A stretch of DNA of 64,000 nucleotides from Bacteroidota bacterium (GTDB taxonomy: Bacteria > Bacteroidota > Ignavibacteria > UBA10030 > UBA8401). Where the stretch lies: positions 5,819-69,818 of the forward strand of contig DATGXR010000444.1 in NCBI GenBank assembly GCA_035298825.1. The letters run 5' to 3'. The notes under the pieces were generated by a model, which was given only the letters and a program-made list of their open reading frames with translations, was not told the DNA's origin and ran no database searches. The translations under genes and the position numbers were made by a program. Of this stretch, positions 1 through 64,000 are shown piece after piece. Every line of letters starts with the position of its first letter. The first letter of the stretch is position 1.

Positions 1-1521
1 GAGTGTGTCGGGCAGCCACTGATGATGAATGCGCGGCGCTTCGATTGCCTCGCGGATGTTCATGCCATAATCAATCACGTTCACGATCGTCTGCAGCACG
101 CTTGTGATGATCGTCGAGCCGCCGGGCGAGCCGACAACCATGAAGGGCGCGTGATCCTTCACAAGAATTGTCGGCGCCATCGAACTGAGCATGCGCTTGC
201 CGGGGGCGATCGCATTGGCCTCGGCGCCGATGAGTCCGAACATATTGGGCGTGCCCGGCTTCGCCGAAAAATCGTCCATTTCATTATTGAGCAGAAACCC
301 GGCGCCCTCCACCGTCACGCACGATCCGTAGGCGCCGTTAAGCGTCGTGGTGACACTGACGCAATTCCCGAATCTGTCGACGACCGAATAATGCGTCGTC
401 TCGTTCGATTCATAGGCCACGGGTACGCCGTGTGTGACCGATGCGCTTTTGGTTGCCCGCTCTGTGTCGATCGTGCGGCGCTGCGCTTCGGCATAACGTT
501 TTGAAAGAAGACCGCGCTGCGGCACAGTGTAAAAATCAGGATCGCCAAGATATTCGGCGCGGTCGGCATACACACGGCGCATCGCTTCAACCATCACGTG
601 CGCGCTTTTCGCGGAGTTCCATCCGTACGAGCGGAGATCGAACGGCTCGAGAATATTCAGAAGCTGGATGAGTGCGATGCCGCCCGAACTCGGCGGAGGC
701 ATCGAGATCACTTCGATTCCGCGGTAGGTGCCGCGGACGCAGTCGCGCACAATGGGCACGTACGATTCAAGGTCCTTATGCGTGATCAATCCATGCCCGC
801 GTTTCATTTCAGCCACAAGCAGATCGGCCACGCGTCCCCGATAAAAACCGTCACGTCCGTTTGTCGCGATCGCTTCGAGCGTCCGGGCAAGTTCGGGCTG
901 TTTCCACATTTCTCCTTCCTTGTAGGGAAGGCCGTGACGCGTGAATGATTTCATCGAAGCGGGAAATTTCGAAAATGACGGGATCATCGATTGCATTCCG
1001 TGCGCGAGCTCGCGGGAAAGCGGGAATCCTTCTTCGGCAAGCCGCAGGGCAGGGGTCATCACCTGAGCGCGCTTCATCGTGCCATAGCGCTCGAGCGCTT
1101 CAAGCAGCCCGGCAACCGATCCCGGCACGCCCACGGCAAGATGTCCGACTGTGCTCAGCTCGGGTCGAAAATTTCCGGCGCTGTCCAAATACATCGAACG
1201 CGTCGAAGCCGCGGGCGCCTTTTCCCTGTAATCGATCGCCGCTGTCTTCCCATCTGCCATGCGGATGACCATGAAGCCGCCGCCGCCCAGATTCCCTGCG
1301 CCGGGATATGTCACCGCCAGCGCAAAGCCCGTGGCCACGGCGGCATCGATGGCATTGCCGCCGGCTTCAAGGATTTTTTCTCCCGCGCGCGCCGCCAATG
1401 GATCGGCCGCCACCACCATGCCGTGGCGCGCACGCACGGGTGTACGCGAACCTGACTCGCACGTGTGAGCGCTCAGAAAAAGCAGAGCCGACAGGATCAG
1501 ACACAGTATAGAATTTTTCAT
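1..1521 (-). CDS. ggt: gamma-glutamyltransferase (GGT); partial, C-terminus runs off the window start
   Basis: Minus-strand ATG at 1521 gives a signal peptide MKNSILCLILSALLFLSAHT, then ...GGGGFMVIRMADGKTAAIDYREKAP... typical of GGT. The frame stays open to position 1, where it reads FHHQWLPDTL (E. coli GGT has FHHQWLPDELR near its C-terminus). Not in the ORF track because there is no stop inside the window. Confidence 0.85.
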   Translation of the reverse strand, partial: MKNSILCLILSALLFLSAHTCESGSRTPVRARHGMVVAADPLAARAGEKILEAGGNAIDAAVATGFALAVTYPGAGNLGGGGFMVIRMADGKTAAIDYREKAPAASTRSMYLDSAGNFRPELSTVGHLAVGVPGSVAGLLEALERYGTMKRAQVMTPALRLAEEGFPLSRELAHGMQSMIPSFSKFPASMKSFTRHGLPYKEGEMWKQPELARTLEAIATNGRDGFYRGRVADLLVAEMKRGHGLITHKDLESYVPIVRDCVRGTYRGIEVISMPPPSSGGIALIQLLNILEPFDLRSYGWNSAKSAHVMVEAMRRVYADRAEYLGDPDFYTVPQRGLLSKRYAEAQRRTIDTERATKSASVTHGVPVAYESNETTHYSVVDRFGNCVSVTTTLNGAYGSCVTVEGAGFLLNNEMDDFSAKPGTPNMFGLIGAEANAIAPGKRMLSSMAPTILVKDHAPFMVVGSPGGSTIITSVLQTIVNVIDYGMNIREAIEAPRIHHQWLPDTL

Positions 1522-1552
1522 GGAGGTTACTTTCGCTCAAACTTTTTTGTGA

Positions 1553-2848
1553 TTACTCTTCAGGCGCGCGCGCCGAGGGATCGATCTCGGCGCCGATAAG
1601 ATTGATGCGGTTTTTTTCCGCATGCAGCACAGTGAACCTCACCGCGCCAAAGTCGATTTGTTCGCCTTTGCGCGGGATCTTCCCGAACAAGTGAAGCAGA
1701 AGTCCGCCGAGCGTGTCGAATGTTTCTTCGACGTGGAGATCGATGCCGAGCAGTTCCCCGGCCCGATCGAGATCGATCGCAGCATCGAACCGGAAGCGCG
1801 TCTCCGAGATCCGTTCCACCATCGCCGCCGCATCGGCCGAGACGTCTCCCACATCGCCGACCATGCCGCTGATCACATCCTGAAATGTCACGATGCCTGC
1901 CGTGCCGCCGTACTCATCGACGGCGATGGCGACATTCGTTTTTTTCTGCCGGAATTCTTTCAACAGCGCGGTGATCGATTTGCTTTCCGGCACGAACAGC
2001 GGCTGGTGCAGATACTTGGCGAGCGAAAATGCACGATGCTCCTTCTCATGCGATTCGGGATGCAGAAACGGCAGCAGCTCCTTTGCGAAGATGATGCCCC
2101 TGATCGAGTCGAGCGAATCGGAATAGACGGGGATGCGCGAGTGGCGCTTCTCGACGATGAACGCCATGAGCGCATCGAGCGTCGCATCGTCTTCTTCAAG
2201 CGCGGCCATCTCGGTGCGCGGCGTCATCACCTCGCGCACCACCGTGTCTTTTGCATCAAGCAGATTATGGATGATCGAGCGTTCCTCGTCGTCGATCTCG
2301 CCTTCTTCGCTTCCCACATCAACAAGCGTGCGCAGTTCGTCCGCTTCAAGCGCGCTCAGGCCTTTTCCGGCCATTGCAAGACGTTCCACATTTTTGACGA
2401 TCGCATCGAACGCATCGATCACCGGCGTCAGCACTTTAAAAAACAGATACAGCGGGAATGCCACACGACGCGCCACTGCAAGCGGCGAGCGCGCAGCCAG
2501 GACCTTCGGCGGCAGCTCGCTCACGACGATAATAATGAATGTCAGAAGAACGACCTGAGTCACAAGCGCGACAGTGACGTTCCATCCGAACTGCGACGTC
2601 AGACTCACGGTCATCATCACCGAAACGAGCGCCGCCCCCGTGTTGACAATCGTATTGCCGATCAGGATCGTGATCAACAGTCTGCGCGGATGAGCCAACA
2701 GCGCATTGACAATGCGCACGGATGCGTCGCGTTCATCCTTCAACGGCGGATGCAGGGAAAACAGCGCCACCTCTGATGCGGAAAAAAACGCGGAGCATCC
2801 GAGCAGTCCCAGCAGAATGAAGACATTGACGTAGAGTTCAAGCGCCAT
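1553..2848 (-). CDS. HlyC/CorC (TlyC) family transporter: CNNM/DUF21 TM domain, CBS pair, CorC_HlyC
   Basis: 431-aa ORF. N-terminal 4-TM DUF21 region, central CBS pair (…VREVMTPRTEM…), C-terminal CorC_HlyC-like segment. Confidence 0.9.
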   Translation of the reverse strand: MALELYVNVFILLGLLGCSAFFSASEVALFSLHPPLKDERDASVRIVNALLAHPRRLLITILIGNTIVNTGAALVSVMMTVSLTSQFGWNVTVALVTQVVLLTFIIIVVSELPPKVLAARSPLAVARRVAFPLYLFFKVLTPVIDAFDAIVKNVERLAMAGKGLSALEADELRTLVDVGSEEGEIDDEERSIIHNLLDAKDTVVREVMTPRTEMAALEEDDATLDALMAFIVEKRHSRIPVYSDSLDSIRGIIFAKELLPFLHPESHEKEHRAFSLAKYLHQPLFVPESKSITALLKEFRQKKTNVAIAVDEYGGTAGIVTFQDVISGMVGDVGDVSADAAAMVERISETRFRFDAAIDLDRAGELLGIDLHVEETFDTLGGLLLHLFGKIPRKGEQIDFGAVRFTVLHAEKNRINLIGAEIDPSARAPEE

Positions 2849-2885
2849 ATGTTGAATGTACGCAAATTGCCGATGAGAAAAAAAA

Positions 2886-2925
2886 TCGCCCCGGCAGTTG
2901 AAGAGTCATCTGCGGGGCGATTGAC
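2886..2925 (-). terminator. Rho-independent terminator downstream of ssb
   Basis: Plus strand reads AAAAAAAA-TCGCCCCG-(19 nt)-CGGGGCGA. On the minus strand this is an 8-bp GC stem followed by U8, immediately 3' of the ssb stop. Confidence 0.6.
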
Positions 2926-2978
2926 GGAAAGACACTGAACTTTTTTTACTGCTTCAGACACACACACGCGTGCTTGTG

Positions 2979-3413
2979 TTAGAACGGAAGATCTTCCTCA
3001 GTGCCCATACTCGGCGGCGCCGATTCGGCTGCCTGCGAAATATCCGGGGCTTCCGCTCCCGCTCTTCCTGCATTGGATCCGCCGCCGCCATCGAGCATCA
3101 CAAGCTGGTCGGCGACAATTTCGGTGATGTATTTCTTGATGCCGTCTTTCTCATATGAGCGGGTTTGGATCTTGCCTTCGATGTAAACTTTTTTTCCTTT
3201 TTTAAGATACTCGCCGCAGATCTCGGCAAGCTTTCTCCAGGCGACGATATTATGCCACTCGGTGCGGTCCTGCATGTTGCCCTCGGCATCTTTCCAGGAA
3301 TCGGCTGTCGCAACAGAGAATGTGGCAACGGCAATACCGCTGTTCGTATATTTCAATTCGGGATCTTTCCCCAAATTGCCGATCAGCATGACCTTGTTCA
3401 ATCCTCGAGCCAT
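2979..3413 (-). CDS. ssb: single-stranded DNA-binding protein
   Basis: [23 protein letters not shown]…[12 protein letters not shown]… OB-fold SSB with acidic DLPF tail. Start moved from 3500 to the ATG at 3413, which is preceded by GGGGGGAGGTG (SD). Confidence 0.9.
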
Positions 3414-3547
3414 AGAGCACCTCCCCCCTAATTTTTTAATAGTGATACAACGTGAAAACGAGTGAATAACCGGAATCGAAAGACAGCATCCATCCTTCAT
3501 TTAACATACGAGATATTGCATGAAAATGCAAGATGCAAAAAAAGGTC

Positions 3548-4390
3548 TCAGAGGGGCTTGCCGAAGAGTTTCGTGAATTGCTCGTGGCACCCGCGGCTCA
3601 TAATGAGCGAGGCGTTCGTCGTGAGGAAGATCTTATATTCCCCGTTAAACCAGGGATGCATTTCCTTGATGCGCTCGATGTTGACAATAGTGCCGCGGTG
3701 GATGCGCAGGAATTTCGCGGGATCGAGTTGCGAGAGAATGCTGTTCATCGTCTCGCGCAGCAGATGCGTCTCGGCCCCGCAGTGGACCTTGATGTAATTG
3801 CCCGCGGCCTCGAACCAGTCGATTTCATCCGTCTTCACGAAGACCACGCGGCCTTCGCTTTTAATCATCAAGCGGTCCGGTGCCGACGCGCGCTGAGGCT
3901 GCGAGACGGCTTCAAGCAACGAGCGCAATTGCTCCTGCAGCTGATCGTCAGTGGCGGCGTTCGGCCTTTGCCCGATGAGTTCGCGCGCATGGTCAAGCGC
4001 CTCGATAAAGCGCGTGCGGTCGAACGGCTTCAGGAGGTAATCGATCGCGTGGACTTCGAAGGCGCGCAGCGCGAATTCGTCGTATGCGGTCGTGAAGATG
4101 ACGCGCGGCATTTCAGCATCGGTCAATTCGCACAGCATGGCGAAGCCGTCCATCTCCGGCATTTGGATGTCGAGAAAGATCAGATCGGGCCGCTGTTCAC
4201 GAATCGATACGAGCGCGTCCTGTCCGTTCGAGCATTCATCCAGAATTTCAACGCCCTCTTCAGCCTTGAGGAAATGGCGGAGCTTTTGGATGGCGAGTGG
4301 TTCGTCGTCGATAATGATCACGCGAATCGTTTGCACGGTAGTCACAAGGGCGTTGTGGTTATGAGTGTGTGTCGGCTTCATACTCTTCAA
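3548..4390 (-). CDS. LytTR-family response regulator (REC + LytTR DNA-binding domain)
   Basis: IRVIIIDDEPLAI…DLIFLDIQMPEMDG receiver. C-terminal LMIKSEGRVVFVKTDEIDWFEAAGNYIKVH…RIHRGTIVNIERI is a LytTR domain. Alternative start at 4381 (MKP). Confidence 0.9.
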   Translation of the reverse strand: MKSMKPTHTHNHNALVTTVQTIRVIIIDDEPLAIQKLRHFLKAEEGVEILDECSNGQDALVSIREQRPDLIFLDIQMPEMDGFAMLCELTDAEMPRVIFTTAYDEFALRAFEVHAIDYLLKPFDRTRFIEALDHARELIGQRPNAATDDQLQEQLRSLLEAVSQPQRASAPDRLMIKSEGRVVFVKTDEIDWFEAAGNYIKVHCGAETHLLRETMNSILSQLDPAKFLRIHRGTIVNIERIKEMHPWFNGEYKIFLTTNASLIMSRGCHEQFTKLFGKPL

Positions 4391-7300
4391 TACGGAAAGG
4401 AATGCGCAAAGTTACAGTCACTCCGCCCTCGGGGTTGTTCGAAAACCTGATCTCGTGTCTGTGCGGATACAAGAGTTCGAGGCGTTCCTGTGTATTGCGC
4501 AGGCCCACGCCGTTTGAGGCGCCGGGCGTAAACTCGCGGTCCACTCCTTCTCCGTTGTCCTGAATCGTCAATTCGAGTTCAGAACCGATCCGCCGCGCTC
4601 CCAGTGTCAGGAGGCCGGGAGTTCTGCGCGGCGCAATGCCGTGTTTGATCGCATTTTCAACAAGCGGCTGCCAGAGCATGCTCGGCACAAGCGCGTTGAG
4701 CGTTTCGGCGTCGATGTGCCGCTCCACGCACAGGCGATTGTCGAGGCGCGCCTGTTCGATACATAAATAACTTTCAAGAAATTCGAGTTCCTGCTTCAGC
4801 GGCACTTCCTGTCGTTTCACCCGGGCAAGCGACATCCGCAAGAGATCGCCGAGGTGCGCCACCATCCGATCGGCTTTATCGACGTCGAAGTGCATGAGCG
4901 ATGAAATCGAATTGAGCGTATTGAAAAGAAAATGCGGCTGCAGCTGCATCGACAGCGAATTGAGCTGCGACTCTTTCAAGCGCGCCTCGAGTTGTGCCTG
5001 GCGGCGCGACTGGATGAGCGTCCGGTCCTTCGCGCGGCGATAGAATTTGTGCGTCACGGCGCCGGAAAATGCGATGAACCCGATCGTCAGCAGATAGAAC
5101 ACGGATGTTTGATAAAAATGCGGCTTGAGCACGAACGCCATCGACGCCCCGGTTTCGTTCCAGACGCCGTCGTTGTTCGATGCCGTTACGCGGAAGCGGT
5201 AGCGGCCTGGAGGAATGTTCGTATATGAAACGTAGCGGCGCTTGCCCACATCGGTCCACTCCGCATCAAAGCCCTCGAGCAGCACGCGGAATCTGACCTT
5301 GTCTGATGCCATGTAACTCAGTCCGGTGAACGTAAACTCGAGCACGCCCGCGCCCGGACCGATCTCGATCTCAGATGCCGGCTCGATCGTTTTCTTATCG
5401 GCGCTGAATGATTCGATGACGACAGAGGGCGGGATGCGGTTCAGGGGGAGATTTGCCGGAGTGACCATCACCAGTCCGATCGTTGTCGGAAACCACATGC
5501 TGCCGGTTCTTGATGTGCAGCCGGAATTCATGAATCCGCCGTTGCACTCATCGCTTTTCATGCCGTCGCTCATGCCGTAGACCGTGCACTGCATCGATGG
5601 TCGGCGGCCGTCGCAGACGTCATTTAATTCCTGTTTCGAGACGCGGAAGACGCCGTTGTTCGAACTCATCCACAAGTGTCCGAGCCGGTCTTCCTGGATC
5701 GAAAAAATGGACTCGTCATAAATATTCTGCGCATATCTCAGCGCCGAAAATTTTTCTCCGTTCCAGCGCACGAGTCCCGATGCGAGCGTGCCGAACCACA
5801 TCGTGCCGGAGGAATCTTCGCACATCGAGATTGGACCCTCGGGCGCATTGGGATAGCCCTTGGAATCGTAAACGATGAATGCGCCGTTGTGCAGGCGCGT
5901 GATGCCGCCTGCGGACATGCACATCCACAAATCGCCTTTCCTGTCCTGGTGCACCACACGGACGTCGTTGTTGCCGCCCAGTCCCTGCTCCTTCGTGTAG
6001 TTGGTGACGACGCCCTTGTTGTAATGAAATAATCCGCGTATGGTTCCGGCCCAGATGCCGCCCTGTGCGTCTTCCGTGATCGCGCTCACGAGCCCGGTTT
6101 GATAGAACGTGTAATCGGATTTGGTCAGGACGCGTTTCTTCCAGTTGTGGATGCGGTAGATCCCGCTGCGTCCTCCGCTCCAGAGCACTCCCTGACGATC
6201 GAGCAGCACGGCCATCACCGCGCCCGCACGGAGCGACGAGTCGTCAAACGCCTGAACGAGTCTTCCTTTTTCAAGTCGTAAGAGTGAACCTGTTTCATTG
6301 CCCGCCCAGATCGCGCCCGTGCGGTCTTCGTACACAGACCACACCATCGTCGGACCGGTTGAAGGAAGATACGTCGTGAATTTCGTATTCGTCAATCGGT
6401 TCAATCCGCCGCCGGTGGTGCCGATCCAGAGATTGCCTTCAGCATCTTCGAACACCGATTCGGCAAACGAGCTTGAAAGTCCGTCAGCGACCGTGAAGGA
6501 AGAAAACTTTCCGTCGGCGAACCTGTAGAGTCCGCTTCCGGCCGTGGCGATCCAGAGCGTACCGACTCTGTCCTCATAAATTGAATTGACACCGGCCGCC
6601 GAAAGTGGAAAGCCCGACTCGACGCCGTATGTGGTCACGGAGCTGTCGGAGTTCAGCCGCGCGATTCCGAATTTGCCGGCAAACCAGATCGCGCCATGTT
6701 TGTCGCGGCATAAGGCGCGTATCGGAAACTGCACTGAAGGATGGAGTCGGAATCGGCCGTGTTCAAAAATTGACAGTCCCTGGCGCGTGCTCGCCAGGAT
6801 TGCACCTGTGGTGTCTTCGAGCGAACTTGTGACTGTGTTAAAGGGAAGTCCCTGCTTCATTGTATAGAGCAGCGAGGAAGTATCTTTCGGATTGAAGCGC
6901 AGCAATCCGTCGAACGACGAAAACCAGATCATTCCCTTGCTGTCGCAGAAGACATGCAGATTGCTTGAGGGGATGAACGGTGTCCGGTTCGTCGCGAACG
7001 AAGAGAACTTGCCATTGCGATACGAGACGATGCCGCCCCAGTCTGCAAATACGATCCACAGCGTGCTGTCATTTCCCTCACACAGCGCGCGCACCTGATT
7101 GCTTTTGAACTGTGGTGTGTTGCGAAGGTTGAAGACTTTGAATTGCAACCCGTCGAACCGGGCCAGCCCCTCGTCTGTGCCGAACCAGAGATAGCCATCG
7201 CAGGTTTGTACGATGGCATGGACGGAGTTCTGCGGCAGGCCGTCCTTTTTTTGCCAGATCCGGTGACTGTACTGATACATTTCCTTCGACGGATCGAGCC

Positions 7301-7469
7301 CGTCTCCCTTAAACTCTGCGGGAGCAGCGGCCCGTGTTCCAGCGGCCCCAGAAAAAATTATCAGTATATAATAGAGAAGCTTCTTCACATTTTTTTCCCT
7401 ATGGGCTGATCGAGCAGTGCATGTGGAGCCTGGTGCGTGAAACGTACAATTATTTTCCCCTTCATACAA
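4359..7469 (-). CDS. sensor histidine kinase: periplasmic two-component-regulator beta-propeller repeats + Y_Y_Y, TM, LytS-type His_kinase + HATPase_c
   Basis: About 700 aa of W/F-rich propeller repeats (…LWFGTDEGLARFDG…), Y_Y_Y segment (YRFRVTASNNDGVWN), TM helix, then PHFLFNTLNSISSL (PF06580 LytS motif) and an ATPase domain. Partner of the adjacent LytTR regulator. Possible true start is GTG at 7388 (VKKLLYYILIIFSG signal/TM). Confidence 0.9.
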   Translation of the reverse strand: MYEGENNCTFHAPGSTCTARSAHREKNVKKLLYYILIIFSGAAGTRAAAPAEFKGDGLDPSKEMYQYSHRIWQKKDGLPQNSVHAIVQTCDGYLWFGTDEGLARFDGLQFKVFNLRNTPQFKSNQVRALCEGNDSTLWIVFADWGGIVSYRNGKFSSFATNRTPFIPSSNLHVFCDSKGMIWFSSFDGLLRFNPKDTSSLLYTMKQGLPFNTVTSSLEDTTGAILASTRQGLSIFEHGRFRLHPSVQFPIRALCRDKHGAIWFAGKFGIARLNSDSSVTTYGVESGFPLSAAGVNSIYEDRVGTLWIATAGSGLYRFADGKFSSFTVADGLSSSFAESVFEDAEGNLWIGTTGGGLNRLTNTKFTTYLPSTGPTMVWSVYEDRTGAIWAGNETGSLLRLEKGRLVQAFDDSSLRAGAVMAVLLDRQGVLWSGGRSGIYRIHNWKKRVLTKSDYTFYQTGLVSAITEDAQGGIWAGTIRGLFHYNKGVVTNYTKEQGLGGNNDVRVVHQDRKGDLWMCMSAGGITRLHNGAFIVYDSKGYPNAPEGPISMCEDSSGTMWFGTLASGLVRWNGEKFSALRYAQNIYDESIFSIQEDRLGHLWMSSNNGVFRVSKQELNDVCDGRRPSMQCTVYGMSDGMKSDECNGGFMNSGCTSRTGSMWFPTTIGLVMVTPANLPLNRIPPSVVIESFSADKKTIEPASEIEIGPGAGVLEFTFTGLSYMASDKVRFRVLLEGFDAEWTDVGKRRYVSYTNIPPGRYRFRVTASNNDGVWNETGASMAFVLKPHFYQTSVFYLLTIGFIAFSGAVTHKFYRRAKDRTLIQSRRQAQLEARLKESQLNSLSMQLQPHFLFNTLNSISSLMHFDVDKADRMVAHLGDLLRMSLARVKRQEVPLKQELEFLESYLCIEQARLDNRLCVERHIDAETLNALVPSMLWQPLVENAIKHGIAPRRTPGLLTLGARRIGSELELTIQDNGEGVDREFTPGASNGVGLRNTQERLELLYPHRHEIRFSNNPEGGVTVTLRIPFRIEEYEADTHS

Positions 7470-7564
7470 GTATGAACATCCGGCGCATCATAAGTATTCC
7501 GTTTTTCATCCTTGAACATTGACGCCCCCTTGCACACGCACTGCCTGCACGCGTATGCAGGCAT

Positions 7565-7596
7565 GCGACCGGTATGATCGATGTCGCTTTTTTTTT
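7565..7596 (+). terminator. plus-strand intrinsic-terminator-like hairpin + T9 with no annotated plus-strand gene upstream (orphan)
   Basis: GCGAC-(13 nt)-GTCGC followed by TTTTTTTTT, preceded by a second hairpin GCCTGCA-CGCGTA-TGCAGGC at 7540-7559. Both flanking genes are on the minus strand. Confidence 0.4.
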
Positions 7597-7656
7597 CCGG
7601 CCGCATGCCCGCCCGCGCTTTCAGTCTTCCATTTCAATCGTCAAACAATACCGGCC

Positions 7657-9120
7657 TTACGGCGCCAGAAACGGCGATGCCTGATTGATATTTGCCGCAA
7701 GGATTGCGTTCAAATCATAGGTAATCGTGACCGTTTTCGTTGCGGCGTCGACCGTATACTGATCGAGCCCGTCGGAAAGCGGGATATAACTCGGCACGAC
7801 AACACTTGTTCCCGGCGATCCGGGCGAAATCATCGCATTACCGTCGATTTGCCGCTGGTTCATCGGAAGCCTGATTCCAAGATCGCTCATGCGCCGGCCT
7901 TCGAAAAAGAAGATCTCCTGACGCAGCAGATACAGCGCCCGATAGAGCTCGGCGGCAGTCGCCATCGCCGTAATATCAGTATCAGTCAGGCTCGTGCCCG
8001 ACACCGGGCGGACGACCACTTGCGAGGAACCACCGCGTTTTTTAATGAGACCGGATTTCGGCGCGGCAGTCGGATCGAACTTCACCTGATACGAGGTATC
8101 ATTCGGACGCGTGAGGCGCGTATCCTTGTCGGTAAAGACAAGGGTCGAGCGCGATTTCACGAGCGTGATTGCGTTGATCATCGATTGACGCGCGCCGGCA
8201 AGATTCCCGCCGACAAGCGCCGCTTCGGCGATGATCAGATGCGCCTCTTCTGCCTTCAGCGCAGGGAGGGGAGTATTGGGCTGCGAATATTTCGGATCCA
8301 GAAAATCCAATCGGGGCAGCGGCTGTATGTCGTTGCTCGATCGTGCCACGGCCGCGCCGTAGCAGCGATTGGCCAGCGAGGCTGCATCGAATTGTCCGCT
8401 GAAGACCAGATTCGGTGACAGCGTGAGGGCAGCCTGTGCTTCGGCGACTGCGTTCGTGCGGTCTTTCGCAAGCCGATAGGCGCGCGCCAGCGCGAGCTTG
8501 GTTGCGGCTTTCATCGTTCCATCGGATGTTCCGGCATTTGCAGTCTTGAACTCCTCGATCGCAATCGCAAGCGCCGATGACGCCGGGACGGCGGCGGCTT
8601 GCTCGGCAATCGGAAATGCCGAAAAATTCTCCGCCAGCATCAACAACGCCATGCCCTTATAGAAGTGCACTTCGCTTCGCTGATCATCCGTCGTCGTGGC
8701 GTCGTTTGGCACGATCGTCGAGAGTCCGACATCGGCCATCGCACGCAGAGACTGCAGATAGAAATACATCCCGTCCTGGGGATTGGCGGCGCTTGCGGGA
8801 ACTGCCATCGCATTGGTATTGAGTGTCAGATCACCCGGCTGGATCTCGCGCGGCGAATCAAGGATGTTCGAAAAGTACGAGGCGCGATTATCGTAGTTGT
8901 CCGATACAAGATCGGTCACGAGCGCCGTGTTGCTCTGCGCAATGGCAAAGTACCGTTTGAGTCCCGCAATCAGCGGCGTGGTGCCGCCGATCGCGTTGGC
9001 ATCGAGCGCCTGTTGTGTGATCTGCGGATTCTCCACCTTCGAAGGATCGACCATATCGCATGCACCCAGTGTAAAGACCAACGCCGCACCCGCAATCAAT
9101 GAATATGTGTGTTTGCTCAT
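7657..9120 (-). CDS. SusD/RagB-family outer-membrane lipoprotein
   Basis: Lipoprotein signal MSKHTYSLIAGAALVFTLGAC. Size 487 aa and helical TPR-like composition. Sits immediately downstream of a SusC-like receptor. GGAGAC SD before the ATG at 9120. Confidence 0.75.
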   Translation of the reverse strand: MSKHTYSLIAGAALVFTLGACDMVDPSKVENPQITQQALDANAIGGTTPLIAGLKRYFAIAQSNTALVTDLVSDNYDNRASYFSNILDSPREIQPGDLTLNTNAMAVPASAANPQDGMYFYLQSLRAMADVGLSTIVPNDATTTDDQRSEVHFYKGMALLMLAENFSAFPIAEQAAAVPASSALAIAIEEFKTANAGTSDGTMKAATKLALARAYRLAKDRTNAVAEAQAALTLSPNLVFSGQFDAASLANRCYGAAVARSSNDIQPLPRLDFLDPKYSQPNTPLPALKAEEAHLIIAEAALVGGNLAGARQSMINAITLVKSRSTLVFTDKDTRLTRPNDTSYQVKFDPTAAPKSGLIKKRGGSSQVVVRPVSGTSLTDTDITAMATAAELYRALYLLRQEIFFFEGRRMSDLGIRLPMNQRQIDGNAMISPGSPGTSVVVPSYIPLSDGLDQYTVDAATKTVTITYDLNAILAANINQASPFLAP

Positions 9121-9211
9121 GAATGTCTCCGGAAAATTTTTTCAATTCTTTGTGTGTATGTATAAGTGTTTATCCTGCTTCATCCATCGTTTACTATAAT
9201 CGAAGGAGGAG

Positions 9212-12049
9212 CTAGATGTTGACATCCATGCCGATTCGATACTGGATGGGCGGTGCGAACGTCGCGCCTGTGATGCCGCCGAGTTCAATCGCCGCTCCGG
9301 GAATAAAGCTCAACTCCGGATCGACGTACGTCGTCTTCGTTCCAAAGATCGCAACGTTGCGCACGCTCGCATTAAGCGAGATACCGTTCAGGATACCGGC
9401 CGGAATCTTGTAGCGCAGCGAAATTTCGCGCAGCTTGATCCAGTCGCCGTTTTCCAACAGAATGCTTGACGCCGTGTTGCGGTTGTAGGGACGCGCCGGA
9501 TCGGCCGAGACGGGCAGCTTCGCTATAGCGTCGGGATAGAGTCCCGGCACATTCAACGCATTGACGATCTGACGCGAGAGCGACTGATTCAGGATCTGGT
9601 GGCCCAAGGCGAATTCGCCGAAGGCGGTGATGGACAGATTCTTGAACAAGACAAGATCGATTCCAACGGCGCCCGTCTGCTTCGGCGTGGGATTGCCCAG
9701 GTAGCGCTCGTCGTAATTGCCCTTATATGTGCCGTCGGCTTCAAGTCTCGGGACGTTGACGCGGATAATCCCGATCGGCTTTCCTTCTTCAACGCGCATC
9801 GGCGCAAAGGAGAATCCGGCAATCGTGAATCCCGCTGCACCGCCAAGACTGGTCGCCTCGTTCGTGAGTGTGGCGACAGAGGCGCGCACATTGATATCGA
9901 AGTCTTCGCTTTGCAGAACCTGCGCCCGCATCGCCAGCTCGATGCCGCTATTCTTGATCTTGCCCACATTGCGGCGCTGATTGCCGAATCCGCCTGCGGG
10001 ATCTTCGGCAACGTTGAACAACGCGTCCTTCGTGGTCTGCGTGAAGTACGTGAACTCGAGTCCGATGCGGTCATCGAGCAAGCCCATATCGAATCCCGCA
10101 TCGATCGACGAGGTGCGCTCGGGTCCCAGAAGCGGATCGCCGGCGTTGTTGAACGAGATGGCCGATTCGTTCAGATAGACATTCGAGACGTATGTGCGGT
10201 CGCGCGTGAACGGCGGCGGGAAGTTGCCGGTTTCGCCCCAGGCGGCGCGCACCTTGAAGCTGCTCACAACGGATTTGACCATCTCGGGATAATACGGCTC
10301 TTCGCTCACATTGTATGCCACGCCGATTTTCGGATAGGTTTGCAAACCGACGTCCTTGCCGAATGTCGAGTTGCCGTCCAACCGCAGACCGAGATCGATG
10401 AACACTCTGTCTGCAATGCCGACCTGATGCTGCGCGTAGAAGCCGTAGCTGAAGAGCTGACGGTTATCCTCCTGGGCATCGATCACCGAGGCGTTGTCGA
10501 AGTCGGTCGTGCCCGGGATCTTGAAATTCTGTCCCTGTCCGTATGACTCGTGATCGTCGACGCGGAAGCCCTGCGCGCCCAGGGAGAACGTCTGCGAAAA
10601 GACGCCGAGTTCCGGCAACTTGTACGATCCGGCATAGGCCATTGTCGTGGTGATGTATTCGCGCTGCGACGCGCTTAAGCCGCCGCCCGGCGAGCCCAGA
10701 AAATCGCCCGCCGAGATCGGCGTGAACTGGCGGTCCTCGCTTCGACGGTAGTCGATGCCGACCGTGAATTTATTATTCCATCCGGGCATCGGCGCATAAT
10801 TGAAATTGATCGCGTTGATGAAGCGATTCGAGCGCTCTGTGATGCCGGGCAGAAAATACAGCGCAAGGAGGCTGTCCGGATTCGATGTGACAAGCGGATC
10901 GAAGAGGCCCTCGATCTCGATATCGCTGATGAGTGCGCCGCCCGCGTTGTCGTTGATCATGCGATTGTAGACCGAGTGCGAAAAGCTGGCCGACACTTCG
11001 AGGCTCGATTCGTTCGACAAGAGCGCACGCAAACCGGAGCCGAGCACATACTGCTGATCCTGCAGCTTGTCATGCGGAATGATGCCGCGGCCCTGCGACA
11101 TCCTTCCCGAAGCGGTATAGGTGATGATATCCGAACCGCCGGTGACAGCCGCGCTGTACGATTGGTACTGGCCGTTCTGGAACGCATGATCTTTTGTGTA
11201 CTGTTGCTGAATGAATTTTTCTTCGGGCACGTCGTAGCCCGTTGTCGCGTTGAAGCGCCACCGGGGCGGACCCGGGATGCCTTTTTTCGTGAAGATCTGT
11301 ATGACGCCGTTGGCCGCTTCCGATCCGTAGAGGGTCGAGCCGGCGCCGCCTTTAATCACTTCAACACGATCGATCTCGCCGGTGACGATATCCGAAAGCG
11401 ACGAGGTGACCTGTCCGCCGGTGCCGAATGAGAGCCTGTAGTTCTCGCGATTGTCGAGGCGGATGCCGTCGATATAGATCACGGGCGTCGTCGTTGAAAG
11501 CGCGCTCTTGATGCCGCGCGTGGCAAGGCGTGCGCCCGAGCCCGGCATGCCCGACGGGGCAAACGAGCTTAATCCCGGCACGCGTCCCTGCAGCAGCTGA
11601 TCGACCGAGCGCACAGGCGCCGCTTCGATTTCGCGGGCTGAGATCGTTTCGACCGATGAGGCGAGCTTGCGCTTCTCGGTGGCAACGCCCTGGCCGGTGA
11701 CGACAACCGTGTTCATCTGCACGCTTGTGGCGACGAGGCCGAAATCGAGTTTGGCGCTTTTACCTGCCGTCACGCTTGCCTGCTTCGTCATCGATCGATA
11801 GCCGACAAAACTCGCGGTGACAGAATATGATCCGGCCGCAATATTTTTTACGACATAATTTCCGTTCACATCTGTTGTCGTGCCGCGCACTGTTCCCGTG
11901 ACCATCACGTTCACACCGGGAAGTGTTTCTCCGGTTGCGCCGTCGGTCACCGTGCCACGGATCTCGCTATTTTCCTGGGCCCCTGCCCAACTCGCTATCG
12001 CGGCGACAAAGAGACAAGTGGTAAAGAATCGTTTAATCAAACAATGCAT
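9212..12049 (-). CDS. SusC/RagA-like TonB-dependent receptor with N-terminal carboxypeptidase-regulatory-like domain
   Basis: 945 aa. Signal peptide, IRGTVTDGATGETLPGVNVMV…DVNGNYVV (CarbopepD_reg), plug and 22-strand barrel composition. AGGAGGAA SD before the start. Confidence 0.9.
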   Translation of the reverse strand: MHCLIKRFFTTCLFVAAIASWAGAQENSEIRGTVTDGATGETLPGVNVMVTGTVRGTTTDVNGNYVVKNIAAGSYSVTASFVGYRSMTKQASVTAGKSAKLDFGLVATSVQMNTVVVTGQGVATEKRKLASSVETISAREIEAAPVRSVDQLLQGRVPGLSSFAPSGMPGSGARLATRGIKSALSTTTPVIYIDGIRLDNRENYRLSFGTGGQVTSSLSDIVTGEIDRVEVIKGGAGSTLYGSEAANGVIQIFTKKGIPGPPRWRFNATTGYDVPEEKFIQQQYTKDHAFQNGQYQSYSAAVTGGSDIITYTASGRMSQGRGIIPHDKLQDQQYVLGSGLRALLSNESSLEVSASFSHSVYNRMINDNAGGALISDIEIEGLFDPLVTSNPDSLLALYFLPGITERSNRFINAINFNYAPMPGWNNKFTVGIDYRRSEDRQFTPISAGDFLGSPGGGLSASQREYITTTMAYAGSYKLPELGVFSQTFSLGAQGFRVDDHESYGQGQNFKIPGTTDFDNASVIDAQEDNRQLFSYGFYAQHQVGIADRVFIDLGLRLDGNSTFGKDVGLQTYPKIGVAYNVSEEPYYPEMVKSVVSSFKVRAAWGETGNFPPPFTRDRTYVSNVYLNESAISFNNAGDPLLGPERTSSIDAGFDMGLLDDRIGLEFTYFTQTTKDALFNVAEDPAGGFGNQRRNVGKIKNSGIELAMRAQVLQSEDFDINVRASVATLTNEATSLGGAAGFTIAGFSFAPMRVEEGKPIGIIRVNVPRLEADGTYKGNYDERYLGNPTPKQTGAVGIDLVLFKNLSITAFGEFALGHQILNQSLSRQIVNALNVPGLYPDAIAKLPVSADPARPYNRNTASSILLENGDWIKLREISLRYKIPAGILNGISLNASVRNVAIFGTKTTYVDPELSFIPGAAIELGGITGATFAPPIQYRIGMDVNI

Positions 12050-12113
12050 CGTGGTTCCTCCTGTGTATATCGTGACTGGATTACAACCGAATGAATAGAT
12101 AGAGTGGGACCGC

Positions 12114-12506
12114 TTACTGTCGATGGGCTCCGGCCGCAGTCGTTGTTGTCGAGGCCGTTGTAAGATTGAGCGCCTGCGAAAACGTGGAAAGCGAACCTCT
12201 CACGACAGAGCGCAGCCGCGCATTTTCTTCTTCGAGCCTGCGCGCCCTGTCGTCGTCAACATACATGCGTCGGCTTTGCACCATGTGGCGCGTGTCGTTT
12301 GCAAGCAGCCAATGGAGATCGCATCCGAGCTCCATCAGTTTCAGCAGCATGCCCGCGCCGGGCAGACTTCTGCTGTTGAGATAGCCAGAGTGCAGCGTCA
12401 CCGGATTCATGCCAAGAGCAGCGGCAAACTCTTTGATCGTTCCGAACTTCTGCAATCCGAACGCCCGTAATTTCCGGGCCACTTCTTTTTTATCTGGACC
12501 GTTCAT
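12114..12506 (-). CDS. XRE/CI-like helix-turn-helix transcriptional regulator with C-terminal coiled coil
   Basis: …FGTIKEFAAALGMNPVTLHSGYLNSRS… HTH, then a leucine-rich heptad segment. Start moved to the ATG at 12506, preceded by GGTGGAGGAA. Confidence 0.7.
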   Translation of the reverse strand: MNGPDKKEVARKLRAFGLQKFGTIKEFAAALGMNPVTLHSGYLNSRSLPGAGMLLKLMELGCDLHWLLANDTRHMVQSRRMYVDDDRARRLEEENARLRSVVRGSLSTFSQALNLTTASTTTTAAGAHRQ

Positions 12507-12569
12507 CACAACATTCCTCCACCTCATTTGATTTGAGTATTGATGAGTATTTTCGCTTCTTCTGTGTGA

Positions 12570-12581
12570 TTACAATTGTAA
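12570..12581. promoter_or_regulatory. perfect 12-bp palindrome TTACAATTGTAA, about 64 bp upstream of the XRE regulator, in the divergent intergenic region
   Basis: Read directly from the sequence. Located between divergently transcribed XRE (minus) and OmpR-type regulator (plus) genes. Candidate autoregulatory operator. Confidence 0.4.
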
Positions 12582-12887
12582 AATACGAGCGCCGACATTC
12601 GTGCAAAACAATTATGGGACGAACAGCGTCCATTGTGTGATGAACACGCAAATTCGCGTGATCAGATCGCCTGTGGACGCGCCCTGAATAAATGTGATTA
12701 TCGACACACAGAGGTGACTCGCGACTTGTTTCTTTTCTCCAACTTTGCTATCATTTTAAGTACGTGGCTGAACTCGGGAAAGATGAAAAGAGCGAGAGCC
12801 CCGCATGCGGATGAGAGACAGAGAAGTTGCATAGACGGATGAAGAATTGGATCACAAAAATCTTCACACACCGGGGGAAGAACTTCG

Positions 12888-13586
12888 ATGACGAACCAAC
12901 CGACTAAACTGAATATCTCCATACTCCTCGTTGAAGACGAGAAGCGGCTTGCCCGCTCGGTCGAACGTCAGTTGATACGCGCCGGATACGATGTGGCGCT
13001 CGCGTTCGACGGCGTGACTGCATCGCAGATGATCACGTCGCAGGAGTTTCATCTTGTGCTGCTCGATCTGAACCTCCCTCAGAAATCCGGACTCGAAGTG
13101 CTGCGCGAGCTCCGCACGCAATCGTACACGACTCCCGTACTGATTCTCTCGGCGCGCGACGGCATCGAGGACCGGATCCAGGGTCTGGAGATCGGCGCCG
13201 ACGATTACCTGACCAAACCGTTTGATTCGGGCGAGCTCTTCGCGCGCATTCATGCAATACTGCGCCGATCGGGACTGCTGCGGGCGAACATTCTCCAAGC
13301 CGGCGATTTGACGATGGACGTGATCAAGCGCGTCGTCAAGCGCAACGAAAAAGTGATCTCACTGACGCAGACCGAATTCGCACTGCTTGAATTTTTTCTG
13401 CGCAACAAAAATACGATCCTCACGCGCAAGCGCATTGCCGAACAGGTCTGGGGATATAAATTCGAGACCGGCACGAACATCGTTGATGTGTACATGAGTT
13501 ATCTGCGCGATTCGATCGATAAGGATTTTTCAAAGAAGCTCATTCATACAGTCCGCGGCGAAGGGTTCATCATCAAGGAAGAGTGA
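12888..13586 (+). CDS. OmpR-family response regulator (REC + winged-helix Trans_reg_C)
   Basis: ILLVEDE…LLDLNLPQKSG…ADDYLTKPF receiver. C-terminal …LTQTEFALLEFFLRNKNTILTRKRIAEQVWGY…VDVYMSYLR… winged helix. Confidence 0.95.
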   Translation: MTNQPTKLNISILLVEDEKRLARSVERQLIRAGYDVALAFDGVTASQMITSQEFHLVLLDLNLPQKSGLEVLRELRTQSYTTPVLILSARDGIEDRIQGLEIGADDYLTKPFDSGELFARIHAILRRSGLLRANILQAGDLTMDVIKRVVKRNEKVISLTQTEFALLEFFLRNKNTILTRKRIAEQVWGYKFETGTNIVDVYMSYLRDSIDKDFSKKLIHTVRGEGFIIKEE

Positions 13587-13654
13587 GATCATTCAACCGG
13601 CGACCGTTTGGGTTTAAACACCGAACACGCATTATTGATCATCACACCACACCA

Positions 13655-13663
13655 CCCCCCCCC
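13655..13663. repeat. poly-C9 homopolymeric tract immediately abutting the start codon of the REC-PAS-HK gene
   Basis: …CACCACACCACCCCCCCCC-ATG. No SD is present for this gene. Confidence 0.6.
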
Positions 13664-16600
13664 ATGGAACGTGCGCACATACTGATTGTCGAAGACGAGC
13701 TGATTGTCGCCAAAGGGATCGAGTCTGATCTGAAAAGTTACGGCTACATGATTGACGGCATCGCCCGATCGTCCACCGCTGCGCTTGAGGCCGTGGCCGC
13801 GTCGCATCCCGATGTGATTTTGATGGACATCAAACTCTCGGGACAGATGGACGGCATCGAAGTCGCCGAGCATGTCATGCGATGCAACGATATTCCCGTG
13901 ATCTTCATCTCGGCCTACTCCGACGAGGCCACGCTCCAACGCGCCAAGGAAATCACCCCCTACGGCTACCTCTTAAAACCCTTCGAGTCCAAAGAGCTCT
14001 ACACGACAATCGAGATGGCGCTCTATAAGCATCGGATGGAGCGCCGGCTTAAAGACAGCGAACGCAGGCTGCGCCTGATCACCGACAGTATGCTCGATAT
14101 GGTGAGCGAAGTCGATCGCGAGGGCATGTTCACTTATCTGAGTCCTTCGCATAAACAGGTGCTCGGGTACGAGGATGAAGAGCTGATGCATCACCCGGTC
14201 GAGACGCTGTTTCATCCGGAGGACGTCGAGCGCGTGCGCGGCAGACTCGAGCAGGCCTTTGCTGAGGAACACGATCACATTACGCTTGAGATACGACTGC
14301 GTCACAAGGCCGGACACTATTTATGGCTCGAGGCGAATTGCAGCCGGATGCTCGATGCGAGCGGCGGACTCATCGGCGCCGTGATCGGCTCGCGCGATAT
14401 CACGGCAAAGCACGAAGTTGAAGAGCGCATGCACCGCAGCCAGGCCCAGCTTTCAAGCCTGATCGGCTCGGCGATGGACGCGATCATCATCACCGACGAG
14501 GAGCGCAAGATCGTCTTGTTCAACGCCTCGGCCGAATCGATTTTCAAATGCACGGCCGCCGAGGCGATCGGTCACACGATCAATCGCTTCATTCCCCCGG
14601 CGCTGCGCGAGAAGCACGACAGCTACATTCGCTCCTTCGCTGCGGTGGGCGAAGAGTACAGACGCTTCACTGGCATGATGACAAAGGCCCGGGCCATCCG
14701 CGCCACGGGCGAAGAATTTCCATTCGAGGCCACAGTATCCAAGACCGTGACCGACGGCAAGCGGTACTTCACGGTCATTCTGCGCGATGTGACAGAGCAC
14801 AAGCGGGCCGAGGATGCTCTTCGCGCAAGCGAGGAACGCTATCGCCTGGTGGTCACACAGATGCCGGCGCAGCTCTGGACGACAGATTTACATCTGCACT
14901 TCACCTCGACGCAGGGCATCGGCTTCCACACAATCGGCGTCGAACCCAACCAACTGGACGGTCTGGCCATACAACAGTTCTTCAATACAAGCGATCCATT
15001 GTATGCGCCGATTGCCGCACACCGGCGCGCGTTGGCCGGCGAGTCTCTCAATTACGAAGTCACGATCAACGGCCACACGTTCGAGGGCCATGTCGAACCG
15101 CTGCGCAATGCCCAGCAGGTCATCATCGGCACACTCGGTGTCGCCTTCGACATTACCGAGCGCAAATTTGCCGAAGAGGAACTGCAGAGGGAACGCAATC
15201 TGCTGCGGACGATCATCGAGGCCATTCCTGATGAAGTCTACGTCAAAGACCGTAACTGCCGGATGATTCTTGCCAACCGCACGGCGCTGCGTCAGTGCGG
15301 TGTGGCGACGGTCGACGAGATCCTGGGAAAAACCGACGTCGACTTGTTCGGCACTCCGATCGCCGAACAGCATCTGCGCGACGAACAGAAACTGATCGCC
15401 ACGGGCGTCCCCATGCTCAATGTGGAAAACAACCGCTATCATCCTGAAACCGGTTTTCTGCAGCGCTCGATTCTGATCTCAAAATATCCTCTGCGCGATG
15501 TCCAAGGCGGCATCATCGGACTCGTCGGTATTAACCGCGACAACACCGCCCGGCGACGGTCGATTGAGCAGATCCGCCGGGCTAATCTGGTGATCGAAAA
15601 CACGGACACGGTGATTTTCATCTGGCGCCACTCGCCCGACTTGGCGGTTGAATATGTCTCGAACAATATCTCGATCTTTGGATACACGCAAAGCGAACTC
15701 ATTGGCGGCGCAATTTCATTCTTATCGATCATTCACCCGAAAGATGCGCCCATGGTGCTCGAGCCCGCCGCCGGGCACACGAAGTCCCGTTCCTACCACT
15801 TGAAAGGCGACTTCCGGATCATCTGCAAGAACGGGGAGACACGCTGGGTTTCGTCGCGCACGAACACTGTCCGCAATTCGCATGGTGACGTGACGCATTA
15901 TGAAGGTCTGCTGGAAGATATCACCGAGCGCAAGCGCACAGAACATTCCCTGCAGCTCACGCAATTCTCGGTCGACCATGCCTCGGATTCCGTGTTTTGG
16001 ATCAGCAACACGGGAACATTCGTCTATGTGAACCGGGCTGCGTGTCGGCAGCTTGGGTACACAAGCGAGGAACTCCGCGCCCTTTCCATTCCCGACATCG
16101 ACACACAGTTAACGACCGCCAAGCTCTGGTCGCTTTGGCACGCATGCGAGGCGGCAGGCGACGCGGCGCTCAATTTTGATACAATTCATCGCTCGAAAAC
16201 CGGCGAGGAAATACCGGTTGAAGTCACCATCAACCGTATGGAGTTCGGCGACGTTGAATATTTTTTCGCTTCTGTGCGAAATATAAAAAAGCGCAAAGAA
16301 GCCGAGGAAGCATTACGCACATCGGTGACAAACGCGCTAAAGTTTTCAACACTTGCCGCACACGAACTCAGAACTCCCCTGGCCGTCATCCGGCATCAGT
16401 TGGAGGAAACGCTGACACAGGGCACGCCGGCGAAAAAGCTGCGTGAAACGATCACCACGGTTTACGACGAGATGCTCAACCTCTCCAATATTGTCGCCGA
16501 CCTTTTAAATCTAAGCAAGATGCAGGCCGGCAATTTCGAACTGCGTTCGGAGCGCATCGCGCTCCATACGCTGATACAGGAATTCTACGACGAGGCCCTC

Positions 16601-17032
16601 TTTTTATCGCGCCCGAAAGATATCACGATCGTTCTGAAGAAATTTCCCAAAGCATTCATCAATGCTGATGTGCCGCGCCTGCGCCAGGTGCTTTTCAATC
16701 TTTTAGACAACGCGCTGAAGCACACTCCCCCGCATCGTCAGATCCGCTTCGGGTATACGATCACTGAGACCGCCGCCCGGCTCTATTTCGAAGATACGGG
16801 CGAAGGCATCGTTCCCGAAAAACTTGCACGGATCTTCGATCCATATTACCGGGCGGGCGAGGATCTCGACAAATCGGATGGTATTGGCCTTGGATTGACG
16901 CTTGTGAAGTGGATCGTTGAACTCCACCATGGCACGATTAGCGTTGAAAGCATCCCCGATAAAGGCACATCCTTTTTCATCACCCTGCCGTTGGACCTGA
17001 CCGCGCCGCTGGCGTCGCCTGCGTCGCAGTGA
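13664..17032 (+). CDS. hybrid signalling protein: N-terminal receiver, about five PAS/PAC domains, HisKA, HATPase_c
   Basis: MERAHILIVEDE…ILMDIKLSGQMDG receiver. Repeated PAS-like blocks. H-box AAHELRTPLAVI. N-box LLDNALKHT. G-boxes DTGEGI / GIGLGL. Start set at the ATG at 13664, because the longer ORF from 13583 overlaps the OmpR gene. Confidence 0.9.
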   Translation: MERAHILIVEDELIVAKGIESDLKSYGYMIDGIARSSTAALEAVAASHPDVILMDIKLSGQMDGIEVAEHVMRCNDIPVIFISAYSDEATLQRAKEITPYGYLLKPFESKELYTTIEMALYKHRMERRLKDSERRLRLITDSMLDMVSEVDREGMFTYLSPSHKQVLGYEDEELMHHPVETLFHPEDVERVRGRLEQAFAEEHDHITLEIRLRHKAGHYLWLEANCSRMLDASGGLIGAVIGSRDITAKHEVEERMHRSQAQLSSLIGSAMDAIIITDEERKIVLFNASAESIFKCTAAEAIGHTINRFIPPALREKHDSYIRSFAAVGEEYRRFTGMMTKARAIRATGEEFPFEATVSKTVTDGKRYFTVILRDVTEHKRAEDALRASEERYRLVVTQMPAQLWTTDLHLHFTSTQGIGFHTIGVEPNQLDGLAIQQFFNTSDPLYAPIAAHRRALAGESLNYEVTINGHTFEGHVEPLRNAQQVIIGTLGVAFDITERKFAEEELQRERNLLRTIIEAIPDEVYVKDRNCRMILANRTALRQCGVATVDEILGKTDVDLFGTPIAEQHLRDEQKLIATGVPMLNVENNRYHPETGFLQRSILISKYPLRDVQGGIIGLVGINRDNTARRRSIEQIRRANLVIENTDTVIFIWRHSPDLAVEYVSNNISIFGYTQSELIGGAISFLSIIHPKDAPMVLEPAAGHTKSRSYHLKGDFRIICKNGETRWVSSRTNTVRNSHGDVTHYEGLLEDITERKRTEHSLQLTQFSVDHASDSVFWISNTGTFVYVNRAACRQLGYTSEELRALSIPDIDTQLTTAKLWSLWHACEAAGDAALNFDTIHRSKTGEEIPVEVTINRMEFGDVEYFFASVRNIKKRKEAEEALRTSVTNALKFSTLAAHELRTPLAVIRHQLEETLTQGTPAKKLRETITTVYDEMLNLSNIVADLLNLSKMQAGNFELRSERIALHTLIQEFYDEALFLSRPKDITIVLKKFPKAFINADVPRLRQVLFNLLDNALKHTPPHRQIRFGYTITETAARLYFEDTGEGIVPEKLARIFDPYYRAGEDLDKSDGIGLGLTLVKWIVELHHGTISVESIPDKGTSFFITLPLDLTAPLASPASQ

Positions 17033-17081
17033 ACGCTGATCGTCGCCGCCGCTGGCGGGACGTGTGTGAGACCTTCTTTCC

Positions 17082-17115
17082 TTAGAAGTTTCTAACATAT
17101 ATTAGAAAGTTCTAA
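17082..17115. promoter_or_regulatory. tandem palindromic operator: TTAGAA-GT-TTCTAA, 6-bp spacer, TTAGAA-AG-TTCTAA, followed by TTTGCTT (-35-like) and TATCAT (-10-like)
   Basis: Two perfect TTAGAA/TTCTAA inverted repeats with 20-bp centre-to-centre spacing, 85 bp upstream of the REC-DHp gene. The same architecture recurs at 26278-26311. Confidence 0.5.
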
Positions 17116-17200
17116 TTTGCTTGCAGTGTCGAATCTCCCTATCATTATACTGTAACCTGAACACTAATCTTTCTTACGGACACATCACCAGAAAACGACA

Positions 17201-17959
17201 ATGCCGGCACTTCACCTGCTGTTGATTGATGACGAAGATTCATTTCGACGCACATTCCAACAGACACTTACTTCCCAGGGATACACGGTCGATGTCTGCA
17301 CATCTGGCCAGCAGGCGCTCGACGTCCTTTCACACTCGAGGTTCGATGTCGTACTCCTGGACCATTCAATGCCCGAGATGACCGGCTTGAACGTCCTGCA
17401 GTGGATCCACGATCGGAAGATCGACGTTCCCGTCATCCTGTTGACCGGTCCTGGCATGGAAAGCGTGGCGACGCGCGGACTGAAACTCGGCGCGTATGAT
17501 TATTTGCGCAAGGATTATTTCGAATATAATCATATTCCGATCATCATCGACGGCGTGTACGAACGCTATCTCTTCCGCAAGGACCAGGAGTCGCGCGCGT
17601 TGTTGGAGAAGAAAAAGGAAAAGCAGCTTCCCTCACTCGAGATGTTGCGCGATACAGTCACATCGATTGCGCACATCGTCAATACAAATCTCTCGGTAAT
17701 CTCACTCAACATCGAAGAGCGCGCCCACGAACTTGAGGCGTTCATCTCGAATGAAGGCAAGGAGTATCTTGAAAAGGCCAACAGCGAAATGAAGCAGGAA
17801 TACAACCTCATTTCTTTGGTAAGCAAATCACTGATTGATCTTTCGCATGTTATGTACGAGCGGTTCAAAGGTGTCCAGGATACGCGGATGTTCGAAGAGG
17901 AAATGCAGAATAAAATCAAGACCATACAACGCGAGCACTCCGAGACGATGGAACTCTGA
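17201..17959 (+). CDS. response-regulator receiver fused to a C-terminal DHp/HisKA-like helical domain; no ATPase domain
   Basis: Receiver with all key residues (LLIDDED, phospho-Asp in LLDHSMP, T in LLTGPG, K in YLRKD). The C-terminal 110 aa are coiled-coil, with …TSIAHIVNTNLSVISL… resembling the HisKA H-box (SHELRTPLTAI). Confidence 0.8.
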   Translation: MPALHLLLIDDEDSFRRTFQQTLTSQGYTVDVCTSGQQALDVLSHSRFDVVLLDHSMPEMTGLNVLQWIHDRKIDVPVILLTGPGMESVATRGLKLGAYDYLRKDYFEYNHIPIIIDGVYERYLFRKDQESRALLEKKKEKQLPSLEMLRDTVTSIAHIVNTNLSVISLNIEERAHELEAFISNEGKEYLEKANSEMKQEYNLISLVSKSLIDLSHVMYERFKGVQDTRMFEEEMQNKIKTIQREHSETMEL

Positions 17960-17981
17960 AGACAGGAAAGGCATCCCTTCC

Positions 17982-18989
17982 ATGATTCAGCAGCGCATAG
18001 ACACCGCTTCTTCGACTGATGCAGACGCGTCGTGCCTTCCGGGCGCCGAGCGGCCGTTGCCTGTTTTTCTCAGCAGAAGCCCGGTGATCGAACAGATGAT
18101 GGCAACCATCTCGATGATCGCAAACTCTCCTGCCTCGGTGCTTATCACAGGGGAAAGCGGATCCGGCAAAGAGGTCATTGCCCAGTACATCCACGCCTGC
18201 AGCAACCGCTCGGCGCAACCGTTTATCGCCATCAATGCCGCGGCGCTGCCCAAAGATGTGATCGACAATGAACTCTTCGGACATGAGAAAGAAGCCTTCA
18301 CCGGCGCCATCTCGAAAAAATCAGGCTGCTTTGAGATGGCCGATCGCGGTACGCTCTTTCTTGATGAGATCGCCGAGATGCATCCCCAGACGCAGGCAAA
18401 GCTCCTGCGCGCCATCGAATCAAAGTCCTTCAGGAGGCTTGGAGGGAAGGAAGAAGTCACTGTCGATGTACGCGTGGTGGCTGCGACCAATAAGAACATT
18501 CAGCAGGCGATCCAATCCGGAGAATTCCGCGAGGACTTATTTTATCGCCTGAGCGTGATTGAACTGGCGCTTCCGCCCCTGCGCTCCCGACGGGAAGACG
18601 TTCCGCTGCTGACGGATTACTTTCTTGCTTTCTTTGCTCGAAAGTATGAACTTGCGCCGAAGACGGTGTCCCCTGAAGCGATGGAAATGATGAGCGCGTT
18701 CAACTGGCCGGGCAACGTCCGCGAGTTGCGCAACCTCACCGAAGGACTGACGCTTATGTGTCCGGATTGCTCGATCACACCCAAGGCGCTTCCCGAACGC
18801 ATCTCGAACCATGCGCCGCAGCCGCTGACGGTGTCGATTCCTGTGGGCACGCCGCTTGATATGGCCGAGCGCATCTTCATCAATCATACGCTTGCCTCTG
18901 TCGAGCAGAACAAATCGGCCGCTGCGAAAATTCTCGGAATCAGCCGCAAGACGCTTCACAACAAACTCAATGTGTTGCCCACTTCGTGA
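17982..18989 (+). CDS. sigma-54-dependent transcriptional activator (AAA+ sigma54-interaction domain + Fis-type HTH) lacking any N-terminal regulatory domain
   Basis: Walker A GESGSGKE. EAFTGA (GAFTGA variant). Walker B GTLFLDEI. Arg-finger region. C-terminal …KSAAAKILGISRKTLHNKL HTH. Start at the ATG at 17982 with AGGAAAGG upstream; the longer ORF from 17835 overlaps the upstream gene. Confidence 0.9.
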   Translation: MIQQRIDTASSTDADASCLPGAERPLPVFLSRSPVIEQMMATISMIANSPASVLITGESGSGKEVIAQYIHACSNRSAQPFIAINAAALPKDVIDNELFGHEKEAFTGAISKKSGCFEMADRGTLFLDEIAEMHPQTQAKLLRAIESKSFRRLGGKEEVTVDVRVVAATNKNIQQAIQSGEFREDLFYRLSVIELALPPLRSRREDVPLLTDYFLAFFARKYELAPKTVSPEAMEMMSAFNWPGNVRELRNLTEGLTLMCPDCSITPKALPERISNHAPQPLTVSIPVGTPLDMAERIFINHTLASVEQNKSAAAKILGISRKTLHNKLNVLPTS

Positions 18990-19059
18990 AGCGAGTCTGC
19001 ACGCAGTGGAAATTCTGCGCATCTGTCGAGACTGATCGCATCATGAGCGGGCTTCTTCC

Positions 19060-20091
19060 TTATTTTGTCAACACCATTCTCTTTACCGAGACGTACGAAC
19101 CCGCCTGCATCCGACAGAGGTACATGCCGCTGGCCAGACCTGCGGCGCTCCACGAGGTTTGATACCACCCCGGCAGCAACTCCCCATCGACAAGCACGGC
19201 CGAGACCCGACCAAGCATATCATACACTGTCACATTCACTCGCTGGCCCGAGGGAATGGAGAACCAGATTGAAGTTTCCGGATTGAAGGGATTCGGAAAA
19301 TTCTGTTCGAGCTTGAATTCACTGGCCGTTCGTTTCCCGTCAGAGACATGGCTCACCGCCGCTGTGGTTGTAAAATGATAGACGGAAGAAAAAACGCTCT
19401 TCCCATTCGGACTCGCACTCCTGACACGCCAGTAATAGGTTGTGTGGTTGTCGAGCATCAGCGTCTGCGTTGAGCACGCGCCCGCCACACTGCCCGAATC
19501 ACAAAGCGTCGCAAACAACGAATCACTCGAAAGTTGATACTCGTACCATGCCGCATGCGCTGTCTGTTGCCAATGAAGCATCACGCGTTGAGGCTGCTCG
19601 ATAGCATCGTTCACTGGCGTTAACAAAACGGGAGCCGTGGATACGTGCGGCAAGACTGCAGTCATCGATGCAATCACTGCGATGCCGTTGGGGACAAACA
19701 CATCCGGACCCGTGACGTAACGCGTTTGGACTGACGCATATTCGATATCCGTGCTGTGGCTCCAGAGACGGAACGTGATGTGCTCACCGATCGTGATGCC
19801 ATCCACCTCAGGGGTGAACACGTTGTCTCCCCAAACAGTCACTGCGCAATTCGTCCCATTCCAGATGACGCCTCCCACGCACATTCCGGAGACAGTGAAC
19901 GCACCGATCTCATCTCCTGGTGTCAGGCAGACCGTGTCGATCATCGGAGTGCTCGAGACCGGGATCGCCACGATCGCATCCAGCCCCGTGCCCGCGGAGA
20001 ATGAAAAATGGAGACACTGCGATCGTACCGAAAGCGGTGCAGCGATCATCAATGCCATCAGCATGGTTGCACGAATCATTGCTCGTCTCAT
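19060..20091 (-). CDS. secreted protein with Fn3-like domain and T9SS (Por) C-terminal sorting domain
   Basis: Signal peptide MRRAMIRATMLMALMIAAPLSVRSQ. C-terminus …FKLEQNFPNPFNPETSIWFSIPSGQRVNVTVYDMLGRV…YLCRMQAGSYVSVKRMVLTK matches the Por_Secre_tail pattern. Confidence 0.75.
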   Translation of the reverse strand: MRRAMIRATMLMALMIAAPLSVRSQCLHFSFSAGTGLDAIVAIPVSSTPMIDTVCLTPGDEIGAFTVSGMCVGGVIWNGTNCAVTVWGDNVFTPEVDGITIGEHITFRLWSHSTDIEYASVQTRYVTGPDVFVPNGIAVIASMTAVLPHVSTAPVLLTPVNDAIEQPQRVMLHWQQTAHAAWYEYQLSSDSLFATLCDSGSVAGACSTQTLMLDNHTTYYWRVRSASPNGKSVFSSVYHFTTTAAVSHVSDGKRTASEFKLEQNFPNPFNPETSIWFSIPSGQRVNVTVYDMLGRVSAVLVDGELLPGWYQTSWSAAGLASGMYLCRMQAGSYVSVKRMVLTK

Positions 20092-20161
20092 CGGTATTGG
20101 TTTCGTTTTTTTCACTGCATCGTCGTCACTGCAATGTGTCTTCGTTGAAGCCAACAGGAGA

Positions 20162-21982
20162 TCAATCGGGAAGAGGATTCGCCGGATAGACAAGCCTCAC
20201 CGGAGCAGAAACATAGACCATGTATCCGGCGCCCGGTTCGAGTGATACGAACTCCCTTATTCCCTTCGCCGGCCAGTAAATTTTGTTTGCACCGTTGACG
20301 ACAACAAGTTGCATATCCTTAATGCCTGCAAACGCTTCTGCCAGTGTCATGGAATCGGATCGCAGGTACGGAATGAGATTCATTCCCTGCTTGAGTTGTA
20401 ACGGCATGGTCGCCGGATTGATCATGCATCCGCTGAATGTGAGTGTCGTCTCCCTCTCGGCATAGATCCTGTAGCCGGAGCGTGGATCCCAGGTTGTGAT
20501 TGCGTCAATTGAAAGTGCGGGCCAGTACACGCTTCCGGCTCCATTCTTAACAATCACGCCCACCGAGCGAAGATCCCCGCAGATTGAACTCAACGATGAA
20601 TCATTGGGCTGAAGATAACTCGACACCATATTCCATCCCGGCTGCAGATGGACAATTTGTGTTGCCTGCGCCTCAGACGGTTCGACTGGTACCGGAGAGG
20701 CCAAACCGAGTGCGACTGCGATCGCACGCTGCAGCGGATGACGCCTGCCCGATGAGATTGTTTGAGCGGCATCCAGATCCGACACGAAATCGTATGTCAT
20801 GATGCCGCCGAAATGATTGGCATCCATCCAATTTACTTTTTCGACGAGACTCCGCGGCGATTCACCCACCGCAAAAAATTTCATTCCGGTCGCTACGCCG
20901 CCTTGGCCCCATCCCACCACGCCCTCATTGCGCAGAGCCGTGCCGCGTATCGAACGCACTTTGCGCACGTCATCCCATTCCTCCGTGCCGCCATTCGACT
21001 TGAGGGCTTCGATGCGATGATACGAGGCGTTCCCGTAATCAATGCCACCGATCGCCTGAAACAAGCTATCGACGTGACGAAGGACATACCCGAATGTCGG
21101 CACGCCGAGTCCGATGCGTTTCGGATCATGACCGGCGGCCACCCACTGCAGCGGCCCGCGCGTATCGTAGGCCTGGCCTTCGAATGTCGGATCGACCGTG
21201 CCTTTATGCAGAGGCGAGATGTGCCACGAGACGTTCGAATTGATCTTGCCATACCATGCATAAACATAATCATAGAGCTGCAGGTTGAACTGTTCGACCA
21301 TGTAATCCTGTTCGGGCGAATACAAGTCCTGTTGTCCGCTGCCTGCTGAGACCATCAGGAGTCCCGGAGCGCCCGAGGGGGTCTTCATCGTGTGAACACG
21401 GCGATGGAGCATGCGGATAAAGCGATTCACGATCTGGGATGAAGGAAGCGGAGCTGCCCAGGCTTCCCAGTCGAGTTCGACGCCGTCAAAATGTTTCCGT
21501 TCCGCCCACGTCACAAGCGTAGTGATGAAGAGCTCCGTACGCGCGGAATCAGCCGTCACATAATTTAAGTTCTTTGAATTGACCGCCTGGATCGTAATGA
21601 CAACTTTTACTCCCTTGCGGTGTGCGATCGTGACGAGTGAATCCAGATAGTGGGGATATCTTCCATCTCCCGGATTAGCCACACCGTTGAACTCCACGCA
21701 GACTGAATCCGATTCTGTATCCGAGGGCCGCGAAGGCGGCGGCCCGAACATATACGCCCAATAGGGCGCGGTCTTTGTGATATTCCCATTGTCGAACAAG
21801 ACCAAATGCGTCAGTCCGGTCCAATCGATTTCCCAGGGGGGCAAGGCATAGTCCGTCACGCCCAATGGCATCATCGACCATGTGGCATAATATGTGGTAA
21901 ACCATTTTGCCTGCCCCGCAGCGCTCAGCGAGAACAGGATACACAGCAGCACCCCCTGCAACAACCGATATGCGTGCTTCAC
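20162..21982 (-). CDS. glycoside hydrolase family 18 (chitinase-like) with about 280-aa C-terminal extension
   Basis: …FDGVELDWEAW… (DGxxxDWE catalytic motif, with E in place of the middle Asp). TIM-barrel N-half. Start moved to the GTG at 21982 (VKHAYRLLQGVLLCILFSLSAAGQ signal peptide), preceded by GGAGG. This removes the overlap with the next gene. Confidence 0.85.
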   Translation of the reverse strand: MKHAYRLLQGVLLCILFSLSAAGQAKWFTTYYATWSMMPLGVTDYALPPWEIDWTGLTHLVLFDNGNITKTAPYWAYMFGPPPSRPSDTESDSVCVEFNGVANPGDGRYPHYLDSLVTIAHRKGVKVVITIQAVNSKNLNYVTADSARTELFITTLVTWAERKHFDGVELDWEAWAAPLPSSQIVNRFIRMLHRRVHTMKTPSGAPGLLMVSAGSGQQDLYSPEQDYMVEQFNLQLYDYVYAWYGKINSNVSWHISPLHKGTVDPTFEGQAYDTRGPLQWVAAGHDPKRIGLGVPTFGYVLRHVDSLFQAIGGIDYGNASYHRIEALKSNGGTEEWDDVRKVRSIRGTALRNEGVVGWGQGGVATGMKFFAVGESPRSLVEKVNWMDANHFGGIMTYDFVSDLDAAQTISSGRRHPLQRAIAVALGLASPVPVEPSEAQATQIVHLQPGWNMVSSYLQPNDSSLSSICGDLRSVGVIVKNGAGSVYWPALSIDAITTWDPRSGYRIYAERETTLTFSGCMINPATMPLQLKQGMNLIPYLRSDSMTLAEAFAGIKDMQLVVVNGANKIYWPAKGIREFVSLEPGAGYMVYVSAPVRLVYPANPLPD

Positions 21983-22070
21983 TGATAACCTCCAATAAGA
22001 AAGAGAGTGAAAGTGGATACAGCGTGCCGATGATTCTCCAGGCACATGACATCTTTTGCACCGCGCTTTC

Positions 22071-24005
22071 TTAGTGCTTGGATCTCTGCGCAAACGGCTG
22101 GACCGAACGCAGACGGATATTGTCGTAATAGACGCATGCATGTCCGGGCATGTCGCGCCTCAGGAAAAATTTTGTGAAAGGCTCGGCTCCCGAAATCGGA
22201 ACGGTGATCGCATTCCATTGATCGGCTGTCAGCCGGACTTTCTGTGAAGTGTTGTTCGAGAAAACGATCTCGAGCAAGAACGATTCCGAGGGATAGGCAT
22301 CGAACGAGAGTTCCTTATACTCTGTTGCGAGGATCGGCGTTTCTTCGCCCCACGTGCCGTGTTGAAGCCAAAGCGCACCATGGTCTCCGTACTCGACTTT
22401 GATCGATCGTGAACCTGATTTGAATCGCTCCGTCGATTTAAAATTATTCACAACGCCCCAGGAGGCATCAATAAACGGCGCGCGTAGTTCCTCGTCGAAC
22501 ACCACAAGATCATCGAACGATGGACCTTTGCCCCGGTTGCTGACTGTAACGGTGATTTGCGATGCGCCGATATTATTTGCCTCATCCCATGCTTCGATTC
22601 TGATGAGATGGGTTCCGTTTGTCAGTCGCCAGGTATTGAGCGGCGCAGATACGGCGGGTGATTCTTCACACACCGGTCCGTAGGGGACGCCATCGATGAG
22701 AAATCGCAGGCCAACAATGCCGCGATTGTCCTGTGCTTCGGCCTTCAGGCTGATCACACCATTGATCGTTGCTTTTTCTTTGGGAAATGTGACACGCGCC
22801 CGCGGTTTTTCCGTGTCCTGTGTGCGAGGGCGAAGATCGCCCAGCGCGCGCGCGCGCGTGCAAACGGCAGCTGCCACACTTTGCATGAGCTGATTGCGGG
22901 CGCCCGGTTTTTCAGCCGGGAGATATCCCGCGCCCAGTTCGTAGACCATCACGCCGCCGAGACCGAGCGATCTGGCATATTCGACTTTCAGTCTGCAGCT
23001 CGAAGTATCCTCATATGAAATAAAGGTCGTGCCGTCGCCAAACCATGGCACTTGTGAAGAGTGATCCCAGTGCCGTCCTCGTTTTGGAATATCGCGCACC
23101 GTGCCCCAGTTGTGCTCGCCATAGGGACGCGAAGGTTCCACCGGCGGCGTTACATTGGTGAAGACTGTTGTGGTAAACGAAATGCTTACGCCGATTTTTG
23201 AGGCAGGATAGCCTTGGTCGAGCCACGACTTTGGTCCATGCCCGACCTGATCGATAGAAGTGCCGATATACGGTGTAAATTGGGTCGATGAAAAAACCGG
23301 CCCATTATACCCGGTGAGATTTTTCGAGTAATCGCCTCTGTAAAGCTCATATGTCATCGGATTGATCTGGTCGAACACTTCAACCATCGTCTTGCGATCA
23401 TAGGCCGGCAGCGGCGATTCGTTCGTTGCGGCGATAAAGATGCCGCGGGGCGATGACTGATCAAGCTCCTTGCGAAAGCGCCGGATGAGTTGATTGTGCC
23501 GCCATTTGTCCGCGAACTGAGGAAATTCCCAATCGAGTTCAATGCCGTCAATTTTCCATCGCCGCGCAAAGGCGCACGCGGCTGTCACGAAAACATCGAT
23601 GCGCCGATCGTCCTGGGCGATAAAACGCATATTGTCTGCTCCTGGCCCCCAAATGCCGCCGACTGAAAGAATGACCTTGACTCCTTTTTGATGAGCCGCG
23701 GAGACGAGTTCCTTTAAAAATTCGCCAGGCCGTCCGCAATCGACACCGTTGACAAGATTGGCGCTGTCCCGTCGTGTGACGAGCACATCAAGATACGGAG
23801 CCTGTCTCACCGGATTGGCAGAGAACAGCACCACATGCGTCATCAAAGAAAAATCAATCTCCGACACGGGCATCTGGTTATAATACCACCATGGATAATA
23901 TGCCGTGATCCACATCGGTTGACGTTGGGCCTCGAGCCGAATCGCAGAGACGCTGATGAGGACGCTCACAAGAAAGGCGGTGATCATTGCATGTCGTCGT
24001 CGCAT
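22071..24005 (-). CDS. glycoside hydrolase family 18 paralogue with C-terminal Ig-like and CBM-like domains
   Basis: Signal peptide MRRRHAMITAFLVSVLISVSAIRLEAQ. …IDGIELDWEFP… GH18 motif. Then an Ig-like segment and beta-sandwich-like tail. About 35-40% alignable by eye to the preceding GH18. Confidence 0.85.
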   Translation of the reverse strand: MRRRHAMITAFLVSVLISVSAIRLEAQRQPMWITAYYPWWYYNQMPVSEIDFSLMTHVVLFSANPVRQAPYLDVLVTRRDSANLVNGVDCGRPGEFLKELVSAAHQKGVKVILSVGGIWGPGADNMRFIAQDDRRIDVFVTAACAFARRWKIDGIELDWEFPQFADKWRHNQLIRRFRKELDQSSPRGIFIAATNESPLPAYDRKTMVEVFDQINPMTYELYRGDYSKNLTGYNGPVFSSTQFTPYIGTSIDQVGHGPKSWLDQGYPASKIGVSISFTTTVFTNVTPPVEPSRPYGEHNWGTVRDIPKRGRHWDHSSQVPWFGDGTTFISYEDTSSCRLKVEYARSLGLGGVMVYELGAGYLPAEKPGARNQLMQSVAAAVCTRARALGDLRPRTQDTEKPRARVTFPKEKATINGVISLKAEAQDNRGIVGLRFLIDGVPYGPVCEESPAVSAPLNTWRLTNGTHLIRIEAWDEANNIGASQITVTVSNRGKGPSFDDLVVFDEELRAPFIDASWGVVNNFKSTERFKSGSRSIKVEYGDHGALWLQHGTWGEETPILATEYKELSFDAYPSESFLLEIVFSNNTSQKVRLTADQWNAITVPISGAEPFTKFFLRRDMPGHACVYYDNIRLRSVQPFAQRSKH

Positions 24006-24069
24006 ATGGTATCTTGTCGGTTTCGTGATTGAATGGCGGCGGTTGTGATCAGCTGTGCGAAAAATCGGT

Positions 24070-26106
24070 TCAGGCAAATCTGGACTTCATCGGCCGCACA
24101 CACACACCTCCTGATGTATGCCTGCGGGCATGTGCGTCTTCAGCCACGGTCACAGCGTCTCCCGATTCACCTGCGCCGGCCGGTGCGTCAATGATGATGC
24201 TCCCACTGGCCTCCGTGGTATGCACGCGTTCTTCGTGCAAGATGTCTTCACAGATGACGCGCATCTTCCTGATCGGAATGTGATGTAGCTGCGCTGTCAG
24301 CCGAAGACGGGTCATCGACGTTTCCTTAATCGAATCAGAGCAAAGAATAATCTCGTCGACGCCGATCGTGCGGAGAAGGAATGAGAGTTTCCAATGTCCG
24401 CCATAGATCGGATAACCGTTGAGGGTCTTGCCTTCCAGCGTTGAATCATCGTCTAAAAATCCGATGGGCGAATAATTCGTCACTGTTGAATCCAGGATCC
24501 GATCAAGCATCATGATTCCGTTATCATCGGCGCCATAGAACAATACCCGCTTGCCGGCTTTGAGATCTTTATGTGACAAGTACTGCAAGACGCGAAACGA
24601 CATGCGAAAGCCGACAACAAGCGTCAACAGGAAATAGAAATCCAGCATCAATGTGAGCACGTGATCGGTCTTGAGTGGAGAGACAACGATGATTCCGGTG
24701 ATGATTGTGGCGGTGAGCGCGAATCCGACGCACTTGATCATTCGCAGCACATCGCCTAATCCCAAGAGCCTGAAGGTGCCGCGGTAGAGTCCAGAAATCC
24801 TGAACACGCTTACCTGGATCACCGTTACGGCAGCAAGCAGCTCCACCACGACGCGGGGTTGTTCTTGAGGCAGTCCATAGAGCCAGTGCGTGAGCGCGTA
24901 TGCGCAGGAAAAGGAAACAAGAATGAACGCGACATCAAAGAAGACCTGGAGCGCGTCCCGTTTCATCAACGGATGATTATAGAGCGGAAGAAATACTCCG
25001 TTTTGAAGTACGGCCATTTCTCTGTAGCGCAGTTGTCGAACACCAATCACGGTCGAGGCGCCGACGGCACCGAGCACAAATGAAGCGTCGAAATTACTCA
25101 TCACTGTCAACGAGAACGCGGTGATCCCGAGCGCGAACGAAATGGCATAGAGCACAAGCACCGCGTTGCGATGCGACAAACCGCGGGCGAGCAGTCGATG
25201 ATGGATGTGGCTCTTATCCGGCTGAAACATGGATTTCAATTTATTGAGGAGCGACGAATTGGCCGTTTGAGCATCGGGGAGGAACGAACGCAACAGCCGG
25301 CGGGCCATCGACAAGAAGGTGTCCATGATCGGCAGGCCCAGGGCCAGGATCGGAACAACGATTGCGAAGGCGGCCGAGCCTTTTGTCGATGAATGCATCG
25401 AAAGCACCGACAGGGCAAATCCCAGGAAAAGGCTTCCCGAGTCACCCAGGAAGATCCGGGCCGGATTGAAGTTGAACCGCAAAAATCCGATCAGTGCGCC
25501 CGACAGCAGGAGTGCCATGCATGCTGTTCCCATATCACCGTTGAATATCGCGATGGGTGAAATGGTGAGAAAAGCAATCGTTGCCACACCGGAAGCCAGG
25601 CCGTCGAGCCCATCGATCAGATTGATGGCATTCGTGATGCCGATCATCCAGATCATTGTCAATGGATAGTCGAACAGGCCGAGGCAGAGGGTCTGGTTCA
25701 TGAACGGAAGGCTGATCGTTGAGATCCTGAATCCGGCAAGATAAATGATGGTACTTAAAAGCAGCTGCACGAGAAATTTTTGCGCCGGTCCAAGCGGATC
25801 AATATCATCCCAGATGCCAAGCGCGAGCACAAGAAAAAGCACCATCGCGAGCGACAACCCCTCAGCAGTCGAAAGCCATGTCTGGGCGATTATCGACGAG
25901 TCGATCGTCACCAGCAGCAGGAACGAGGCGAAAAATCCCCCACAAATTGCAACGCCCCCCATCCTGGGCATGGCCTTCGTATGCACCTTTCGGGCATTCG
26001 GATAATCCATCGCACCGACTGCCGCAGCCAATTTCATGACCTGAGGTGTGAGAACGAGCGATATTCCCACCGACGCCGCAAACGCTATCATCAGATGTAG
26101 CACCAT
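24070..26106 (-). CDS. polyprenyl-phosphate HexNAc-1-phosphate transferase (WecA/MraY GT4-family) fused to a C-terminal TM + nucleotide-sugar-enzyme N-terminal-like domain (as in PglF/WbpM/CapD)
   Basis: N-half: multi-TM MraY/WecA-like (…DYPNARKVHTKAMPRMGGVAI…DGLDGLASG…). C-half: 4 TM then …KRVLFYGADDNGIMMLDRILDSTVTNYSPIGFLDDDSTLEGKTLNGYPIYGG… resembling the CoA-binding/Rossmann N-terminal region of CapD-type proteins. Start at 26106 preceded by GGGGAGGG. Confidence 0.85.
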   Translation of the reverse strand: MVLHLMIAFAASVGISLVLTPQVMKLAAAVGAMDYPNARKVHTKAMPRMGGVAICGGFFASFLLLVTIDSSIIAQTWLSTAEGLSLAMVLFLVLALGIWDDIDPLGPAQKFLVQLLLSTIIYLAGFRISTISLPFMNQTLCLGLFDYPLTMIWMIGITNAINLIDGLDGLASGVATIAFLTISPIAIFNGDMGTACMALLLSGALIGFLRFNFNPARIFLGDSGSLFLGFALSVLSMHSSTKGSAAFAIVVPILALGLPIMDTFLSMARRLLRSFLPDAQTANSSLLNKLKSMFQPDKSHIHHRLLARGLSHRNAVLVLYAISFALGITAFSLTVMSNFDASFVLGAVGASTVIGVRQLRYREMAVLQNGVFLPLYNHPLMKRDALQVFFDVAFILVSFSCAYALTHWLYGLPQEQPRVVVELLAAVTVIQVSVFRISGLYRGTFRLLGLGDVLRMIKCVGFALTATIITGIIVVSPLKTDHVLTLMLDFYFLLTLVVGFRMSFRVLQYLSHKDLKAGKRVLFYGADDNGIMMLDRILDSTVTNYSPIGFLDDDSTLEGKTLNGYPIYGGHWKLSFLLRTIGVDEIILCSDSIKETSMTRLRLTAQLHHIPIRKMRVICEDILHEERVHTTEASGSIIIDAPAGAGESGDAVTVAEDAHARRHTSGGVCVRPMKSRFA

Positions 26107-26277
26107 CGCACCCTCCCCTTTCACACTTACGAATTGATTCACCCGGCGTGTGTATGTGTGTGATGTTCCGCATCGCAATCTTTCTCTTGCAATGGATCAT
26201 GCCGCCCCCCGGCGCTGGAGAAAGATGTCATCACAACGAACACTTTCAACATAGAGTAATTCATGCGCCGATGCAAA

Positions 26278-26311
26278 TTAGAACACGCTAATATGAATTA
26301 GAATATTCTAA
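26278..26311. promoter_or_regulatory. second copy of the tandem palindromic operator: TTAGAA-CA-CGCTAA, 6-bp spacer, TTAGAA-TA-TTCTAA; on the minus strand followed by TTTGCAT (-35-like), 17 bp, TATGTT (-10-like)
   Basis: About 170 bp upstream of the WecA-like gene start (26106) and 82 bp downstream of the EBP-like gene stop. The motif, spacing and flanking GTTCTAATTTGC are shared with site 17082-17115. Confidence 0.5.
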
Positions 26312-26392
26312 CGCATCGTCACACGCCAAGGCGAAAGAGAAGGAGGAACGGCTCACCTGCAATCGTTCAAGAGGAAGAAGAGCGGGGGGCGT

Positions 26393-27175
26393 TTAGCGTC
26401 GTACGTAGGCAGGCAAATTATCGGGTTCAATCCACTTGCCAGGGCACATGACCGCGGCATATTCAATTGCATTTTTCAAGTGACGCGTATTGCCGGGCCA
26501 ATGGTATGCCTGGCACAATTCAATGGCTTTCGGCGAGATGCCGACAACAGTCGAGTTAGAGCGGGCGCGCAATTCACGTAAAATTTTTTTTATCATCGGC
26601 GGAATGTCCTCTTTGCGATCTCTGAGCGCAGGCAGTTCGATAACGAGAGGACTGATGCGATAATACATCTCCCTGAGGAGGACGCCTTCGTCCATCAACG
26701 CTTCAGGATGGCGGTTGAGTGTGCCGATGATGCGGGTATGGATGTGGATGAGTTGCTCGCCTCCGACGCGTGTGATCGTCTGGTATTCGAGGGCCCGGGC
26801 CATTTTCATTTGCACAGGCAAGGGTAGCAATGCCAATTCGTTGATCAATACCGTGCCTCCGTCGGCTTCTTCAAACGCTCCGCGTCTGAGCACGACACCT
26901 TCGCGCGTCACGGCTTCGTAGCCGAAGAGATCCTTTTCCATCATCTCAGGAGAAAGCGCTCCGCAGTCGAATGGCAGAAACGGACTGCGTGCGCGTCGGC
27001 TGAGGCGATGAATGAATCGTGCAGCCCATTCTTTGCCCGTCCCCTGCTCGCCCACCAAGACAACACTGAGATCGCTCGCCGCGACCCGTTCCATTATCTT
27101 GAGCACTTCCTGCATCGCCGCGCTGCGCACGATATCGAGATCACGTTCGTTCACTGTATGTATGGATTCCATCAT
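26393..27175 (-). CDS. degenerate sigma54-EBP-like AAA+ domain protein (no receiver, no HTH; GAFTGA and Walker B motifs altered)
   Basis: Walker A GEQGTGKE is present. The GAFTGA position reads RRGAFEEADGG. Walker B reads GGTVLINEL (hhhhNE instead of hhhhDE). Sensor-II/Arg region RISPLVIELPALRDRKEDI is retained. The protein ends right after the AAA+ lid. Confidence 0.8.
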   Translation of the reverse strand: MMESIHTVNERDLDIVRSAAMQEVLKIMERVAASDLSVVLVGEQGTGKEWAARFIHRLSRRARSPFLPFDCGALSPEMMEKDLFGYEAVTREGVVLRRGAFEEADGGTVLINELALLPLPVQMKMARALEYQTITRVGGEQLIHIHTRIIGTLNRHPEALMDEGVLLREMYYRISPLVIELPALRDRKEDIPPMIKKILRELRARSNSTVVGISPKAIELCQAYHWPGNTRHLKNAIEYAAVMCPGKWIEPDNLPAYVRR

Positions 27176-27260
27176 GATTATAATAGAGATAGTAGAGAGT
27201 GTATGAATGAGTTGTTAAAGCATGGGCACATGCGGGGAAGCATGTGCCGGCGCCGGGCGA

Positions 27261-28175
27261 TCAATGGAGCGACAGCGGAACAGCAAGCGTCACATAGTGC
27301 ATGCGTTCGGCAGCGACACTTGAAGACACTCCATAATCGATCTCGAGATAGCGCGTGAGAATACCGACTCCCGCCCTTCCAACTGCGGTCACGGGACCGG
27401 AGACGATACCTCCTCTGAGCACCAGAAATTTCCATGGAAAAAGTTCGACTCCAAGCCGGTAGACCAGACGCTCTTCGCCGCTGATGCTTTGGTTCGATAG
27501 ACAGATCGCGACAATCGGCCGGTCGTGTGTCGCCGGATAGCGCCAGGCAGCACCGAAAGTGACCGAGCGTGGAATGTTCGCCTGGGTCTCGAGGATCTCA
27601 GCTCCATGGTCATCCCGCTTCACGACGATGCCTGAACCTAATCCGATGAAGGAGACTCCGTAGGTAAGTGAAGGAAAGACCGAATACATCATACCGAAAC
27701 CCGCCGTATGGCTCGAAGCGCGCCGGCCGTTGAGGTCAACTGAACGAAAATTATAGACCATGCCGATCGCCCATGATGTCATTGGACGCAGCGCATAACT
27801 GATTTCGGCTCCCATCATCTTGCCGGTACTTTTCGTCCACTCGGATTGATCGAACAGCGCGCCTTCGGCGCCCAGCGCAACGGAGTGAGACTCGGTCGCA
27901 AGGACAGGCAGTGTGACGAGTGAGCGCATAAGACGTTCATCCATGCGCACGCCTGCGGTAGCAGTCACATCAAGCGACTGCAGGAACGCAAGACAGGCCG
28001 GATTCCAAAGCACACTGCCAGCGTCGTGGATGTCGGCGACAGCCGCATCGCCCAACGATACGCTGCGTGCCGAAGCAAGCGACTGCGTGAATGAAAAACT
28101 GTTATCCGTCTGTGCACGGGCACACAAGGCAGCCGCCACAATCATCAACACCAGATATCCGCCGTGTCGTCGCAT
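27261..28175 (-). CDS. outer-membrane beta-barrel protein, PorV/PorQ (FadL-like) family candidate
   Basis: Signal peptide MRRHGGYLVLMIVAAALCARAQ. N-terminal …SVSLGDAAVADIHDAGSVLWNPACLA… matches the PorV/PorQ-type motif (S.GLG.A.vA…D…NPAgLA). Alternating beta-strand pattern. AAGGAGA SD upstream. Confidence 0.6.
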   Translation of the reverse strand: MRRHGGYLVLMIVAAALCARAQTDNSFSFTQSLASARSVSLGDAAVADIHDAGSVLWNPACLAFLQSLDVTATAGVRMDERLMRSLVTLPVLATESHSVALGAEGALFDQSEWTKSTGKMMGAEISYALRPMTSWAIGMVYNFRSVDLNGRRASSHTAGFGMMYSVFPSLTYGVSFIGLGSGIVVKRDDHGAEILETQANIPRSVTFGAAWRYPATHDRPIVAICLSNQSISGEERLVYRLGVELFPWKFLVLRGGIVSGPVTAVGRAGVGILTRYLEIDYGVSSSVAAERMHYVTLAVPLSLH

Positions 28176-28256
28176 CCTTGCTTGTCTCCTTGAGCGTGAA
28201 ACCACAGATCCATCACACGATGAGTGTTCTTTTCCACCTGTCGTGTTGTGGTGTGA

Positions 28257-28970
28257 TTAGCGTGCGATCGAAAAGAGTCCGAACAAAAAAAGCGTGTCTC
28301 TCAAGTAGCCCGAGAATTCACGAATAAAATTTTCTTCTCTCGGCACATAGACAATATCGCCGGGACCGATCGTCGGCACCTCGGCAAAATTGCCGGTACT
28401 GAAGTAGCGCGTCAGATCGACTTCGATCGGCGGCGCATTCGCATTGCGGCGAAACACCTTGATGCGCCGGAGATCCGATTCGGATGTGGTGCCGCCGCAT
28501 GCGGCGAGGGCTTCAAGAAGCGAGATGGGCGACGTCAGCGCGAATGTATCCTGCCGCGCGACAGCACCCAGCATTACCACCTTTGCATTCGTGGCCGGGA
28601 GCACAGTCATGCCCACGCTTAATTTTGGATTGCGCGCAAAGACTGAAAATCTTTCGCGCAGAAATTCGATCGCTTGTGTCTTCGACAATCCTTCGAGACG
28701 AACTTCGCCCAGCAGTTTGACAGGGATCATCCCGGTTTCGCTGATGATGGCCGTCGTATCGAATTCCGGATACTCAATCACCCAGATCTTGACTTGATCA
28801 CCCTGCCTGAGCACATAGGCTCCGGAAAGAACATTGCTTGACTGGGATGTTGAAGCCTTTAAGATTGCCTCATCGATCACAACGGCGCGGCTGAAGCAGC
28901 CGGAAAACAATACTCCTGCCGCGGCCATGACCATGAGAGCATACCTGTGGACACCGGAAGAAATTTGCAC
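28257..28970 (-). CDS. polysaccharide export protein, Wza/GumB/BexD family (Poly_export + SLBB)
   Basis: Lipoprotein-like signal …LFSGC. …YVLRQGDQVKIWV… and PGDIVYVP SLBB-type motifs. Confidence 0.85.
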   Translation of the reverse strand: MQISSGVHRYALMVMAAAGVLFSGCFSRAVVIDEAILKASTSQSSNVLSGAYVLRQGDQVKIWVIEYPEFDTTAIISETGMIPVKLLGEVRLEGLSKTQAIEFLRERFSVFARNPKLSVGMTVLPATNAKVVMLGAVARQDTFALTSPISLLEALAACGGTTSESDLRRIKVFRRNANAPPIEVDLTRYFSTGNFAEVPTIGPGDIVYVPREENFIREFSGYLRDTLFLFGLFSIAR

Positions 28971-29418
28971 GCTATTGGACCTTTCGCAGGGGTGTGAAAA
29001 AAAATTTTCTTTTTTTAAAGAAATAATTTGACAAAATCAATCCACTCAGCGATATTACAGTATCTCACCTTTATCAACACACGACAGGCATCCGGTTTCA
29101 CTGTGGAATAGCCCGACGCTCAAGCGGGGAGACGTGTTGGTTCCTGCACCAAATCTACACTAAATTGTTTCAAGAAATGTGCCAAAAGATCGGCGCGCGC
29201 GGATGATCACAGATTCATCCTTGTTTTACGTCACATTGCGCGCACGATGCACTGCCGAAGGTCTGTCTGTACGCAAACCTTCAATGGGTCATGTGAGTCG
29301 TTTTTACACACATGCCACGATCGCAGAGTGTTCTTTTTACGCACATCCGGGAAGGGGTCCCGGCCTCTCATGAGCATTTTTTCTCAAAACTCGTCATGAT
29401 CACGCCATTGCCTTTTCT

Positions 29419-29434
29419 GGGCATACAGATTGCT
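29419..29434 (+). promoter_or_regulatory. candidate sigma54 (-24/-12) promoter: TGGGCATACAGATTGCT
   Basis: GGCA-N8-TTGCT with canonical 12-bp GG-to-GC spacing, 50-75 bp upstream of the wzz-like gene. A weaker divergent candidate lies on the minus strand at 29171-29187 (TGGCACatttcTTGA). Confidence 0.35.
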
Positions 29435-29484
29435 TTTTTATAATCTGAGTCGGCATCCATACCAATGCACTGTAGTGACAATGA

Positions 29485-30846
29485 TTGTGTACCAATCAAG
29501 GGGGAACCACCGTGCAGACCTCTCAATTTTCATTCCGTGAAATTGGCTCGGTATTCTATCGCCGGATCAAGCTGTTGAGTATCCCGCCCATTGCCGTTAC
29601 AGCGCTTGCCGTGGCAGTGACCTCCCAGTTGCCAAGGATGTACGAATCGTCCACCTCTATTCTTGTACAACGCAATGAGGTCCAAAATCCGATCTCCGGG
29701 ATGACCGCCACTGCGCCGTCCTACCAGATGGAAGATGACCCGCTTCGCTTCATCGATGAGATCCTCTATAGCCGAAAGACGATCGAGATGCTGCTGGACA
29801 GTCTGAACGTCGAATACCTCTCGCTGCCCGAGGCACTACGCCGCAAGCTTATCGACGACAGAATGTCCAATATCAAGATCCAGCGTCAGGCACGGGAATC
29901 CTTTTCAATCATCTACGCCGATGACGATCCGATTCGGGCGCAGCGCGGAGCCGGCGTGCTCGCCGATCTGTTCATGCAGACCACCTCATCCACTCTCAAT
30001 CAGCGTAATGAAGTCACCGTGCGCTTTTATGAGCAGAAGCTCGAGGAGTTCCGTCAGAAACTCGAGCAAAGCCAGGAGCAGCTCATGCCCCGGCTGCGCG
30101 ATCGGATGCAGGATAATCCGGCAGCCGGCACATATCTGCGCGATGTCGAAAAGCAGATGCAGGAGAGCGAAGCGCGCGCAAAGGAATTAAAACATGATCT
30201 CGTCTTAATCCGCGAACTGCCCGAAGATCTCTCCTCGAAACCGGCGCGACAGACGCTTTTCGAACTTTCCAGGCTCGACATTCCCTATGCGAGTGAATTA
30301 CGGGGACTTGTCACAAAGCATGACGACGCCCTCGGACGTTATACCGAACGCCATCCGGAAGTCACAACCGTACAGGTTACGATTCTGGAGATGCTCGAAC
30401 GGATGGCGGCCGGCATACAGGGCGAGATCAACAAACAGGAGTCGCGCACAGGCGATCTGCGTCGGACGCGGACGCAAATGATGAGCGATATGCTCGGCGC
30501 ATCGGCGCAATCCGGGCAGGAGAAGGAGTCGAATCTTGCGGTGTATCAACGGCTCTATGACGGCATGAAAGTGAAACTCGAAGAGGCCCAGATCCAGCGC
30601 GCGATTGGAAAAACCGCCAACAATCAATTCACGATCATCGATCCGCCCCTTGTGCCCTTGAAGCCGTCGAAGCCGAACCGGGCGCTTATTGTCGGAGGCG
30701 GATTCGGCCTCGGATTGCTGCTGGGGATTGTATCGGCGATCCTTTCCGAATTATTCGATTCGACAATTCGAACAACACATATCGTAGAACTCTATCATAA
30801 ACCGATCATTGCCTTTCTTCCGGAACGTCCGCGCTTAAAAGACTAG
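29485..30846 (+). CDS. polysaccharide chain-length determinant (Wzz/GumC/EpsF-like, PCP family)
   Basis: N-terminal TM, long coiled-coil periplasmic region, C-terminal TM (ALIVGGGFGLGLLLGIVSAIL). Alternative GTG start at 29512 with GGGGGAA SD. Confidence 0.85.
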   Translation: MCTNQGGTTVQTSQFSFREIGSVFYRRIKLLSIPPIAVTALAVAVTSQLPRMYESSTSILVQRNEVQNPISGMTATAPSYQMEDDPLRFIDEILYSRKTIEMLLDSLNVEYLSLPEALRRKLIDDRMSNIKIQRQARESFSIIYADDDPIRAQRGAGVLADLFMQTTSSTLNQRNEVTVRFYEQKLEEFRQKLEQSQEQLMPRLRDRMQDNPAAGTYLRDVEKQMQESEARAKELKHDLVLIRELPEDLSSKPARQTLFELSRLDIPYASELRGLVTKHDDALGRYTERHPEVTTVQVTILEMLERMAAGIQGEINKQESRTGDLRRTRTQMMSDMLGASAQSGQEKESNLAVYQRLYDGMKVKLEEAQIQRAIGKTANNQFTIIDPPLVPLKPSKPNRALIVGGGFGLGLLLGIVSAILSELFDSTIRTTHIVELYHKPIIAFLPERPRLKD

Positions 30847-30917
30847 CGCTGATGCGACCGTGCGCACGTAGCAACACAGTTGATCTTGTTCCCGGGAGCC
30901 ACTCATGCGGAGGGCCA

Positions 30918-31751
30918 ATGCAATCAGGTGTGGAATTCATACAGTCCGATGATGGTGATGAAATCGGGTCCGTTCCGCTTCATCGAAGCGATGACGATCC
31001 GACGATATCGCAAGCCGAACGCGTTCCCCACAGCCTTGTGCGTCTGGAAAAGAACGTGGTCTTTTCGCATGTGACCGGCAAGAAAATCGACGGTTCGACG
31101 GTCAATCACCAATTCTACGATCACTTCAAATACTCGCTCCTGCCGAAGGAGCATTCCCACGGCAAGCTCACTCTCGGCATCACGAGCCCGAATCAGGGCG
31201 AAGGCAAAACACTTGTCGCGGCAAATCTTGCCGCTTCCCTTGCCATGGCCAACCAGCGCGAAACGCTCCTTGTCGATCTGAACATCCGCCGGCCGAAACT
31301 CCATGAAATCTTCGGCACACCGTTGACGCCGGGACTCTTGGAGTCGTTCCACCAGTCGACGATCACTGTCGCTAAGACGCACATCAAGCATTTGCATGTG
31401 CTCTCGGCCGGAAACGCCGCAGAAAATGCGCTTGAATCGGTGCGCATGAGTTCGATGAAAAGCAGCTCGTCGTCCAAGCCATCGTCGACCGTCGGACTCG
31501 AACAGCTTACCGAATTCCGAAATGTGCTCCTTTCACTCGAAAGCAAATACGAGCTCATTATCGTTGATCTGCCGTCGATCAACGAATCGGCGATTCCGAC
31601 ACTCTTCACGTCGCAACTCGGCGGAGTGATTGTCGTTGTCAATGCCGGACGCACCAAACAGCGGGACCTCGAGCGGCTTATTGCCACGCTCAACGAAGGT
31701 CAGGTCATGGGATTTGTCTTCAATCGAGTCGGAAAGCACAATCTGTCGTAA
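30918..31751 (+). CDS. Wzc C-terminal-domain-like P-loop ATPase (BY-kinase/MinD-ParA fold) without a C-terminal tyrosine cluster
   Basis: Walker A LGITSPNQGEGKT. Walker A'/B …LLVDLN… / …LIIVDLPS… The C-terminus …NEGQVMGFVFNRVGKHNLS has no tyrosines. Start at the ATG at 30918, preceded by GGAGGG. Confidence 0.8.
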   Translation: MQSGVEFIQSDDGDEIGSVPLHRSDDDPTISQAERVPHSLVRLEKNVVFSHVTGKKIDGSTVNHQFYDHFKYSLLPKEHSHGKLTLGITSPNQGEGKTLVAANLAASLAMANQRETLLVDLNIRRPKLHEIFGTPLTPGLLESFHQSTITVAKTHIKHLHVLSAGNAAENALESVRMSSMKSSSSSKPSSTVGLEQLTEFRNVLLSLESKYELIIVDLPSINESAIPTLFTSQLGGVIVVVNAGRTKQRDLERLIATLNEGQVMGFVFNRVGKHNLS

Positions 31752-32042
31752 ACGGCCGACTTTCTCTTTCGCCAAAAAAAAGCAGAGACATCGATGACGA
31801 TTTTGGTAATTATCCTGTTCACTGCCTCGGGCATCCTTCTTGGCAAGCGCAGCTCTCATATGGGTGCGAAAGAGTATCTGATAATTTTTTGGATCACGCT
31901 TCTGCAAATCCTGTATTTCCTCATCGTGTTTTTAACGATGCAGCAGCCTCCGATCTATTGGTAAAGTGGACTCAGAATTATGCTCGACACACAGAATTCG
32001 CAGTCATCAACCATGCGGCTCCCTTCCCGCACCGGAGGCGGC

Positions 32043-33512
32043 ATGGAATCGCTCTGGCTTGCCTCGGCACTTGCCATGTCGGGCCTGATTGCATTGGCGC
32101 TTGTTGCGACAAATGGCAGCATCGTTGCCGGCATTGCGCTCGTCATTCTGTATAGTGTCGTGATGCTCACGATCTACCGCGTGGAGTGGGGATTTTTCAT
32201 CTTCGTTTTTTTCGTCCTGTTCTTCGATCAGCACAATGTGAAGTATGTGATGCCTTTTACCTCGGTGGCAAATTATTTCTCGAATATCAATCTCATCCCC
32301 GGAATGCCGCGTTATATGATCATCTCGGCAATGGAACTCCACTTGCTCTTCGTGCTCTTTGTTTGGATCGTACGAGTCGCCGCACAACAAAAGTATGGCT
32401 TCATCTCCCTCGGGCTGAAAGTTCCGGCCCTGCTCTGGAGCAGCGCGCTCCTGGCCTCGACGCTCCATGGGATAGGAACGGGAGCCGATCCGATTATCGT
32501 CATCTGGGAAATACGCGCATTACTCTATCTCGGCATCCTGTATTGGTGGACGCCTCAGATCATCCGTACAAAGCAGCACATTATCGCACTTGTCTGGATC
32601 CTGATTATCGGCATCACGATCAAGGCGCTGCAGGGGGCGTTTTTTTATGCAAGCAACGGTTTCTCTTTCGGCGTCTGGCCCGAGATCATCGAAACCTACA
32701 CCAACCACGAAGATCCGGTGTTTATGGTGCTGTTGTTCATGTTGCTTGGCATGATGCTCATTCTCCGTGTGAAGTCGAAACAGAAAACGGCACTCCTGGC
32801 ACTCACGCTGCCACTCCTTGTCGGCTTCATCTCCGCACAGCGCCGTGCGACGTATGCCTCGGGCATAGCCTCGACAATCGGGCTGATCTTCCTGCTTCCG
32901 CGCCAGCATCTGGCCGCCGTCATGAAAGCCCTTGCCGTGTTTCTTGTGTTCGTGACAATCTATATGGCCGTCTTCTGGAACAGCTACAGCAGACTGGGGT
33001 ATGTGGCCCAGCAATTAAAGTCGACGCTCTTCGATGAAGCCGGTGTGCGGGGAGAAAAGGATATTGAGTCGACGCTCTACCGAAAGGCAGAAAATTTCAA
33101 TCTGGCATACACGTTCCGCCAGGCTCCCGCAATTGGCATCGGATACGGCAAGGCCTATGAACGTCCGCTCAAGCCGTGGGGTGGAGATTTTCCGCTCTCG
33201 GATTACATTCCCCATAACCAGATCTTCTGGATCTTTGTGAAGATGGGCGCCGTGGGAGGATTTTGTTTCTGGTTCCTGTTCAACTCATTTGTCATCCATG
33301 GATCGATCGTCTTTCGCCGCCTTCGCGATCCGTATCTGCAGGCGGTCTGCGCCATGTGCGTCATCTCTGTGCTCAACCAAATGGTCGTCTCCTATGTCGA
33401 TATGCAGCTCACATTCAGCCGCAACATGGTCGTGCTTGGCGTGCTGATGGGCGTGATGCTGTATCTCGATCGGAGTTCGGCATCGGCGCATGGACGCACG
33501 ACGGACGATTGA
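32043..33512 (+). CDS. O-antigen polymerase/ligase family membrane protein (Wzy_C domain)
   Basis: About 11 TM segments. …PHNQIFWIFVKMGAVGG… matches the Wzy_C signature (H-N…G..G). Start chosen at the ATG at 32043, preceded by GGAGG. In-frame alternatives at 31980 and 32013. Confidence 0.7.
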   Translation: MESLWLASALAMSGLIALALVATNGSIVAGIALVILYSVVMLTIYRVEWGFFIFVFFVLFFDQHNVKYVMPFTSVANYFSNINLIPGMPRYMIISAMELHLLFVLFVWIVRVAAQQKYGFISLGLKVPALLWSSALLASTLHGIGTGADPIIVIWEIRALLYLGILYWWTPQIIRTKQHIIALVWILIIGITIKALQGAFFYASNGFSFGVWPEIIETYTNHEDPVFMVLLFMLLGMMLILRVKSKQKTALLALTLPLLVGFISAQRRATYASGIASTIGLIFLLPRQHLAAVMKALAVFLVFVTIYMAVFWNSYSRLGYVAQQLKSTLFDEAGVRGEKDIESTLYRKAENFNLAYTFRQAPAIGIGYGKAYERPLKPWGGDFPLSDYIPHNQIFWIFVKMGAVGGFCFWFLFNSFVIHGSIVFRRLRDPYLQAVCAMCVISVLNQMVVSYVDMQLTFSRNMVVLGVLMGVMLYLDRSSASAHGRTTDD

Positions 33513-33541
33513 ATTTTTCCTTTACGAAAGGACTCATTCAC

Positions 33542-34246
33542 ATGACCGAAGAAAATCCTGAGCTCGAACAACAAGTCGACCAATTGCTGGCCGGTCGGAA
33601 TCCGCGACGAGTCCTGGAAGCAGGCTGCGGTTCGGCGAGTCACCTCCGGTTCCCCGAAGGCACGTTGTTATGCGGGATCGATATTTCTCAAAAACAGCTC
33701 GACAAGAACGAGCACATGCATGAGAAAATCGTGGGCGACTTGCAAACTTACCCCCTCCCTGAAAACACATACGATATGGTCGTCTGCTGGGATGTGCTCG
33801 AGCATTTGCCGGAACCGACGAAGGCGCTCGAGAATTTCTTCCGCACGGTGAACGAAGGCGGCATCGTGATCATGGCATCGCCCAATGTCTTTACACTCAG
33901 AGGACTGATCACGAAACTCTCGCCACAGTGGTTCCACGTCTTCTACGCGCGTTACATCGCGGGATATGACTGGGCCGGCCAGGAGGAAGGCTACCCGTTC
34001 GTGACATTCCACCGCTGGGCCATCGCACCCAAGGCAATCGAGCGACTTGCGCAATCACGAAACATGAAAGTCATTTCATCGGACACCTTTGGTTTTGATC
34101 ATCCTGAAAAACGACACGCGATCTTCTACGCGTTATGGAGCGCGGTCGACAAGCTGGCGAACATTATTTCGTTCGGCAAACTGGAAACTGATGCAGCGGC
34201 GGCATTTTGCATCATTCTCCAAAAAAGATCACGAATCATCACATAG
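33542..34246 (+). CDS. class I SAM-dependent methyltransferase (type 11)
   Basis: …RVLEAGCGSASHL… (motif I, GxGxG), …MVVCWDVLEHLPEP… (motif II). Start at the ATG at 33542; the upstream part of the track ORF overlaps the wzy-like gene. Confidence 0.85.
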   Translation: MTEENPELEQQVDQLLAGRNPRRVLEAGCGSASHLRFPEGTLLCGIDISQKQLDKNEHMHEKIVGDLQTYPLPENTYDMVVCWDVLEHLPEPTKALENFFRTVNEGGIVIMASPNVFTLRGLITKLSPQWFHVFYARYIAGYDWAGQEEGYPFVTFHRWAIAPKAIERLAQSRNMKVISSDTFGFDHPEKRHAIFYALWSAVDKLANIISFGKLETDAAAAFCIILQKRSRIIT

Positions 34247-34253
34247 CCGACAC

Positions 34254-35081
34254 ATGATGGATACTGCACGAGAGTTAGAAGCTCAGATATTGGAACACCC
34301 GACCGTACATTTTGCATCGGTCGACATTCTTGGTGTCGCGATTCATAATCTGACGCTCGATGAGACGCTTCGCGCGATGACCGAGATGGCCTTGAGCGGT
34401 CAACCGCACCATGTGATGACAGTCAATCCGGAATTCGTGATGATTGCGCAGCGCGATCCGGACTTTCGCAGCGTGCTTGAGCGCGCCACAATCTGCGTGG
34501 CCGACGGCATGGGCATCATCTGGGGTTCACGCATTCTGGGCCGGCCGCTGAAAGAACGCATCACGGGGTCCGATACAATTCCCGCGTTTGCGCATCGGGC
34601 GGCACAGTACGGCATACGGATATTCCTTCTGGGCGCAGCTCCGGGTGTGGCCGAAGAAACCGCCGCCATCCTCACAGCTCGCAACCCGGGACTCGTGATC
34701 GCAGGCACGTTTGCCGGTTCGCCTCGGGCGGAGGAGGAAGACGAGATCTGCCGGCTCATCGAGCGCTCGCGTGCCCACGTGCTCCTGGTGGCCTACGGTC
34801 CTCCGAAACAGGATTTGTGGATTGCCCGCACACAATCGCGCCTTCGGATTCCGCTTGCCATTGGCGTTGGAGGCACATTCGACTTCATCGCCGGCAAGGT
34901 CAGACGCGCTCCGGTCTGGATGCAGAAGCTGGGACTCGAATGGCTCTTCAGGCTGTTGCGCGAGCCAAGGCGATGGCGCCGCATGCTCACGCTTCCGGAA
35001 TTTGCGGCGGCAATCGTACGAGAAAAAATATTCCCTCAACCAAATGAAATCCGATGGTCAGTGAAGCGGCAAAATCAGTAA
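34254..35081 (+). CDS. WecB/TagA/CpsF-family glycosyltransferase (GT26)
   Basis: …VMTVNPEFVMIAQRD…ATICVADGMGIIWGSRILG…IFLLGAAPGVAEE…VAYGPPKQDLWIA… Hallmark TagA/WecG pattern. Confidence 0.9.
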   Translation: MMDTARELEAQILEHPTVHFASVDILGVAIHNLTLDETLRAMTEMALSGQPHHVMTVNPEFVMIAQRDPDFRSVLERATICVADGMGIIWGSRILGRPLKERITGSDTIPAFAHRAAQYGIRIFLLGAAPGVAEETAAILTARNPGLVIAGTFAGSPRAEEEDEICRLIERSRAHVLLVAYGPPKQDLWIARTQSRLRIPLAIGVGGTFDFIAGKVRRAPVWMQKLGLEWLFRLLREPRRWRRMLTLPEFAAAIVREKIFPQPNEIRWSVKRQNQ

Positions 35082-36544
35082 CGAAGAACGTCGCGGTCCT
35101 GTCGTTTACGCGCGTCATCACGACGTCGTCGACGCTCTTGTTAATGGTGTTTCTTCCCCGGTATCTGGGCGCGGTCGGATACGGCAGGCTCTATCTGGGA
35201 CAGTCGATCGTCGGCATCTTCGCGTTGTTGATCGAGTTCGGAGGTAACTATTCGATCATGAAGGCTGTTGCGCGTCATCCCGATGAGACCGGGTCGATCT
35301 TCGTGAACTCAATCGGCGTGCGCGTTTTTCTCTGGGTGGTCTCCTTTGCGTTAATGATGATCTACGCAATGTCGGTCGGCTATCCGACGGATGTCGTGTT
35401 GATCGTCGGCATCTCCGGTGTCGGCTCAATGTGGGCCGGTTTCAATAACGTGATAGGCAACTGCTACCGCGGCGTCGAGTTAATGAAGTATCCCTCATTC
35501 GCTGCAATCGCCGAGACGGTCTTCATCGCCACAGCCGGCATTACGGCGCTGCTGCTCGGAGTCGGCCCCGTGGAATATGCAACGATCTCGGTCCTGGGCA
35601 CGCTTTCGGGATCGATCGTACTGGCACGGTTTCGCTGGACGCTCTTTGCGAGCCTTCCGCGCGTCGACTGGTCAAAGGCCATTGCAATGCTGAAGGAAGG
35701 ACTGCCGTATTTTTTAAACACAGTCTTTGGCGTCATCTATTACCGGATCGATACGGTGATGCTCTCTCTGCTCGCGCCGGAGCAGGTCGTTGGATGGTAT
35801 GCGGCAAGCTATCGCTTCTTCGATTCGCTCATGGTCATCCCGGTTGTTTTCACGGTGTCGATCTTCCCGGTGATGTCGCGCCGCTGGGGCACCAATGCGG
35901 CTGTCGAGTCGCTGATGATGCAAAAAAGTCTCGATGTTATTTTAATGACGGCCATTCCGATGGCGATCGGCGCCTTTGCGTTTTCGCCGCAGATCATCCA
36001 TATCTTTTTCGGCGCCACGGACTACGAGCCGTCGATCATGATCTTGAAGATCTTCTCTGTGGGACTAATCCTGCTCTATGTCGACTTTATCCTGGGGACG
36101 GTGCTCTTGTCGTCCGATCAGCAGAATAAAATGCTCCGCATGGGTTTTCTTGCAATCTTCGTGAATGTGGGTTTGAATTATCTGATGATTCCATATGCGC
36201 AGGAACGCCTGGGCAACGGCGGTATCGGCTCGGCCGTTGCGACGCTGGCCACGGAACTCTTTGTGATGGCCAACATGCTCTCATTGATTCCGCGTCGATA
36301 TTTCACAGGCAACACGATTCGCGTTCAGTTGAAGACGATTGTCTCGGGCAGCGCAATGATCGCGTCGCTTTTTGTGCTGCAACAGTTGGGGACCAATTGG
36401 ATCATCAGTGCCATTGGTTCAAGCTCAGTGTATGCGACGGCACTTGCATTCTTACGCGTATTTTCGGAATCCGACAAAGCCCTTGCCCGCTCGATCCTCG
36501 GATCGCTCGTACCGCGCCTGGGATTTTCCCGCTCCGATGCCTAA
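35054..36544 (+). CDS. wzx: oligosaccharide flippase Wzx (MOP/PST family)
   Basis: 496 aa, about 12-14 TM. …AVLSFTRVITTSSTLLLMVFLPRYLGAVGYG… polysaccharide-biosynthesis-protein N-terminus. 28-nt overlap with the upstream gene. Confidence 0.9.
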   Translation: MVSEAAKSVTKNVAVLSFTRVITTSSTLLLMVFLPRYLGAVGYGRLYLGQSIVGIFALLIEFGGNYSIMKAVARHPDETGSIFVNSIGVRVFLWVVSFALMMIYAMSVGYPTDVVLIVGISGVGSMWAGFNNVIGNCYRGVELMKYPSFAAIAETVFIATAGITALLLGVGPVEYATISVLGTLSGSIVLARFRWTLFASLPRVDWSKAIAMLKEGLPYFLNTVFGVIYYRIDTVMLSLLAPEQVVGWYAASYRFFDSLMVIPVVFTVSIFPVMSRRWGTNAAVESLMMQKSLDVILMTAIPMAIGAFAFSPQIIHIFFGATDYEPSIMILKIFSVGLILLYVDFILGTVLLSSDQQNKMLRMGFLAIFVNVGLNYLMIPYAQERLGNGGIGSAVATLATELFVMANMLSLIPRRYFTGNTIRVQLKTIVSGSAMIASLFVLQQLGTNWIISAIGSSSVYATALAFLRVFSESDKALARSILGSLVPRLGFSRSDA

Positions 36545-36615
36545 GATGTGGCGCCAAGTCGGTCACGATAAACAATCGCACAGAAAACGTTCGCTTAGGG
36601 AAGGAACAGCCAACC

Positions 36616-37512
36616 GTGAAAAATCTGGGACCACGCGACGGAGATCCTGAAAGAATCCGTGTACTTTTTTATCATCGCATCAGCAGTACCGCTTCCCGTT
36701 TTGAACGGGCAAGAGATACAGTATCGGAGCGGACATTTCGAACGCATCTCGCTTTGCTGGAACGGTGGGGGTATGATGCAATCACATTTCAGGATTACAA
36801 TCTCTACTTGCAGGGCACATTGAGCCTTCCCAGAAAGCCGGTCATTATCACATTCGACGACGGATACCGCGACGTCTATACGCATGCCTTTCCGGTGATG
36901 AAAGAGTTTGGCTTGCGCGGCGTCATCTTTGTTGTCGGTGAACGTTCGATGCGTACAAACGAGTGGGATCGAGGCATCACTCCATCCTACGAGCTCCTGA
37001 GCAACGAGGAGATTCTCGAATTTCACAACGCGGGATTCGAGATCGGCGCCCATTCAATGCATCACGTGAGACTCACGGATGTGCAAGCGATCGAGGCATG
37101 GGAAGAGCTCTATCAGGCCCGCGTCACAACCGAGAGTCTTTTAAATGCACCCGTCCACACATTCGCTTACCCGTACGGTCTGGTCAACGAAGAGGTTAAA
37201 AAAATGGCGCTCAATGCCGGCTACACTGTCGCCTGCGCAGCGTTCACAGGTCCGCCCATTTTTGGGACAGACTTGCTCGAGGTCAGGCGCATTAGGATCA
37301 TCGACTCGCAAAATCCGGTTGTATTCTGGTTCCAGTTGCAGTCGGTCTATCTCCATTACAGGTTTCTGTGGGGACAGGGAAAAAAGCTAGCCCTTCGGCT
37401 TTTCAGGCGACTTGCCGGTTTATTCAACCATCATCCGGAATTTGTACAGAATTCGGATCGTCTGGCCCGTACACCGCGCGTGCACGATGTAAAATCGGAG
37501 ACACGACAATGA
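36616..37512 (+). CDS. polysaccharide deacetylase (NodB/CE4 family)
   Basis: …VIITFDDGYRDVYTHAFPVMKEFGLRGVIFVVG… (TFDDG motif), …HSMHHVRLT… Start at the GTG at 36616, preceded by GGGAAGGAA. Confidence 0.85.
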   Translation: MKNLGPRDGDPERIRVLFYHRISSTASRFERARDTVSERTFRTHLALLERWGYDAITFQDYNLYLQGTLSLPRKPVIITFDDGYRDVYTHAFPVMKEFGLRGVIFVVGERSMRTNEWDRGITPSYELLSNEEILEFHNAGFEIGAHSMHHVRLTDVQAIEAWEELYQARVTTESLLNAPVHTFAYPYGLVNEEVKKMALNAGYTVACAAFTGPPIFGTDLLEVRRIRIIDSQNPVVFWFQLQSVYLHYRFLWGQGKKLALRLFRRLAGLFNHHPEFVQNSDRLARTPRVHDVKSETRQ

Positions 37513-38600
37513 ACACTCTCACGCTTGTGGGCGCTCATAATCTGCGCCCCGAATGGAACGAACTGCGCCGGCTCGAAGCCGAGGATTTGCATCCGCGCGC
37601 ATCGTATTTCAACAGCGAGCTCAACACGGAACTGATGGACGAGCGGTATTTGATGCGCGCACCGGCGTATCGTCGCACACTCTACGGGCGGATGCCGATC
37701 TGGATGGCGCAAGTATCCGAGGCCTACTGCGTACGCCATCGCTACGACGCCGTCATCTCCTGGAACGAAAAAGTGGGAATCCCGTTCGCCGGTTTGTTGA
37801 AGGCGCGAGGCGCCCCGATGCCGCATGTGGCGATCTTTTCCTGGATCTCGAAGCCGAAGACATCCCGGATGCTTCGCGCGACGCACTCGCACTTCGACCG
37901 GATTATTTTAATGTCGTCGCACCAGCGCGCGCATGCGATTAATGAACTCGGCATCCCCGAATCGAAACTGCCGCTGTTGCGCTGGCCGGTCGACACGCAG
38001 TTTTGGCGTCCGCTGCCCGCGATCACACCGATGATGATCAGCGCCGTCGGACGCGAGATGCGGGATTACGAGACACTCATTGCGGCAGTCGCAGGCTGCA
38101 CGATTCCACTGCATATCGCCGCCAATGTCGTTCAGGGCAAGAACGATCCATGGATTAAGACGATCAACGAGGCACAGCATAAATATCCGAACATTACAGC
38201 TGGCAGGAAAAATTTCTGCGAGTTGCGCGAGCTCTATGCACGGAGCCGGTTCCTGGTGATGCCGGTGCTGCCAACGGACACCGACAATGGCTCGACAAGC
38301 ATTCTGGAAGCAATGGCGATGGGCAAAGCCGTCATCTGCTCGCGCACCGAAGGACAGATCGACATCATCGAGCATGGCAAAACCGGACTCTTCGTCCCGA
38401 CAAAAGATCCCCGCGCGATGCGCGAAGCGATCGACTATCTCTGGAACAATCCGGATGTTGCCGAACGCATGGGCTGCGAAGCCTACGCCTATGCCATGGC
38501 CCATCACCGATTGGAAGACTGGGTCTCGCACATCAAAGGATATGTCGAAGACGCCATCGGCATCCATACCCATCACGATACGAAATCTGCTGAGTCATGA
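37509..38600 (+). CDS. glycosyltransferase, GT4-like (GT-B)
   Basis: C-terminal …STSILEAMAMGKAVICSRTEGQIDIIEHGKTGLFV… (EX7E-type GT4 motif). ATGA start/stop overlap with the upstream gene. Confidence 0.8.
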   Translation: MNTLTLVGAHNLRPEWNELRRLEAEDLHPRASYFNSELNTELMDERYLMRAPAYRRTLYGRMPIWMAQVSEAYCVRHRYDAVISWNEKVGIPFAGLLKARGAPMPHVAIFSWISKPKTSRMLRATHSHFDRIILMSSHQRAHAINELGIPESKLPLLRWPVDTQFWRPLPAITPMMISAVGREMRDYETLIAAVAGCTIPLHIAANVVQGKNDPWIKTINEAQHKYPNITAGRKNFCELRELYARSRFLVMPVLPTDTDNGSTSILEAMAMGKAVICSRTEGQIDIIEHGKTGLFVPTKDPRAMREAIDYLWNNPDVAERMGCEAYAYAMAHHRLEDWVSHIKGYVEDAIGIHTHHDTKSAES

Positions 38601-39820
38601 AAATCTTAATGGTATTCCCCTACGCGCCTCTTCCTCCGCCGCACGATCTGGGAGGCACGAAACGCAATCTGCCATTCTTTCGCGAGCTTGCCTCGCGAAA
38701 TGATGTGACCGTACTGTCATACGGAACGAAAAGCGACGAAGCGCTCTTCCGCGCCGAGTACGAAGCGTTGTGCACAGAGATCATCTTCGTCAACAAGAAG
38801 CGTCCGAGAATCTACCACGCGCTTGAAGCCCTCTGGCTTCTGGGCACTGGCCGCTCGACGTTCCGCCAGCTCTATCGGCGCGCGATGCAGCGCGCGCTCA
38901 ACCGGCTCGGTGCGCACATCCGGTTCGATGTGGTCTATTGCATGACGCAGGCATTCGGATATTTTCGCTTCTTCAAGGGTACGCCTGTCGTCAGCGACGC
39001 ACATAACGTGGAGAGCGATATCATTTTTCGGACCTATCAGCACGCACACAACGGTTTCTGGAAATTGTTTCATTATCTCGCCTATCGCTACGGCGAACGC
39101 GATGAGAAACGCAACCTTCGGCGCTTCAGCGCCATCACCGCCACGACCGAGCGCGATGCCGCCATCTTCCGCTCGTGGCTGCCGGAGCAGTCGATCTCGG
39201 TCATCCAAAATGGCGTTGATGCGATTTTTTTCAGTCAACTCGATATCACACCCGAACCTCATTCATTGGTCTTTACAGGATTAATGTCGTATCACCCGAA
39301 CGATTCGGGCATACAGTATTTTCTGGATGAAATACTGCCTCGTATCATCGAGAAGGTCCCCGATACCAAAATCACGATCGTCGGCAAAGATCCGAGTTCC
39401 CGACTGTGCGCCCGACGCTCGGAGCGCGTGACGGTCACCGGATTTGTGGACGACGTGCGGCCCTTTATCGCGCGGGCCTCGGTCTTCATCATTCCGCTGA
39501 AGATTGGAGGAGGCGTGAGAGGCAAGGCACTTGAAGCGATGGCAATGCGCACGCCGATCGTCACAACGACGATCGGTGTCGAAGGAATCAATTTGACGCA
39601 TGAGCATTCGGCGTTGTTTGCCGATACGCCTGAGAAGTTTGCCGCAGCCGTCGTCCGTATGTTTTCTGATGACGCACTGCGTTTCAGGCTGGCTTCGAAC
39701 GCTTTTACAACCGTGGCGCAGGAAAACAACTGGCACGCCAAAGGCGAAGCGCTTGAGCAGCTTCTTGCCCGTGTGGCGGCTGTGAGGCAGCCGGTGGCAA
39801 CAGCAGCGGTCGCGGTGTGA
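38597..39820 (+). CDS. glycosyltransferase family 4
   Basis: …IIPLKIGGGVRGKALEAMAMRTPIVTTTIGVEGI… GT4 C-terminal motif. ATGA overlap with the previous gene. Confidence 0.85.
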   Translation: MKILMVFPYAPLPPPHDLGGTKRNLPFFRELASRNDVTVLSYGTKSDEALFRAEYEALCTEIIFVNKKRPRIYHALEALWLLGTGRSTFRQLYRRAMQRALNRLGAHIRFDVVYCMTQAFGYFRFFKGTPVVSDAHNVESDIIFRTYQHAHNGFWKLFHYLAYRYGERDEKRNLRRFSAITATTERDAAIFRSWLPEQSISVIQNGVDAIFFSQLDITPEPHSLVFTGLMSYHPNDSGIQYFLDEILPRIIEKVPDTKITIVGKDPSSRLCARRSERVTVTGFVDDVRPFIARASVFIIPLKIGGGVRGKALEAMAMRTPIVTTTIGVEGINLTHEHSALFADTPEKFAAAVVRMFSDDALRFRLASNAFTTVAQENNWHAKGEALEQLLARVAAVRQPVATAAVAV

Positions 39821-40779
39821 ATGAGATGAGATCGATTAACCATTCTTTTTTTCTTCATACAGGGAAAATGCGAATGAACCAACTACTGATTATCAAATGC
39901 GGCGCTGCCGGTGATGTCGTGCGCACAACAACACTGCTTCATCCGTTTGCCGGCTGGGAGATCGACTGGCTGGTTGCCAAAGAAAACAGCATGCTCCTTC
40001 CCACGTCGCGGCTGCGCTCGGTTTACGACGACCCTGATCGGCTTTCGGGCGAGGTCACCTACGATCTCGTGATCAATCTTGAGGACGATACAGAGTATGT
40101 TAATACCGTCTGCGCACGCGTGCGCGCTCACACAATCTTCGGAGCCTATGCCTGTTCCGATGGCAGTCTGGCCTATACACCTGACGCCGCAGGATGGTTC
40201 GACATGGGACTCATCAGTCGATACGGACTTGCCCGGGCCAACGAGCTCAAGTTTAAGAATCGCCGTTCCTATCAGGAGATCATCTTCGAAGGCCTGGGGC
40301 TGCGTTTCAATGGCGAACCCTATGTGATGCCCGACCAAATCCCAACAAGCCCGCTCGCCGGAGACATCGCTGTGGCGCCGACTGCAGGCAAGCGCTGGCC
40401 GATGAAGAACTGGGCGTACATCGACGATCTGATCAGCGAGCTTTCGCTGAGCTATCGGGTCAATGTGCTGCCGGTGCGACCAACAATGCTGGAGCATCTG
40501 GCCGACATTAACAACCACGTGTATGTGATCTCGCCCGACAGTTTGCCGATGCATCTGGCGATCGGAGTCGGCAAGCCGTGCATGGCCATCTTTCCATGCA
40601 CAAGTCCGTGGGAAATTTTTGACTACGACCTGCTCACGAAAATCGTGTCGCCGAAACTCGAGCGCTACTTCTTCGGCAAGGCATTCATCGAGGACGCCGT
40701 GACATGCATTCCGTACAACCACGTGCGATTGGCCGTGCTCTCAGACCTCGCACGTCACACGATCGGGGTATCAGTATAA
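39817..40779 (+). CDS. glycosyltransferase family 9 (heptosyltransferase-like)
   Basis: …MRMNQLLIIKCGAAGDVVRTTTLL… (GT9 N-terminal lGDv motif). …ISPDSLPMHLAIGVGKPCMAIF… (GT9 C-terminal motif). Alternative start at 39868. Confidence 0.8.
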   Translation: MNEMRSINHSFFLHTGKMRMNQLLIIKCGAAGDVVRTTTLLHPFAGWEIDWLVAKENSMLLPTSRLRSVYDDPDRLSGEVTYDLVINLEDDTEYVNTVCARVRAHTIFGAYACSDGSLAYTPDAAGWFDMGLISRYGLARANELKFKNRRSYQEIIFEGLGLRFNGEPYVMPDQIPTSPLAGDIAVAPTAGKRWPMKNWAYIDDLISELSLSYRVNVLPVRPTMLEHLADINNHVYVISPDSLPMHLAIGVGKPCMAIFPCTSPWEIFDYDLLTKIVSPKLERYFFGKAFIEDAVTCIPYNHVRLAVLSDLARHTIGVSV

Positions 40780-40864
40780 TCAGTCAGCGTAAATGATACA
40801 TCCAGTTGATTCGATCCCTCTTCAAGCGACATTTTTTCTTATCATATTAAAAGGTTTCATACCA

Positions 40865-42001
40865 ATGTCGAATAAAAAAAAATATCGGTTTTTATTTTCT
40901 GTTGCAATGTTCAGCGGCAACGCCACCTATTATAAAAATCTGGTGGACCTCGTCTCGGCCATGGAGGATATCGATCCGACTTGGCTGCCGATCGAATGGT
41001 CGCCTCCGGAATGGTTCGCACGCATTCCTCCCGCTTCGCTGAACTGGAGCATTAAAGGCGGACTCGTCACGCATTCGCGCGTGCAGGCGCTTGAGCGCTC
41101 CGGACGAAGATTCGACGCCGCGCTGTTCCATCATCAGCTGCTTCCGTTGTGGCTCTTCGATTTCAGGAAGCGCGTGCCGATGGTCATCACGACCGATGCA
41201 ACACCGGTGCTGCACGACAACTACGGGAAGTGGTACGAAAAACGCATGAGCCTGAAGTATTCGCTGCTGTCTTCAGCTAAACGAAGCATGACCCGTGCGG
41301 TCTTCCAGGACGCGCATTACGTGTTGCCATTTTCTGACTGGGTGAAGCGATCGCTGATCGACGATTATCAGACACCGGCTGAGCACATTGAAGTAATTCC
41401 GCCAGGAATCAATCTCTCGGTGTGGAACAACGCTGCGAAATCCTCCGACTCACAGCGTCCGCTGCGTGTATTGTTTGTCGGCGGACACTTCATGCGCAAA
41501 GGCGGCGACATGGTTGTGCGCGCGGCAGGCAGGAAGGAATTCTCCAACTGCCAGTTCGATATCGTCACACAGGATGCGCCGATGGCGCTTCCTGAAAATG
41601 TCCGCATTCATACGCATGTCACAGCCAACAGCAAAGAGATGATCGATCTGTATAATGCGGCCGACGTCTTCGTGCTGCCGACAAGGGCCGATTTCCATTC
41701 CTGGGTCAGCCTGGAGGCCATGGCGATGCATCTGCCGGTGATCACGACCAATGTGGGCGCGATGAGCGAGATCGTCGACGACGGCGCCTCGGGCTTCATT
41801 ATTCCGGTCGACGACGAAGACGCGTTTACCGATCGCCTGCATCGCCTTGTCGAGAGCGAGCCGATGCGCGCCAGGTTTGGCCAATGCGGCCGCAACCGGG
41901 TCGAGCACAAGTTCGATCTGCATGTGAATATTGAAAAAACAATCCAATACCTGAAACGGGCGGCAGATAAAAAACAATCGGCTACATCCGTCCATCACTA
42001 A
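40865..42001 (+). CDS. glycosyltransferase family 4
   Basis: …VFVLPTRADFHSWVSLEAMAMHLPVITTNVGAMSEIVDDGASGFII… Start at the ATG at 40865 (MSNKKKYRF). Contains an A9 tract at codons 3-6. Confidence 0.85.
   Translation: MSNKKKYRFLFSVAMFSGNATYYKNLVDLVSAMEDIDPTWLPIEWSPPEWFARIPPASLNWSIKGGLVTHSRVQALERSGRRFDAALFHHQLLPLWLFDFRKRVPMVITTDATPVLHDNYGKWYEKRMSLKYSLLSSAKRSMTRAVFQDAHYVLPFSDWVKRSLIDDYQTPAEHIEVIPPGINLSVWNNAAKSSDSQRPLRVLFVGGHFMRKGGDMVVRAAGRKEFSNCQFDIVTQDAPMALPENVRIHTHVTANSKEMIDLYNAADVFVLPTRADFHSWVSLEAMAMHLPVITTNVGAMSEIVDDGASGFIIPVDDEDAFTDRLHRLVESEPMRARFGQCGRNRVEHKFDLHVNIEKTIQYLKRAADKKQSATSVHH
40874..40882. repeat. A9 homopolymeric tract inside the 5' coding region of a GT4 gene
   Basis: ATG TCG AAT AAA AAA AAA TAT in a 60% GC genome. 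A classic slipped-strand mispairing substrate. Confidence 0.6.
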
Positions 42002-42032
42002 ACCGGAACGCTGATCGCGCGCGCATACACAC

Positions 42033-42944
42033 ATGAAATCTCCCAAACTGACGATGGGCATGCCTGTCTACAACGGTGAGCAGTTTCTTGCCACCGCGAT
42101 CGAATGCGCTCTCGGACAGACATTCACCGATTTCGAACTGATCATCTCCGACAACGGATCGACTGATTGCACGCGTGAGATCTGCGAACGCTATGCGGCG
42201 CACGATGAGCGCGTGCGGATCGTGCGTTTTGAAACAAATCATGGACTCCTGGCGAATTTCAACCGCGTGTACGAACTGGCCCGCGGAGAGTATTTCAAGT
42301 GGACGCCGCACGACGACACATACGATCCGGCGTTCATCGAACGATGCGTGCGCGTGCTCGATACCGATCCGACCGTCGTGGCATGCTCGTGTCCGTTTCT
42401 GATCATCGACGAGAGGGGAGCGATCGTGGGTCCGAGCGGCGCCGATATCGACGCCGATTCGCCCATGCTGCATGAACGGTTCTACGCGCTCTTGAACAAC
42501 ACGAAATGTTTCGACTTGTTTGCCGTCATCCGAAAATCAGCGCTCGATCTTCTGCCCAAACCGCTGTATGCCGCCTACGGCCATGCCGACGGCGTCCTGC
42601 TTGCGCGTCTGGGAATGCTCGGACGGATTCATCACCTGAGCGAAGCGCTGTATTATAACCGCGACCATAAGGACCGCGGTCATTATAAATTCAAGACCTA
42701 TCGGGAACTGATTTATTTTCTCGATCCGTCGAAACAAGGATCGATCGTCTTTCCGCGCTGGCGCATGGCGGCAGAATTTTTCAAAACCGTCGGCATGTTT
42801 CCTCTTCCTCCCGGCGAGCGTCTGAAGTGCTACGGACTTGTCGTGCGCTGGTGCGGCTGGTATTGGACGAGCTTCGTCTGGAATCTGGCGGACGTTGCCC
42901 GAATGATCGTCACAGGCGAACCGTTTCGCAAAAAGCGCACATAG
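42033..42944 (+). CDS. glycosyltransferase family 2
   Basis: …LTMGMPVYNGEQFLATAIECALGQTFTDFELIISDNGSTD… GT2 N-terminus with a DxD-type region. Confidence 0.9.
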   Translation: MKSPKLTMGMPVYNGEQFLATAIECALGQTFTDFELIISDNGSTDCTREICERYAAHDERVRIVRFETNHGLLANFNRVYELARGEYFKWTPHDDTYDPAFIERCVRVLDTDPTVVACSCPFLIIDERGAIVGPSGADIDADSPMLHERFYALLNNTKCFDLFAVIRKSALDLLPKPLYAAYGHADGVLLARLGMLGRIHHLSEALYYNRDHKDRGHYKFKTYRELIYFLDPSKQGSIVFPRWRMAAEFFKTVGMFPLPPGERLKCYGLVVRWCGWYWTSFVWNLADVARMIVTGEPFRKKRT

Positions 42945-43043
42945 CGCGCGTCATTAAGTTATTCATCTGTCCCAATTGTTTTTGGCTGACTCGCATACAT
43001 CTATCACGCATTCTTCATCACATATACACATACACACACATCG

Positions 43044-44111
43044 ATGAACGCAGATTTTTGGAAATCGAAAAAAGTGCTTATCACGGGGCACACCGGCTTC
43101 AAGGGCGCATGGCTCTGTCTGTGGCTTCAGCGTCTGGGCGCCGAAGTGACCGGCTTCGCGCTTGAGCCGCCCACAGACCCGAACCTCTTTCGGCTGGCAC
43201 ACGCCGGGCGCGACATGCACTCGATCACGGGCGATGTGCGAAACCAGGAGGCGCTTGTGCGCGCGATGCAGGACGCGCGACCCGAGATCGTCATTCACAT
43301 GGCGGCGCAGACCGTCGTTCGCACCGGCTACGACGATCCCTTCGGCACCTATGAAACCAACGTGATGGGCACGGTCAATGTGCTGGAGGCCGTGCGCAAG
43401 ACCGAGTCTGTACGCTCGGTGGTGAATGTGACAACGGACAAATGTTATGAAAACAGGGAATGGGAATGGGCCTACAGGGAGAATGAGGCCTTGGGCGGAT
43501 TCGATCCGTATTCGAACAGCAAGGCATGCTCTGAGCTTGTAACATCGGCGTACAAAAATTCATTCTTCCTCGCGCGGGAAAAGGAAATCGGCATTGCCAC
43601 CGCCCGGGCCGGCAACGTGCTCGGAGGCGGAGACTGGACGCGCGACCAGCTCATTCCGGACATCATGCGCGCCTGCATGGAACACCGCACGGTGCTCATC
43701 CGCAGTCCGCATGCCACACGTCCCTGGCAGTTTGTGCTCGAACCGCTGCGCGGGTATCTGACGATCGCCGAATGCCTCTATGACGATCCGGCGCGGTTTT
43801 CACAGGCCTGGAACTTCGGTCCCACGGATGACGACGCCAAACCTGTTTCGTGGATCGTGGACAGACTCTGCCGATTGTGGGGCGCAGACGCCGCCTGGAA
43901 ACTCGACACCGAGGTTCATCCGCATGAAGCCAATTATCTCAAGGTCGATTCATCGAAGGCAAAGGCGCATCTGGCGTGGACGCCCCGCATGCATATCGGC
44001 CAAACGCTCGAATTTGTCGTTGAATGGTACAAATCCTATTATCACAGGCATGACGAGAGAGAACTGACCGACATGCACATCACGCGTTATGAACTTATGG
44101 AGCATCCATGA
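43044..44111 (+). CDS. rfbG: CDP-glucose 4,6-dehydratase
   Basis: …KVLITGHTGFKGAWL… (Rossmann), …DPYSNSKAC… (YxxxK), and overall co-linearity with RfbG/DdhB. Adjacent to rfbF. Confidence 0.9.
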   Translation: MNADFWKSKKVLITGHTGFKGAWLCLWLQRLGAEVTGFALEPPTDPNLFRLAHAGRDMHSITGDVRNQEALVRAMQDARPEIVIHMAAQTVVRTGYDDPFGTYETNVMGTVNVLEAVRKTESVRSVVNVTTDKCYENREWEWAYRENEALGGFDPYSNSKACSELVTSAYKNSFFLAREKEIGIATARAGNVLGGGDWTRDQLIPDIMRACMEHRTVLIRSPHATRPWQFVLEPLRGYLTIAECLYDDPARFSQAWNFGPTDDDAKPVSWIVDRLCRLWGADAAWKLDTEVHPHEANYLKVDSSKAKAHLAWTPRMHIGQTLEFVVEWYKSYYHRHDERELTDMHITRYELMEHP

Positions 44112-44656
44112 TCTTCACTGAAACATCGCTGAAGGGTGCCTTCACGATTGACCTTGCACCGCACTCGGATGAGCGCGGATTTTTCGCCCGCTCGTTCTGC
44201 CGCAAAGAATTTGAAGCACACGGACTCGATCCCGCGGTCCTGCAGTGCAATATCTCGCTCAATCACAAGAAGGGCACACTGCGCGGTATGCACTTCCAGA
44301 CTGCGCCGTTCGAAGAAGTCAAGATTGTGCGCTGCACGCGCGGCGAGATCGTCGATACCATCATCGACCTGAGACGGGAATCTTCGACATACCTGCAGTG
44401 GATTTCGGTGCATCTAACCGAAAATAATCATACAATGCTCTATGTGCCACGACATTTTGCGCACGGCTTCCAGGCTTTGGCCGACAATACAGAATTGATG
44501 TACCAGGTGTCACAGGAATACTCCCCCGCGCACGCAACGGGCGTCCGCTTCGACGATCCTGCCTTCGGCATCAAATGGCCGCTTCCTGTGAGTGTCATTT
44601 CGAAGGCCGACAGCTCATGGCCGTTATACACACCGCAGGCGGCAGTCTGGGTATAA
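44108..44656 (+). CDS. RmlC-family cupin: NDP-4-keto-6-deoxyhexose 3,5-epimerase-like
   Basis: …RGFFARSF…GLDPAVLQCNISLNHKKGTLRGMHFQ…EVKIVRCTRGEIVDTIIDLRRES… matches the dTDP-4-dehydrorhamnose 3,5-epimerase fold and active-site His/Lys positions. Confidence 0.85.
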   Translation: MIFTETSLKGAFTIDLAPHSDERGFFARSFCRKEFEAHGLDPAVLQCNISLNHKKGTLRGMHFQTAPFEEVKIVRCTRGEIVDTIIDLRRESSTYLQWISVHLTENNHTMLYVPRHFAHGFQALADNTELMYQVSQEYSPAHATGVRFDDPAFGIKWPLPVSVISKADSSWPLYTPQAAVWV

Positions 44657-44724
44657 ACACGACAGGCAAATTTTTTTTATTTATTCATCTTTTTATTATT
44701 GAGAAAGGATACGGGGTTGAGGCT

Positions 44725-46008
44725 ATGGTGATCGTAGACACACAATTGCTGGAACTCGAACGCAAAGGCACGCCTGTGCGAGTTGGCCTGGTCGGAGCAG
44801 GCGTGATGGGACGGATGATTGCGCTGCAGCTGTTGACGCCGCTAACCGGCATTCGTTTGGTGGCAATCGCCAACCGGACAATCGACAAAGCGAGCCAGGC
44901 ATACACTGAAAACGGTGCGGCCGAAGTACAGACCGTATGTTCGGTCGCGCAATTAACTGAAGCCATCCGGCAGCGCCGGGCGGCCATTACCGATGATCCC
45001 GTATTACTATGCGCATCGAATGAGATCGACGTCATCGTCGAATCCACCGGCACAATCGAATTCGCCGCGCACACAGTGATGAATGCGATCGAACAAAAAA
45101 AACATATCGTGCTGGTCAATGCCGAACTCGACTCGACACTCGGTCCGATCCTGAAGCATTATGCCGACAAGGCCGGCGTCATCATCACCAACGTCGACGG
45201 AGACGAACCCGGCGTCGCGATGAACCTCGTGCGCTATCTGCGCTCGCTCGGATTCGAAACAGTCGGCGCCGGCAATCTGAAAGGTATGATCGATCGCTAT
45301 CGCACCCCCGCCACGCAGCGCGCCTTCGCCGATCAGTACGGGCAGAACGCGGCGATCATCACCTCATTCGCCGACGGCACAAAGCTCGCGATGGAGGAAA
45401 CGATCCTGGCCAATGCCGCCGGCTTCCGGGTCGGCACGCGCGGCATGTATGGACCGAAGTGCACGCACGTCAAAGAGATCGCCTCGCTGCTTCCGGCCGA
45501 ACAATTGCTCAACGGCGGACTCGTCGATTACGCGCTCGGGGCCGAACCCTTCTCGGGCGCATTTGTGATCGTGCACGAAACGCACCCCGTCAAGCAGAAG
45601 CATCTCGCGTATCTCAAAATGGGAAGCGGCCCGTTCTATGTGTTCTATACGCCGTATCATCTGCCGCATATTCAGCTGCCCTCGTCGATTGCCCGGGCGG
45701 CGCTCTTCGGCGATGCCACCACTGCTCCCATCGGCGATCCGAAAACGGAAGTCATCACCATCACAAAAAAAGATCTCGTGGAGGGAGAATTCCTGGACGG
45801 CGTGGGCGGATTCTGCACATACGGCACGATCGAGAACTCGCCCGTCGCCCGGCGCGAGAACCTGCTTCCAATGGGACTCTCGGAAGGATGCCAGGTGAAG
45901 CACAAGATCGCCAAGAACACACCGCTCACATTCGACGACGTGCTCCTGCCGCAAAACCGGTTGTGTGACCGGCTCTGGAACGAACAACGCGCGATCTTTT
46001 CTTTCTGA
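44725..46008 (+). CDS. NAD(P)-binding oxidoreductase with C-terminal SAF domain (COG4091 'predicted homoserine dehydrogenase'-like); probable NDP-ketosugar reductase
   Basis: …VGLVGAGVMGRMIA… Rossmann N-terminus, then a C-terminal beta-rich SAF-like segment. The upstream 68-bp intergenic is AT-rich. Confidence 0.65.
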   Translation: MVIVDTQLLELERKGTPVRVGLVGAGVMGRMIALQLLTPLTGIRLVAIANRTIDKASQAYTENGAAEVQTVCSVAQLTEAIRQRRAAITDDPVLLCASNEIDVIVESTGTIEFAAHTVMNAIEQKKHIVLVNAELDSTLGPILKHYADKAGVIITNVDGDEPGVAMNLVRYLRSLGFETVGAGNLKGMIDRYRTPATQRAFADQYGQNAAIITSFADGTKLAMEETILANAAGFRVGTRGMYGPKCTHVKEIASLLPAEQLLNGGLVDYALGAEPFSGAFVIVHETHPVKQKHLAYLKMGSGPFYVFYTPYHLPHIQLPSSIARAALFGDATTAPIGDPKTEVITITKKDLVEGEFLDGVGGFCTYGTIENSPVARRENLLPMGLSEGCQVKHKIAKNTPLTFDDVLLPQNRLCDRLWNEQRAIFSF

Positions 46009-46065
46009 CATTGACAACGCACGTGAGCAGCATTCATCATCGAACAGACACACAAGGGGGAAGCT

Positions 46066-46878
46066 ATGAAAGTCGTCATCTTCTGCGGAGGGATGGGCAC
46101 CAGACTGCGCGAATATTCGGAGCACATTCCAAAGCCGCTTGTCAATATCGGATACAGGCCTATCCTCTGGCATGTGATGAAATATTATGCCCACTACGGG
46201 CACAAAGATTTCATTCTCTGCCTCGGATACAAAGCCGATATGATCAAGAACTATTTCCTCAATTACAACGAATACGTCTCGAACGACTTCGTCTTCTCAC
46301 GAGGCGGACAGGACATCCAGCTCCTGAAGAGCGACATCGACGACTGGAGGATCACGTTTGTCGATACGGGATTGAAATCGAACATCGGTGAACGCCTCAG
46401 GAAAGTGGAGCATTATCTTGACGGCGAGGAAATTTTCATGGCGAATTACTCCGACGGCCTGACCGATATGCCGCTGCCGGAGATGATCAAGTCCTTCAAG
46501 GAAAGCGGGAAGATCGCTTCAATGATCTGCCCGGTCCCCTCGCAGAGTTTCCATGTGGTCCACATCGCCGAGGGCAGCCGCGTCACCAATATCCAGTACG
46601 TGCGCGATGCGGGCATCGTCGTCAACGGCGGCTTCTTCATCTTTAGGAAGGAAATCTTCAAGTATATGCGTCCGGGTGAAGAGCTCGTCATCGATCCCTT
46701 CCGCAGACTCATCGCCGAGAATCAGCTCATGGGATACCGGTATGACAATTACTGGGCCATGGACACATTCAAGGAGCAGCAGGAACTCTCCGATATGGAC
46801 AGCCTGGGCAACGCGCCGTGGGAAGTATGGAAGCACAACGGCAATCATACAGCAGTACATTCAACGGAGCATTTATGA
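46066..46878 (+). CDS. rfbF: glucose-1-phosphate cytidylyltransferase
   Basis: MKVVIFCGGMGTRLREYSEHIPKPLVNIGYRPILWHVMKYY… nearly canonical RfbF/DdhA. C-terminus …APWEVW. Confidence 0.95.
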   Translation: MKVVIFCGGMGTRLREYSEHIPKPLVNIGYRPILWHVMKYYAHYGHKDFILCLGYKADMIKNYFLNYNEYVSNDFVFSRGGQDIQLLKSDIDDWRITFVDTGLKSNIGERLRKVEHYLDGEEIFMANYSDGLTDMPLPEMIKSFKESGKIASMICPVPSQSFHVVHIAEGSRVTNIQYVRDAGIVVNGGFFIFRKEIFKYMRPGEELVIDPFRRLIAENQLMGYRYDNYWAMDTFKEQQELSDMDSLGNAPWEVWKHNGNHTAVHSTEHL

Positions 46879-48182
46879 CATTTGCGCGATCACTCGAAAT
46901 CCAAAAAAAGATCCATGCCGTCATACCCGGCGGATCTCATACATACGCCAAAGGTGACGATCAGTATCCTGAATTCATGCCGCCGTATCTCACACACGGT
47001 CATGGCTGCCATGTGTGGGATGCGGATGGGAATGAATTCATCGAGTATGGGATGGGACTGCGCGCCGTCACGCTCGGACACGGCTTTGAGCCGGTTGTGG
47101 AAGCGGCATATGCCCAGATGCGCAAGGGATCCAATTACACTCGCCCCGCTGTGATCGAGCTCGAGGCGGCCGAAGAGCTGCTCTCGATCGTGAAGTCGGC
47201 CGAGATGGTGAAGTTCGCCAAGAACGGATCGGACGCCAATAATGGCGCCGTGAAACTCGCGCGCGCCTACACCGGACGCGACTTGGTAGCCATCTGCGGC
47301 ACACAGCCTTTTTTCTCGGTCGATGACTGGTTCATCGGCGCCACGGCGATGGATGCAGGCATCCCCCAGGCCATCAAGGACCTGACCTTGAAATTCCGCT
47401 ACAACGATATCGAAAGCGTCAGGCAACTCTTTGCCGAACATCCCAAGAGAATTGCCTGCATCATTCTCGAAGCCGAAAAGGAACAACCGCCCCAGAACGA
47501 TTTTCTGCTCAAGTTGCAGACCCTTTGCAGAAGCGAAGGTGCAGTCTTCATCCTCGATGAAATGATCACCGGTTTCCGCTGGCACCTTTCAGGTGCGCAG
47601 GCGGTGTACGGACTCGATCCCGATCTCTCGACATTCGGCAAAGCGATGAGCAACGGGTTTTCGCTTTCGGCTCTGACCGGCAAGCGCAAGATCATGCGCC
47701 TGGGCGGACTCGACCACGACAAGCCCCGCGTGTTTTTAGGATCGACCACGCACGGCGCAGAAAATCATGCCTTGGCTGCGGGCATTGCCGTGATGCGCTA
47801 TTATCAATCACATCCCGTCGTCGAGACGCTCTGCCGTCAGGGCACGCGCCTTGCACAGGGATTTTCACAGGCAATCACGCATCATCGCATGGAACACTAT
47901 GTCTTGGCGCTCGGCCGACCAGAATGCCTCGTCTTCGGCACGCGTGATATCGAAGGCAAGCCGTCACAGCCAATGCGCACGCTCTTTATGCAGGAACTCC
48001 TGAAACGCGGCGTGCTCGCCTCGTCGCTTGTGGTGAGTTACGCGCATACCGACGAGGATATCGATCGCACGATCCAGGCGCTCGATGAATCCCTTGGCGT
48101 CTACCGCAAAGGCCTTGAAAATGGCGTCGAGCGCTATTTGGTCGGACGTCCGGTCAGCCCGGTCTTCCGGAAATTCAACTGA
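46875..48182 (+). CDS. class-III (GSA-aminomutase-like) PLP-dependent aminotransferase; probable nucleotide-sugar aminotransferase
   Basis: …IPGGSHTY…, …DEMITGFRW…, …TFGKAMSNGFSLSALTG… (PLP-Lys). ATGA overlap with rfbF. Confidence 0.85.
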   Translation: MTFARSLEIQKKIHAVIPGGSHTYAKGDDQYPEFMPPYLTHGHGCHVWDADGNEFIEYGMGLRAVTLGHGFEPVVEAAYAQMRKGSNYTRPAVIELEAAEELLSIVKSAEMVKFAKNGSDANNGAVKLARAYTGRDLVAICGTQPFFSVDDWFIGATAMDAGIPQAIKDLTLKFRYNDIESVRQLFAEHPKRIACIILEAEKEQPPQNDFLLKLQTLCRSEGAVFILDEMITGFRWHLSGAQAVYGLDPDLSTFGKAMSNGFSLSALTGKRKIMRLGGLDHDKPRVFLGSTTHGAENHALAAGIAVMRYYQSHPVVETLCRQGTRLAQGFSQAITHHRMEHYVLALGRPECLVFGTRDIEGKPSQPMRTLFMQELLKRGVLASSLVVSYAHTDEDIDRTIQALDESLGVYRKGLENGVERYLVGRPVSPVFRKFN

Positions 48183-48204
48183 TTAGAATCATTGGTACGA
48201 TGTT

Positions 48205-48858
48205 ATGCTTACATCCACACTGGGTGTGAAACCCGCAGAACCGTTGTCGATCCTTTGCCTGGGCGCCCACTCGGACGATATTGAGATCGGCTGCGGCGGC
48301 ACCATCCTCAAACTGCTTGCGCTCCATCCGCAGAGCCGGCTCACCTGGGTCGTCTTCAGTGCGGCCGGAAGCCGCGCCGATGAAGCGCGCCGTGGCGCCG
48401 CATGCTTTTCACAGCAGTCCCGGTGCGCCGATGTGCGCGTATTGTCCTTCCGCGACGGATTTTTCCCGTACGAAGGCGTCGAGATCAAGGAATATTTCGA
48501 AACACTCAAGTCGCAAATCCAACCCGATCTTGTCTTCACGCATTACCGGCAGGACCGGCATCAGGATCACCGGATCATCTCGGATTTCACATGGAATACA
48601 TTTCGCAATCATTTGATCTTTGAATATGAAATTCCGAAATTCGACGGCGACTTTGGCCAACCCAATATGTATGTACGCCTGGACGACGAGGCGGCCTCGG
48701 CCAAATGCGCGGCGGTGATGGAGACGTTCGTCTCGCAAAAAATCAAGCATTGGCTCTCTGAGGATCTGCTCTTCGCCGTGTTGCGCATCCGCGGCATGGA
48801 AGCCGGCGGCTCGACGAGGTATGCCGAAGCATTTTATTCACGAAAGATGACACTATGA
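48205..48858 (+). CDS. PIG-L/LmbE-family N-acetylglucosaminyl deacetylase
   Basis: …ILCLGAHSDDIEIGCGGTILKL… (AHPDDE motif variant), …HYRQDRHQDHR… metal-binding His cluster. Confidence 0.85.
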   Translation: MLTSTLGVKPAEPLSILCLGAHSDDIEIGCGGTILKLLALHPQSRLTWVVFSAAGSRADEARRGAACFSQQSRCADVRVLSFRDGFFPYEGVEIKEYFETLKSQIQPDLVFTHYRQDRHQDHRIISDFTWNTFRNHLIFEYEIPKFDGDFGQPNMYVRLDDEAASAKCAAVMETFVSQKIKHWLSEDLLFAVLRIRGMEAGGSTRYAEAFYSRKMTL

Positions 48859-49640
48859 TCATTTCAACAATCCAAACAAATCCCTCATTCGGCATGAAGG
48901 AAGCAAATACGATCGAGGCGTTGACGCTGATGCGCTCGGTTGAAGCCGATGTGTACGTGCTGCCGGAACTCTTCGCCTCGGGATATCATTTCGCATCGGC
49001 AGCCGAAGCGGCATCGCTTGCCGAAGCCTTCAAGACGGGACCGACATTTACGGCCCTTACGCAATTTGCCGAAGCGACCAAATCGTTCGTCGTCTTCGGA
49101 TTTGCAGAAACCGATAATGGCACGCTCTATAATTCCTCGGCCATCGTCGGGTACGACGGCACATGCGTACTCTACCGTAAAGTTCACTTGTTCGACCGAG
49201 AGAAACTTTTTTTCGCTCCCGGCAATCTTGAATTCACTGTTGTGACGACGCCCGTGGCGCGCATCGGCATGATGATCTGCTTCGACTGGTATTTTCCTGA
49301 AAGCGCCCGCACGCTGGCGCTCAAAGGAGCGCAGCTCATCGCACATCCCTCGAATCTTGTGCTGCCTCACTGCCCGAATTCGATGCCGGTGCGTTCGCTC
49401 GAGAATCGCGTCTTCACAGCGACGGCAAACCGTGTGGGCGCCGATCTCCGTCCGCACGGGACGCTCTCATTTATCGGGCAAAGCCAGATCACCAGTCCCA
49501 TGGGCGAAATTCTTCACCGCTCATCGGCCACGTGCGCTGAAGCCGCACGTGTCACGATCGAACCCGGACGCGCCGACAATAAATCTGCCACCGAGCGCAA
49601 CAATCTCTTTGCAGACCGGCGCCCGGAATTTTATGCATAA
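48855..49640 (+). CDS. carbon-nitrogen hydrolase (nitrilase superfamily amidase)
   Basis: Glu-Lys-Cys triad contexts: …YVLPELF…, …YRKVHLF…, …MMICFDWYFPE… ATGA overlap with the upstream gene. Confidence 0.9.
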   Translation: MIISTIQTNPSFGMKEANTIEALTLMRSVEADVYVLPELFASGYHFASAAEAASLAEAFKTGPTFTALTQFAEATKSFVVFGFAETDNGTLYNSSAIVGYDGTCVLYRKVHLFDREKLFFAPGNLEFTVVTTPVARIGMMICFDWYFPESARTLALKGAQLIAHPSNLVLPHCPNSMPVRSLENRVFTATANRVGADLRPHGTLSFIGQSQITSPMGEILHRSSATCAEAARVTIEPGRADNKSATERNNLFADRRPEFYA

Positions 49641-49659
49641 GACGAGTGAGGCATCGCAC

Positions 49660-50970
49660 ATGCAGATATCAGCAATCCCGAGTAAGATGCCGGAGCGCAT
49701 CGCCGTCGTGGACATCCTGCGCGGATTCGCGCTTGGCGGGATTCTTGCGGCGAATATGGCCGATTTCACATCTCCGTATTTCGCCGCGCCGCTTGAAGTC
49801 CTCTGGCCCCAGACGCACAACCGCATTGTCCTGGGTCTGATCGAGATCTTCGTCATCAACAATTTTTTCACGATCTTCTCGTTCCTCTTCGGCCTCGGCC
49901 TTGCGCTACAGATGATGCGTCTTGAAGCCCGGGGCATCCGCTTCGTGCCCCTCTACTTGCGACGCCAATCGGTGTTGCTTGCGATCGGTTTGCTGCAGGG
50001 ATTGTTCATCTGGTATGGCGATATTCTCGCACCGTATGCGCTCTTTGGCTGCCTGTTACTCCTTGTGCGCCGTCTGGATCCGAAGCGCCTTGCGCTCATC
50101 GCCGCCGCATTCATCCTCATCCCTGTCACAATTTCGCTTGTGCGATTGACAGTGACGCAACCGGCATCGCATGTCTCCCCGGCGCTGAGCGATCCGGTCA
50201 TGATTTCAGGCGCAATTACCGAGGCCTCGCGCGTCACACAAATCTATGCACACGGCAGCTGGAGCGAGATTTTCACTCAACGCGCGAACGAACTTGTCAT
50301 CAATTACAACGGATGGATCGGACGCAGCTACGGTCTGACCGTTGCGGCGATGTTTCTTCTGGGTCTGGCGGCGGGAAAACTGAAACTCTTTCAATCGCCC
50401 GAACTCTTCCGGTCGTTTGCGCGCCGCTTCAGAGTGCCGGGACTTGTCTGCCTTTTCATCACAGGCGCCGGCGTCACCATCCGAATGACGTCAGCACCCG
50501 GGACACTTCCGTTCGTTGCCGAATTGATTTTTTATCAATTCATGAAAATTGCGCATATTGTGATTTCCTTCTTCTATATTTCAAGTGTGACGCTGCTTGC
50601 CTGGCGCCCTCGTTCGGCGCGCATGCTTTCGGTGCTGGCCGCGCCCGGACGCATGGCATTGACGAATTATCTGTTGCAGTCAATCATCTGCACGACGATC
50701 TTTAACAGTTATGGGTTGGGTCTCTTCGGTTCAGTCAGTCCCGCTGCAGGTCTTGGCATGACGGCAGTCTTCTTTTCCGCTCAAGTGGCATTCAGCAATT
50801 GGTTCTTGTCGCGATTCCGATTCGGTCCCGCAGAATGGCTGTGGAAATCGCTGACCTATGGAACGCGCCAACCCTTTTTAATCGGGTTGGCTCCATTGCA
50901 CACACATGATGAATATACGAAAGGCAGAACACACAATGACAGCGTGCATACACCCGTTCACCGCATGTAA
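49660..50970 (+). CDS. DUF418/DUF1624 (YeiB/HGSNAT-like) polytopic membrane protein, possible acyltransferase
   Basis: …RIAVVDILRGFALGGILAANM… N-terminal motif typical of YeiB/DUF418. About 10 TM. Start at the ATG at 49660. Confidence 0.55.
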   Translation: MQISAIPSKMPERIAVVDILRGFALGGILAANMADFTSPYFAAPLEVLWPQTHNRIVLGLIEIFVINNFFTIFSFLFGLGLALQMMRLEARGIRFVPLYLRRQSVLLAIGLLQGLFIWYGDILAPYALFGCLLLLVRRLDPKRLALIAAAFILIPVTISLVRLTVTQPASHVSPALSDPVMISGAITEASRVTQIYAHGSWSEIFTQRANELVINYNGWIGRSYGLTVAAMFLLGLAAGKLKLFQSPELFRSFARRFRVPGLVCLFITGAGVTIRMTSAPGTLPFVAELIFYQFMKIAHIVISFFYISSVTLLAWRPRSARMLSVLAAPGRMALTNYLLQSIICTTIFNSYGLGLFGSVSPAAGLGMTAVFFSAQVAFSNWFLSRFRFGPAEWLWKSLTYGTRQPFLIGLAPLHTHDEYTKGRTHNDSVHTPVHRM

Positions 50971-51910
50971 GGAAGAGACGCGTGCGGCACTGCAAACACA
51001 CCTTCCCTGGTCTCCGATGGATTTCATGCGGGGCATTTCGCTTGAAGGCGACAAAAAAAATTATCTTGACACTGTGTGCCGCGATCTCGATCCTGCAAAC
51101 GATCTGCGCGTGATATATGAAGACGCCGCGCTCAAATTGCGCACGGCAGTGATGGCGGAACGGCTTGTATGGGACAGCCAGTTTTTTGGCTACGGTATCG
51201 CAAAGCTCCATGGGATATTCCAGCTTGATGATCCCGGCTATCGCCCGTTTGTCGATCTGACCGACCCGCTGCGGAATTTTCTTGCCAGGGCGAACGATGC
51301 CGGCATCCGATATATCTTCACACAGATCGACCCGCGCGATCTCGCGCTCCTGCGCGCGCTGGGCGAGCAGGGATTTTGCATGATCGAGCCGCGCTTGTAT
51401 TATCACCGCGGCATACATGACTATGAGTATATCAAGCGGTATCCGGTGCGCGAGGCGCGCGAAGACGATCTGCCGTTTATCACCACCGTGGTGCGCGACA
51501 CGGTCAATATCTACGACCGCTTCCATGCCGATCCGTTCATCGCTCAGGCTGATGCCGATCGACTCATGGAGGAATGGATCCACGCATCGTTCGCGAAAAA
51601 ATTTTCAGACGTCGTCCTGGTTCCCGATCTTCCTGGAGATCCCGTCGCCGTGGTAACAGGCCGGTATTTGAAAAACGAATGGGCGCAATGGAATCTGAAC
51701 GTAAGCCAGGTCGTGCTCGGAGCCAGCTCGGGCCAGGCGCCGGGCTGGGCTGTCAAGCTCCTGTCGGAACTCTTGTATCACTTTGAAGACATCGGCACGC
51801 AGCACGTTTATTTGTCCACGCAGGCAACCAATATCCGCATCATCAAAGTGTGCGAGCATCTGGGAATACATCTGGGCAAATCGGAATTTGTGCTGCGTCG
51901 GGTCTTGTGA
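50936..51910 (+). CDS. GNAT-fold N-acetyltransferase-like protein (WecD-like), two-domain
   Basis: The C-terminal 100 aa show GNAT beta-alpha pattern (…VVLGASSGQAPGWAVKLLSEL…YLSTQATNIRIIKVCEHLGIHL…). The start is uncertain (50936 with GAAAGG SD, or 51017). Contains an A8 tract at 51053-51060. Confidence 0.5.
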   Translation: MTACIHPFTACKEETRAALQTHLPWSPMDFMRGISLEGDKKNYLDTVCRDLDPANDLRVIYEDAALKLRTAVMAERLVWDSQFFGYGIAKLHGIFQLDDPGYRPFVDLTDPLRNFLARANDAGIRYIFTQIDPRDLALLRALGEQGFCMIEPRLYYHRGIHDYEYIKRYPVREAREDDLPFITTVVRDTVNIYDRFHADPFIAQADADRLMEEWIHASFAKKFSDVVLVPDLPGDPVAVVTGRYLKNEWAQWNLNVSQVVLGASSGQAPGWAVKLLSELLYHFEDIGTQHVYLSTQATNIRIIKVCEHLGIHLGKSEFVLRRVL

Positions 51911-51952
51911 GCAGCACCGCAACAAACGAGCGAGGACGAAGGAGGATGTCCT

Positions 51953-52939
51953 GTGCAAAAATTATCGATTGTTGTTCCGGTCTATTATAATGCGCCGACT
52001 CTTCCGGTATTGTACGAGGAATTTGTCCGCGTCATGAAAATCCTCGACGACGTTGAAGGCGAATTCATTTTCGTCGACGACGCCTCGGGCGACTCATCGG
52101 CCCGGATTTTGTCGGATCTTGCAAGCGCCGACAATCGCGTGAAGCTTGTCCAGCTGTCGAAAAACCACGGCTCAGGCATTGCGGTCTTCGCGGGATTGTC
52201 GTACGCAACGGGCGACTGCGCCGTCATCATCAGCGCCGATCTTCAGGATCCGCCGTCGCTCATTGTCGAGCTCTTCCGCGGATGGAAAGAAGGCTTTCCG
52301 GCCGTGCTTGCCGTGCGTTCATCGCGCAAGGATCCCTGGCCGACGAAAGTGATGGCGTCGCTTTTTTATCGTCTCATGCGGCGCTTCGGCGTCAAAAATA
52401 TTCCGGAAGGCGGATGCGATTTCGGATTGATCGACCGAAAGATCATCACGGCGATTTTGCAGATGGAAGAAAAAAATTCACATCTCATCATCCAGGTGCT
52501 CTGGACCGGTTTCGACCGGAAGCTGATTCCCTATGAGCGGCGGGCACGTGTGCATGGCAAATCGAAATGGTCGATCGCCAAAAAGCTGAAACTCTTTATT
52601 GACTCCTTTACCGCCTTTTCGTACTTTCCGTTGCGCCTGGTCAGCAGCCTCGGATTCACGATCGCGGCCCTGGGTCTCATCTATGCGCTGTTCATCATAG
52701 GATTGCGCCTTGTCCATGGCGTGGTGATCGAGGGCTGGTCGTCGCTGATGGTTGTGGTATTGATCGCTTCCGGCGCCCAACTGATCGGACTGGGCATCAT
52801 CGGCGAATACCTCTGGCGCGTCCTTGATGAGGTGCGCAAACGCCCCATCTTTCTTGTGAAACGCACGATCGGGTTCGACGCCGATTGCGGCGCCGCAGTC
52901 TCCATTGGCTCAGCGGCGACAAGAGCGTCACACGTATGA
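51953..52939 (+). CDS. GT2 polyprenyl-phosphate sugar transferase (ArnC/GtrB/DPM1-like)
   Basis: …LSIVVPVYYNAPTLPVLYEE…FIFVDDASGDSS…ADLQDPP… plus two C-terminal TM helices. Hallmark of the ArnC/GtrB family. Confidence 0.9.
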   Translation: MQKLSIVVPVYYNAPTLPVLYEEFVRVMKILDDVEGEFIFVDDASGDSSARILSDLASADNRVKLVQLSKNHGSGIAVFAGLSYATGDCAVIISADLQDPPSLIVELFRGWKEGFPAVLAVRSSRKDPWPTKVMASLFYRLMRRFGVKNIPEGGCDFGLIDRKIITAILQMEEKNSHLIIQVLWTGFDRKLIPYERRARVHGKSKWSIAKKLKLFIDSFTAFSYFPLRLVSSLGFTIAALGLIYALFIIGLRLVHGVVIEGWSSLMVVVLIASGAQLIGLGIIGEYLWRVLDEVRKRPIFLVKRTIGFDADCGAAVSIGSAATRASHV

Positions 52940-54579
52940 AGAAGAATCGTTCCTTCGGCATGAGAATGATGATGCCCCCGTATGCGATGAACCAGGCACG
53001 GCTCCGTCAGTGGATCGACATTGTTCCGTTTCTGCTGTTCGGATATTTTTTCTGGACGATCATGCACTCTCCAATGCGCATTAATCACGACTGCGCGTAC
53101 GTGTTGCAGTGCTCGAAGATTCTTGTCGACGGCGGTTTGCCCTATGTGGATTTCATCGACATCAATCCGCCTCTGATTTTTTATATGAACATGGCGCCCG
53201 TTGTTGTGGCCCAGACGGCAGGAATCACGCTGCCTCAGGCGTTTTCCCTCTTTGTGACACTGCAACTGGCTGCATCCGCCTTATTGTTATTCTATCTCTT
53301 CCGTCTTGAAGAGCTTAATCTGAAGGCGCCGGCGCGCTTTGCGCTGTTGCTTGCATGGATTCTGTGCTCGCTCTTTGTGTACGCCACGGGTGACTACGGC
53401 CAGCGCGATCATCTTGTGATGTTGATGGTCTTCCCGTTTATCCTTGTGCGCGTGATCCGCTACTACGGAGATCGTGTGAGTCTTTTGCCTTCACTTGTGA
53501 TCGGAGTGATGACGGGGCTCGGACTGAGCCTCAAGCCGAATTTTTATTTCATCGTGCTTGTGCCGGAGTTTGTGGCGCTTGTGCGTACCCGGCGCATCCG
53601 CACGCTGTTCACGCCGGAAATGTATGCTGCGATCGCATTCAGTCTTGCCTACGTGCTGCATTTTTTACTGCTGCCCGCGCTTGTCCAAACAGAACTCTTT
53701 GGCCGGTGGATGCCGTTTTTCATGCAATATTACGGCACGATCAACATGAATTTGTTCCACCATGTCTTCATGCAACCTCTGGTGATCGCCGGATTGATCG
53801 TGCTTGCATTCGTTGTCGGTATCGGGCTTGTGATCATCCGGCAACGCGGCATGAGCAGCCTGCGCATGGAAATCCTCTCAGCCGCAGCGATCGGCTCGTT
53901 CCTCTCGTATTGGATACAGCAGAAAGGATATTCGTATCACTCGGTGCCATTGAAGCTGGTGTTCGTGATGCTGGCGCTGTTTGTCTCATTCTGGCTCTAT
54001 GAAGAGATCATGCACCGCACAGAAGAGATCCCTTTGCGCCGTTTTGTGGCCGTGAGTCCGACGCTGGTTGTGCTTGCCGGACTGATCGCCTTGACGGCGC
54101 GGGCATTCGCCTCCAACAGCTCCTATGTGAGTTATGAGTCTTTTGCGCCATACAGGCAGGCGATCAGCGCATATTCGAAGAAAGACGACCGCGTGTTGTT
54201 CCTCAACACGATATTGTTCCCGGCGTATCCGACGCTTGTGCAAATGGACCGGATGCCGGGCAGCAGATATCTGACGATCTTTCCGATTGCAGGATTTTAT
54301 TACGGCATGCATGCAGACAGCGCATTTCCGTACAGGTCGCGCGGGCAAATGAATCAGGAGGAACTCCGATTCCTGTGCGAGCTCGAAGTTGATATTGATC
54401 GATTCAAACCCTCGCTTATCTTCATCCATTCGGGAGATACATCTTCGGCTATGCCTCAGGGATTCGATATCCATGAATATTTTATTCGCTCGCACTTTAC
54501 CACCGATGCCATGCACGATTATGAGCGCTCGGGTTCGGTGGGCGACTTTTTCCTTTATCGGCGAAAGAAGCAGATCTGA
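52936..54579 (+). CDS. GT-C fold membrane glycosyltransferase (ArnT/PMT/GT39-GT83-like)
   Basis: 547 aa, at least 11 TM. N-terminal loop …NHDCAYVLQCSKILVDGGLPYVDFIDINPPLIFYM… resembles the GT-C first-loop acidic motif. Genetically paired with the polyprenol-P GT2. ATGA overlap. Confidence 0.6.
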   Translation: MKKNRSFGMRMMMPPYAMNQARLRQWIDIVPFLLFGYFFWTIMHSPMRINHDCAYVLQCSKILVDGGLPYVDFIDINPPLIFYMNMAPVVVAQTAGITLPQAFSLFVTLQLAASALLLFYLFRLEELNLKAPARFALLLAWILCSLFVYATGDYGQRDHLVMLMVFPFILVRVIRYYGDRVSLLPSLVIGVMTGLGLSLKPNFYFIVLVPEFVALVRTRRIRTLFTPEMYAAIAFSLAYVLHFLLLPALVQTELFGRWMPFFMQYYGTINMNLFHHVFMQPLVIAGLIVLAFVVGIGLVIIRQRGMSSLRMEILSAAAIGSFLSYWIQQKGYSYHSVPLKLVFVMLALFVSFWLYEEIMHRTEEIPLRRFVAVSPTLVVLAGLIALTARAFASNSSYVSYESFAPYRQAISAYSKKDDRVLFLNTILFPAYPTLVQMDRMPGSRYLTIFPIAGFYYGMHADSAFPYRSRGQMNQEELRFLCELEVDIDRFKPSLIFIHSGDTSSAMPQGFDIHEYFIRSHFTTDAMHDYERSGSVGDFFLYRRKKQI

Positions 54580-54603
54580 TAGAACCGACTAATACTTTCT
54601 CCC

Positions 54604-55893
54604 ATGCTTATCCTTGATATCATTCATCTTGCCGTGTGGATCGTCTTCGGACTGCCGCTGGTCTATCTGGCCATGCTCACGCTCGCAGCGTTGACCGTGA
54701 AATTGAAGCCGGAGATGCCTTCGCGCGGCGTGCACATGCGCTCATTCGCCATCGTCGTGCCGGCGCACAATGAAGCCATCGCCATACAAAAGACGATCCG
54801 CAGTCTGCAGGCAATCGACTATCCGCGGGTGCTCTTCGAGGTGATCGTCATCGCAGACAACTGCACAGATCACACAGCCGCGCTTGCGCGGACCGAAGGC
54901 GCAACGGTCCTTGAACGATTCAACACACAGCAGCGGGGCAAGGGATATGCACTGCGCTGGTGCTTCGACCGGCTTCTTCACGATGAGACAAAAAGGTATG
55001 AGGCCTTCGTCGTGATCGATGCCGACACGGTTGTGTCAGGCAACTATCTTTCAATGCTCACTGTTGCAATAGAAGACGGCGCGCACGTGATGCAGACAAG
55101 CGATCTGGTCGAACCCTGTCCGGGTGCGTGGACGACCGAAGCGCTTCGCCTTGCCTTTGTGCTCTATAATTACGTTCGGCCTCTGGGACGAAAGGCGCTC
55201 GGCTTTTCGGCAGGATTGCGGGGTAACGGTATGTGCTTCACGCGCCAGGCCCTTGCAAGCGTCCCGTGGCAGGCTTACTCGAAGGCCGAAGATCTTGAGT
55301 ACGGATTGCAGATGCTCCTCTCGGGCTACTCGACCAGATTCGTGCCTGAAGCTGTGGCGCTGGCGACAATGCCGCAGCAGGCGGTCAACGCAGAAAGCCA
55401 GCGCGCGCGCTGGGAAGGCGGCCGCCTCCCCCTGATCCGGCGTTATGCGGGGCCGTTGCTTTGGTTTGCGCTGCGCCGAAGATCGATCGCCGCACTGGAT
55501 GCCTTTATCGACCTTGCCACGCCGGCCTTCGTCAATATGATGGCAATCGCCCTCGGCGCATCGTTTCTGTGTGCGGTGGTATTTGTGACAATCGCCGGAG
55601 CAGATGCGGCCGGGATGTACGCGCTGGTGTGGTTGGGAGCAATCGTCTCCGGAGTATTCCATGTGACGGCCGGATTGAAAGTGGCGCGCGATCCGTCCCT
55701 TGTACAGACGGTGCTCGCCATCCCGCGGTATGTGGTGTGGAAAACGCTGTTATATGTGAAACTTGCACGAAGAAAAAAATCAGACGAGTGGGTGCGCACG
55801 ACACGTGAAACCTCTGGCACACCACCCCATTCAGTGTCTCCCCCGGCGTCTTCGATGTCAACCGAAGATCCAGGCGCTCCGGACACGCCGTAA
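54604..55893 (+). CDS. membrane-embedded GT2 (PgaC/cellulose-synthase-like processive HexNAc/hexose transferase candidate)
   Basis: N-terminal TM. …FAIVVPAHNEAIAI…VIVIADNCTDHTA…VVIDADTVV… (D, DxD). …QRARWEGG… (Q(R/Q)xRW motif). C-terminal TM bundle. Confidence 0.85.
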   Translation: MLILDIIHLAVWIVFGLPLVYLAMLTLAALTVKLKPEMPSRGVHMRSFAIVVPAHNEAIAIQKTIRSLQAIDYPRVLFEVIVIADNCTDHTAALARTEGATVLERFNTQQRGKGYALRWCFDRLLHDETKRYEAFVVIDADTVVSGNYLSMLTVAIEDGAHVMQTSDLVEPCPGAWTTEALRLAFVLYNYVRPLGRKALGFSAGLRGNGMCFTRQALASVPWQAYSKAEDLEYGLQMLLSGYSTRFVPEAVALATMPQQAVNAESQRARWEGGRLPLIRRYAGPLLWFALRRRSIAALDAFIDLATPAFVNMMAIALGASFLCAVVFVTIAGADAAGMYALVWLGAIVSGVFHVTAGLKVARDPSLVQTVLAIPRYVVWKTLLYVKLARRKKSDEWVRTTRETSGTPPHSVSPPASSMSTEDPGAPDTP

Positions 55894-55931
55894 AAATGTC
55901 CGCAACAATCCGTAAGGAGCAAGGTGCAGCT

Positions 55932-56300
55932 ATGGCAAAGATCCTGATCATCGACGACGATGAGCTTGTGCTCAACGCCTTGAGCAGTCTGCTTCATCAT
56001 GCAGGGCATGAACTCTTTATCACGGCCGACGGTCCGCGCTCCATTGCACTATTTAAAGAGCATAGTCCGGATGTGGTCATCCTTGATCTTGGACTTCCAA
56101 CGACAAGCGGAATGGATGTGCTCACGGAGATCCGGACGATCAACGCAGAGGCAAAAGTGATCATGATCTCAGGCTATACTGCGCCCCAAGTGATCGATGA
56201 AGCAAAGCACAAGGGCGCCTATGCGTTCCTTGAAAAGCCGTTCGAGATCCGCACGCTGATCAATCTGATCGCCACACTGATTCAGCCGGCCCAGAATTAA
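55932..56300 (+). CDS. single-domain CheY-like response regulator
   Basis: …KILIIDDDELV…VVILDLGLPTTSGMDV…VIMISGYT…KGAYAFLEKPF… TAAGGAG SD upstream. Confidence 0.9.
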   Translation: MAKILIIDDDELVLNALSSLLHHAGHELFITADGPRSIALFKEHSPDVVILDLGLPTTSGMDVLTEIRTINAEAKVIMISGYTAPQVIDEAKHKGAYAFLEKPFEIRTLINLIATLIQPAQN

Positions 56301-56365
56301 CCTCGCGAGGCCAACTGAGTGCCTGTGCGGCCCCGCGAGATGGAGAGAGATCAAATTTTTTTTCG

Positions 56366-57892
56366 TTACTGCTGTTCGGTGCGTTTGATCTTGCCGCCCT
56401 GCGTCTTGGGCAGCGAGTCGACGAACTCGATATGGTGGGGCACCTTGAAATCTTCGATATTCTTCCTGCAGTGCGCTTTGACTTCCTGGGCCGTGAGCGT
56501 CCGGTTTTCTTTCAGCACGATCTCGGCGCGGATCGCCTGCCCGAGCACGCCGTCCGGCACGCCGATCACGCGCGTTTCCTGAACCGCATCGAGCCGGTAG
56601 AGCACATCTTCCACTTCAACAGGAGAGACCTTCTCTCCGCGGCTTTTAATGAGCTCGTCCTCGCGCGCCACAAAGTGAAAATCCCCGTCCTCGTCTTCCA
56701 CAAACAAATCACGCGTCCGCAGCACTCGCTCCCAGGGATACCGTCCCGGTTTGAGCACTTTCGCGGTCGATTCGGGATCGTTCCAGTAGCCCTGCATGAT
56801 GTTCGAGCCGCGCACCATCATTTCACCGACCTGCCCCTGCGGCACCCGGTTGCCCGAAGCGTCTTCAAGCCACAGTTCGACATTTTTCATCCCCGAACCG
56901 ACGGAAGTCGGTTTGATATCAATCTCATCGGGAGGAAGAAATGTCGTGCGCAGACATTCGGTCAGGCCGTGCATCAGATAGATCTTCGCCTGCGGAAAAA
57001 TCTTGCGCAGCTGCGGAATGAACGCAGCAGGCAGCGCGGCCGCGGCGTTGGTCAGATAGCGAAGGTGCGAGAAATCTTCGCGCTCGAGGCCTTCCAATTT
57101 CAACATGATCGCATAGACAGTCGGAGCACCGGCGAATCCCGTGACGCGCTCATCCTTCAAACGCTGGATGATCTCGTAGGGATAGCCAAACCCTCGTTCG
57201 AGCACAATGCGGCCTCCGGTTTTGAATGTGACAAGCACCTGCAGCAATCCGTAGCTTGACGACAGGGGAAGCAGGCCCAGGATGACGTCGTTCTCCGTGT
57301 GTTCGAGATATTCGGCCACGACGTCGACGACGCTGTTGATCGTGCGGTGCAGGTGTGTCACTCCTTTAGGCTGGCCCGTCGAACCCGAAGTGTAAATGAT
57401 CGCAGCCAGATCGGCGTCGATGATCTTCACCGGTGTAAAAGGCAGGAGCGTGTTGGTGACCTGCTCAAAACTCATATAGCGATCGTCATCTTCGGCCGGC
57501 CCCGTGAGGATGATACCGGGACGCGCAGGCAGCGAGGAATTCTTGAGTGCTTGTTCGACCGTCGCGAGTTTTTCAACGGAAGCGACGATGAACTTCGCTC
57601 CGGCATCGTTGAGAATGAAGCCGAGCCGTTCAGCATGTGTTGAGGGATTGACGATCACCAGGCATCCGCCGGCTTCCAGGATGCCAAAAATCGCGACAAC
57701 CGTTTCGAGACTGCTGTCGATGAACACCGCCACACGGTCTCCCCGTTCAAGTTCCTGCGTGCGCAGGAAGGCGGCGAAATTCTTCGCCCTCTCATCGATC
57801 ATCCTGTATGAGGCCCGCAGCTTGCCGCAGACCAGGGCGGTCTTCTCTGGAAGCCGTGTCGCTGTGCGTGAAAGATACTCATGTATCAGCAT
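56366..57892 (-). CDS. AMP-forming acyl-CoA/acyl-ACP ligase (adenylate-forming enzyme superfamily)
   Basis: …IIYTSGSTGQPKGV… (AMP-binding core). …GEMMVRGSNIMQGYWN… and C-terminal …GKIKR. Start at 57892, preceded by GAAGGGGA. Confidence 0.9.
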   Translation of the reverse strand: MLIHEYLSRTATRLPEKTALVCGKLRASYRMIDERAKNFAAFLRTQELERGDRVAVFIDSSLETVVAIFGILEAGGCLVIVNPSTHAERLGFILNDAGAKFIVASVEKLATVEQALKNSSLPARPGIILTGPAEDDDRYMSFEQVTNTLLPFTPVKIIDADLAAIIYTSGSTGQPKGVTHLHRTINSVVDVVAEYLEHTENDVILGLLPLSSSYGLLQVLVTFKTGGRIVLERGFGYPYEIIQRLKDERVTGFAGAPTVYAIMLKLEGLEREDFSHLRYLTNAAAALPAAFIPQLRKIFPQAKIYLMHGLTECLRTTFLPPDEIDIKPTSVGSGMKNVELWLEDASGNRVPQGQVGEMMVRGSNIMQGYWNDPESTAKVLKPGRYPWERVLRTRDLFVEDEDGDFHFVAREDELIKSRGEKVSPVEVEDVLYRLDAVQETRVIGVPDGVLGQAIRAEIVLKENRTLTAQEVKAHCRKNIEDFKVPHHIEFVDSLPKTQGGKIKRTEQQ

Positions 57893-58036
57893 TGGAATGA
57901 TCCCCTTCGATTGTTCGTACGCCTCCCCGCGCGCGCACTCTCTCTCGCATCGATGCCGCGGCGGGTCCATCCGCACACACACATACTTTCTCTGGTTTTC
58001 GGGTCTTTATCTTTCTGTGTGATCAAACAAGAAACA

Positions 58037-58297
58037 TCATTGGCGGCCATTGACTTTCGTTGAAAGGAAGTCCGTGATCTTGTCGATCGAGTCAAAATTT
58101 TCGCCGACCAGTTCATTGTCTTGAAATTTCAATCCGTATGTCGTTTCAAGAAAACCGATGAGTTCCAGAATCCCCGTCGAATCAATGATACCGCTGCCAA
58201 GCAGGGATGTCGATCCGTCGATCGTGCGTGTGTCGTCGAATGTAAAATTTTTCTGGATGAAGCGCTGGACTTCTTCGTGTACCTTCTCCTGTATCAT
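58037..58297 (-). CDS. acyl carrier protein-like
   Basis: 86 aa. …LGSGIIDSTGILELIGFLE… (phosphopantetheine Ser in a DS motif, 4-helix length). Immediately upstream of the ligase on the same strand. GAGGAACC SD. Confidence 0.75.
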   Translation of the reverse strand: MIQEKVHEEVQRFIQKNFTFDDTRTIDGSTSLLGSGIIDSTGILELIGFLETTYGLKFQDNELVGENFDSIDKITDFLSTKVNGRQ

Positions 58298-58399
58298 AGA
58301 GTGGTTCCTCAAGGATGTGCGTAGTTGATACGATGCTGCCTTCAATGTTTGTTAATTCAGGAACGTGTATCCTGTGGAGCATGCAAGTGAACACAACGT

Positions 58400-59410
58400 C
58401 TATGAACCCTTCTTCACATCATCGATCAAGGCGCAGATCGGCTCAACCGGTTCCATCGTGAGCGCCGGCAGATGCAGCGACAATGTCGCCCGCCGCTTCG
58501 ATTCGATGTCCTTGTAGATGCGCTCAACCTGCTCGGGCCTCAAACCGAGCTCGGCGGCGGCATCGTCGGGTGTGATATTGTTATTGTATGAGTAGAGGCA
58601 AAGATCCATTTTATCGTACGGCAGCGCGAAATAAAATTCCTCCTGCGTCTGTTCAAGCGAGTACGTATCGGTGGTGGGCGTACGCGAGACGATTTCGTCG
58701 GGCACACCGAGCGCGCGCGCCAATTGGTAGACCTGCGTCTTATACAAGTGGGCGATCGGCTTGAAGTCGGCAAGTCCGTCGCCGCCCTTGACGAAAAATC
58801 CCTGGTCGTATTCAAGCCGGTTGGGCGTACCGCACACGGCGTAGTTGAGACGGTCGGCGTGATAATATTCCATCATCGCGCGGATGCGCTGCTTGAAATT
58901 TGTTGCCGCCACAAGCTGCAGGTAGTCCTCCATCGACAGCCGCTCGGTGCAATACTCGCCCTGCGGCGTTTGCACGGTCAGGCGCGAAACATTCAGCCGG
59001 TCGCCGTCGAGGATCGAAGGAAGCACGATCTTGTTTTTCCATCCTTCGCCGTACTGCGGAAACAGATGGCGGATGGCCTCAAGCTGCCGTCTGTAGCATC
59101 CGGCGCCTTCGAGCACGGGCGTGATATCTTCTTCGACGCACGGGATCTGGAATCGCTCGGCCAGTTGCCGGCCCAGTCTGCGCGACGTCTCAGAAGAGTC
59201 GCGTTCGGGCATCAGCAGGGCCAGGACGTGTGCGCTGCCAAAGGCGCGCACGCACAACGCCGCACAGACGGCACTGTCGATCCCGCCTGAGACGCCGACG
59301 ACGGCTCCCCGTCGGCGAACCGTTTGGCGCACGGTGGTCCGAATGGTCTGCGCGATTTTTTCGATTTCACGTTCGGCATCGACCATTAGCACATCGCTGC
59401 TTGTGAGCAT
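58400..59410 (-). CDS. nadE: NH3-dependent NAD+ synthetase-family PP-loop ATP pyrophosphatase
   Basis: …VVGVSGGIDSAV… (SGGxDS PP-loop). …VCGTPNRLEYDQGFFVKGGDGLADFKPIAHLYKTQVYQLARALGVP… NadE core. Start at 59410 with AAAGGAAT SD. Confidence 0.75.
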   Translation of the reverse strand: MLTSSDVLMVDAEREIEKIAQTIRTTVRQTVRRRGAVVGVSGGIDSAVCAALCVRAFGSAHVLALLMPERDSSETSRRLGRQLAERFQIPCVEEDITPVLEGAGCYRRQLEAIRHLFPQYGEGWKNKIVLPSILDGDRLNVSRLTVQTPQGEYCTERLSMEDYLQLVAATNFKQRIRAMMEYYHADRLNYAVCGTPNRLEYDQGFFVKGGDGLADFKPIAHLYKTQVYQLARALGVPDEIVSRTPTTDTYSLEQTQEEFYFALPYDKMDLCLYSYNNNITPDDAAAELGLRPEQVERIYKDIESKRRATLSLHLPALTMEPVEPICALIDDVKKGS

Positions 59411-59562
59411 AGAACGGATTCCTTTATTTGGACATGGATGAGTGAGTGATGTCTCTTGTGCAGACCGCGCCTGCAACTGTACCAGGATGATTGTGTCGGC
59501 GTGTGTCTGCGTCTGTGTTGATAGAACACCAAATCATGGCAGAATGGTGCCGCGCATGTGCC

Positions 59563-60654
59563 TTATGTGCGTCCCGGTTCGTGCCGGGAAATCGATCGTG
59601 CGATCACGACGGTGACAAGGGCGCCGAGCGCCGCTCCGAGCGTGTTGCTCACCACATCGAGCAGGCTCGAGAACCGGCTCGGTAAAAAGATCTGCAGCGA
59701 TTCAATACTCACACTCAAGATCATACCGAAACACATCGACAGGATCGTGACAAACACCATCCCGTTGACAGTGCGCCGTAGCGCTAACGCAGAAAAAAAA
59801 CCAATCGGAAGGAAGAAAAACACATTGGCAACGATATCGCGGATATATAAGCGCTGCCTCCCCATAATGCGAAATGAATCGAACAGCGTACTCCGGTTAT
59901 ACGGCATATAGAACGCCGGAATGAACACCGAATCAGGATCCGAACCGATCGATGGTATGAACTGCTCCGCGCGCCGACCGAATTCATAATGGATGATAGA
60001 TGAATATTTCCTAAAAATCAAGTCCGGATGCCGAAGTTCTGCCGCTTTAAATGCACGATCGAAAATCGCCGCCGAATGAATGGTTCCCTCCCACTGCTGT
60101 TTTCCCGACGGATCGGTGCCGAAGATGATCGGATAGGTTGAATCCCACTGCGTCAACGCCATCGGCCCTGTGCGGCGCTCGGCCTTCTTGATCCCGTCCA
60201 CATAACACCGCACGGTTGTCCCGTTGAACGTGAGGGCGATCCAGGACTGCTTTCCCTTCCTGAAGACATCGGGAATGGTTAGTTCGTTGAACTGTTTCGA
60301 ATCACGATTGAAGAATTGCACATTGAGCTGGCTCCTCCATTGGCCGATCGAAAAATTCTGGTCGTAGACATTGCGGCCCGAGCTCATTATGCGCGCAAAC
60401 CTTCCGACTTCTTCACCTTCATCGGGCGTCACCTGAAGCAGAAACGTGAACTGATAGAGGTACGACAGCGCCTCGTGCGGCCTGATCGTATAGGCGGTGC
60501 CGGGCAGTGAAAATGCGAGCCCGTCGCCTTCCGGACGGACGTTGTTGCGCTGTAGGAAATTATACGGATAGAGCGTCAGGAGGCAGATAATAAGGACGCA
60601 CACGAAGAGATAGCGCAGAGGATAAGTCTGAAACGATCTAAATAGTGTGCGCAT
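59563..60654 (-). CDS. LamG/concanavalin-like domain fused to C-terminal VanZ-like membrane domain
   Basis: N-terminal TM. About 200-aa beta-sandwich region (…WIALTFNGTTVRCYVDGIKKA…). C-terminal 4-TM VanZ-like (…NVFFFLPIGFFSAL…LLDVVSNTLGAALG…). Start at the ATG at 60654. Confidence 0.6.
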   Translation of the reverse strand: MRTLFRSFQTYPLRYLFVCVLIICLLTLYPYNFLQRNNVRPEGDGLAFSLPGTAYTIRPHEALSYLYQFTFLLQVTPDEGEEVGRFARIMSSGRNVYDQNFSIGQWRSQLNVQFFNRDSKQFNELTIPDVFRKGKQSWIALTFNGTTVRCYVDGIKKAERRTGPMALTQWDSTYPIIFGTDPSGKQQWEGTIHSAAIFDRAFKAAELRHPDLIFRKYSSIIHYEFGRRAEQFIPSIGSDPDSVFIPAFYMPYNRSTLFDSFRIMGRQRLYIRDIVANVFFFLPIGFFSALALRRTVNGMVFVTILSMCFGMILSVSIESLQIFLPSRFSSLLDVVSNTLGAALGALVTVVIARSISRHEPGRT

Positions 60655-60874
60655 GGAATCGGCATGGATAATAATGCTGCGTGTGAGTTGTGAGAGTGAG
60701 CGAGTGTGTGTGTATGTATGGCTCCTTTCCTTATCAATGATACCAACAAATGGGCAGACATTCAATATGTCGGGAATGGATTCTTCACGCGGCTTGCTTC
60801 TCTGCGGTCTTCGTCTTATTTTGCAGATACTTCTTCTGTCGGTACATATTAGAGAAAGGAGCGTGTGCGACACG

Positions 60875-62626
60875 ATGACGATGCGGCGCGGCATGTGTGT
60901 TCTCCTGGGGGGATGTGCCATCTGCGTTTCAACACTGACATCACAAATACGCACCTTCCCCTATCACGAATCATTCGATTCGGCGCGCGCGCCACTGCTG
61001 CCTGCCGGATGGAGCACGACGAAGGCGAAAGCCTCATCGGGCGATTTTTCCACAACGTCATCGACCGCCTATTCGGCGCCGAATGCCGTCCTTGCCACCG
61101 ACGCGCGCATCCCGCAGGCGCTCGTGAGCCCGTTGTTTTCATTCCGATCGCGCACGGCGCAGACGCTTGAATTTTTTGAACGCCGCTCGAGCTCCTTCAC
61201 ATCCGGACTCGTTGTCGAGTATGCCATCGGGAACGATTCGCTTGCCTGGAGACGCTTCTCGGATACGCTCTTGCTTGCCTCCTCATCAGCCTATGTCCGG
61301 CGCGTCCTCGCGCTTCCTGATTCGATCAACGATCGCGACTCGGTACGCTTTCGCTGGCGCACGCTTGGCAACGGCACGGGCGCAACCGGTACGCTCCGAT
61401 TCGACGACATCACACTCACAGTCGCACGCGCGCGCGATCTCAGTCTTGATTCAATGGTGAAGCTGCCGTCAGGCCCATTGCTGCCGAACACGGATATCGC
61501 CTGCATCCTGAATGTGCGCAACCGCGCCAGCACGCCGTGCACCTGCACCTGGACTGCCGAGCTCTATGATTCGACGCTCGGACGCGTGGCGGCATCGGCC
61601 GCATTCACGCACGCATTTGCCGCCTCCGGAGATTCGTGCCCGTGCACGATTGTCTATCCTTCTGTCGCTCCCGGCACGCACGTCTTGAGCGGCCGCATCA
61701 TCGTCGGTGAGGGCGATGAGGATACGACGAACAATACCGTCCGTTTTGTGTTGACGACATCCATACGCGAACGCTCATTGGTGATCAACGAGATCATGTA
61801 CGAGCCGTCGTCGACAGCCGGACAATGCGAATACATCGAGTTCTATAATCGCTCAACCGAGAACTGCGATCTCTTCGGATGTTTCATCACCGATGATCCG
61901 CACGCCACAAACACCGATCGCACGGTGATCGGCCTGTCGCCGCGCGCACACCGGATGATTCCCGCAGGATCGTACGGTGTCATCGCTGCGGACTCTTCGA
62001 TCGGCGCGATGATCTCACGAGTCGCATCAGTTACTGATCCTCCGATCCTGTTCGTGGTCTCGTCACTCGGCCTGAACAATACAGGAGACACGATCGCACT
62101 GTGCGACCACACAGGCACGGTAATCGACGAAGTCGCATACGCCCCCTCGTGGCACCGTGCGCGCACTGCGACTGCCGGGCGATCGCTTGAACGGATCAAT
62201 CCCGAACTTCCGGCACAGGACGCGCGCAACTGGAGCACATGCGTCAACCGCGAAGGAGGAACGCCGGGATCGAAGAATTCAATCTTCACCCTATCCCTTC
62301 CGCGCGATGCGTCGCTTGTGCTTTCGCCCAATCCGTTCTCACCCGATGGAGACGGCAGGGACGACTTCCTTGGAATTTCCTACGCGCTGCAATCGACGTC
62401 GCTTTCCATCCGCGTGCGTATCTACGATCTTGCAGGCAGACTCGTGCGCACGCTTGCCAACAATGAACCCTCGGCATCGACCGGCACGTTTTTTTGGAAT
62501 GGAATGGATGATGCCGGCCGCCGTGTGCGCCTGGGCATTTACATTGTCTATCTTGAAGCGCTCAATCTCGAGGGCACGGTCTATCGCACGCTCAAAGATG
62601 CGGCCGTCGTGGCCGCGCCGCTTTAG
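60875..62626 (+). CDS. secreted lamin-tail-domain (LTD) protein with C-terminal FlgD-Ig/T9SS-type sorting domain
   Basis: Signal peptide. …LVINEIMYEPSSTAGQCEYIEFYNRS… (LTD signature). C-terminal …LSPNPFSPDGDGRDD…IRVRIYDLAGRLVRTL…GTFFWNGMDDAGRRVRLGIYIVYLEA… CTD pattern. AAAGGAG SD. Confidence 0.7.
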   Translation: MTMRRGMCVLLGGCAICVSTLTSQIRTFPYHESFDSARAPLLPAGWSTTKAKASSGDFSTTSSTAYSAPNAVLATDARIPQALVSPLFSFRSRTAQTLEFFERRSSSFTSGLVVEYAIGNDSLAWRRFSDTLLLASSSAYVRRVLALPDSINDRDSVRFRWRTLGNGTGATGTLRFDDITLTVARARDLSLDSMVKLPSGPLLPNTDIACILNVRNRASTPCTCTWTAELYDSTLGRVAASAAFTHAFAASGDSCPCTIVYPSVAPGTHVLSGRIIVGEGDEDTTNNTVRFVLTTSIRERSLVINEIMYEPSSTAGQCEYIEFYNRSTENCDLFGCFITDDPHATNTDRTVIGLSPRAHRMIPAGSYGVIAADSSIGAMISRVASVTDPPILFVVSSLGLNNTGDTIALCDHTGTVIDEVAYAPSWHRARTATAGRSLERINPELPAQDARNWSTCVNREGGTPGSKNSIFTLSLPRDASLVLSPNPFSPDGDGRDDFLGISYALQSTSLSIRVRIYDLAGRLVRTLANNEPSASTGTFFWNGMDDAGRRVRLGIYIVYLEALNLEGTVYRTLKDAAVVAAPL

Positions 62627-62684
62627 CGCACGAAACCCGGCCAGTCGTTGTGCCGAGACGAGGAACAAGAAGAAGGAAGTTCTG

Positions 62685-63716
62685 ATGTATTTCAAGGGAT
62701 ACGCATATACATCATTTGCATGCGACGGATTCGAGCAGGGCGCAAGAGGCTCGGCCATCCGTGATTTGCGCGCGCAGACAGGAAGCACCTGGATCGCGCT
62801 CACATTCTTTGAATTCCAACGGCATGCTCATTCGGTTGAGATCGCTCCGCATACAACACACACGAATCCCGAAACCGGCAAGCCGTGGTATGGCACATCG
62901 AGCCGGGACGATCTCCGCATTGCCGTACGCGACGCTCGCAGCGAGCACGTTCGCATCATGTTGAAGCCCCATGTGGATTGTTACTCGGGAGAGTGGCGTG
63001 CCAGGATCACACCCGATAGAGCCGGTGCATGGTTTACTGCATACGCGCAGATGATGATGAAGTACGCCCGGCTTGCATCCGAGGAACACATCGAGATGCT
63101 CTGTATCGGCACCGAGCTCATCTCGGCGACACAGGAACGATTCAGCGCACAGTGGCGCTCACTCATCGCCGATATCCGTTCGGTCTACTCTGGGATGCTC
63201 ACCTATTCATCGAACTGGACCGGGCTATTCGATGCCGTCCCCGAATACGAACAGATCTCATTCTGGAACGAGCTGGACTTGATCGGCGTGAGCGCGTATC
63301 TCCCGATCGCCGGCTCGGTCACACACGCGCTGCCGGCCGACGCCGAGGCGGAATCAAGACTTCACGCGCACGGCGCGAGACTCTCGGCGCTTGCCGTGCG
63401 CACAGGCAGAAGAGTCGTGCTCACCGAATGCGGCTGCCGCTCGGTTGCAGGCGCGCTCATCGATCCGGCCGACTCTTCAGACGCGTCCCATGGCTCGACG
63501 CGCGCGGATGAATCGGCGCAGGCATGCTACTACACTGCCGTCTTGAAATACTTCGGAAGCCGGCCATGGTGCGCCGGAATATTCTGGTGGAATTGGGAAG
63601 CGGTGCCGGGAGCGCGCGAAGCGATCGATTATACCTGCCGCGGAAAGTTCGCCGCGCGCGTGCTGAAGGAATTCTACACAACAGGAAACGAACCGCGTCC
63701 GGGCCCGATCGTATGA
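62685..63716 (+). CDS. TIM-barrel glycoside-hydrolase-like protein (clan GH-A-like)
   Basis: …RIMLKPHVD…, …IGTELI…, …VVLTECGC… (candidate nucleophile Glu in an NEP/TEC context), …WWNWE… Start at 62685 with GAAGGAAG SD. Confidence 0.55.
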   Translation: MYFKGYAYTSFACDGFEQGARGSAIRDLRAQTGSTWIALTFFEFQRHAHSVEIAPHTTHTNPETGKPWYGTSSRDDLRIAVRDARSEHVRIMLKPHVDCYSGEWRARITPDRAGAWFTAYAQMMMKYARLASEEHIEMLCIGTELISATQERFSAQWRSLIADIRSVYSGMLTYSSNWTGLFDAVPEYEQISFWNELDLIGVSAYLPIAGSVTHALPADAEAESRLHAHGARLSALAVRTGRRVVLTECGCRSVAGALIDPADSSDASHGSTRADESAQACYYTAVLKYFGSRPWCAGIFWWNWEAVPGAREAIDYTCRGKFAARVLKEFYTTGNEPRPGPIV

Positions 63717-63719
63717 TAC

Positions 63720-63986
63720 TCAGGCCGCTGGCTCGAGCGCTTCGGCAATAATGATGCCTGTATCGTCCTTGAACTTTGCAAGATAATCATGCAGCGGCGC
63801 CTGTGTGATTTGCACCTTCGCTCCCGCAATCGGCGCATGGAGAAAATGCAGCTCGCCGGTATCGAGACGGATGGCCAATCCCGTGTGCTTGATATCCATG
63901 CCCTTGAGGTTCGTCGTGATGCCGATGAGGCTGCCGGTCTTGATCTTGTCTGCGAACATATGCACGTTGCCCTTCGGAAGGAACAC
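63720..63986 (-). CDS. hypothetical protein, possibly the C-terminal part of a gene continuing past the window end
   Basis: 88-aa ORF with protein-like composition. Its upstream continuation cannot be assessed within the window. Confidence 0.3.
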   Translation of the reverse strand: MFLPKGNVHMFADKIKTGSLIGITTNLKGMDIKHTGLAIRLDTGELHFLHAPIAGAKVQITQAPLHDYLAKFKDDTGIIIAEALEPAA

Positions 63987-64000
63987 GAGATCTCGCGCAT

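Follow-up and report, generated by a model that had tools for sequence, protein, structure and literature searches.

OmpR at ompF and ompC and PhoB at pho boxes act from arrays of 20-22 bp units that end at about -40 or -35 of sigma-70 promoters with a weak -35 element. Each 20-bp unit takes one dimer, the units adjoin one another on the same helical face in a fixed register, and the proximal unit abuts or replaces the poor -35, such that the promoter depends on the activator. The half-sites of these units are direct repeats bound head-to-tail. A different layout is seen in E. coli between cusR and cusC: this spacer, which we read directly, holds the palindrome AAAATGACAAttTTGTCATTTT in a 6-2-6 arrangement, which is reported to be the CusR box (Yamamoto and Ishihama 2005). 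The box sequence is not printed in the Ishihama-group paper, and a literature search for 'CusR box' gave nothing useful.

Here we describe an element that occurs twice in a 64-kb stretch of DNA (the window, by which we mean the whole stretch analysed), each time as two tandem 14-bp palindromes, TTAGAA-N2-TTCTAA, spaced 20 bp from centre to centre. Each palindrome has the 14-bp layout N4-AA-NN-TT-N4 in common with the CusR box and shares four of six half-site positions with it (TGACAA-tt-TTGTCA in E. coli, TTAGAA-nn-TTCTAA here). However, the half-site sequence differs, and the boxes here always come as a tandem pair (a triple in locus L062) with 20-bp spacing. A response regulator (RR) encoded next to the element is of the same protein family as CusR/HprR (CopR/PcoR-type), its nearest named subfamily, and in Mucilaginibacter the element precedes an operon for RR, histidine kinase (HK) and outer-membrane efflux protein (OEP), as is likewise found at cus and czc loci. 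Unlike a CusS-like membrane sensor, the kinase of the window lineage is a cytoplasmic multi-PAS hybrid, and in contrast to the CusR regulon the targets are signalling and polysaccharide genes: the window holds no metal genes, neither efflux nor oxidase genes are found among its targets, and an OEP efflux gene lies downstream of the site in the Mucilaginibacter loci only. The element resembles the OmpR and PhoB arrays in its 20-bp units, each of which would take one dimer, in their contiguity on one helical face, in the fixed register and in the poor -35 that the proximal unit abuts, yet its units are inverted repeats, which implies head-to-head binding. Two palindromes at whole-helical-turn spacing, with a sigma-54 enhancer-binding protein (EBP) encoded next door, also recall NtrC-family enhancers, but the site here touches a sigma-70-type -35, has no properly spaced -24/-12 element and lacks the EBP at many loci.

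Results

Site 1 lies on the forward strand (17082-17115, TTAGAAGTTTCTAA-catata-TTAGAAAGTTCTAA-tttgc) and site 2 on the reverse strand (26311-26278, TTAGAATATTCTAA-ttcata-TTAGCGTGTTCTAA-tttgc). The promoter-distal box TTAGAAGTTTCTAA (17082-17095, +) and the promoter-proximal box TTAGAAAGTTCTAA (17102-17115, +) of site 1 are both free of mismatches and are centred at about -63.5 and -43.5 from the inferred start site. At site 2 the distal box TTAGAATATTCTAA (26298-26311, -) has no mismatch, and the proximal box TTAGCGTGTTCTAA (26278-26291, -) carries two in its inner half-site, the half-site on the -35 side being intact; in the orthologous sites of loci L031 and L032 the boxes are perfect. Only four matches to the box with at most two mismatches exist in the 64-kb window, all of them within sites 1 and 2. 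A tandem scan that tolerated up to seven summed mismatches returned these two sites and no other, and the 12-mer GTTCTAATTTGC is found exactly at both and nowhere else in the window. From base composition, 64 kb should contain 0.0016 exact single boxes and 1.2e-7 tandems with at most two mismatches by chance, and the best chance tandem in 300 Markov-1 simulations never fell below six mismatches.

The stop codon of a two-component operon lies 50 bp before site 1. Its first gene encodes the OmpR/PhoB-family, CusR-like RR (12888-13586, +; REC and Trans_reg_C, PF00072 and PF00486) that we propose as the box binder. It is co-transcribed with the gene for the cognate hybrid HK (13583-17032, +; REC, multiple PAS, HisKA and HATPase_c), which overlaps it by 4 nt; a second gene caller puts the kinase start at 13664. 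Behind site 1 follow REC252 (17201-17959, +), a receiver domain with a long, DHp-like helical hairpin and no helix-turn-helix (HTH), which of all genes behind the motif is the most constant across loci, and an EBP with AAA+ and HTH_8 domains that lacks a receiver domain (17982-18989, +). The site 2 operon opens with a WecA-like GT4 fused to a CoA_binding_3 region (24070-26106, -; identical to a 678-aa NCBI protein) and continues through 19060-24077 (-) with two GH18 proteins (22071-24077 and 20162-22141) and a Por_Secre_tail protein (19060-20079), in a gene order that is kept in L030 and L032. The initial annotation, from which this work started, had reported the same tandem operator at two distant places, no further full copies in the window and these genes after each site; all three hold, with the sequences exactly as it gave them.

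Upstream of site 2 lies an operon for Poly_export, a PorV-like protein and an HTH-less EBP (26393-28970, -), which ends 82 bp before the site and is syntenic in relatives. It is preceded by a candidate sigma-54 promoter, TGGCACATTTCTTGAA (29169-29184, -), conserved in L029, L031, L032 and L061, which is likely a target of the EBPs, in the downstream tier of a cascade. A candidate divergent sigma-54 promoter, GGGCATACAGATTGCT (29419-29434, +), lies before the Wzz-like gene at 29485.

Each site leads into t-TTGCnT-N17-TATnnT, with 1 nt between the end of the box and a weak -35. The putative promoter of the REC252-EBP operon (17117-17145, +), of sigma-70 type and presumably activator-dependent, consists of TTGCTT (17117-17122), 17 nt and TATCAT (17140-17145), in the register of about 24 related sites. 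That of the GT4 operon (26248-26276, -) consists of TTGCAT (26276-26271), 17 nt and TATGTT (26253-26248), in the register also found in L029, L031, L032 and L050. A stringent sigma-70 consensus scan called neither promoter, since both -35 hexamers match TTGACA at only three of six positions. We infer them from comparison of related sites, as n-TTGnnn-N17-TAnnnT follows about 24 sites in the gene-facing orientation and none in the opposite one. A weak -35 and a fixed distance from site to hexamers would fit an activator-dependent, class II-like sigma-70 promoter, and by its position the site suggests activation rather than repression.

The exact 22-base tandem pattern is present at 24 loci in GTDB species genomes, where 0.07-1.8 are expected and whose species representatives do not include the source genome, and at 28 loci in metagenomes. 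On about 25 contigs of the Bacteroidota/Ignavibacteria/KSB1 (FCB) group, orthologues of both operons are preceded by the same box, at the same tandem spacing and in the same promoter register, and the intergenic DNA around these conserved sites diverges. Site 1 is kept upstream of REC252 orthologues (L012, L014, L016, L018 and L030) and site 2 upstream of GT4 orthologues with 51-69% amino acid identity (L029, L031, L032 and L050). In L035 and L060 a single site precedes one REC252-EBP-GT4(-GH18) operon, and L062 has its three boxes before GT4-REC-EBP. Matches in two MAGs, L019 (Endozoicomonadaceae) and L021 (Anaerovoracaceae, in front of agrB), were set aside as chance or unrelated systems because no related genes lie nearby.

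These results confirm that the repeated palindrome is a genuine, non-random and evolutionarily conserved element directly upstream of two putative promoters. The sigma70-like -35/-10 elements that the initial annotation placed just downstream of both copies are upheld by their conserved register, though the scanner calls neither. Conservation upstream of orthologous operons, which it had named as a test that might refute its reading, came out in favour. Its further proposal, that a two-palindrome operator on one helical face co-controls a signalling module and a polysaccharide-initiation operon, gains support from the same conservation and from the single-operon lineages, and we regard such co-control by sites 1 and 2 as supported at the level of comparative genomics.

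Could the two copies be remnants of a mobile or repetitive element rather than regulatory DNA? The same box does occur in 61-bp tandem arrays at many loci of a termite-gut Bacteroidetes MAG. However, the window has two copies only, with no likeness beyond operator and promoter and with neither terminal repeats nor a transposase, and relatives down to 50% protein identity keep the element at the same position upstream of orthologous genes, which makes such an origin hardly credible.

We also consider it very improbable that the paired palindromes work as a hairpin, in RNA or DNA structure, to terminate or attenuate transcription reading through from the kinase and EBP genes upstream. The two boxes can pair with each other, at -12.5 kcal/mol (z -2.4) at site 1 and -23.8 kcal/mol (z -4.4) at site 2, and the centre dinucleotides of paired boxes are complementary in 35 of 62 cases against 25 in shuffled pairings, a count drawn from non-independent sequences. 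However, any tandem palindrome folds in this way by construction; the stem is AT-rich and has no U-tract, no terminator was called at either site and no Rfam match was found within 12000-30000. What is under selection is each half-site, together with the spacing to the -35/-10, and not pairing between boxes, as the centres are non-complementary at many sites (L012 and L032, for example), and the genes upstream are wholly different in Mucilaginibacter and L004.

Which protein binds the boxes? The EBP at 17982-18989 could use them, via its Fis-type HTH, as an enhancer (UAS) or as an autoregulatory operator. It carries the HTH_8 domain, its own operon lies behind site 1, tandem palindromes are typical of NtrC-type enhancers, and an EBP gene follows the site in the window and in L012, L030, L032, L035, L060, L055, L061 and L062. 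Yet neither site is followed by the -24/-12 promoter (GG-N10-GC) that an enhancer would have about 70-150 bp downstream, the lone candidate after site 2 having the wrong spacing (GG-N11-GC), and in L031 the 78 nt from site to start codon are too short for a UAS plus such a promoter. The site instead keeps its 1-nt distance from the sigma-70-like -35. No EBP lies near it in L014, L016, L002, L006, L009, L010, L017, L063, L065, KSB1 or any Mucilaginibacter locus. The cluster does have conserved sigma-54 promoters, but at other positions (29169 and 29419) and without such boxes. Binding by the EBP is thus highly improbable. A canonical sigma-54 promoter overlapping the TTTGC was rejected as well, with AA rather than GG at the -24 position. 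REC252 was likewise discarded as an autoregulating DNA binder: its AlphaFold model (pLDDT 86) is a receiver with a long helical hairpin and no HTH, its Foldseek matches are limited to the receiver and linker of NtrC1-type proteins, and its C-terminal part has no PDB sequence match.

From the gene neighbourhood, the tandem boxes are probably the operator of the CusR-like RR at 12888-13586, paired with the hybrid PAS kinase. In the window, and likewise in L010, L017, L012, L014, L016, L018 and L055, an orthologous RR-HK operon ends right at the site. In Mucilaginibacter the site immediately precedes the RR-HK(-OEP) operon (L001, L003, L020, L023, L052, L053, L058 and L059), a position before the RR gene that would be the usual one for two-component autoregulation. 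All five loci fetched via RR orthologues (66-73% identity) carry a perfect-to-degenerate tandem before a REC252-like or GT4 gene. Comparison of the window with the L012 genome gives 95% identity for the RR, 77% for the kinase and 63% for REC252. RR orthologues adjoin the motif in four contexts, namely the EPS cluster, the KSB1 trehalose-synthase/MscS loci, the Mucilaginibacter RR-HK-OEP operon and the arrangements of L061-L065, and the RR is the only DNA-binding factor that follows the motif across all four contexts and lineages. The initial annotation had looked to the Fis-HTH of the EBP or to a factor outside the window: the first is not supported, given the lack of a -24/-12 element, the sigma-70-type register and the many site-bearing loci without an EBP, and in place of the second the RR, which lies inside the window and was overlooked, is the best candidate.

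With E. coli CusR the RR shares 42% identity. Its best NCBIfam match is the heavy-metal RR subfamily TIGR01387, at 220.5 bits below the cut-off of 279.2, and the CusR equivalog NF007346 gives 196.6 against a cut-off of 420; it is related to the curated heavy-metal RRs without being a curated member itself. The shared recognition-helix motif DVYxxYLR is not discriminating, because it is common in the OmpR family. RprY, the orphan OmpR-type regulator of Bacteroidetes, was rejected as a counterpart (equivalog model at 127.5 bits, cut-off 370), and the RprY literature examined gives no binding motif. A full-text literature search with the two hexamers and 'response regulator' returned matches that appear unrelated by title and abstract.

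Several observations count against the RR. Direct repeats, rather than inverted ones, are what most members of the OmpR family bind. Autoregulation in the window was rejected, as tandem and box scans found no box upstream of the RR gene or RR-HK operon. The 4-10 kb fetched around the Ignavibacteria-type loci L002, L006, L009, L034, L035, L039, L041, L048 and L060 contain no RR gene, L007 being the sole locus of this type with one, 5.5 kb away. It is possible that another transcription factor, encoded elsewhere, binds the boxes and that their closeness to the RR-HK operon is coincidental within a conserved cluster: about half of the site-bearing loci have no RR within the fetched flank, the visible part of the source genome is 64 kb, and 6-2-6 palindromes suit many dimeric HTH families. 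However, such a factor would have to account for a motif that sits beside RR orthologues in four gene contexts with the RR alone common to them, and for the classic autoregulation position before the RR gene itself in Mucilaginibacter, and we judge it unlikely.

Discussion

If the CusR-like RR is the regulator, its phosphorylated form would bind each 14-bp palindrome as a dimer, so that two dimers, centred near -63.5 and -43.5, would share a face of the helix at a distance of 20 bp. The proximal dimer abuts the weak -35, of which only the TTG is present, and in this observed register it could recruit sigma-70 RNA polymerase like OmpR/PhoB-type activators. Site 1 would then drive REC252 and the receiver-less sigma-54 EBP, and site 2 the WecA-like GT4, the GH18 proteins and the T9SS-cargo protein, as read from the genes that lie behind each. 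The induced EBP may in turn fire the conserved sigma-54 promoter motifs before the Poly_export and Wzz operons, and the whole would form a feed-forward circuit for surface polysaccharide. The operator would exist in two copies because both operons belong to one ancestral regulon, relatives having a single operon behind a single site.

Given this arrangement, it is tempting to propose, though tentatively and at somewhat less than even confidence, that a CusR-like two-component clade, spread over Bacteroidota, Ignavibacteria, KSB1 and allied uncultured lineages, once served metal efflux, as it possibly still does in Mucilaginibacter, and was rewired into a master switch for surface polysaccharide, working through a previously undescribed tandem TTAGAA-N2-TTCTAA operator. 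In such a feed-forward design the RR would directly activate the operon of the initiating glycosyltransferase and, in parallel, induce an NtrC-like activator split into a stand-alone receiver-hairpin protein and a receiver-less AAA+/HTH EBP. This activator would then fire the sigma-54 promoters before the export and polymerisation operons.

This is an ordinary kind of bacterial gene switch and introduces no new regulatory principle. Should the RR assignment be true, it would add a clear case of an OmpR-family protein with an inverted-repeat site. To our knowledge, almost no regulons are known in the largely uncultured bacteria of the FCB group. The element offers them a cis-element that can be tested, and with it a candidate regulator, for a cluster of polysaccharide and signalling genes in which a two-component system may be tied to a sigma-54 cascade, and the 34-bp tandem box in its fixed promoter register can be used for regulon mapping in any genome of these lineages.

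A tandem operator upstream of two operons

Both operator sequences given in the initial annotation are exact on re-reading of the window: site 1 (17082-17115, plus strand) reads TTAGAAGTTTCTAA catata TTAGAAAGTTCTAA tttgc, and site 2 (26311-26278, minus strand) reads TTAGAATATTCTAA ttcata TTAGCGTGTTCTAA tttgc. Allowing up to two mismatches per box, the 64 kb contains no box beyond their four, and sites 1 and 2 are the only tandems at up to seven summed mismatches. From base composition, the numbers expected in 64 kb are 0.0016 for exact boxes and 1.2e-7 for tandems with at most two mismatches, and none of 300 Markov-1 simulations produced a tandem nearer than six mismatches, confirming that the tandem sites are a real observation and not a product of chance.

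The gene order around the sites was derived from Pfam and NCBIfam searches and from a separate, independent set of gene calls made on this DNA in a public assembly; the window is from a MAG labelled Bacteroidota. An OmpR-family response regulator gene (RR, 12888-13586, plus strand) overlaps by 4 nt the gene for a hybrid multi-PAS histidine kinase (13583-17032, plus strand). Downstream of site 1 lie REC252 (17201-17959, plus strand), encoding a receiver domain and about 130 residues of unknown type, and the gene for a sigma-54 enhancer-binding protein (EBP) that has AAA+ and HTH_8 domains but no receiver (17982-18989, plus strand). Convergent on this operon are the genes for a Por_Secre_tail protein, two GH18 proteins and a WecA-like GT4 fused to CoA_binding_3 (24070-26106, minus strand), with site 2 upstream of the GT4 gene. 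On the same strand, upstream of site 2, are genes for an HTH-less EBP (26393-27175, minus strand), a PorV-like protein and a Poly_export protein. The HTH-less EBP consists of an AAA+ domain and lid alone, with neither receiver nor HTH; in four related loci (L029, L031, L032, L061) its gene likewise closes the Poly_export, PorV-like operon. The C-terminal region of GT4 corresponds to CoA_binding_3, the non-catalytic N-terminal portion of WbaP/EPS sugar transferases, a common fusion with thousands of homologues carrying both domains.

Conservation of the operator and its targets

Searched exactly as TTAGAA-N2-TTCTAA-N6-TTAG-N4-TTCTAA, the tandem pattern occurs at 24 loci among GTDB genomes (one per species), against 0.07-1.8 expected by chance, and at 28 loci in JGI metagenomes. 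Nearly all tandem loci belong to the FCB group (Mucilaginibacter, Ignavibacteria, Bacteroidota MAGs and KSB1); one tandem-bearing MAG labelled Acidobacteriota is syntenic with the window. A match in an Anaerovoracaceae MAG, a Firmicute (L021, 4477-4510), 14 bp upstream of agrB, probably reflects chance or an unrelated system.

Loci were compared by tblastn with window proteins and by targeted look-ups. Site 1 is kept between kinase and REC252 orthologues in L012, L014, L016, L018 and L030, and site 2 between orthologues of the HTH-less EBP and GT4 in L029, L031 and L032 (60-69% amino acid identity); L050 also has site 2 upstream of its GT4 orthologue (51% amino acid identity). The remainder of the site 2 spacer has diverged among the GT4-orthologue loci, while the genes downstream of the sites are conserved. 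L035 and L060 have a single site ahead of one combined operon, REC252-EBP-GT4(-GH18), and in L062 three boxes precede GT4-REC-EBP. Since what are two operons in the window are fused in these lineages, they constitute one regulon, which explains their common operator; the co-control of both operons proposed in the initial annotation is well supported. It is extremely improbable that the two copies represent a repeat element: the box does occur inside 61-bp arrays in one termite-gut MAG, but in the window both copies are regulatory sites whose positions are orthologous to those in relatives.

In that termite-gut Bacteroidetes MAG (Th196P3bin14 / Ga0099364), the TTAGAAATTTCTAA box lies in 61-bp tandem arrays of about three copies with 97% matches, found at many unrelated loci of one genome (L005, L008, L011, L022, L040, L044, L045, L047, L056) and adjoining helicase, methylase and S1-domain genes; these are more suggestive of a dispersed repeat family than of promoters. 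Near-identical boxes, TTAGAACGTTCTAA or TTAGAATATTCTAA, are also arrayed with a period of 20-21 bp in a Bacteroides sp. MAG (L024, 3747-3831) and in L057 (1361-1420) and L046 (1080-1113), with no RR, REC252 or GT4 homologue nearby, and may be sites of related regulators. In KSB1-type MAGs (L010, 2633-2666; L017, 4539-4572) the site lies between the RR-kinase operon and a small unannotated ORF (119-135 aa), past which come a trehalose-6-phosphate synthase (GT20) and an MscS channel, an osmotic-stress-like set of targets for the same operator.

A protein-binding site in a fixed promoter register

The operator is built of two or three 20-bp units, every one palindromic. Across related sites the half-site positions are near-invariant; variation falls in the 2-bp centres and at most positions of the 6-bp spacer. 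Downstream of both window sites come 1 nt, TTGCnT, 17 nt and TATnnT, placing the -35 and -10 hexamers at 17117-17122 and 17140-17145 (plus strand) for site 1 and at 26276-26271 and 26253-26248 (minus strand) for site 2. The form n-TTGnnn-N17-TAnnnT follows about 24 sites in the gene-facing orientation, and never in the opposite one. The proximal unit thus sits 1 nt from a weak -35 in a conserved register, and the hexamers put the box centres near -43.5 and -63.5. Both -35 hexamers match the consensus at only 3/6 positions, which is why a stringent promoter scan called neither promoter; weak -35s are expected of activator-dependent promoters, although this is weak evidence on its own. At +16 to +19 past the operator, within the 17-nt promoter spacer and just upstream of the -10, GAAT is found at both window sites (17131-17134; 26262-26259, minus strand) and in L014, L016, L029 and L030, and GATT in L012, L002, L034 and L060; this could be an additional contact or promoter element.

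By its pattern of constancy and variation, the operator bears the footprint of a protein-binding site in a fixed promoter register. It is highly improbable that the boxes act instead as an RNA hairpin or terminator. Pairing between boxes is possible (-12.5 and -23.8 kcal/mol at the two sites), and complementary box centres are slightly commoner than by chance (35/62 versus 25, in sequences that are not independent), but neither site is followed by a U-tract, called as a terminator or matched in Rfam, and selection acts on the half-sites and the promoter register. We are highly confident that the operator is real, conserved and functional.

The likely regulator

The neighbouring CusR-like RR probably binds the operator, being the sole DNA-binding protein that tracks the motif across different gene contexts. 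In KSB1 and the window lineage the site immediately follows the RR-kinase pair, whereas eight Mucilaginibacter-type loci have it immediately ahead of RR-kinase(-OEP). All five loci fetched via RR orthologues (66-73% identity) have a tandem site, from perfect to degenerate, preceding a REC252-like or GT4 gene. The RR stands out for its conservation: it is 95% identical between the window and the L012 genome, against kinase and REC252 identities of 77% and 63%. Another transcription factor, encoded out of view, might bind the boxes, although we consider this rather unlikely. Two findings count against the RR: at Ignavibacteria-type loci no RR gene lies within the fetched flanks except at L007 (5.5 kb away), and the window RR gene has no site upstream.

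Among named proteins, the heavy-metal regulators are closest to the RR. The RR shares 42% identity with E. coli CusR, and the E. coli cusR-cusC spacer holds AAAATGACAAttTTGTCATTTT, which has the 6-2-6 palindromic layout of the window boxes. We take this sequence to be the CusR box (Yamamoto and Ishihama 2005); its architecture is the same as that of the window boxes. However, the best hit of RR, TIGR01387 (heavy-metal regulators), falls below the cut-off, so that strict membership of this curated subfamily fails on score, and in the window lineage the regulon has no metal genes. For these two reasons we regard the RR as a relative of CusR rather than CusR itself. Its partner kinase is a cytoplasmic hybrid (REC and multiple PAS) of 1120-1150 aa in the window, L012 and L014, and a kinase of 440-535 aa in other lineages (L061-L065); since the HisKA-HATPase core is about 50% identical between long and short forms, the lineages seem to have exchanged the sensory input.

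The EBP, which the initial annotation had put forward as a candidate binder, fits poorly, and it is unlikely that the sites are its enhancer. Neither site has a -24/-12 element downstream; past site 2 the sole GG...GC pair has an 11-nt gap, and L031 leaves just 78 nt from site to start codon. Moreover, many site-bearing loci have no EBP gene close by.

REC252 is ruled out as the DNA-binding protein, as its AlphaFold model (40 homologues, pLDDT 86) contains no HTH. The model has a receiver and then a hairpin of two helices (109-178 and 184-223). The earlier label "REC-DHp" is a fair description. Foldseek matches are to receiver domains and linkers only, with NtrC1 on top, and the C-terminal part has no Pfam domain. 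FCB MAGs encode at least 250 homologues, each about 250 aa long, always by a gene of their own; in many loci the next gene encodes a receiver-less AAA+/HTH_8 EBP. The REC252 receiver and linker resemble NtrC1, and the two proteins look like a split NtrC1-type activator.

A possible regulatory circuit

The layout of the sites is similar to that of OmpR sites at ompF/ompC and of pho boxes bound by PhoB, differing in its inverted half-sites. The operator would work as an activator site of this type: phosphorylated RR would bind head to head, one dimer per box, the dimers would cooperate on one helix face, and the proximal dimer would recruit sigma-70 RNA polymerase. Two candidate sigma-54 promoters of the form TGGCAC-N5-TTGAA/TTGCT lie back to back between the Poly_export operon and a divergent Wzz-like gene, one upstream of Poly_export at 29169-29184 (minus strand) and the other upstream of the Wzz-like gene at 29419-29434 (plus strand). 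Of the four syntenic loci compared (L029, L031, L032, L061), all keep the Poly_export candidate, and all but L032 have a divergent one. They are the likely targets of the cluster's two EBPs; the EBP induced from site 1 could act there, yielding a feed-forward circuit for the polysaccharide cluster.

We found no description of the tandem TTAGAA-N2-TTCTAA motif in open-access text. The operator and regulon are new, while the class of regulator is known. Although its mechanism is not surprising, the regulon is clear-cut and open to experiment, in phyla that have received little study.

Follow-up and report, generated by a model that had tools for sequence, protein, structure and literature searches.

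Control of sigma-54 activators that have no receiver is generally ascribed to dedicated partner proteins, of which to our knowledge few are known (PspA, HrpV). NifL, a histidine-kinase-derived protein whose H domain does not serve phosphotransfer, controls the sigma-54 activator NifA stoichiometrically; NifL has a GHKL nucleotide-binding domain, PAS sensors and no receiver, and NifA has a GAF domain. Spo0B and ChpT are DHp-like hairpin dimers without kinase activity in which the phospho-His and a CA-like domain are kept. The locus described here lies in a 64-kb window (the whole stretch of DNA analysed) from an uncultured, Ignavibacteria-like member of the Bacteroidota and encodes a receiver protein with a DHp-like tail (REC-DHp), a receiver-less sigma-54 activator (EBP1) and a second, degenerate EBP-like protein (EBP2). 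Its likeness to NifL-NifA lies in the pairing of a sigma-54 activator with a kinase-derived protein whose H domain is probably unused for phosphotransfer, and the differences lie in the GHKL and PAS domains kept by NifL, its lack of a receiver and the GAF domain of NifA. Spo0B and ChpT differ from REC-DHp in keeping the phospho-His and CA-like domain and in having no receiver fusion.

LvrB of Leptospira is the prototype Rec-controlled histidine kinase, with the architecture REC-alphaS-DHp-CA (PMC13269768). As in LvrB, alpha5 of the REC-DHp receiver is predicted to extend through a signalling helix to a HisKA-type DHp hairpin, and His 158 lies close to LvrB H161 (PMC13269768); unlike LvrB-type Rec-HKs, REC-DHp has no CA/ATPase domain and no acidic residue at H+1, and only 28 of 98 family members carry the His. 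For group-4 bEBPs, which have an AAA+/HTH-only architecture, control comes from a trans-acting protein, as exemplified by PspF/PspA and HrpR-HrpS/HrpV (PMC7175178). Like PspF and HrpR/S, EBP1 consists of AAA+ and HTH domains with no regulatory domain; its candidate partner is, as in these systems, a coiled-coil hairpin protein encoded alongside, and, as with HrpR/HrpS, a second paralogous EBP-like protein belongs to the system. Unlike PspA or HrpV, the candidate partner carries a phospho-receiver and would couple a two-component input, and unlike HrpR and HrpS, EBP2 has no sigma-54 contact loop, Walker B Asp or DNA-binding domain. FleT of Rhodobacter sphaeroides is the only known bEBP without both R and D domains (PMC7175178); EBP2 is likewise an AAA+-only protein of the bEBP family, but it has no GAFTGA motif and most members of its family have no Walker B Asp. 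DrdR of Xanthomonas campestris, an output-less regulator, binds the EBP FleQ and inhibits the FleQ ATPase, and it acts on PilB/PilT too (PMC13535131). DrdR and REC-DHp are both response regulators without a DNA-binding output, and the PilB link is echoed by a REC-DHp clade encoded immediately after PilB-like ATPases; DrdR differs in its tandem REC domains and lack of a DHp-like tail, and FleQ has its own N-terminal domain. The earlier note on this DNA had supposed that a REC-DHp and receiver-less EBP pair was undescribed, and the literature searched contained no description of one.

If the model proposed below is true, the phospho-receiver partner would show two-component input reaching an activator that has lost its receiver, and also the fate of a Rec-controlled kinase after ATPase loss, its decayed DHp becoming a switchable docking surface. 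With two defined promoters, an apparently competent activator, a pseudo-activator and a polysaccharide output, the locus would serve as a test bed.

The regulatory operon

The regulatory genes of the locus are as follows.

12888-13586, + strand: OmpR-family response regulator (REC + Trans_reg_C; Pfam), first gene of the regulatory operon
13583-17032, + strand: histidine kinase with N-terminal REC, five PAS, HisKA and HATPase_c (Pfam)
17201-17959, + strand: REC-DHp, 252 aa; receiver, signalling helix, degenerate HisKA-type DHp hairpin and third helix (Pfam, AlphaFold2, hhalign)
17360-17362 and 17672-17674: codons of REC-DHp residues D54 and H158
17982-18989, + strand: EBP1, 335 aa; AAA+ core followed by lid and Fis-type HTH, regulatory domain absent from the N terminus (Pfam)

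The earlier note had described a receiver with a coiled-coil tail and no HATPase domain, followed by an EBP that begins with its AAA+ domain; both ORFs (17201-17959 and 17982-18989) are as described, and Pfam agrees. The adjacent OmpR regulator, which is syntenic in L001, L007 and L008, and the REC-PAS kinase were likewise confirmed by Pfam. The kinase is 1149 aa long from GTG (13583) and has the 1122 aa given in the note from ATG 13664; it is presumed to be the phosphodonor. A sigma-70 promoter and terminator scan of 12400-19200 was uninformative.

A conserved family of receiver proteins

Response_reg (PF00072) spans REC-DHp residues 7-106 with a score of 96 bits (cut-off 30.2). An alignment of 40 family sequences shows no variation at D11, D54 or K104 and very little at T82; in a 98-sequence alignment D54 and K104 remain invariant, with D11 and T82 conserved in at least 90%. 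The domain is a receiver by profile score, phospho-acceptor Asp, acidic pair, T/S and K. Residues 107-252 gave no Pfam match above threshold, including HATPase_c. Among 277 homologues, the best 120 are almost all ~245-270 aa long with REC as the sole Pfam domain, and these many same-size, REC-only, full-length homologues indicate that REC-DHp is a real conserved family. A frameshift or pseudogene origin of the REC-DHp/EBP1 split was excluded, since full-length homologues of matching size are numerous for each of the two genes.

The DHp-like tail

The earlier note had read the tail as DHp-like, with an H-box-like motif; the motif, IAHIVNTNLSVI, is present at H158, and two methods bear out the fold. 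An AlphaFold2 monomer model shows a continuous helix at 109-179, a turn and a helix at 184-223 (pLDDT ~86-90), with the hairpin at ~residues 149-223 and a weaker third helix at 229-251. Alignment by hhalign to a HisKA DHp profile anchored on the DHp of the adjacent kinase (AAHELRTPL) gave a probability of 87.9% (E 3e-6) over 67 columns and both helices, placing H158 on the phospho-His column in the correct register. The reversed tail scored 0.7%, and 40 column shuffles at most 1.7%.

Other searches were less informative. Pfam HisKA scored 11.3 bits on the window tail (gathering score 26.9), below threshold; it matched 3 of 35 family tails, all below threshold (best E 0.014), and is the sole Pfam family matched, again sub-threshold, by more than two of these 35 tails. 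Pfam gave no Hpt match on REC-DHp, and the predicted model is a hairpin plus one helix, not a four-helix bundle. Of the HMM families that the earlier note had named for a check, Sigma54_activat matched EBP1 (E 1e-66), and neither HisKA nor Hpt matched the tail above threshold. Single-sequence and profile searches of the tail against the PDB returned coiled-coil noise and one histidine kinase at E 1.1. Foldseek matches to the full REC-DHp model were dominated by REC domains, and the tail-only model gave a mix of ERS1 DHp, kinases, PspA and other hairpins (best E 0.6). Because the fold search was not discriminating, the DHp identity rests on hhalign and its controls, and on this evidence the tail is a diverged HisKA-type DHp.

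A profile search of the tail against 1.84 billion representatives found 108 matches, nearly all ~250 aa and too short for a CA domain; none joins the tail to an AAA+ domain or a kinase. Pfam found no HATPase_c in the 10 atypical matches scanned. Two long matches, P0305 and P0334, were coiled-coil artefacts, and P0252 is a glycosyltransferase-REC-tail fusion. The only informative fusion was REC-tail-REC (P0299), which indicates REC domains as partners of the tail.

Column 158 of the 98-sequence alignment contains Q in 45 members, H in 28, E in 17, L in 5, R in 2 and G in 1, and several EBP-adjacent members carry S, C, Y or L. In HisKA proteins the E/DxxT/N motif comprises a kinase-specific acidic residue at H+1 and the phosphatase position at H+4. 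In REC-DHp the acidic H+1 is missing and is Ile in 70 of the 98 members, while H+4 (column 162) is T in 44 and N in 30 (74 together) and the H+6 Leu of the HisKA H-box is retained. With the His conserved in so few members, His phosphorelay is unlikely as a shared mechanism, and the multi-step His-Asp phosphorelay envisaged by the earlier note found no support as the mechanism. The retained T/N at H+4 would fit a role acting on receiver domains. The best reading of the gene from these features is a response regulator with the layout of a Rec-controlled histidine kinase, with the ATPase domain lost and the H-box decayed; it would therefore be unable to autophosphorylate.

EBP1 is a receiver-less activator

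In EBP1 the AAA+ domain begins at ~residue 28, with Sigma54_activat at residues 31-195 followed by AAA_lid_14 and HTH_8 (Pfam). Walker A (GESGSGKE) and Walker B (LFLDEI) are both present, and the L1 loop reads EAFTGA, which has E for the first G of GAFTGA but preserves the F and T. EAFTGA occurs in 86 of 89 receiver-less relatives, and GAFTGA in 24 of 28 REC-fused relatives; EAFTGA is a signature of the receiver-less EBP1 clade. The best 120 EBP1 homologues include 89 shorter than 370 aa; the nearest of them, at 55-80% identity, have lengths of ~330-360 aa and no REC. The EBP1 frame is open for 49 codons upstream (TTG 17835), overlapping the REC-DHp 3' end in another frame, and this extension contains no receiver; a hidden upstream receiver was ruled out, and, as close homologues are equally short and REC-less, the absence of a receiver is genuine. 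From its motifs, EBP1 looks competent but without control in cis.

The "split NtrC" module of the earlier note survives as a recurrent adjacency, described below, but not as a gene fission. Between the REC of REC-DHp and that of P0178, the nearest fused EBP, identity is only 27%, as is usual for any pair of receivers, and NtrC has nothing corresponding to the DHp tail; an origin by splitting of an NtrC-type regulator was rejected on these grounds.

Recurrence of the REC-DHp/EBP1 pair

Co-occurrence of REC-DHp and EBP1 was examined in the best 80 of 197 genome matches. Of 14 EBP1-clade loci, 10, drawn from several lineages, have a REC-DHp gene immediately upstream of EBP1, and 4 have none. The order recurs in at least four divergent lineages with differing upstream neighbours, the paired proteins being 36-80% (REC-DHp) and 57-80% (EBP1) identical. 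In L087, L090, L091 and L170 the available upstream sequence, 1.6-6 kb long, showed no kinase gene, so REC-DHp is the sole phospho-acceptor seen near the EBP.

The pair is not obligate. In a genome sample seeded with REC-DHp, 1 of 92 genes has the EBP downstream; a kinase gene immediately precedes 15, 18 occur as tandem pairs, and others lie after PilB-like ATPases or at capsule loci. The closest orthologous loci, L006 and L007, keep the OmpR-kinase-REC-DHp order and have no EBP1; the whole 38-kb block from EBP1 to ~55.9 kb is absent, making the REC-DHp/EBP1 junction an indel boundary in this lineage.

A polysaccharide block with sigma-54-type promoters

The earlier note did not remark on the 38-kb polysaccharide block with its sigma-54-type promoters or on a second, degenerate EBP-like gene. 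The features concerned are listed here.

19060-20193, - strand: secreted protein with T9SS C-terminal sorting domain (Pfam Por_Secre_tail)
20162-22141 and 22071-24077, - strand: two GH18-family proteins (Pfam)
24070-26178, - strand: WecA-like initiating glycosyltransferase (Glycos_transf_4 + CoA_binding_3; Pfam)
26393-27175, - strand: EBP2, 260 aa; AAA+ core and lid only, no regulatory and no DNA-binding domain
27261-28205, - strand: conserved protein of ~310 aa whose gene separates Wza from EBP2; its PorV/PorQ-family match is weak and does not reach the cut-off
28257-28970, - strand: Wza-type polysaccharide export protein with Poly_export and SLBB domains; its gene heads the minus-strand operon
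29170-29184, - strand: -24/-12 element TGGCACATTTCTTGA upstream of the Wza operon
29419-29433, + strand: weaker sigma-54-like element GGGCATACAGATTGC, oriented towards the divergent operon of Wzz, Wzy, flippase and glycosyltransferase genes
29485-55893, + strand: Wzx/Wzy-type polysaccharide genes (Pfam), comprising Wzz/GNVR, ParA-like kinase, Wzy_C, flippase, GT1/GT2/GT4 transferases and sugar-modifying enzymes

The secreted-protein gene at 19060-20193, syntenic in L001 and L168, is the last of the minus-strand polysaccharide operon and convergent on EBP1. In every EBP1-clade locus with readable neighbours EBP1 is flanked by WecA-like or GH18 genes: GH18 genes accompany it in L087, L093, L169, L171, L172 and L001, and in other lineages the WecA-like gene lies directly downstream. 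The ~310-aa gene keeps its position between Wza and EBP2 in L166-L168. By this linkage, EBP1 is part of a putative 38-kb slime-polysaccharide block with conserved sigma-54-type promoters. The cluster is widespread in environmental Ignavibacteria-like Bacteroidota, and we know of no study of its regulation there.

TGGCACATTTCTTGA is the only match to TGG[CT]A[CT]N5TTG[CAT] in the 64-kb window, and the same element occurs at the equivalent place in L166, L167 and L168. These loci also contain better-matching plus-strand counterparts of GGGCATACAGATTGC, namely TGGCACGTGAGTTGC, TGGCACGAGAATTGA and TGGCATGGGAATTGA. Across loci, the divergent TGGCAC-N5-TTG elements amount to 7 matches in ~1.8 kb, compared with ~0.09 expected at a background rate of 0.049 per kb. 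The signal emerged only with the tighter pattern and cross-locus comparison; a window-wide search for TGGCAC-N5-TTGC with two mismatches found 70 matches with 70 expected, and thus no enrichment. No conserved enhancer-like inverted repeats were found between the divergent promoters, and no rpoN among the ORFs scanned in the window. The conserved elements argue for sigma-54 use in the organism.

In EBP2, whose operon position is conserved in L166-L168, the GAFTGA loop is replaced by YEAVTREGV and the Walker B DE by NE; across the family, 60 of 71 members have N, K or R in place of the Walker B Asp. Because GAFTGA is lost, and the Walker B Asp is lost in most members, EBP2 is probably not itself an activator; encoded inside the putative regulon, it probably modulates EBP1 rings.

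Proposed mechanism and alternatives

We tentatively favour a model in which REC-DHp is a coiled-coil regulator, switched by phosphorylation, that acts in trans to gate EBP1, although we would put it at somewhat less than an even chance. A kinase, for which the adjacent REC-PAS kinase is the candidate, would phosphorylate D54, and this would re-register the alpha5/signalling-helix coiled coil and a dimeric DHp-like bundle. The bundle would act as a phosphorylation-switched protein-binding surface instead of a His phosphotransfer site. In the EBP-linked subfamily its partner would be EBP1, whose ring assembly or ATPase would be gated in trans, by analogy with PspA-PspF, HrpV-HrpS or NifL-NifA; the sign of regulation could be either. 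EBP1 would then open the sigma-54 promoters of the adjacent polysaccharide cluster, and the AAA+-only EBP2, made within that regulon, would probably modulate EBP1 rings. The model draws support from the receiver anatomy, the DHp homology, an EBP1 uncontrolled in cis, the recurrent adjacency, the promoter target and the DrdR-FleQ precedent. It is weakened by the pairing in 1 of 92 genes, the 4 of 14 EBP1 loci without REC-DHp, the indel junction, the lack of a tail-AAA+ fusion, the REC-tail-REC fusion P0299 and the T/N kept at H+4 in 74 of 98 members.

A more speculative and rather unlikely extension is a three-part, previously undescribed sigma-54 device, in which the CA-less, His-degenerate REC-DHp would be a detachable phospho-switched regulatory subunit of EBP1, and a catalytically dead EBP2, without contact loop or DNA-binding domain and encoded within the regulon, would co-assemble into the ring as feedback. 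The REC-DHp family, given its members encoded immediately after PilB-like ATPases, would then modulate ring ATPases in general in a phospho-dependent way.

Possible, at about one chance in three by our estimate expressed loosely, is that REC-DHp acts inside the two-component circuit without touching EBP1, its bundle docking receivers or the kinase DHp. Towards the pair of OmpR-type regulator and kinase it would then serve as phosphatase, phosphate sink, connector or inhibitor, and EBP1 would be governed by its expression level, EBP2 or something else. REC domains are the natural partners of DHp domains, and the P0299 fusion agrees with this, as do the trio kept without EBP1 in L006 and L007, the members following kinase genes or in tandem, and the phosphatase-only DHp pattern of H+4 T/N and H+6 L kept with acidic H+1 lost. 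Such a role leaves the 10 of 14 adjacency unexplained, including at flanks with no kinase or OmpR gene, and EBP1 offers no receiver on which a DHp could act.

For the window lineage, in which H158 is present, a fused Spo0F+Spo0B-like relay is improbable. Phosphate would pass from the kinase His to D54, H158 and a second receiver, either the OmpR-type regulator or the N-terminal REC of the kinase. H158 falls on the phospho-His column, is shared by the window clade, L001, L091, L093 and one L169 copy, and sits 22 residues ahead of the hairpin turn, a spacing that fits HisKA DHp, and several receiver domains are encoded nearby. However, most of the family has Q, E, L, S, C or Y in place of the His, and this holds for 5 of the 11 EBP-adjacent genes with that column readable; there is no CA-like domain, unlike in Spo0B or ChpT, and no acidic H+1, and the end point would still be a receiver, which EBP1 does not have.

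Least probable of all is a meaningless adjacency, in which a polysaccharide island edged by EBP1 would have inserted beside an unrelated regulator gene: synteny breaks exactly between the two genes and each occurs without the other, but the same order recurs in those divergent lineages beside different upstream neighbours.

Operon structure and domain composition

Reading of the ORFs in the window revealed four plus-strand genes in a row, spanning 12888-18989:

12888-13586 (+), OmpR-family regulator
13583/13664-17032 (+), kinase with REC-5xPAS-HisKA-HATPase architecture
17201-17959 (+), gene 1, 252 aa, receiver followed by a DHp-like tail
17982-18989 (+), EBP1, 335 aa, sigma-54 activator starting after a 22-nt gap

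Pfam analysis assigned residues 7-106 of the gene 1 product to a receiver (96 bits), with no above-threshold match in the remaining 145 residues and no HATPase_c. EBP1 consists of Sigma54_activat (E 1e-66), AAA_lid_14 and HTH_8, with the AAA+ domain beginning near residue 28. Its frame is open for just 49 codons upstream, a stretch that overlaps gene 1 in another frame, so no hidden in-frame receiver is present. Among the 120 best listed of 277 gene 1 homologues, almost all are ~245-270 aa long with REC as the sole Pfam domain. For EBP1, 89 of the 120 best homologues are shorter than 370 aa; the closest among the matches listed (55-80% identical) are receiver-less proteins of ~330-360 aa, and more distant EBPs (≤46% identity) carry a fused receiver. 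EAFTGA occurs in 86 of the 89 receiver-less clade sequences (EBP1 residues 104-109, window ~18291-18308), and GAFTGA in 24 of 28 REC-fused relatives. The numbers and sizes of these homologues rule out an artefact; together with the ORFs and Pfam they confirm the earlier note's description of a REC-DHp gene without ATPase beside an EBP without regulatory domain. A metagenome-assembled genome named "Bacteroidota bacterium" encodes a protein 100% identical to that of the window, and relatives carry the labels Ignavibacteriae, Ignavibacteriales or Bacteroidota.

Nature of the gene 1 tail

In an AlphaFold2 model built on a 98-sequence alignment (pLDDT 85), receiver alpha5 extends as one 70-residue helix (109-179), followed by a four-residue turn, a second helix running back (184-223) and a third, weaker one. 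A tail-only model was consistent with the full-length one. Pfam HisKA reached a below-threshold 11.3 bits on the tail, with any match in only 3 of 35 family tails. A DHp profile of 82 HisKA kinases from the fetched loci was then compared with the tail alignment by hhalign, giving 87.9% probability (E 3e-6) over 67 columns across both helices, with H158 aligned to the phospho-His column (aHELRnPL versus aHIVNTNL). A reversed profile scored 0.7%, and 40 column shuffles scored at most 1.7%. Foldseek with the tail returned nothing significant, only a mixed list (ERS1 DHp, kinases, PspA, ESCRT-III and others), and added nothing. The hhalign score, the register of H158 and the low controls support the DHp call made earlier and identify the tail, at the level of sequence profiles, as a diverged HisKA-type DHp.

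LvrB (PMC13269768) and other Rec-controlled kinases are organised in the order REC-signalling helix-DHp; the gene 1 product shares this order but lacks the catalytic domain. This system combines a Rec-HK derivative that has no CA with a group-4 bEBP. When 1.84 billion representative proteins were searched with a profile, the tail turned up in just 108 clusters. Almost all of these are ~250-aa REC-tail proteins, too short for a kinase ATPase or AAA+ domain; neither domain was detected by Pfam in the 10 atypical matches scanned. The only informative domain fusion, a 396-aa REC-tail-REC protein (P0299), gives a hint of receiver domains as partners of the DHp-like tail.

Sigma-54-type elements of the polysaccharide cluster

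Every EBP1-clade locus with readable neighbouring genes has a WecA-like GT4 initiating transferase (660-700 aa) and/or GH18 proteins next to EBP1. In the window, minus-strand polysaccharide genes converge on EBP1 in the 5'->3' order Wza (28257-28970), PorV-like, EBP2, WecA-like, two GH18 and a T9SS-sorted protein, and a Wzz/Wzy/flippase/glycosyltransferase operon on the plus strand diverges from the Wza operon. The pattern TGG[CT]A[CT]-N5-TTG[CAT], with a background of 0.049 per kb in 1.76 Mb of fetched DNA, has a single match in the 64-kb window, upstream of Wza (29184-29170, -). Three loci with EBP2 53-66% identical to that of the window have exactly two matches each, outward-facing in the Wza-Wzz intergenic region:

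L166, 7748/8053, paired -24/-12 elements
L167, 8012/8228, paired -24/-12 elements
L168, 8018/8232, paired -24/-12 elements

When the four intergenic regions were aligned with MAFFT, the TGGCAC...TTG block was their only well-conserved stretch; the plus-strand counterpart in the window is weaker (GGGCATACAGATTGC, 29419-29433, +). These conserved outward-facing elements at Wza/Wzz are good evidence that the cluster is sigma-54-dependent, with EBP1 as its putative activator. A search for conserved inverted repeats between the divergent promoters found no EBP1 binding sites, and rpoN was not found among the ORFs scanned in the window.

The stretch 20162-24077 (-) codes for two large proteins of the GH18 (chitinase) family. 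Their position inside a biosynthesis operon and conservation across loci suggest processing of a GlcNAc-containing polymer, not chitin foraging.

A degenerate second EBP

EBP2 (26393-27175, -; 260 aa) comprises a bEBP-family AAA+ core and lid and lacks both a regulatory domain and an HTH. Its identity to EBP1 is 33%, and the two occur on the same contigs. The 71 family members (242-286 aa) share an intact Walker A; YEALTRDG-V replaces the GAFTGA loop, and the Walker B Asp is changed to N, K or R in 60. The order Wza-PorV-like-EBP2 is constant in all four loci examined (window, L166-L168). The next gene is the WecA-like one in three of them (window, L167, L168) and a giant adhesin-like ORF in L166. 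According to a 2020 review (PMC7175178), FleT alone among known bEBPs lacks both the R and the D domain; EBP2 has the same architecture but, from its altered motifs, is probably not an activator. EBP2 has the appearance of a pseudo-ATPase subunit or regulator, and we infer a modulatory ring subunit. The REC-DHp/EBP1 system is embedded in a putatively sigma-54-dependent polysaccharide locus that also holds a pseudo-EBP.

Synteny and origin of the pair

In the two orthologous loci nearest to that of the window, L006 (80% identity) and L007 (74%), synteny ends at 17951/17952, the end of the REC-DHp gene, and restarts at ~55932/56379, indicating that EBP1 and the whole polysaccharide cluster (~38 kb) are missing there. 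The left boundary of this block falls within the 22-nt gap that follows the REC-DHp gene, and in place of ~17960-55930 both loci have only a WecB-like gene. The split NtrC module proposed in the earlier note was not borne out: gene 1 REC is only 27% identical to that of the nearest fused EBP, which excludes recent fission of an NtrC-type gene.

Proposed control of EBP1

The best-supported reading, which we favour tentatively, is that a phosphorylation-switched DHp-like bundle gates EBP1 in trans. A kinase would phosphorylate D54 of REC-DHp, re-registering the alpha5/signalling-helix coiled coil and the DHp-like bundle as in LvrB; the bundle would then serve as a switchable surface gating EBP1, which would open the polysaccharide promoters. 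NifL-NifA is one precedent for trans control of an activator. Group-4 bEBPs are likewise controlled by a trans-acting protein (PMC7175178), and DrdR, an output-less regulator, binds FleQ and also PilB/PilT (PMC13535131).

The main alternative, possible if doubtful, keeps REC-DHp within the two-component circuit, where it would be a phosphatase, sink or connector. It draws on the occurrence in L006 and L007 of an OmpR-kinase-REC-DHp trio without EBP, on how broad the REC-DHp family is, on the P0299 fusion and on the retention of T/N at H+4.

A true His relay in His-bearing lineages is unlikely. Column 158 among 98 sequences is Q in 45, H in 28, E in 17, L in 5, R in 2 and G in 1; of the 11 readable REC-DHp genes at or adjoining EBP1, six have H, two have C, and one each has S, Y or L. 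Kinases need an acidic residue at H+1, where the family has Ile. The variable column, mostly not His, and the Ile argue against a conserved Asp-His-Asp relay and hence the multi-step phosphorelay suggested earlier; the H-box is probably not functional as a phospho-site across the whole family. The retained pattern (H+4 T/N in 74/98, H+6 Leu in 84/98) is compatible with a DHp kept for dimerisation and docking, and possibly also as a phosphatase surface.

Pairing of REC-DHp with EBP1

An EBP1-seeded metagenome search, four contig look-ups, the window and L001/L008 provided 14 receiver-less-clade loci (≥55% identity) with sufficient upstream DNA. REC-DHp lies immediately upstream of EBP1 in 10 (window, L001/L008, L086, L087, L089, L090, L091, L093, L169, L170), with two copies each in L093 and L169, and is absent there in L088, L097, L171 and L172. 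The paired REC-DHp proteins share only 36-80% identity with that of the window, and neighbour-joining ordering scatters them among members from other contexts. For L087, L090, L091 and L170, the available 1.6-6 kb of upstream sequence showed no kinase gene.

Seeding with the REC-DHp family gave 80 genome loci with 92 genes, only one with a receiver-less EBP downstream. A monophyletic clade of 21 directly follows a PilB/T2SSE-like ATPase; 23, overlapping this set, have an NtrC-type EBP ≤8 kb (typically 4-6 kb) upstream; 18 are in tandem pairs, 15 directly follow a kinase, and 43 fall in none of these categories. The pair is real from the EBP side and not from the REC-DHp side, and a meaningless adjacency is about as unlikely as a His relay. 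Literature searches gave no description of such a pair, which, in line with the earlier note, does seem to be undescribed.

The clade directly downstream of T2SSF/T2SSE (PilC/PilB-like) includes L003, L004, L009-L012, L015-L017, L019, L020, L024, L027 and others, with an NtrC-type EBP 4-6 kb upstream and TPR-REC, single REC and hybrid kinase genes downstream. Elsewhere REC-DHp heads capsule loci (Wzb phosphatase, Wzc, UpxY-like antiterminator) without an EBP, or lies directly upstream of hrcA-grpE-dnaJ (L035, L039, L047, L060; L054, L065).

Near the regulatory operon, a second indel relative to L007 lies at 7302-12905: the region of the TonB-dependent receptor (9212-12049), with its neighbours, is missing from L007 between syntenic flanks. 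A 137-aa ORF (12114-12527, -), divergent from the OmpR gene, has no Pfam or NCBIfam match; its middle appears HTH-like by eye, and the DNA is conserved in L008. A second sensor (4359-7469, -; 1036 aa) carries Reg_prop beta-propeller repeats, Y_Y_Y, a LytS-type His_kinase and HATPase_c.

Follow-up and report, generated by a model that had tools for sequence, protein, structure and literature searches.

A divergent Bacteroidota exopolysaccharide locus carrying a widespread aminotransferase-marked sugar cassette

The stretch of DNA analysed (64,000 nucleotides, hereafter the window) contained a divergent Wzx/Wzy-type exopolysaccharide (EPS) locus at positions 19060–56300. The type of EPS cluster was ordinary; its distinctive part was an rfbG-rmlC-DLO1-rfbF-like-AT3-lmbE operon (43044–48858). 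Judging from sequence comparison, the aminotransferase AT3 is the marker of a conserved cassette that exists in two mutually exclusive forms and is spread across many phyla and hundreds of species. A preliminary description had presented the CDP-sugar branch as a peculiarity of one locus, but it was instead one instance of this very widespread cassette, for which we found no paper reporting a characterisation. The joint explanation that we favour, with modest confidence for the whole, is a Wzx/Wzy plus Wza/PCP system for a secreted or capsular heteropolysaccharide of an uncultured Bacteroidota bacterium, with a CDP-amino-sugar pathway, GH18 glycanases of its own and control by a neighbouring sigma-54 system.

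Organization of the EPS locus

Gene content and family membership were determined directly from ORFs and from Pfam and NCBIfam models. All components named previously were confirmed in a divergent EPS-type locus, and both edges of the interval (19060 and 56300) were strand switches. Family assignments also supported the earlier reading as a Wzx/Wzy plus Wza/PCP system for an exported polysaccharide. The inventory was not complete, since five genes and a conserved ORF of 56 aa with two TM segments (31794–31964) had been overlooked. These genes, all on the plus strand like the ORF, encoded a SAM methyltransferase (33263–34246), a carbon-nitrogen hydrolase (48855–49640; the expected Glu, Lys and Cys residues in place, and a 62%-identical orthologue in locus L009), a DUF418/YeiB-like polytopic membrane protein recognized by Pfam/NCBIfam and TM scan (49633–50970, start approximate), a weak GNAT/WecD-like acyltransferase (50906–51910; NF008212, 43 bits; Acetyltransf_3, E = 0.003) and a single-domain response regulator (55896–56300).

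The plus arm began with a Wzz/PCP chain-length protein (29485–30846) containing Wzz and GNVR domains and scoring 143 bits, below cut-off, against the XrtA-type ChnLen model, followed by a BY-kinase-like P-loop ATPase without the C-terminal Tyr cluster (30852–31751). It further encoded a Wzy polymerase (31980–33512), a Wzx flippase (35054–36544) and eight glycosyltransferases: one of the WecG/TagA family (34089–35081; PF03808, 207 bits), three GT4 (37368–38600, 38597–39820 and 40793–42001), one GT9-like (39817–40779) and three GT2. The first GT2 (GT2a, 42033–42944) adjoined the cassette and was a candidate transferase for its sugar. The second resembled the polyprenyl-phosphate enzymes ArnC/PgfS (51953–52939; full-length matches of 184–208 bits, below cut-offs; a C-terminal TM pair) and was followed by a polytopic putative GT-C protein (52885–54579) with at least eight predicted TM segments and a C-terminal soluble part, which matched no family in profile searches. 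The third, a membrane GT2 (54604–55893), had been called PgaC-like, but it scored 290 bits full-length against EpsU (NF041865) and 60 bits against PgaC, and was not a PgaC equivalog; neither PgaA nor PgaD was encoded in the locus. This GT2 recurred together with the response regulator in L027.

The minus arm contained a Wza-type OPX exporter (28257–28970; Poly_export and SLBB), a putative outer-membrane beta-barrel protein (27261–28205) whose only match was a weak one to PorV/PorQ, and a WecA/MraY-type polyprenyl-phosphate HexNAc-1-P transferase with 12 TM segments (24070–26178). The latter was fused to a WbaP-like N-terminal module comprising TM segments and CoA_binding_3 and lacking a Bac_transf domain.

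From these families, synthesis would start with the WecA-type fusion adding HexNAc-1-P to polyprenyl phosphate. The repeat unit would be extended by the WecG/TagA-type enzyme and seven further glycosyltransferases, decorated by the methyltransferase and a cytoplasmic NodB-type deacetylase, flipped by Wzx, polymerized by Wzy and exported through the split PCP and Wza. A periplasmic side branch is probably the work of the ArnC-like GT2 and the polytopic protein next to it.

Genes of the cassette

All cassette genes lay on the plus strand, and their catalytic motifs were intact. Overlaps of 4 nt at rfbG/rmlC, rfbF-like/AT3 and lmbE/CN-hydrolase indicated an operon structure. For rfbF and rfbG as previously named, the second assignment held and the first did not: RfbG (43044–44111; TTDKCY and YSNSK motifs) scored 483 bits against the CDP-glucose 4,6-dehydratase model TIGR02622 (cut-off 278), whereas the RfbF-like sugar-1-phosphate cytidylyltransferase (46066–46878; best PDB match 1tzf) reached 211 of the 300 bits needed for TIGR02623, being a sub-threshold paralogue rather than an equivalog. 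Members of its subfamily scored 205–220 bits, compared with 394–464 bits for canonical RfbF. The RmlC-type 3,5-epimerase (44108–44656) retained the His, Lys, Tyr and Asp positions (PF00908, 208 bits; TIGR01221, 157.7 vs 155.75).

The "SAF-domain reductase" of the preliminary description was corrected to a DXR-II-like oxidoreductase of DLO1 type (44617–46008; DRL_cat, PF21135). It was homologous over its full length to Brucella DRL (3upy, E = 4e-72), with substitutions G121A, K191N, T229L and H250Y. These match the states described for DLO1 (PMC3847144), a clade whose proteins did not complement dxr in that study. K191, T229 and H250 are phosphonate-binding residues; sugar nucleotides contain no phosphonate.

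AT3 (46875–48182) was a class-III PLP aminotransferase of the NF004856/PRK06209 family (698 vs 486 bits) with an invariant PLP lysine, K256. Public annotation calls it glutamate-1-semialdehyde 2,1-aminomutase, and a true HemL had been named as a finding that would overturn the earlier reading. AT3 scored 224 bits against the HemL model TIGR00713 (cut-off 527), failed all other HemL equivalogs and was embedded in sugar-nucleotide operons across phyla, so that a housekeeping enzyme of tetrapyrrole synthesis placed here by chance is scarcely credible. None of the 32 locus proteins matched DegT/E1 or an E3-type reductase, and no SDR 4-reductase was found in the CDP branch of the locus; with RfbG present, the proposal of a non-textbook CDP branch was upheld. 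The nearest characterized relatives of AT3, GSA and aminoglycoside C-6′ aminotransferases, act on aldehydes. One relative (60% identity) lay, with neither RmlC nor RfbF nearby, in an operon of phosphonate genes (PEP mutase, Ppd, LicD), and the AT3 tree separated neither genomic contexts nor cassette forms; the substrate that AT3 aminates might therefore be an aldehyde or something other than a sugar.

Distribution and two forms of the cassette

Relatives of AT3 with 59–67% identity were found in at least 586 species-representative genomes of more than 10 phyla. Among 83 loci, which were not phylogenetically independent (best 80 of at least 586 matches; flanks of up to 10 kb, some contigs ending sooner), an RfbF-type gene occurred within 10 kb of AT3 in 66, RmlC in 63 and LmbE in 51. 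The form in the window comprised RfbG, RmlC, the DLO1 oxidoreductase and AT3. In the commoner form, an SDR (SDR351), DUF4910 and a C-methyltransferase replaced RfbG and DLO1; it was carried by Shinella and Sinorhizobium megaplasmids and, by annotation, by a 25-kb Brucella island. DLO was found together with SDR351, DUF4910 or the C-methyltransferase in 0/16 loci, and SDR351 with RfbG in 0/43; given the latter exclusion SDR351 may be the dehydratase of the commoner form. The five window-form genes had an identical order in a Polyangiaceae MAG, and L008 contained a minimal five-gene set. At least 13 top-ranking DLO relatives lay on contigs matching in length those of the top-ranking AT3 relatives. 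The GT2a family was present in 30/84 cassette loci, and three amidohydrolase types (LmbE, DUF4910 and CN-hydrolase) travelled with AT3.

The LmbE/PIG-L zinc deacetylase (48205–48858; AHSDD and HQDH motifs) had been regarded as a signature of polymer editing. It accompanied 50 of the 55 loci with the RfbF paralogue, where it adjoined the RfbF-like gene and AT3, but none of the 11 with canonical RfbF (Fisher p = 4e-9, without phylogenetic correction), and no signal peptide or TM segment was found in it. LmbE thus appeared to be a cytoplasmic part of the sugar cassette rather than a polymer-editing enzyme. This strict co-variation also suggests that the paralogue uses an N-acetylated hexosamine-1-phosphate rather than glucose-1-phosphate, although RfbG, by passing the equivalog cut-off for CDP-glucose, points to glucose and not to a HexNAc as substrate.

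Proposed pathway and alternatives

Substrates and the order of steps were inferred from these families, and the likeliest product would be an amino-dideoxy-L-hexose. The RfbF paralogue would supply a CDP-hexose, which RfbG would convert to a CDP-4-keto-6-deoxy intermediate and RmlC would epimerize to the L-series. AT3, a class-III and not a DegT enzyme, would then replace the carbonyl by an amine, LmbE would take off the N-acetyl group, and the adjoining GT2 would transfer the sugar. Since DLO1 swaps with the C-methyltransferase and DUF4910, it probably remodels the skeleton or redox state of the keto-sugar before amination. Against this pathway, an oxidoreductase and an aminotransferase together are more than a single keto group requires, which leaves the DLO1 step unexplained.

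The two activities might instead do separate jobs, which we consider unlikely. DLO1 would be a 4-ketoreductase in place of RmlD, giving a neutral CDP-6-deoxy-L-hexose, and AT3, LmbE and CN-hydrolase would generate or deprotect an amine substituent that is not a sugar (e.g. an aminoalkyl phosph(on)ate or an amino-acid-derived group) to be attached separately. The branch lacks an SDR 4-reductase, and DLO1 belongs to the NAD(P)-type oxidoreductases; the AT3 relative in the phosphonate operon and the context-blind tree also fit, and the amidohydrolase companions of AT3 recall N-acyl-protected amino-aldehyde pathways such as ArgD/ArgE. However, the commoner form would have no reductase candidate if SDR351 is the dehydratase, leaving only AT3 to consume the 4-keto function; there is a 4-nt overlap between AT3 and the cytidylyltransferase gene, and RmlC lies within 10 kb of AT3 in 63 of the 83 loci; and the window contained no ligase, LicD-type transferase or aldehyde-generating enzyme for a side group. 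More doubtful still is a branched-chain route, analogous to the StrM/StrL chemistry of dihydrostreptose formation, in which DLO1 would convert CDP-4-keto-6-deoxy-L-hexose by an alpha-ketol (retro-aldol/aldol) rearrangement to a ring-contracted 3-C-formyl furanose and AT3 would make a C-aminomethyl branch. It gives all five core enzymes a necessary step and agrees with the homology of DLO1 to the Brucella reductoisomerase, with another maker of branched sugars, the C-methyltransferase, filling the DLO1 slot, with the aldehyde-acting relatives of AT3, including one located where phosphonoacetaldehyde must be aminated, and with apiosidase-like GHs in 22/83 cassette loci, although membership of that Pfam family does not establish specificity. 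No C-aminomethyl sugar is known to us from natural polysaccharides, and a DXR-type enzyme normally also reduces the aldehyde, leaving nothing for AT3. The failure of DLO1-clade proteins to complement dxr (PMC3847144) and the absence from this protein of the states that DXR-II has at positions K191, T229 and H250 also argue against this route.

GH18 genes of the minus arm

Two secreted GH18 enzymes with signal-like N-termini were encoded on the minus strand: GH18a (20162–22141; PF00704, 67 bits; DGVELDWE) and GH18b with a Big_7 domain (22071–24077; 136 bits; DGIELDWE). Next to them was a secreted protein with a T9SS C-terminal sorting domain (19060–20193; PF18962/TIGR04183). The order of the GH18 genes, the WecA fusion (655–670 aa) and a degenerate sigma-54-type ATPase was kept in four related loci (L089–L092) with differing outer flanks; a conserved gene of 305–316 aa occupied the beta-barrel position in all four, and in L090 the T9SS position was likewise occupied. 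As conserved members of this type of locus in relatives, the GH18 genes bore out the earlier idea of locus-encoded glycanases, and the four-locus synteny supports a candidate role as dedicated glycanases acting on the HexNAc-containing product. The NodB-fold de-N-acetylase (36397–37512, plus strand) had intact TFDDGY and HSMHH motifs and no detectable export signal, being closer to a cytoplasmic HfsH-type step than to PgaB.

GH18 is best known for its chitinases, Bacteroidota commonly secrete chitinases through the T9SS, and both genes were absent from the 83 cassette loci of other lineages. They could thus be ordinary nutrient-acquisition chitinases beside an EPS locus, the appearance of NodB/GH18 editing being coincidental, but this seems quite unlikely: the GH18b family was tiny (41 matches at E ≤ 1e-10 among 5.8 billion proteins), GH18b directly followed the WecA fusion in the same locus type in all four neighbourhoods examined despite their differing outer flanks, and their surroundings lacked chitin-binding modules, SusC/D pairs and GlcNAc catabolic genes.

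Regulatory genes

Outside the locus, on the plus strand, were a REC-PAS hybrid histidine kinase (13583–17032), a stand-alone receiver protein of 252 aa (17201–17959) and a sigma-54 enhancer-binding protein (EBP; 17982–18989, start approximate) with an AAA+ domain containing EAFTGA and Walker B LFLDEI, and with HTH_8. The trio also flanked the locus in L090, and EBP orthologues lay beside it in L090, L091 and L092. Regulation was inferred from this arrangement: expression probably depends on the neighbouring set, and the degenerate paralogue may act as a modulator. That paralogue, the pseudo-EBP (26393–27175, minus strand), had lost GAFTGA, carried a D to N change in Walker B and lacked REC and HTH domains, as did its counterparts in L089, L090 and L091.

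Sigma-54-like matches were not enriched across the window (10 observed, 12.7 expected). The 514 bp between the divergent arms contained a −24/−12-like element, GGGCATACAGATTGCT (29419–29434, plus strand), 66 nt upstream of wzz, and TGGCACGAG-N2-TTGAA was present at the equivalent place in L089 and L091. The stand-alone receiver gene was rejected as part of a frameshifted EBP, since a separate 252-aa receiver gene was present in L090 too.

Gene content of the locus

ORFs were listed, and the 32 proteins of the locus and the flanking ones were searched against Pfam and NCBIfam. The resulting map agreed nearly gene for gene with that of the preliminary description, and both ends of the locus were strand switches. 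The minus arm (19060–28970, −) encoded a T9SS-tail protein, a GH18 protein, a second GH18 protein with a Big_7 domain, a WecA fusion, a 260-aa sigma-54 AAA+ protein, an outer-membrane protein barely recognisable by family search, and Wza. The plus arm (29485–56300, +) started with Wzz, a BY-kinase-like ATPase, a 56-aa ORF, Wzy, a methyltransferase, a WecG/TagA glycosyltransferase, Wzx and NodB. Its middle part encoded GT4, GT4, GT9-like, GT4 and GT2 proteins, and then RfbG, an RmlC-like protein, a DRL_cat oxidoreductase, an RfbF-like protein, a class-III aminotransferase and LmbE. A CN-hydrolase, a DUF418 protein, a weak GNAT, an ArnC-like GT2, a family-less polytopic protein, an EpsU-like membrane GT2 and a REC protein completed the arm. 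Catalytic motifs were intact in RfbG, RmlC, the aminotransferase (PLP lysine), LmbE, NodB, the CN-hydrolase and both GH18s.

The initiating transferase matched Glycos_transf_4 (136 bits) and the WecA model (121 bits) and had 12 TM segments; Wzx matched Polysacc_synt (94 bits), and Wzy matched Wzy_C (38 bits) and Wzy_EPS (71 bits). The OPX protein comprised Poly_export and SLBB domains, the PCP comprised Wzz and GNVR, and their P-loop partner contained an eps_fam ATPase domain (75 bits). Given an initiator, Wzx, Wzy, Wza and PCP, the locus was predicted to be a Wzx/Wzy-dependent, OPX/PCP-exported polysaccharide system, and as a whole it is of an ordinary kind. An XrtA/PEP-CTERM system was rejected: the export, chain-length and kinase proteins scored below the equivalog cut-offs (67 vs 180, 143 vs 279 and 101 vs 231 bits), and no exosortase matched among the longer ORFs that were family-searched across the 64-kb window. 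The best NCBIfam names of the membrane GT2, PCP, OPX and Wzy proteins (EpsU, EpsV, EpsY and Wzy_EPS) resembled the Myxococcus xanthus EPS system, as did a single-domain response regulator within the locus, but the Eps scores were far below the equivalog cut-offs and initiation was by a WecA-type enzyme, not EpsZ.

Several proteins of this machinery had unusual features. The 702-aa initiating enzyme (24070–26178, −) was a chimera of a WecA/MraY-type PNPT domain followed by a TM and CoA_binding_3 module typical of WbaP/WcaJ-type PGTs, but the Bac_transf domain that is catalytic in those enzymes was absent; this fusion was kept at 655–670 aa in relatives. The BY-kinase-like ATPase (30852–31751, +) had Walker A, A′ and B. 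No C-terminal tyrosine cluster of BY-kinases was found in it (C-terminus ...GFVFNRVGKHNLS, without Tyr), which makes Wzc-like control by autophosphorylation doubtful. Between this gene and wzy lay a conserved 56-aa ORF with two TM segments (31794–31964, +; MTIL...LTMQQPPIYW), which had no family match and had counterparts in two related loci (L089, 329–496, −; L091, 2503–2673, −). The polytopic protein (52885–54579) had at least eight TM helices and a soluble C-terminus; it had no Pfam or NCBIfam match even at E = 1, so its GT-C label has no family-level evidence.

The class-III aminotransferase

The preliminary description had named a true HemL as an identity of the aminotransferase (46875–48182, +; AT3) that would overturn its reading. 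This identity was dismissed: AT3 failed TIGR00713 (224 bits, cut-off 527), PRK12389 (170 vs 637) and PRK00615 (106 vs 706), and passed NF004856/PRK06209 (698 bits, cut-off 486). No tetrapyrrole-synthesis context was found for it in the neighbourhoods examined for this test, which were polysaccharide operons. The PLP lysine, K256, was invariant in the alignment (A1). The annotation of AT3 everywhere as “HemL” is a mass mis-annotation.

Relatives 63–83% identical to AT3 were found in Acidobacteriota, Planctomycetota, Polyangiaceae, Scalindua and Ignavibacteria, and when each species was represented by a single genome, at least 586 carriers were detected. In the neighbourhoods read from Scalindua, from a Polyangiaceae MAG and from a third genome, AT3 was accompanied by a nucleotidyltransferase, a 4,6-dehydratase, an RmlC-like protein and a DRL_cat protein; the Polyangiaceae MAG had these five genes in exactly the order of the window.

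Enzymes of the CDP-sugar cassette

The cassette rfbG-rmlC-DLO1-rfbF-like-AT3-lmbE (43044–48858) was translationally coupled by 4-nt overlaps at rfbG/rmlC and rfbF-like/AT3, and to the next gene at lmbE/CN-hydrolase. RfbG passed TIGR02622, the model for CDP-glucose 4,6-dehydratase (483 bits, cut-off 278). The RmlC-like protein was borderline against TIGR01221 (157.7 vs 155.75 bits); with GMHFQ, VKIVR, MYQVS and SKAD present, it was predicted by family and by its catalytic His, Lys, Tyr and Asp to be an NDP-4-keto-6-deoxyhexose 3,5-epimerase. As the preliminary description had noted for the CDP branch, no DegT-fold E1 (PMP-dependent 3-dehydrase), other DegT enzyme or ferredoxin-reductase-type E3 matched among the 32 locus proteins.

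The RfbF-like protein aligned end to end with the structure of Salmonella glucose-1-phosphate cytidylyltransferase (1tzf), but scored below the cut-off of the equivalog TIGR02623 (211 bits, cut-off 300). Eight RfbF examples split cleanly into canonical ones (394–464 bits) and the window type (205–220 bits), the canonical genes being 34–39% identical to that of the window. LmbE had zinc motifs and no export signal. It accompanied the RfbF paralogue in 50 of 55 loci and canonical RfbF in none of 11 (Fisher p = 4e-9, with no correction for shared ancestry), and three of the five paralogue loci without LmbE were cut by contig ends. LmbE thus belongs to the sugar module, and its earlier reading as a polymer-editing signature was abandoned. 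On the simplest reading, we infer that the RfbF paralogue would activate an N-acetylated hexosamine-1-phosphate, from which LmbE would later remove the acetyl group; that RfbG passes the CDP-glucose dehydratase cut-off counts against an N-acetylhexosamine substrate.

The oxidoreductase DLO1 (44617–46008, +) matched DRL_cat (153 bits) and, along some 400 residues, the DXR-like enzyme of Brucella (3upy; E = 4e-72), and shares fold and family (PF21135) with Brucella DXR-II (DRL) and the DLO1 and DLO2 clades. In 3upy PDB numbering, which is that of the family paper (PMC3847144), Lys193 was kept, while Gly121, Lys191, Thr229 and His250 of DXR-II were replaced by Ala, Asn, Leu and Tyr. Of these changes, Ala121 and Leu229 are described for the uncharacterised DLO clades, as is a hydrophobic residue at position 250; Leu229 is a DLO1 state, and dxr was not complemented by members of the DLO clades (PMC3847144). 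A true DXR-II was therefore rejected: DLO1 is not a DXP reductoisomerase. Unlike DLO1 as described, without an assigned function or genomic context (PMC3847144), the window protein was tied to a CDP-sugar operon.

Two forms of the cassette

Eighty-three AT3 loci, taken from the best 80 of at least 586 matches with flanks of up to 10 kb, were searched by tblastn with the window proteins, and all their ORFs were clustered. AT3 was present in 83/83 loci, an RfbF-type protein in 66/83, an RmlC-like protein in 63/83 and LmbE in 51/83, but DLO in only 15/83 and RfbG in 13/83; NodB occurred once (1/83) and GH18 not at all (0/83). The GT2 family adjacent to the cassette was found in 30/84 (the 83 loci and the window). 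The majority of loci had instead a 351-aa SDR, a DUF4910/DUF2172/HTH_47 protein and a Methyltransf_13/14 sugar C-methyltransferase, the last two being paired in 42/47. DLO never occurred with the SDR, DUF4910 or C-methyltransferase (0/16), nor the SDR with RfbG (0/43). These results indicated that the two forms of the cassette are mutually exclusive and that the window carries the rarer one (form A, with RfbG and DLO1).

The closest loci (L009 and L010, from Chitinophagaceae and Bacteroidota MAGs) shared the wider order Wzx-NodB-GT4-GT4-GT2-RfbG-RmlC-DLO-AT3...RfbF-like-LmbE...CN-hydrolase. Among the best DLO relatives, at least 13 were on contigs equal in size to those of the best AT3 relatives.

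The commoner form (form B) was found on megaplasmids of cultured Rhizobiaceae, Shinella and Sinorhizobium, including S. fredii NGR234 pNGR234b; examples are in the Shinella sumterensis plasmid CP132317.1 (516962–524448) and at NC_012586.1 (1341736–1343034). Like the window, these polysaccharide loci had AT3, RmlC, RfbF-like and LmbE genes, but an SDR, DUF4910 and a TylC3-type C-methyltransferase replaced RfbG and DLO1. Judging from annotation, gene order and gene sizes, form B is also present in the 25-kb chromosome II island BRA0428–0439 of Brucella suis and B. melitensis, where BRA0433–0439 corresponds to it. This island is absent from B. abortus (PMC1413539) and was described in a 2006 review as only possibly involved in polysaccharide synthesis (PMC1435926); for DUF4910, a link to “modified polysaccharide biosynthesis” had been drawn from context only (PMC4000134).

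In full-text literature searches no study of the cassette was found; their matches were confined to one paper on the structure of DUF4910, one on the evolution of DXR-II, and lists of Brucella genes. A class-III aminotransferase is locked into CDP-sugar operons either with a DLO1-type oxidoreductase or with a C-methyltransferase and DUF4910, and the cassette is an uncharacterised, widespread variant of nucleotide-sugar modification. To our knowledge, the deoxy-amino sugars of bacterial surface glycans are made in established pathways by DegT-type aminotransferases acting on dTDP, UDP and GDP sugars. Once known, the cassette product would give a function to the PRK06209 family, the DLO1 family and one LmbE subfamily, would correct the mass “HemL” annotation and might be a new monosaccharide; the carriers of form B (cultured Rhizobiaceae and, by annotation, Brucella) are usable model organisms. 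Overall, the observation in the preliminary description was confirmed with corrections, and its interpretation was supported in part.

Other genes recurred beside the AT3 cassette: apiosidase-like (PF13204) glycoside hydrolases in 22/83 loci (e.g. L017, 7512–9107; L087, 18802–20787), polysaccharide pyruvyl transferases in 20/83 and ABC-2 transporters in 18/83. In the window, the CN-hydrolase coupled to lmbE was followed by a DUF418/YeiB membrane protein and a weak WecD-like GNAT (together 48855–51910, +); a 62%-identical orthologue of the hydrolase was present in L009. Unrelated CN-hydrolases were directly upstream of AT3 in several Verrucomicrobiota loci (L021, L028 and L056). The occurrence of CN-hydrolases beside AT3 suggests N-acyl handling around an amine.

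Proposed pathway and its alternatives

In the pathway that we infer for the cassette, a CDP-hexose(amine) would be formed and converted into a 4-keto-6-deoxy intermediate, which would be epimerised to the L-series, remodelled by DLO1, aminated by AT3 and de-N-acetylated by LmbE; the cassette-adjacent GT2 would then transfer the finished sugar. DLO1 most likely modifies the keto-sugar before amination, because it swaps with the C-methyltransferase and DUF4910. The AT3 tree followed taxonomy and did not separate the cassette forms; for this reason the reaction of AT3 is probably common to both forms, although the tree could not assign a substrate. The best argument for AT3 as a sugar aminotransferase is the gene content of form B: if its SDR is the dehydratase, that form has no reductase candidate, and AT3 would be the only consumer of the keto group.

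Two alternatives to direct amination of the keto-sugar were kept alive by a Sunxiuqinia MAG, in which a 60%-identical AT3 homologue was inside a phosphonate operon (L074, 4771–12883) with two cytidylyltransferase-PEP mutase fusions, phosphonopyruvate decarboxylase, LicD and a MatE-like protein. No RmlC or RfbF was found near this homologue, whose expected substrate in that position would be phosphonoacetaldehyde; two other loci (L037 and L072) had Ppd and Ppm homologues next to full cassettes. In one alternative, AT3, LmbE and the CN-hydrolase would make a separate amine substituent, and DLO1 would simply be a 4-reductase. In the other, a DXR-like ring contraction would yield an aldehyde, and its amination by AT3 would give a branched aminomethyl sugar; the apiosidase-like hydrolases are a weak hint in its favour. 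An elaborated version of this route, which we regard as improbable, would make DLO1 the first DXR-II-family enzyme outside isoprenoid synthesis: a DXR-like ketol rearrangement would turn CDP-4-keto-6-deoxy-L-hexose into a ring-contracted, formyl-branched furanose, and the PRK06209 aminotransferase would convert this into a C-aminomethyl branched sugar. If true, this would be a new sugar class from a cassette found in many phyla, and the sister form would reach a branched amino sugar through C-methylation instead.

Comparison with known pathways

The CDP-3,6-dideoxyhexose route of Salmonella and Yersinia comprises RfbF/DdhA, RfbG/DdhB, E1 (RfbH/DdhC) and E3 (RfbI/DdhD), followed by RfbS/RfbE or AscE/AscF. 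The window resembled it in having an RfbF-family enzyme for CDP activation, a CDP-glucose 4,6-dehydratase at equivalog level and an RmlC-fold epimerase (as in the ascarylose branch). Unlike that route, it had no E1, E3 or SDR 4-reductase, its cytidylyltransferase was a sub-threshold paralogue, and a class-III aminotransferase, a DXR-II-like oxidoreductase and LmbE were added. With the NDP-4-amino-4,6-dideoxyhexose routes that rely on DegT/WecE/Per-type aminotransferases (e.g. to dTDP-Fuc4NAc, GDP-perosamine and dTDP-viosamine) it shared a 4,6-dehydratase followed by predicted keto-sugar transamination and optional N-acylation (the weak WecD-like GNAT downstream), but the aminotransferase was of class III (GSA-aminomutase/acetylornithine), not DegT_DnrJ_EryC1, and the nucleotide was CDP. 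We know of no demonstrated action of class-III aminotransferases on NDP-4-keto sugars.

The dTDP-L-dihydrostreptose route (StrD, StrE, StrM and StrL) likewise combines a nucleotidyltransferase, a 4,6-dehydratase, an RmlC-type epimerase and an NAD(P)H enzyme acting on a 4-keto-L-sugar. StrL, however, is an RmlD-type SDR and not DXR-II-like, and that route uses dTDP and has no aminotransferase; this resemblance is mechanistic speculation only. In the aminoglycoside 6′-amination module, an LmbE-type 2′-N-acetylparomamine deacetylase (BtrD/NeoL) is combined with a class-III C-6′ aminotransferase (BtrB/NeoB/GenB), so that an N-acetylated sugar is processed by the two families also present in the window; the C-6′ aminotransferases of the PDB matched AT3 at 86 bits. 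The enzymes of that module act on pseudo-oligosaccharides, at a C-6′ aldehyde that comes from a dedicated dehydrogenase, whereas in the window C-6 would be deoxygenated by RfbG and the substrates would be nucleotide sugars.

GH18 proteins and polymer editing

Two further testable questions arose from the locus, one about an apparently dedicated pair of GH18 proteins, the other about a sigma-54 ATPase that is degenerate yet conserved in an EPS operon. In the GH18 proteins the DxxDxDxE motif read DGVELDWE and DGIELDWE, which retain the catalytic Glu and the Asp before it but have Glu in place of the middle Asp, and by this catalytic motif both were predicted to be competent hydrolases. The family of the second one (GH18b) was small (41 matches at E <= 1e-10). 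All four neighbourhoods of its relatives (L089–L092) had Wzy, a 55-aa ORF, the ATPase and Wzz, then a divergent arm as in the window: Wza, the outer-membrane protein, the degenerate AAA+ protein, the WecA fusion, GH18 and a T9SS-tail protein. A methyltransferase and acyltransferases before GH18, and a second GH18, were optional, and the arm order was kept even where the outer flank became argS. The small family and the conserved arm make it reasonable to regard the GH18s as candidate dedicated glycanases on a HexNAc-containing polymer. ExoK, PslG, PelA and PgaB are glycanases that act on the polymer of their own locus; the window resembled such loci in its locus-encoded hydrolases, which here are GH18 proteins with a T9SS link to secretion.

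NodB was intact, had no signal or TM segment and was apparently cytoplasmic. Its best partial matches, PgaB and HfsH, were far below the cut-offs (PgaB model, 88 vs 322 bits). The membrane GT2 described earlier as PgaC-like proved to be EpsU-like, matching the EpsU model over its full length (290 bits) and PgaC (TIGR03937) in its N-terminal part only (60 bits, cut-off 422). With the PgaC and PgaB scores this low and partners missing, a PgaABCD/IcaADBC (PNAG) system was rejected. Of the editing scheme put forward in the preliminary description, the tie of GH18 to the locus proved stronger than that description could show (4/4 neighbourhoods); the cytoplasmic-like NodB, the EpsU-like GT2 and the place of LmbE in the sugar module spoke against the remainder.

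Regulatory genes

An HK-REC-EBP set (13583–18989) was conserved beside the locus. Reading REC (17201–17959) and the enhancer-binding protein (EBP; 17982–18989, +) as one frameshifted NtrC-type gene was rejected, since the related locus L090 had the same two separate genes. The EBP retained GAFTGA, the Walker B Asp and the HTH. The AAA+ protein inside the EPS operon (26393–27175, −) had AVTREG in place of GAFTGA, LINEL as Walker B and no HTH_8; lacking the GAFTGA loop, the Walker B DE and a DNA-binding domain, it was rejected as a bacterial enhancer-binding protein. Degenerate counterparts were conserved inside the EPS operons of L089 (4726–5502), L090 (4845–5627) and L091 (6994–7845), and in all four proteins a one-residue deletion had removed GAFTGA, Asn replaced the Walker B Asp, and REC and HTH were absent. 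Such a protein may act as a hetero-oligomeric modulator.

Matches of the sigma-54 type were not enriched across the window (10 observed vs 12.7 expected). A −24/−12-like element at 29419, 66 nt upstream of wzz, had counterparts (TGGCAC-N5-TTGAA) in L089 and L091, and sigma-54 control of the locus seems plausible.

The flanks outside the locus (4359–12049 and 60647–63716) carried genes of the glycan-utilisation type, encoding a Reg_prop/Y_Y_Y hybrid sensor kinase, a TonB-dependent receptor, a T9SS (CHU_C) lamin-tail-domain protein and a GH113 hydrolase.
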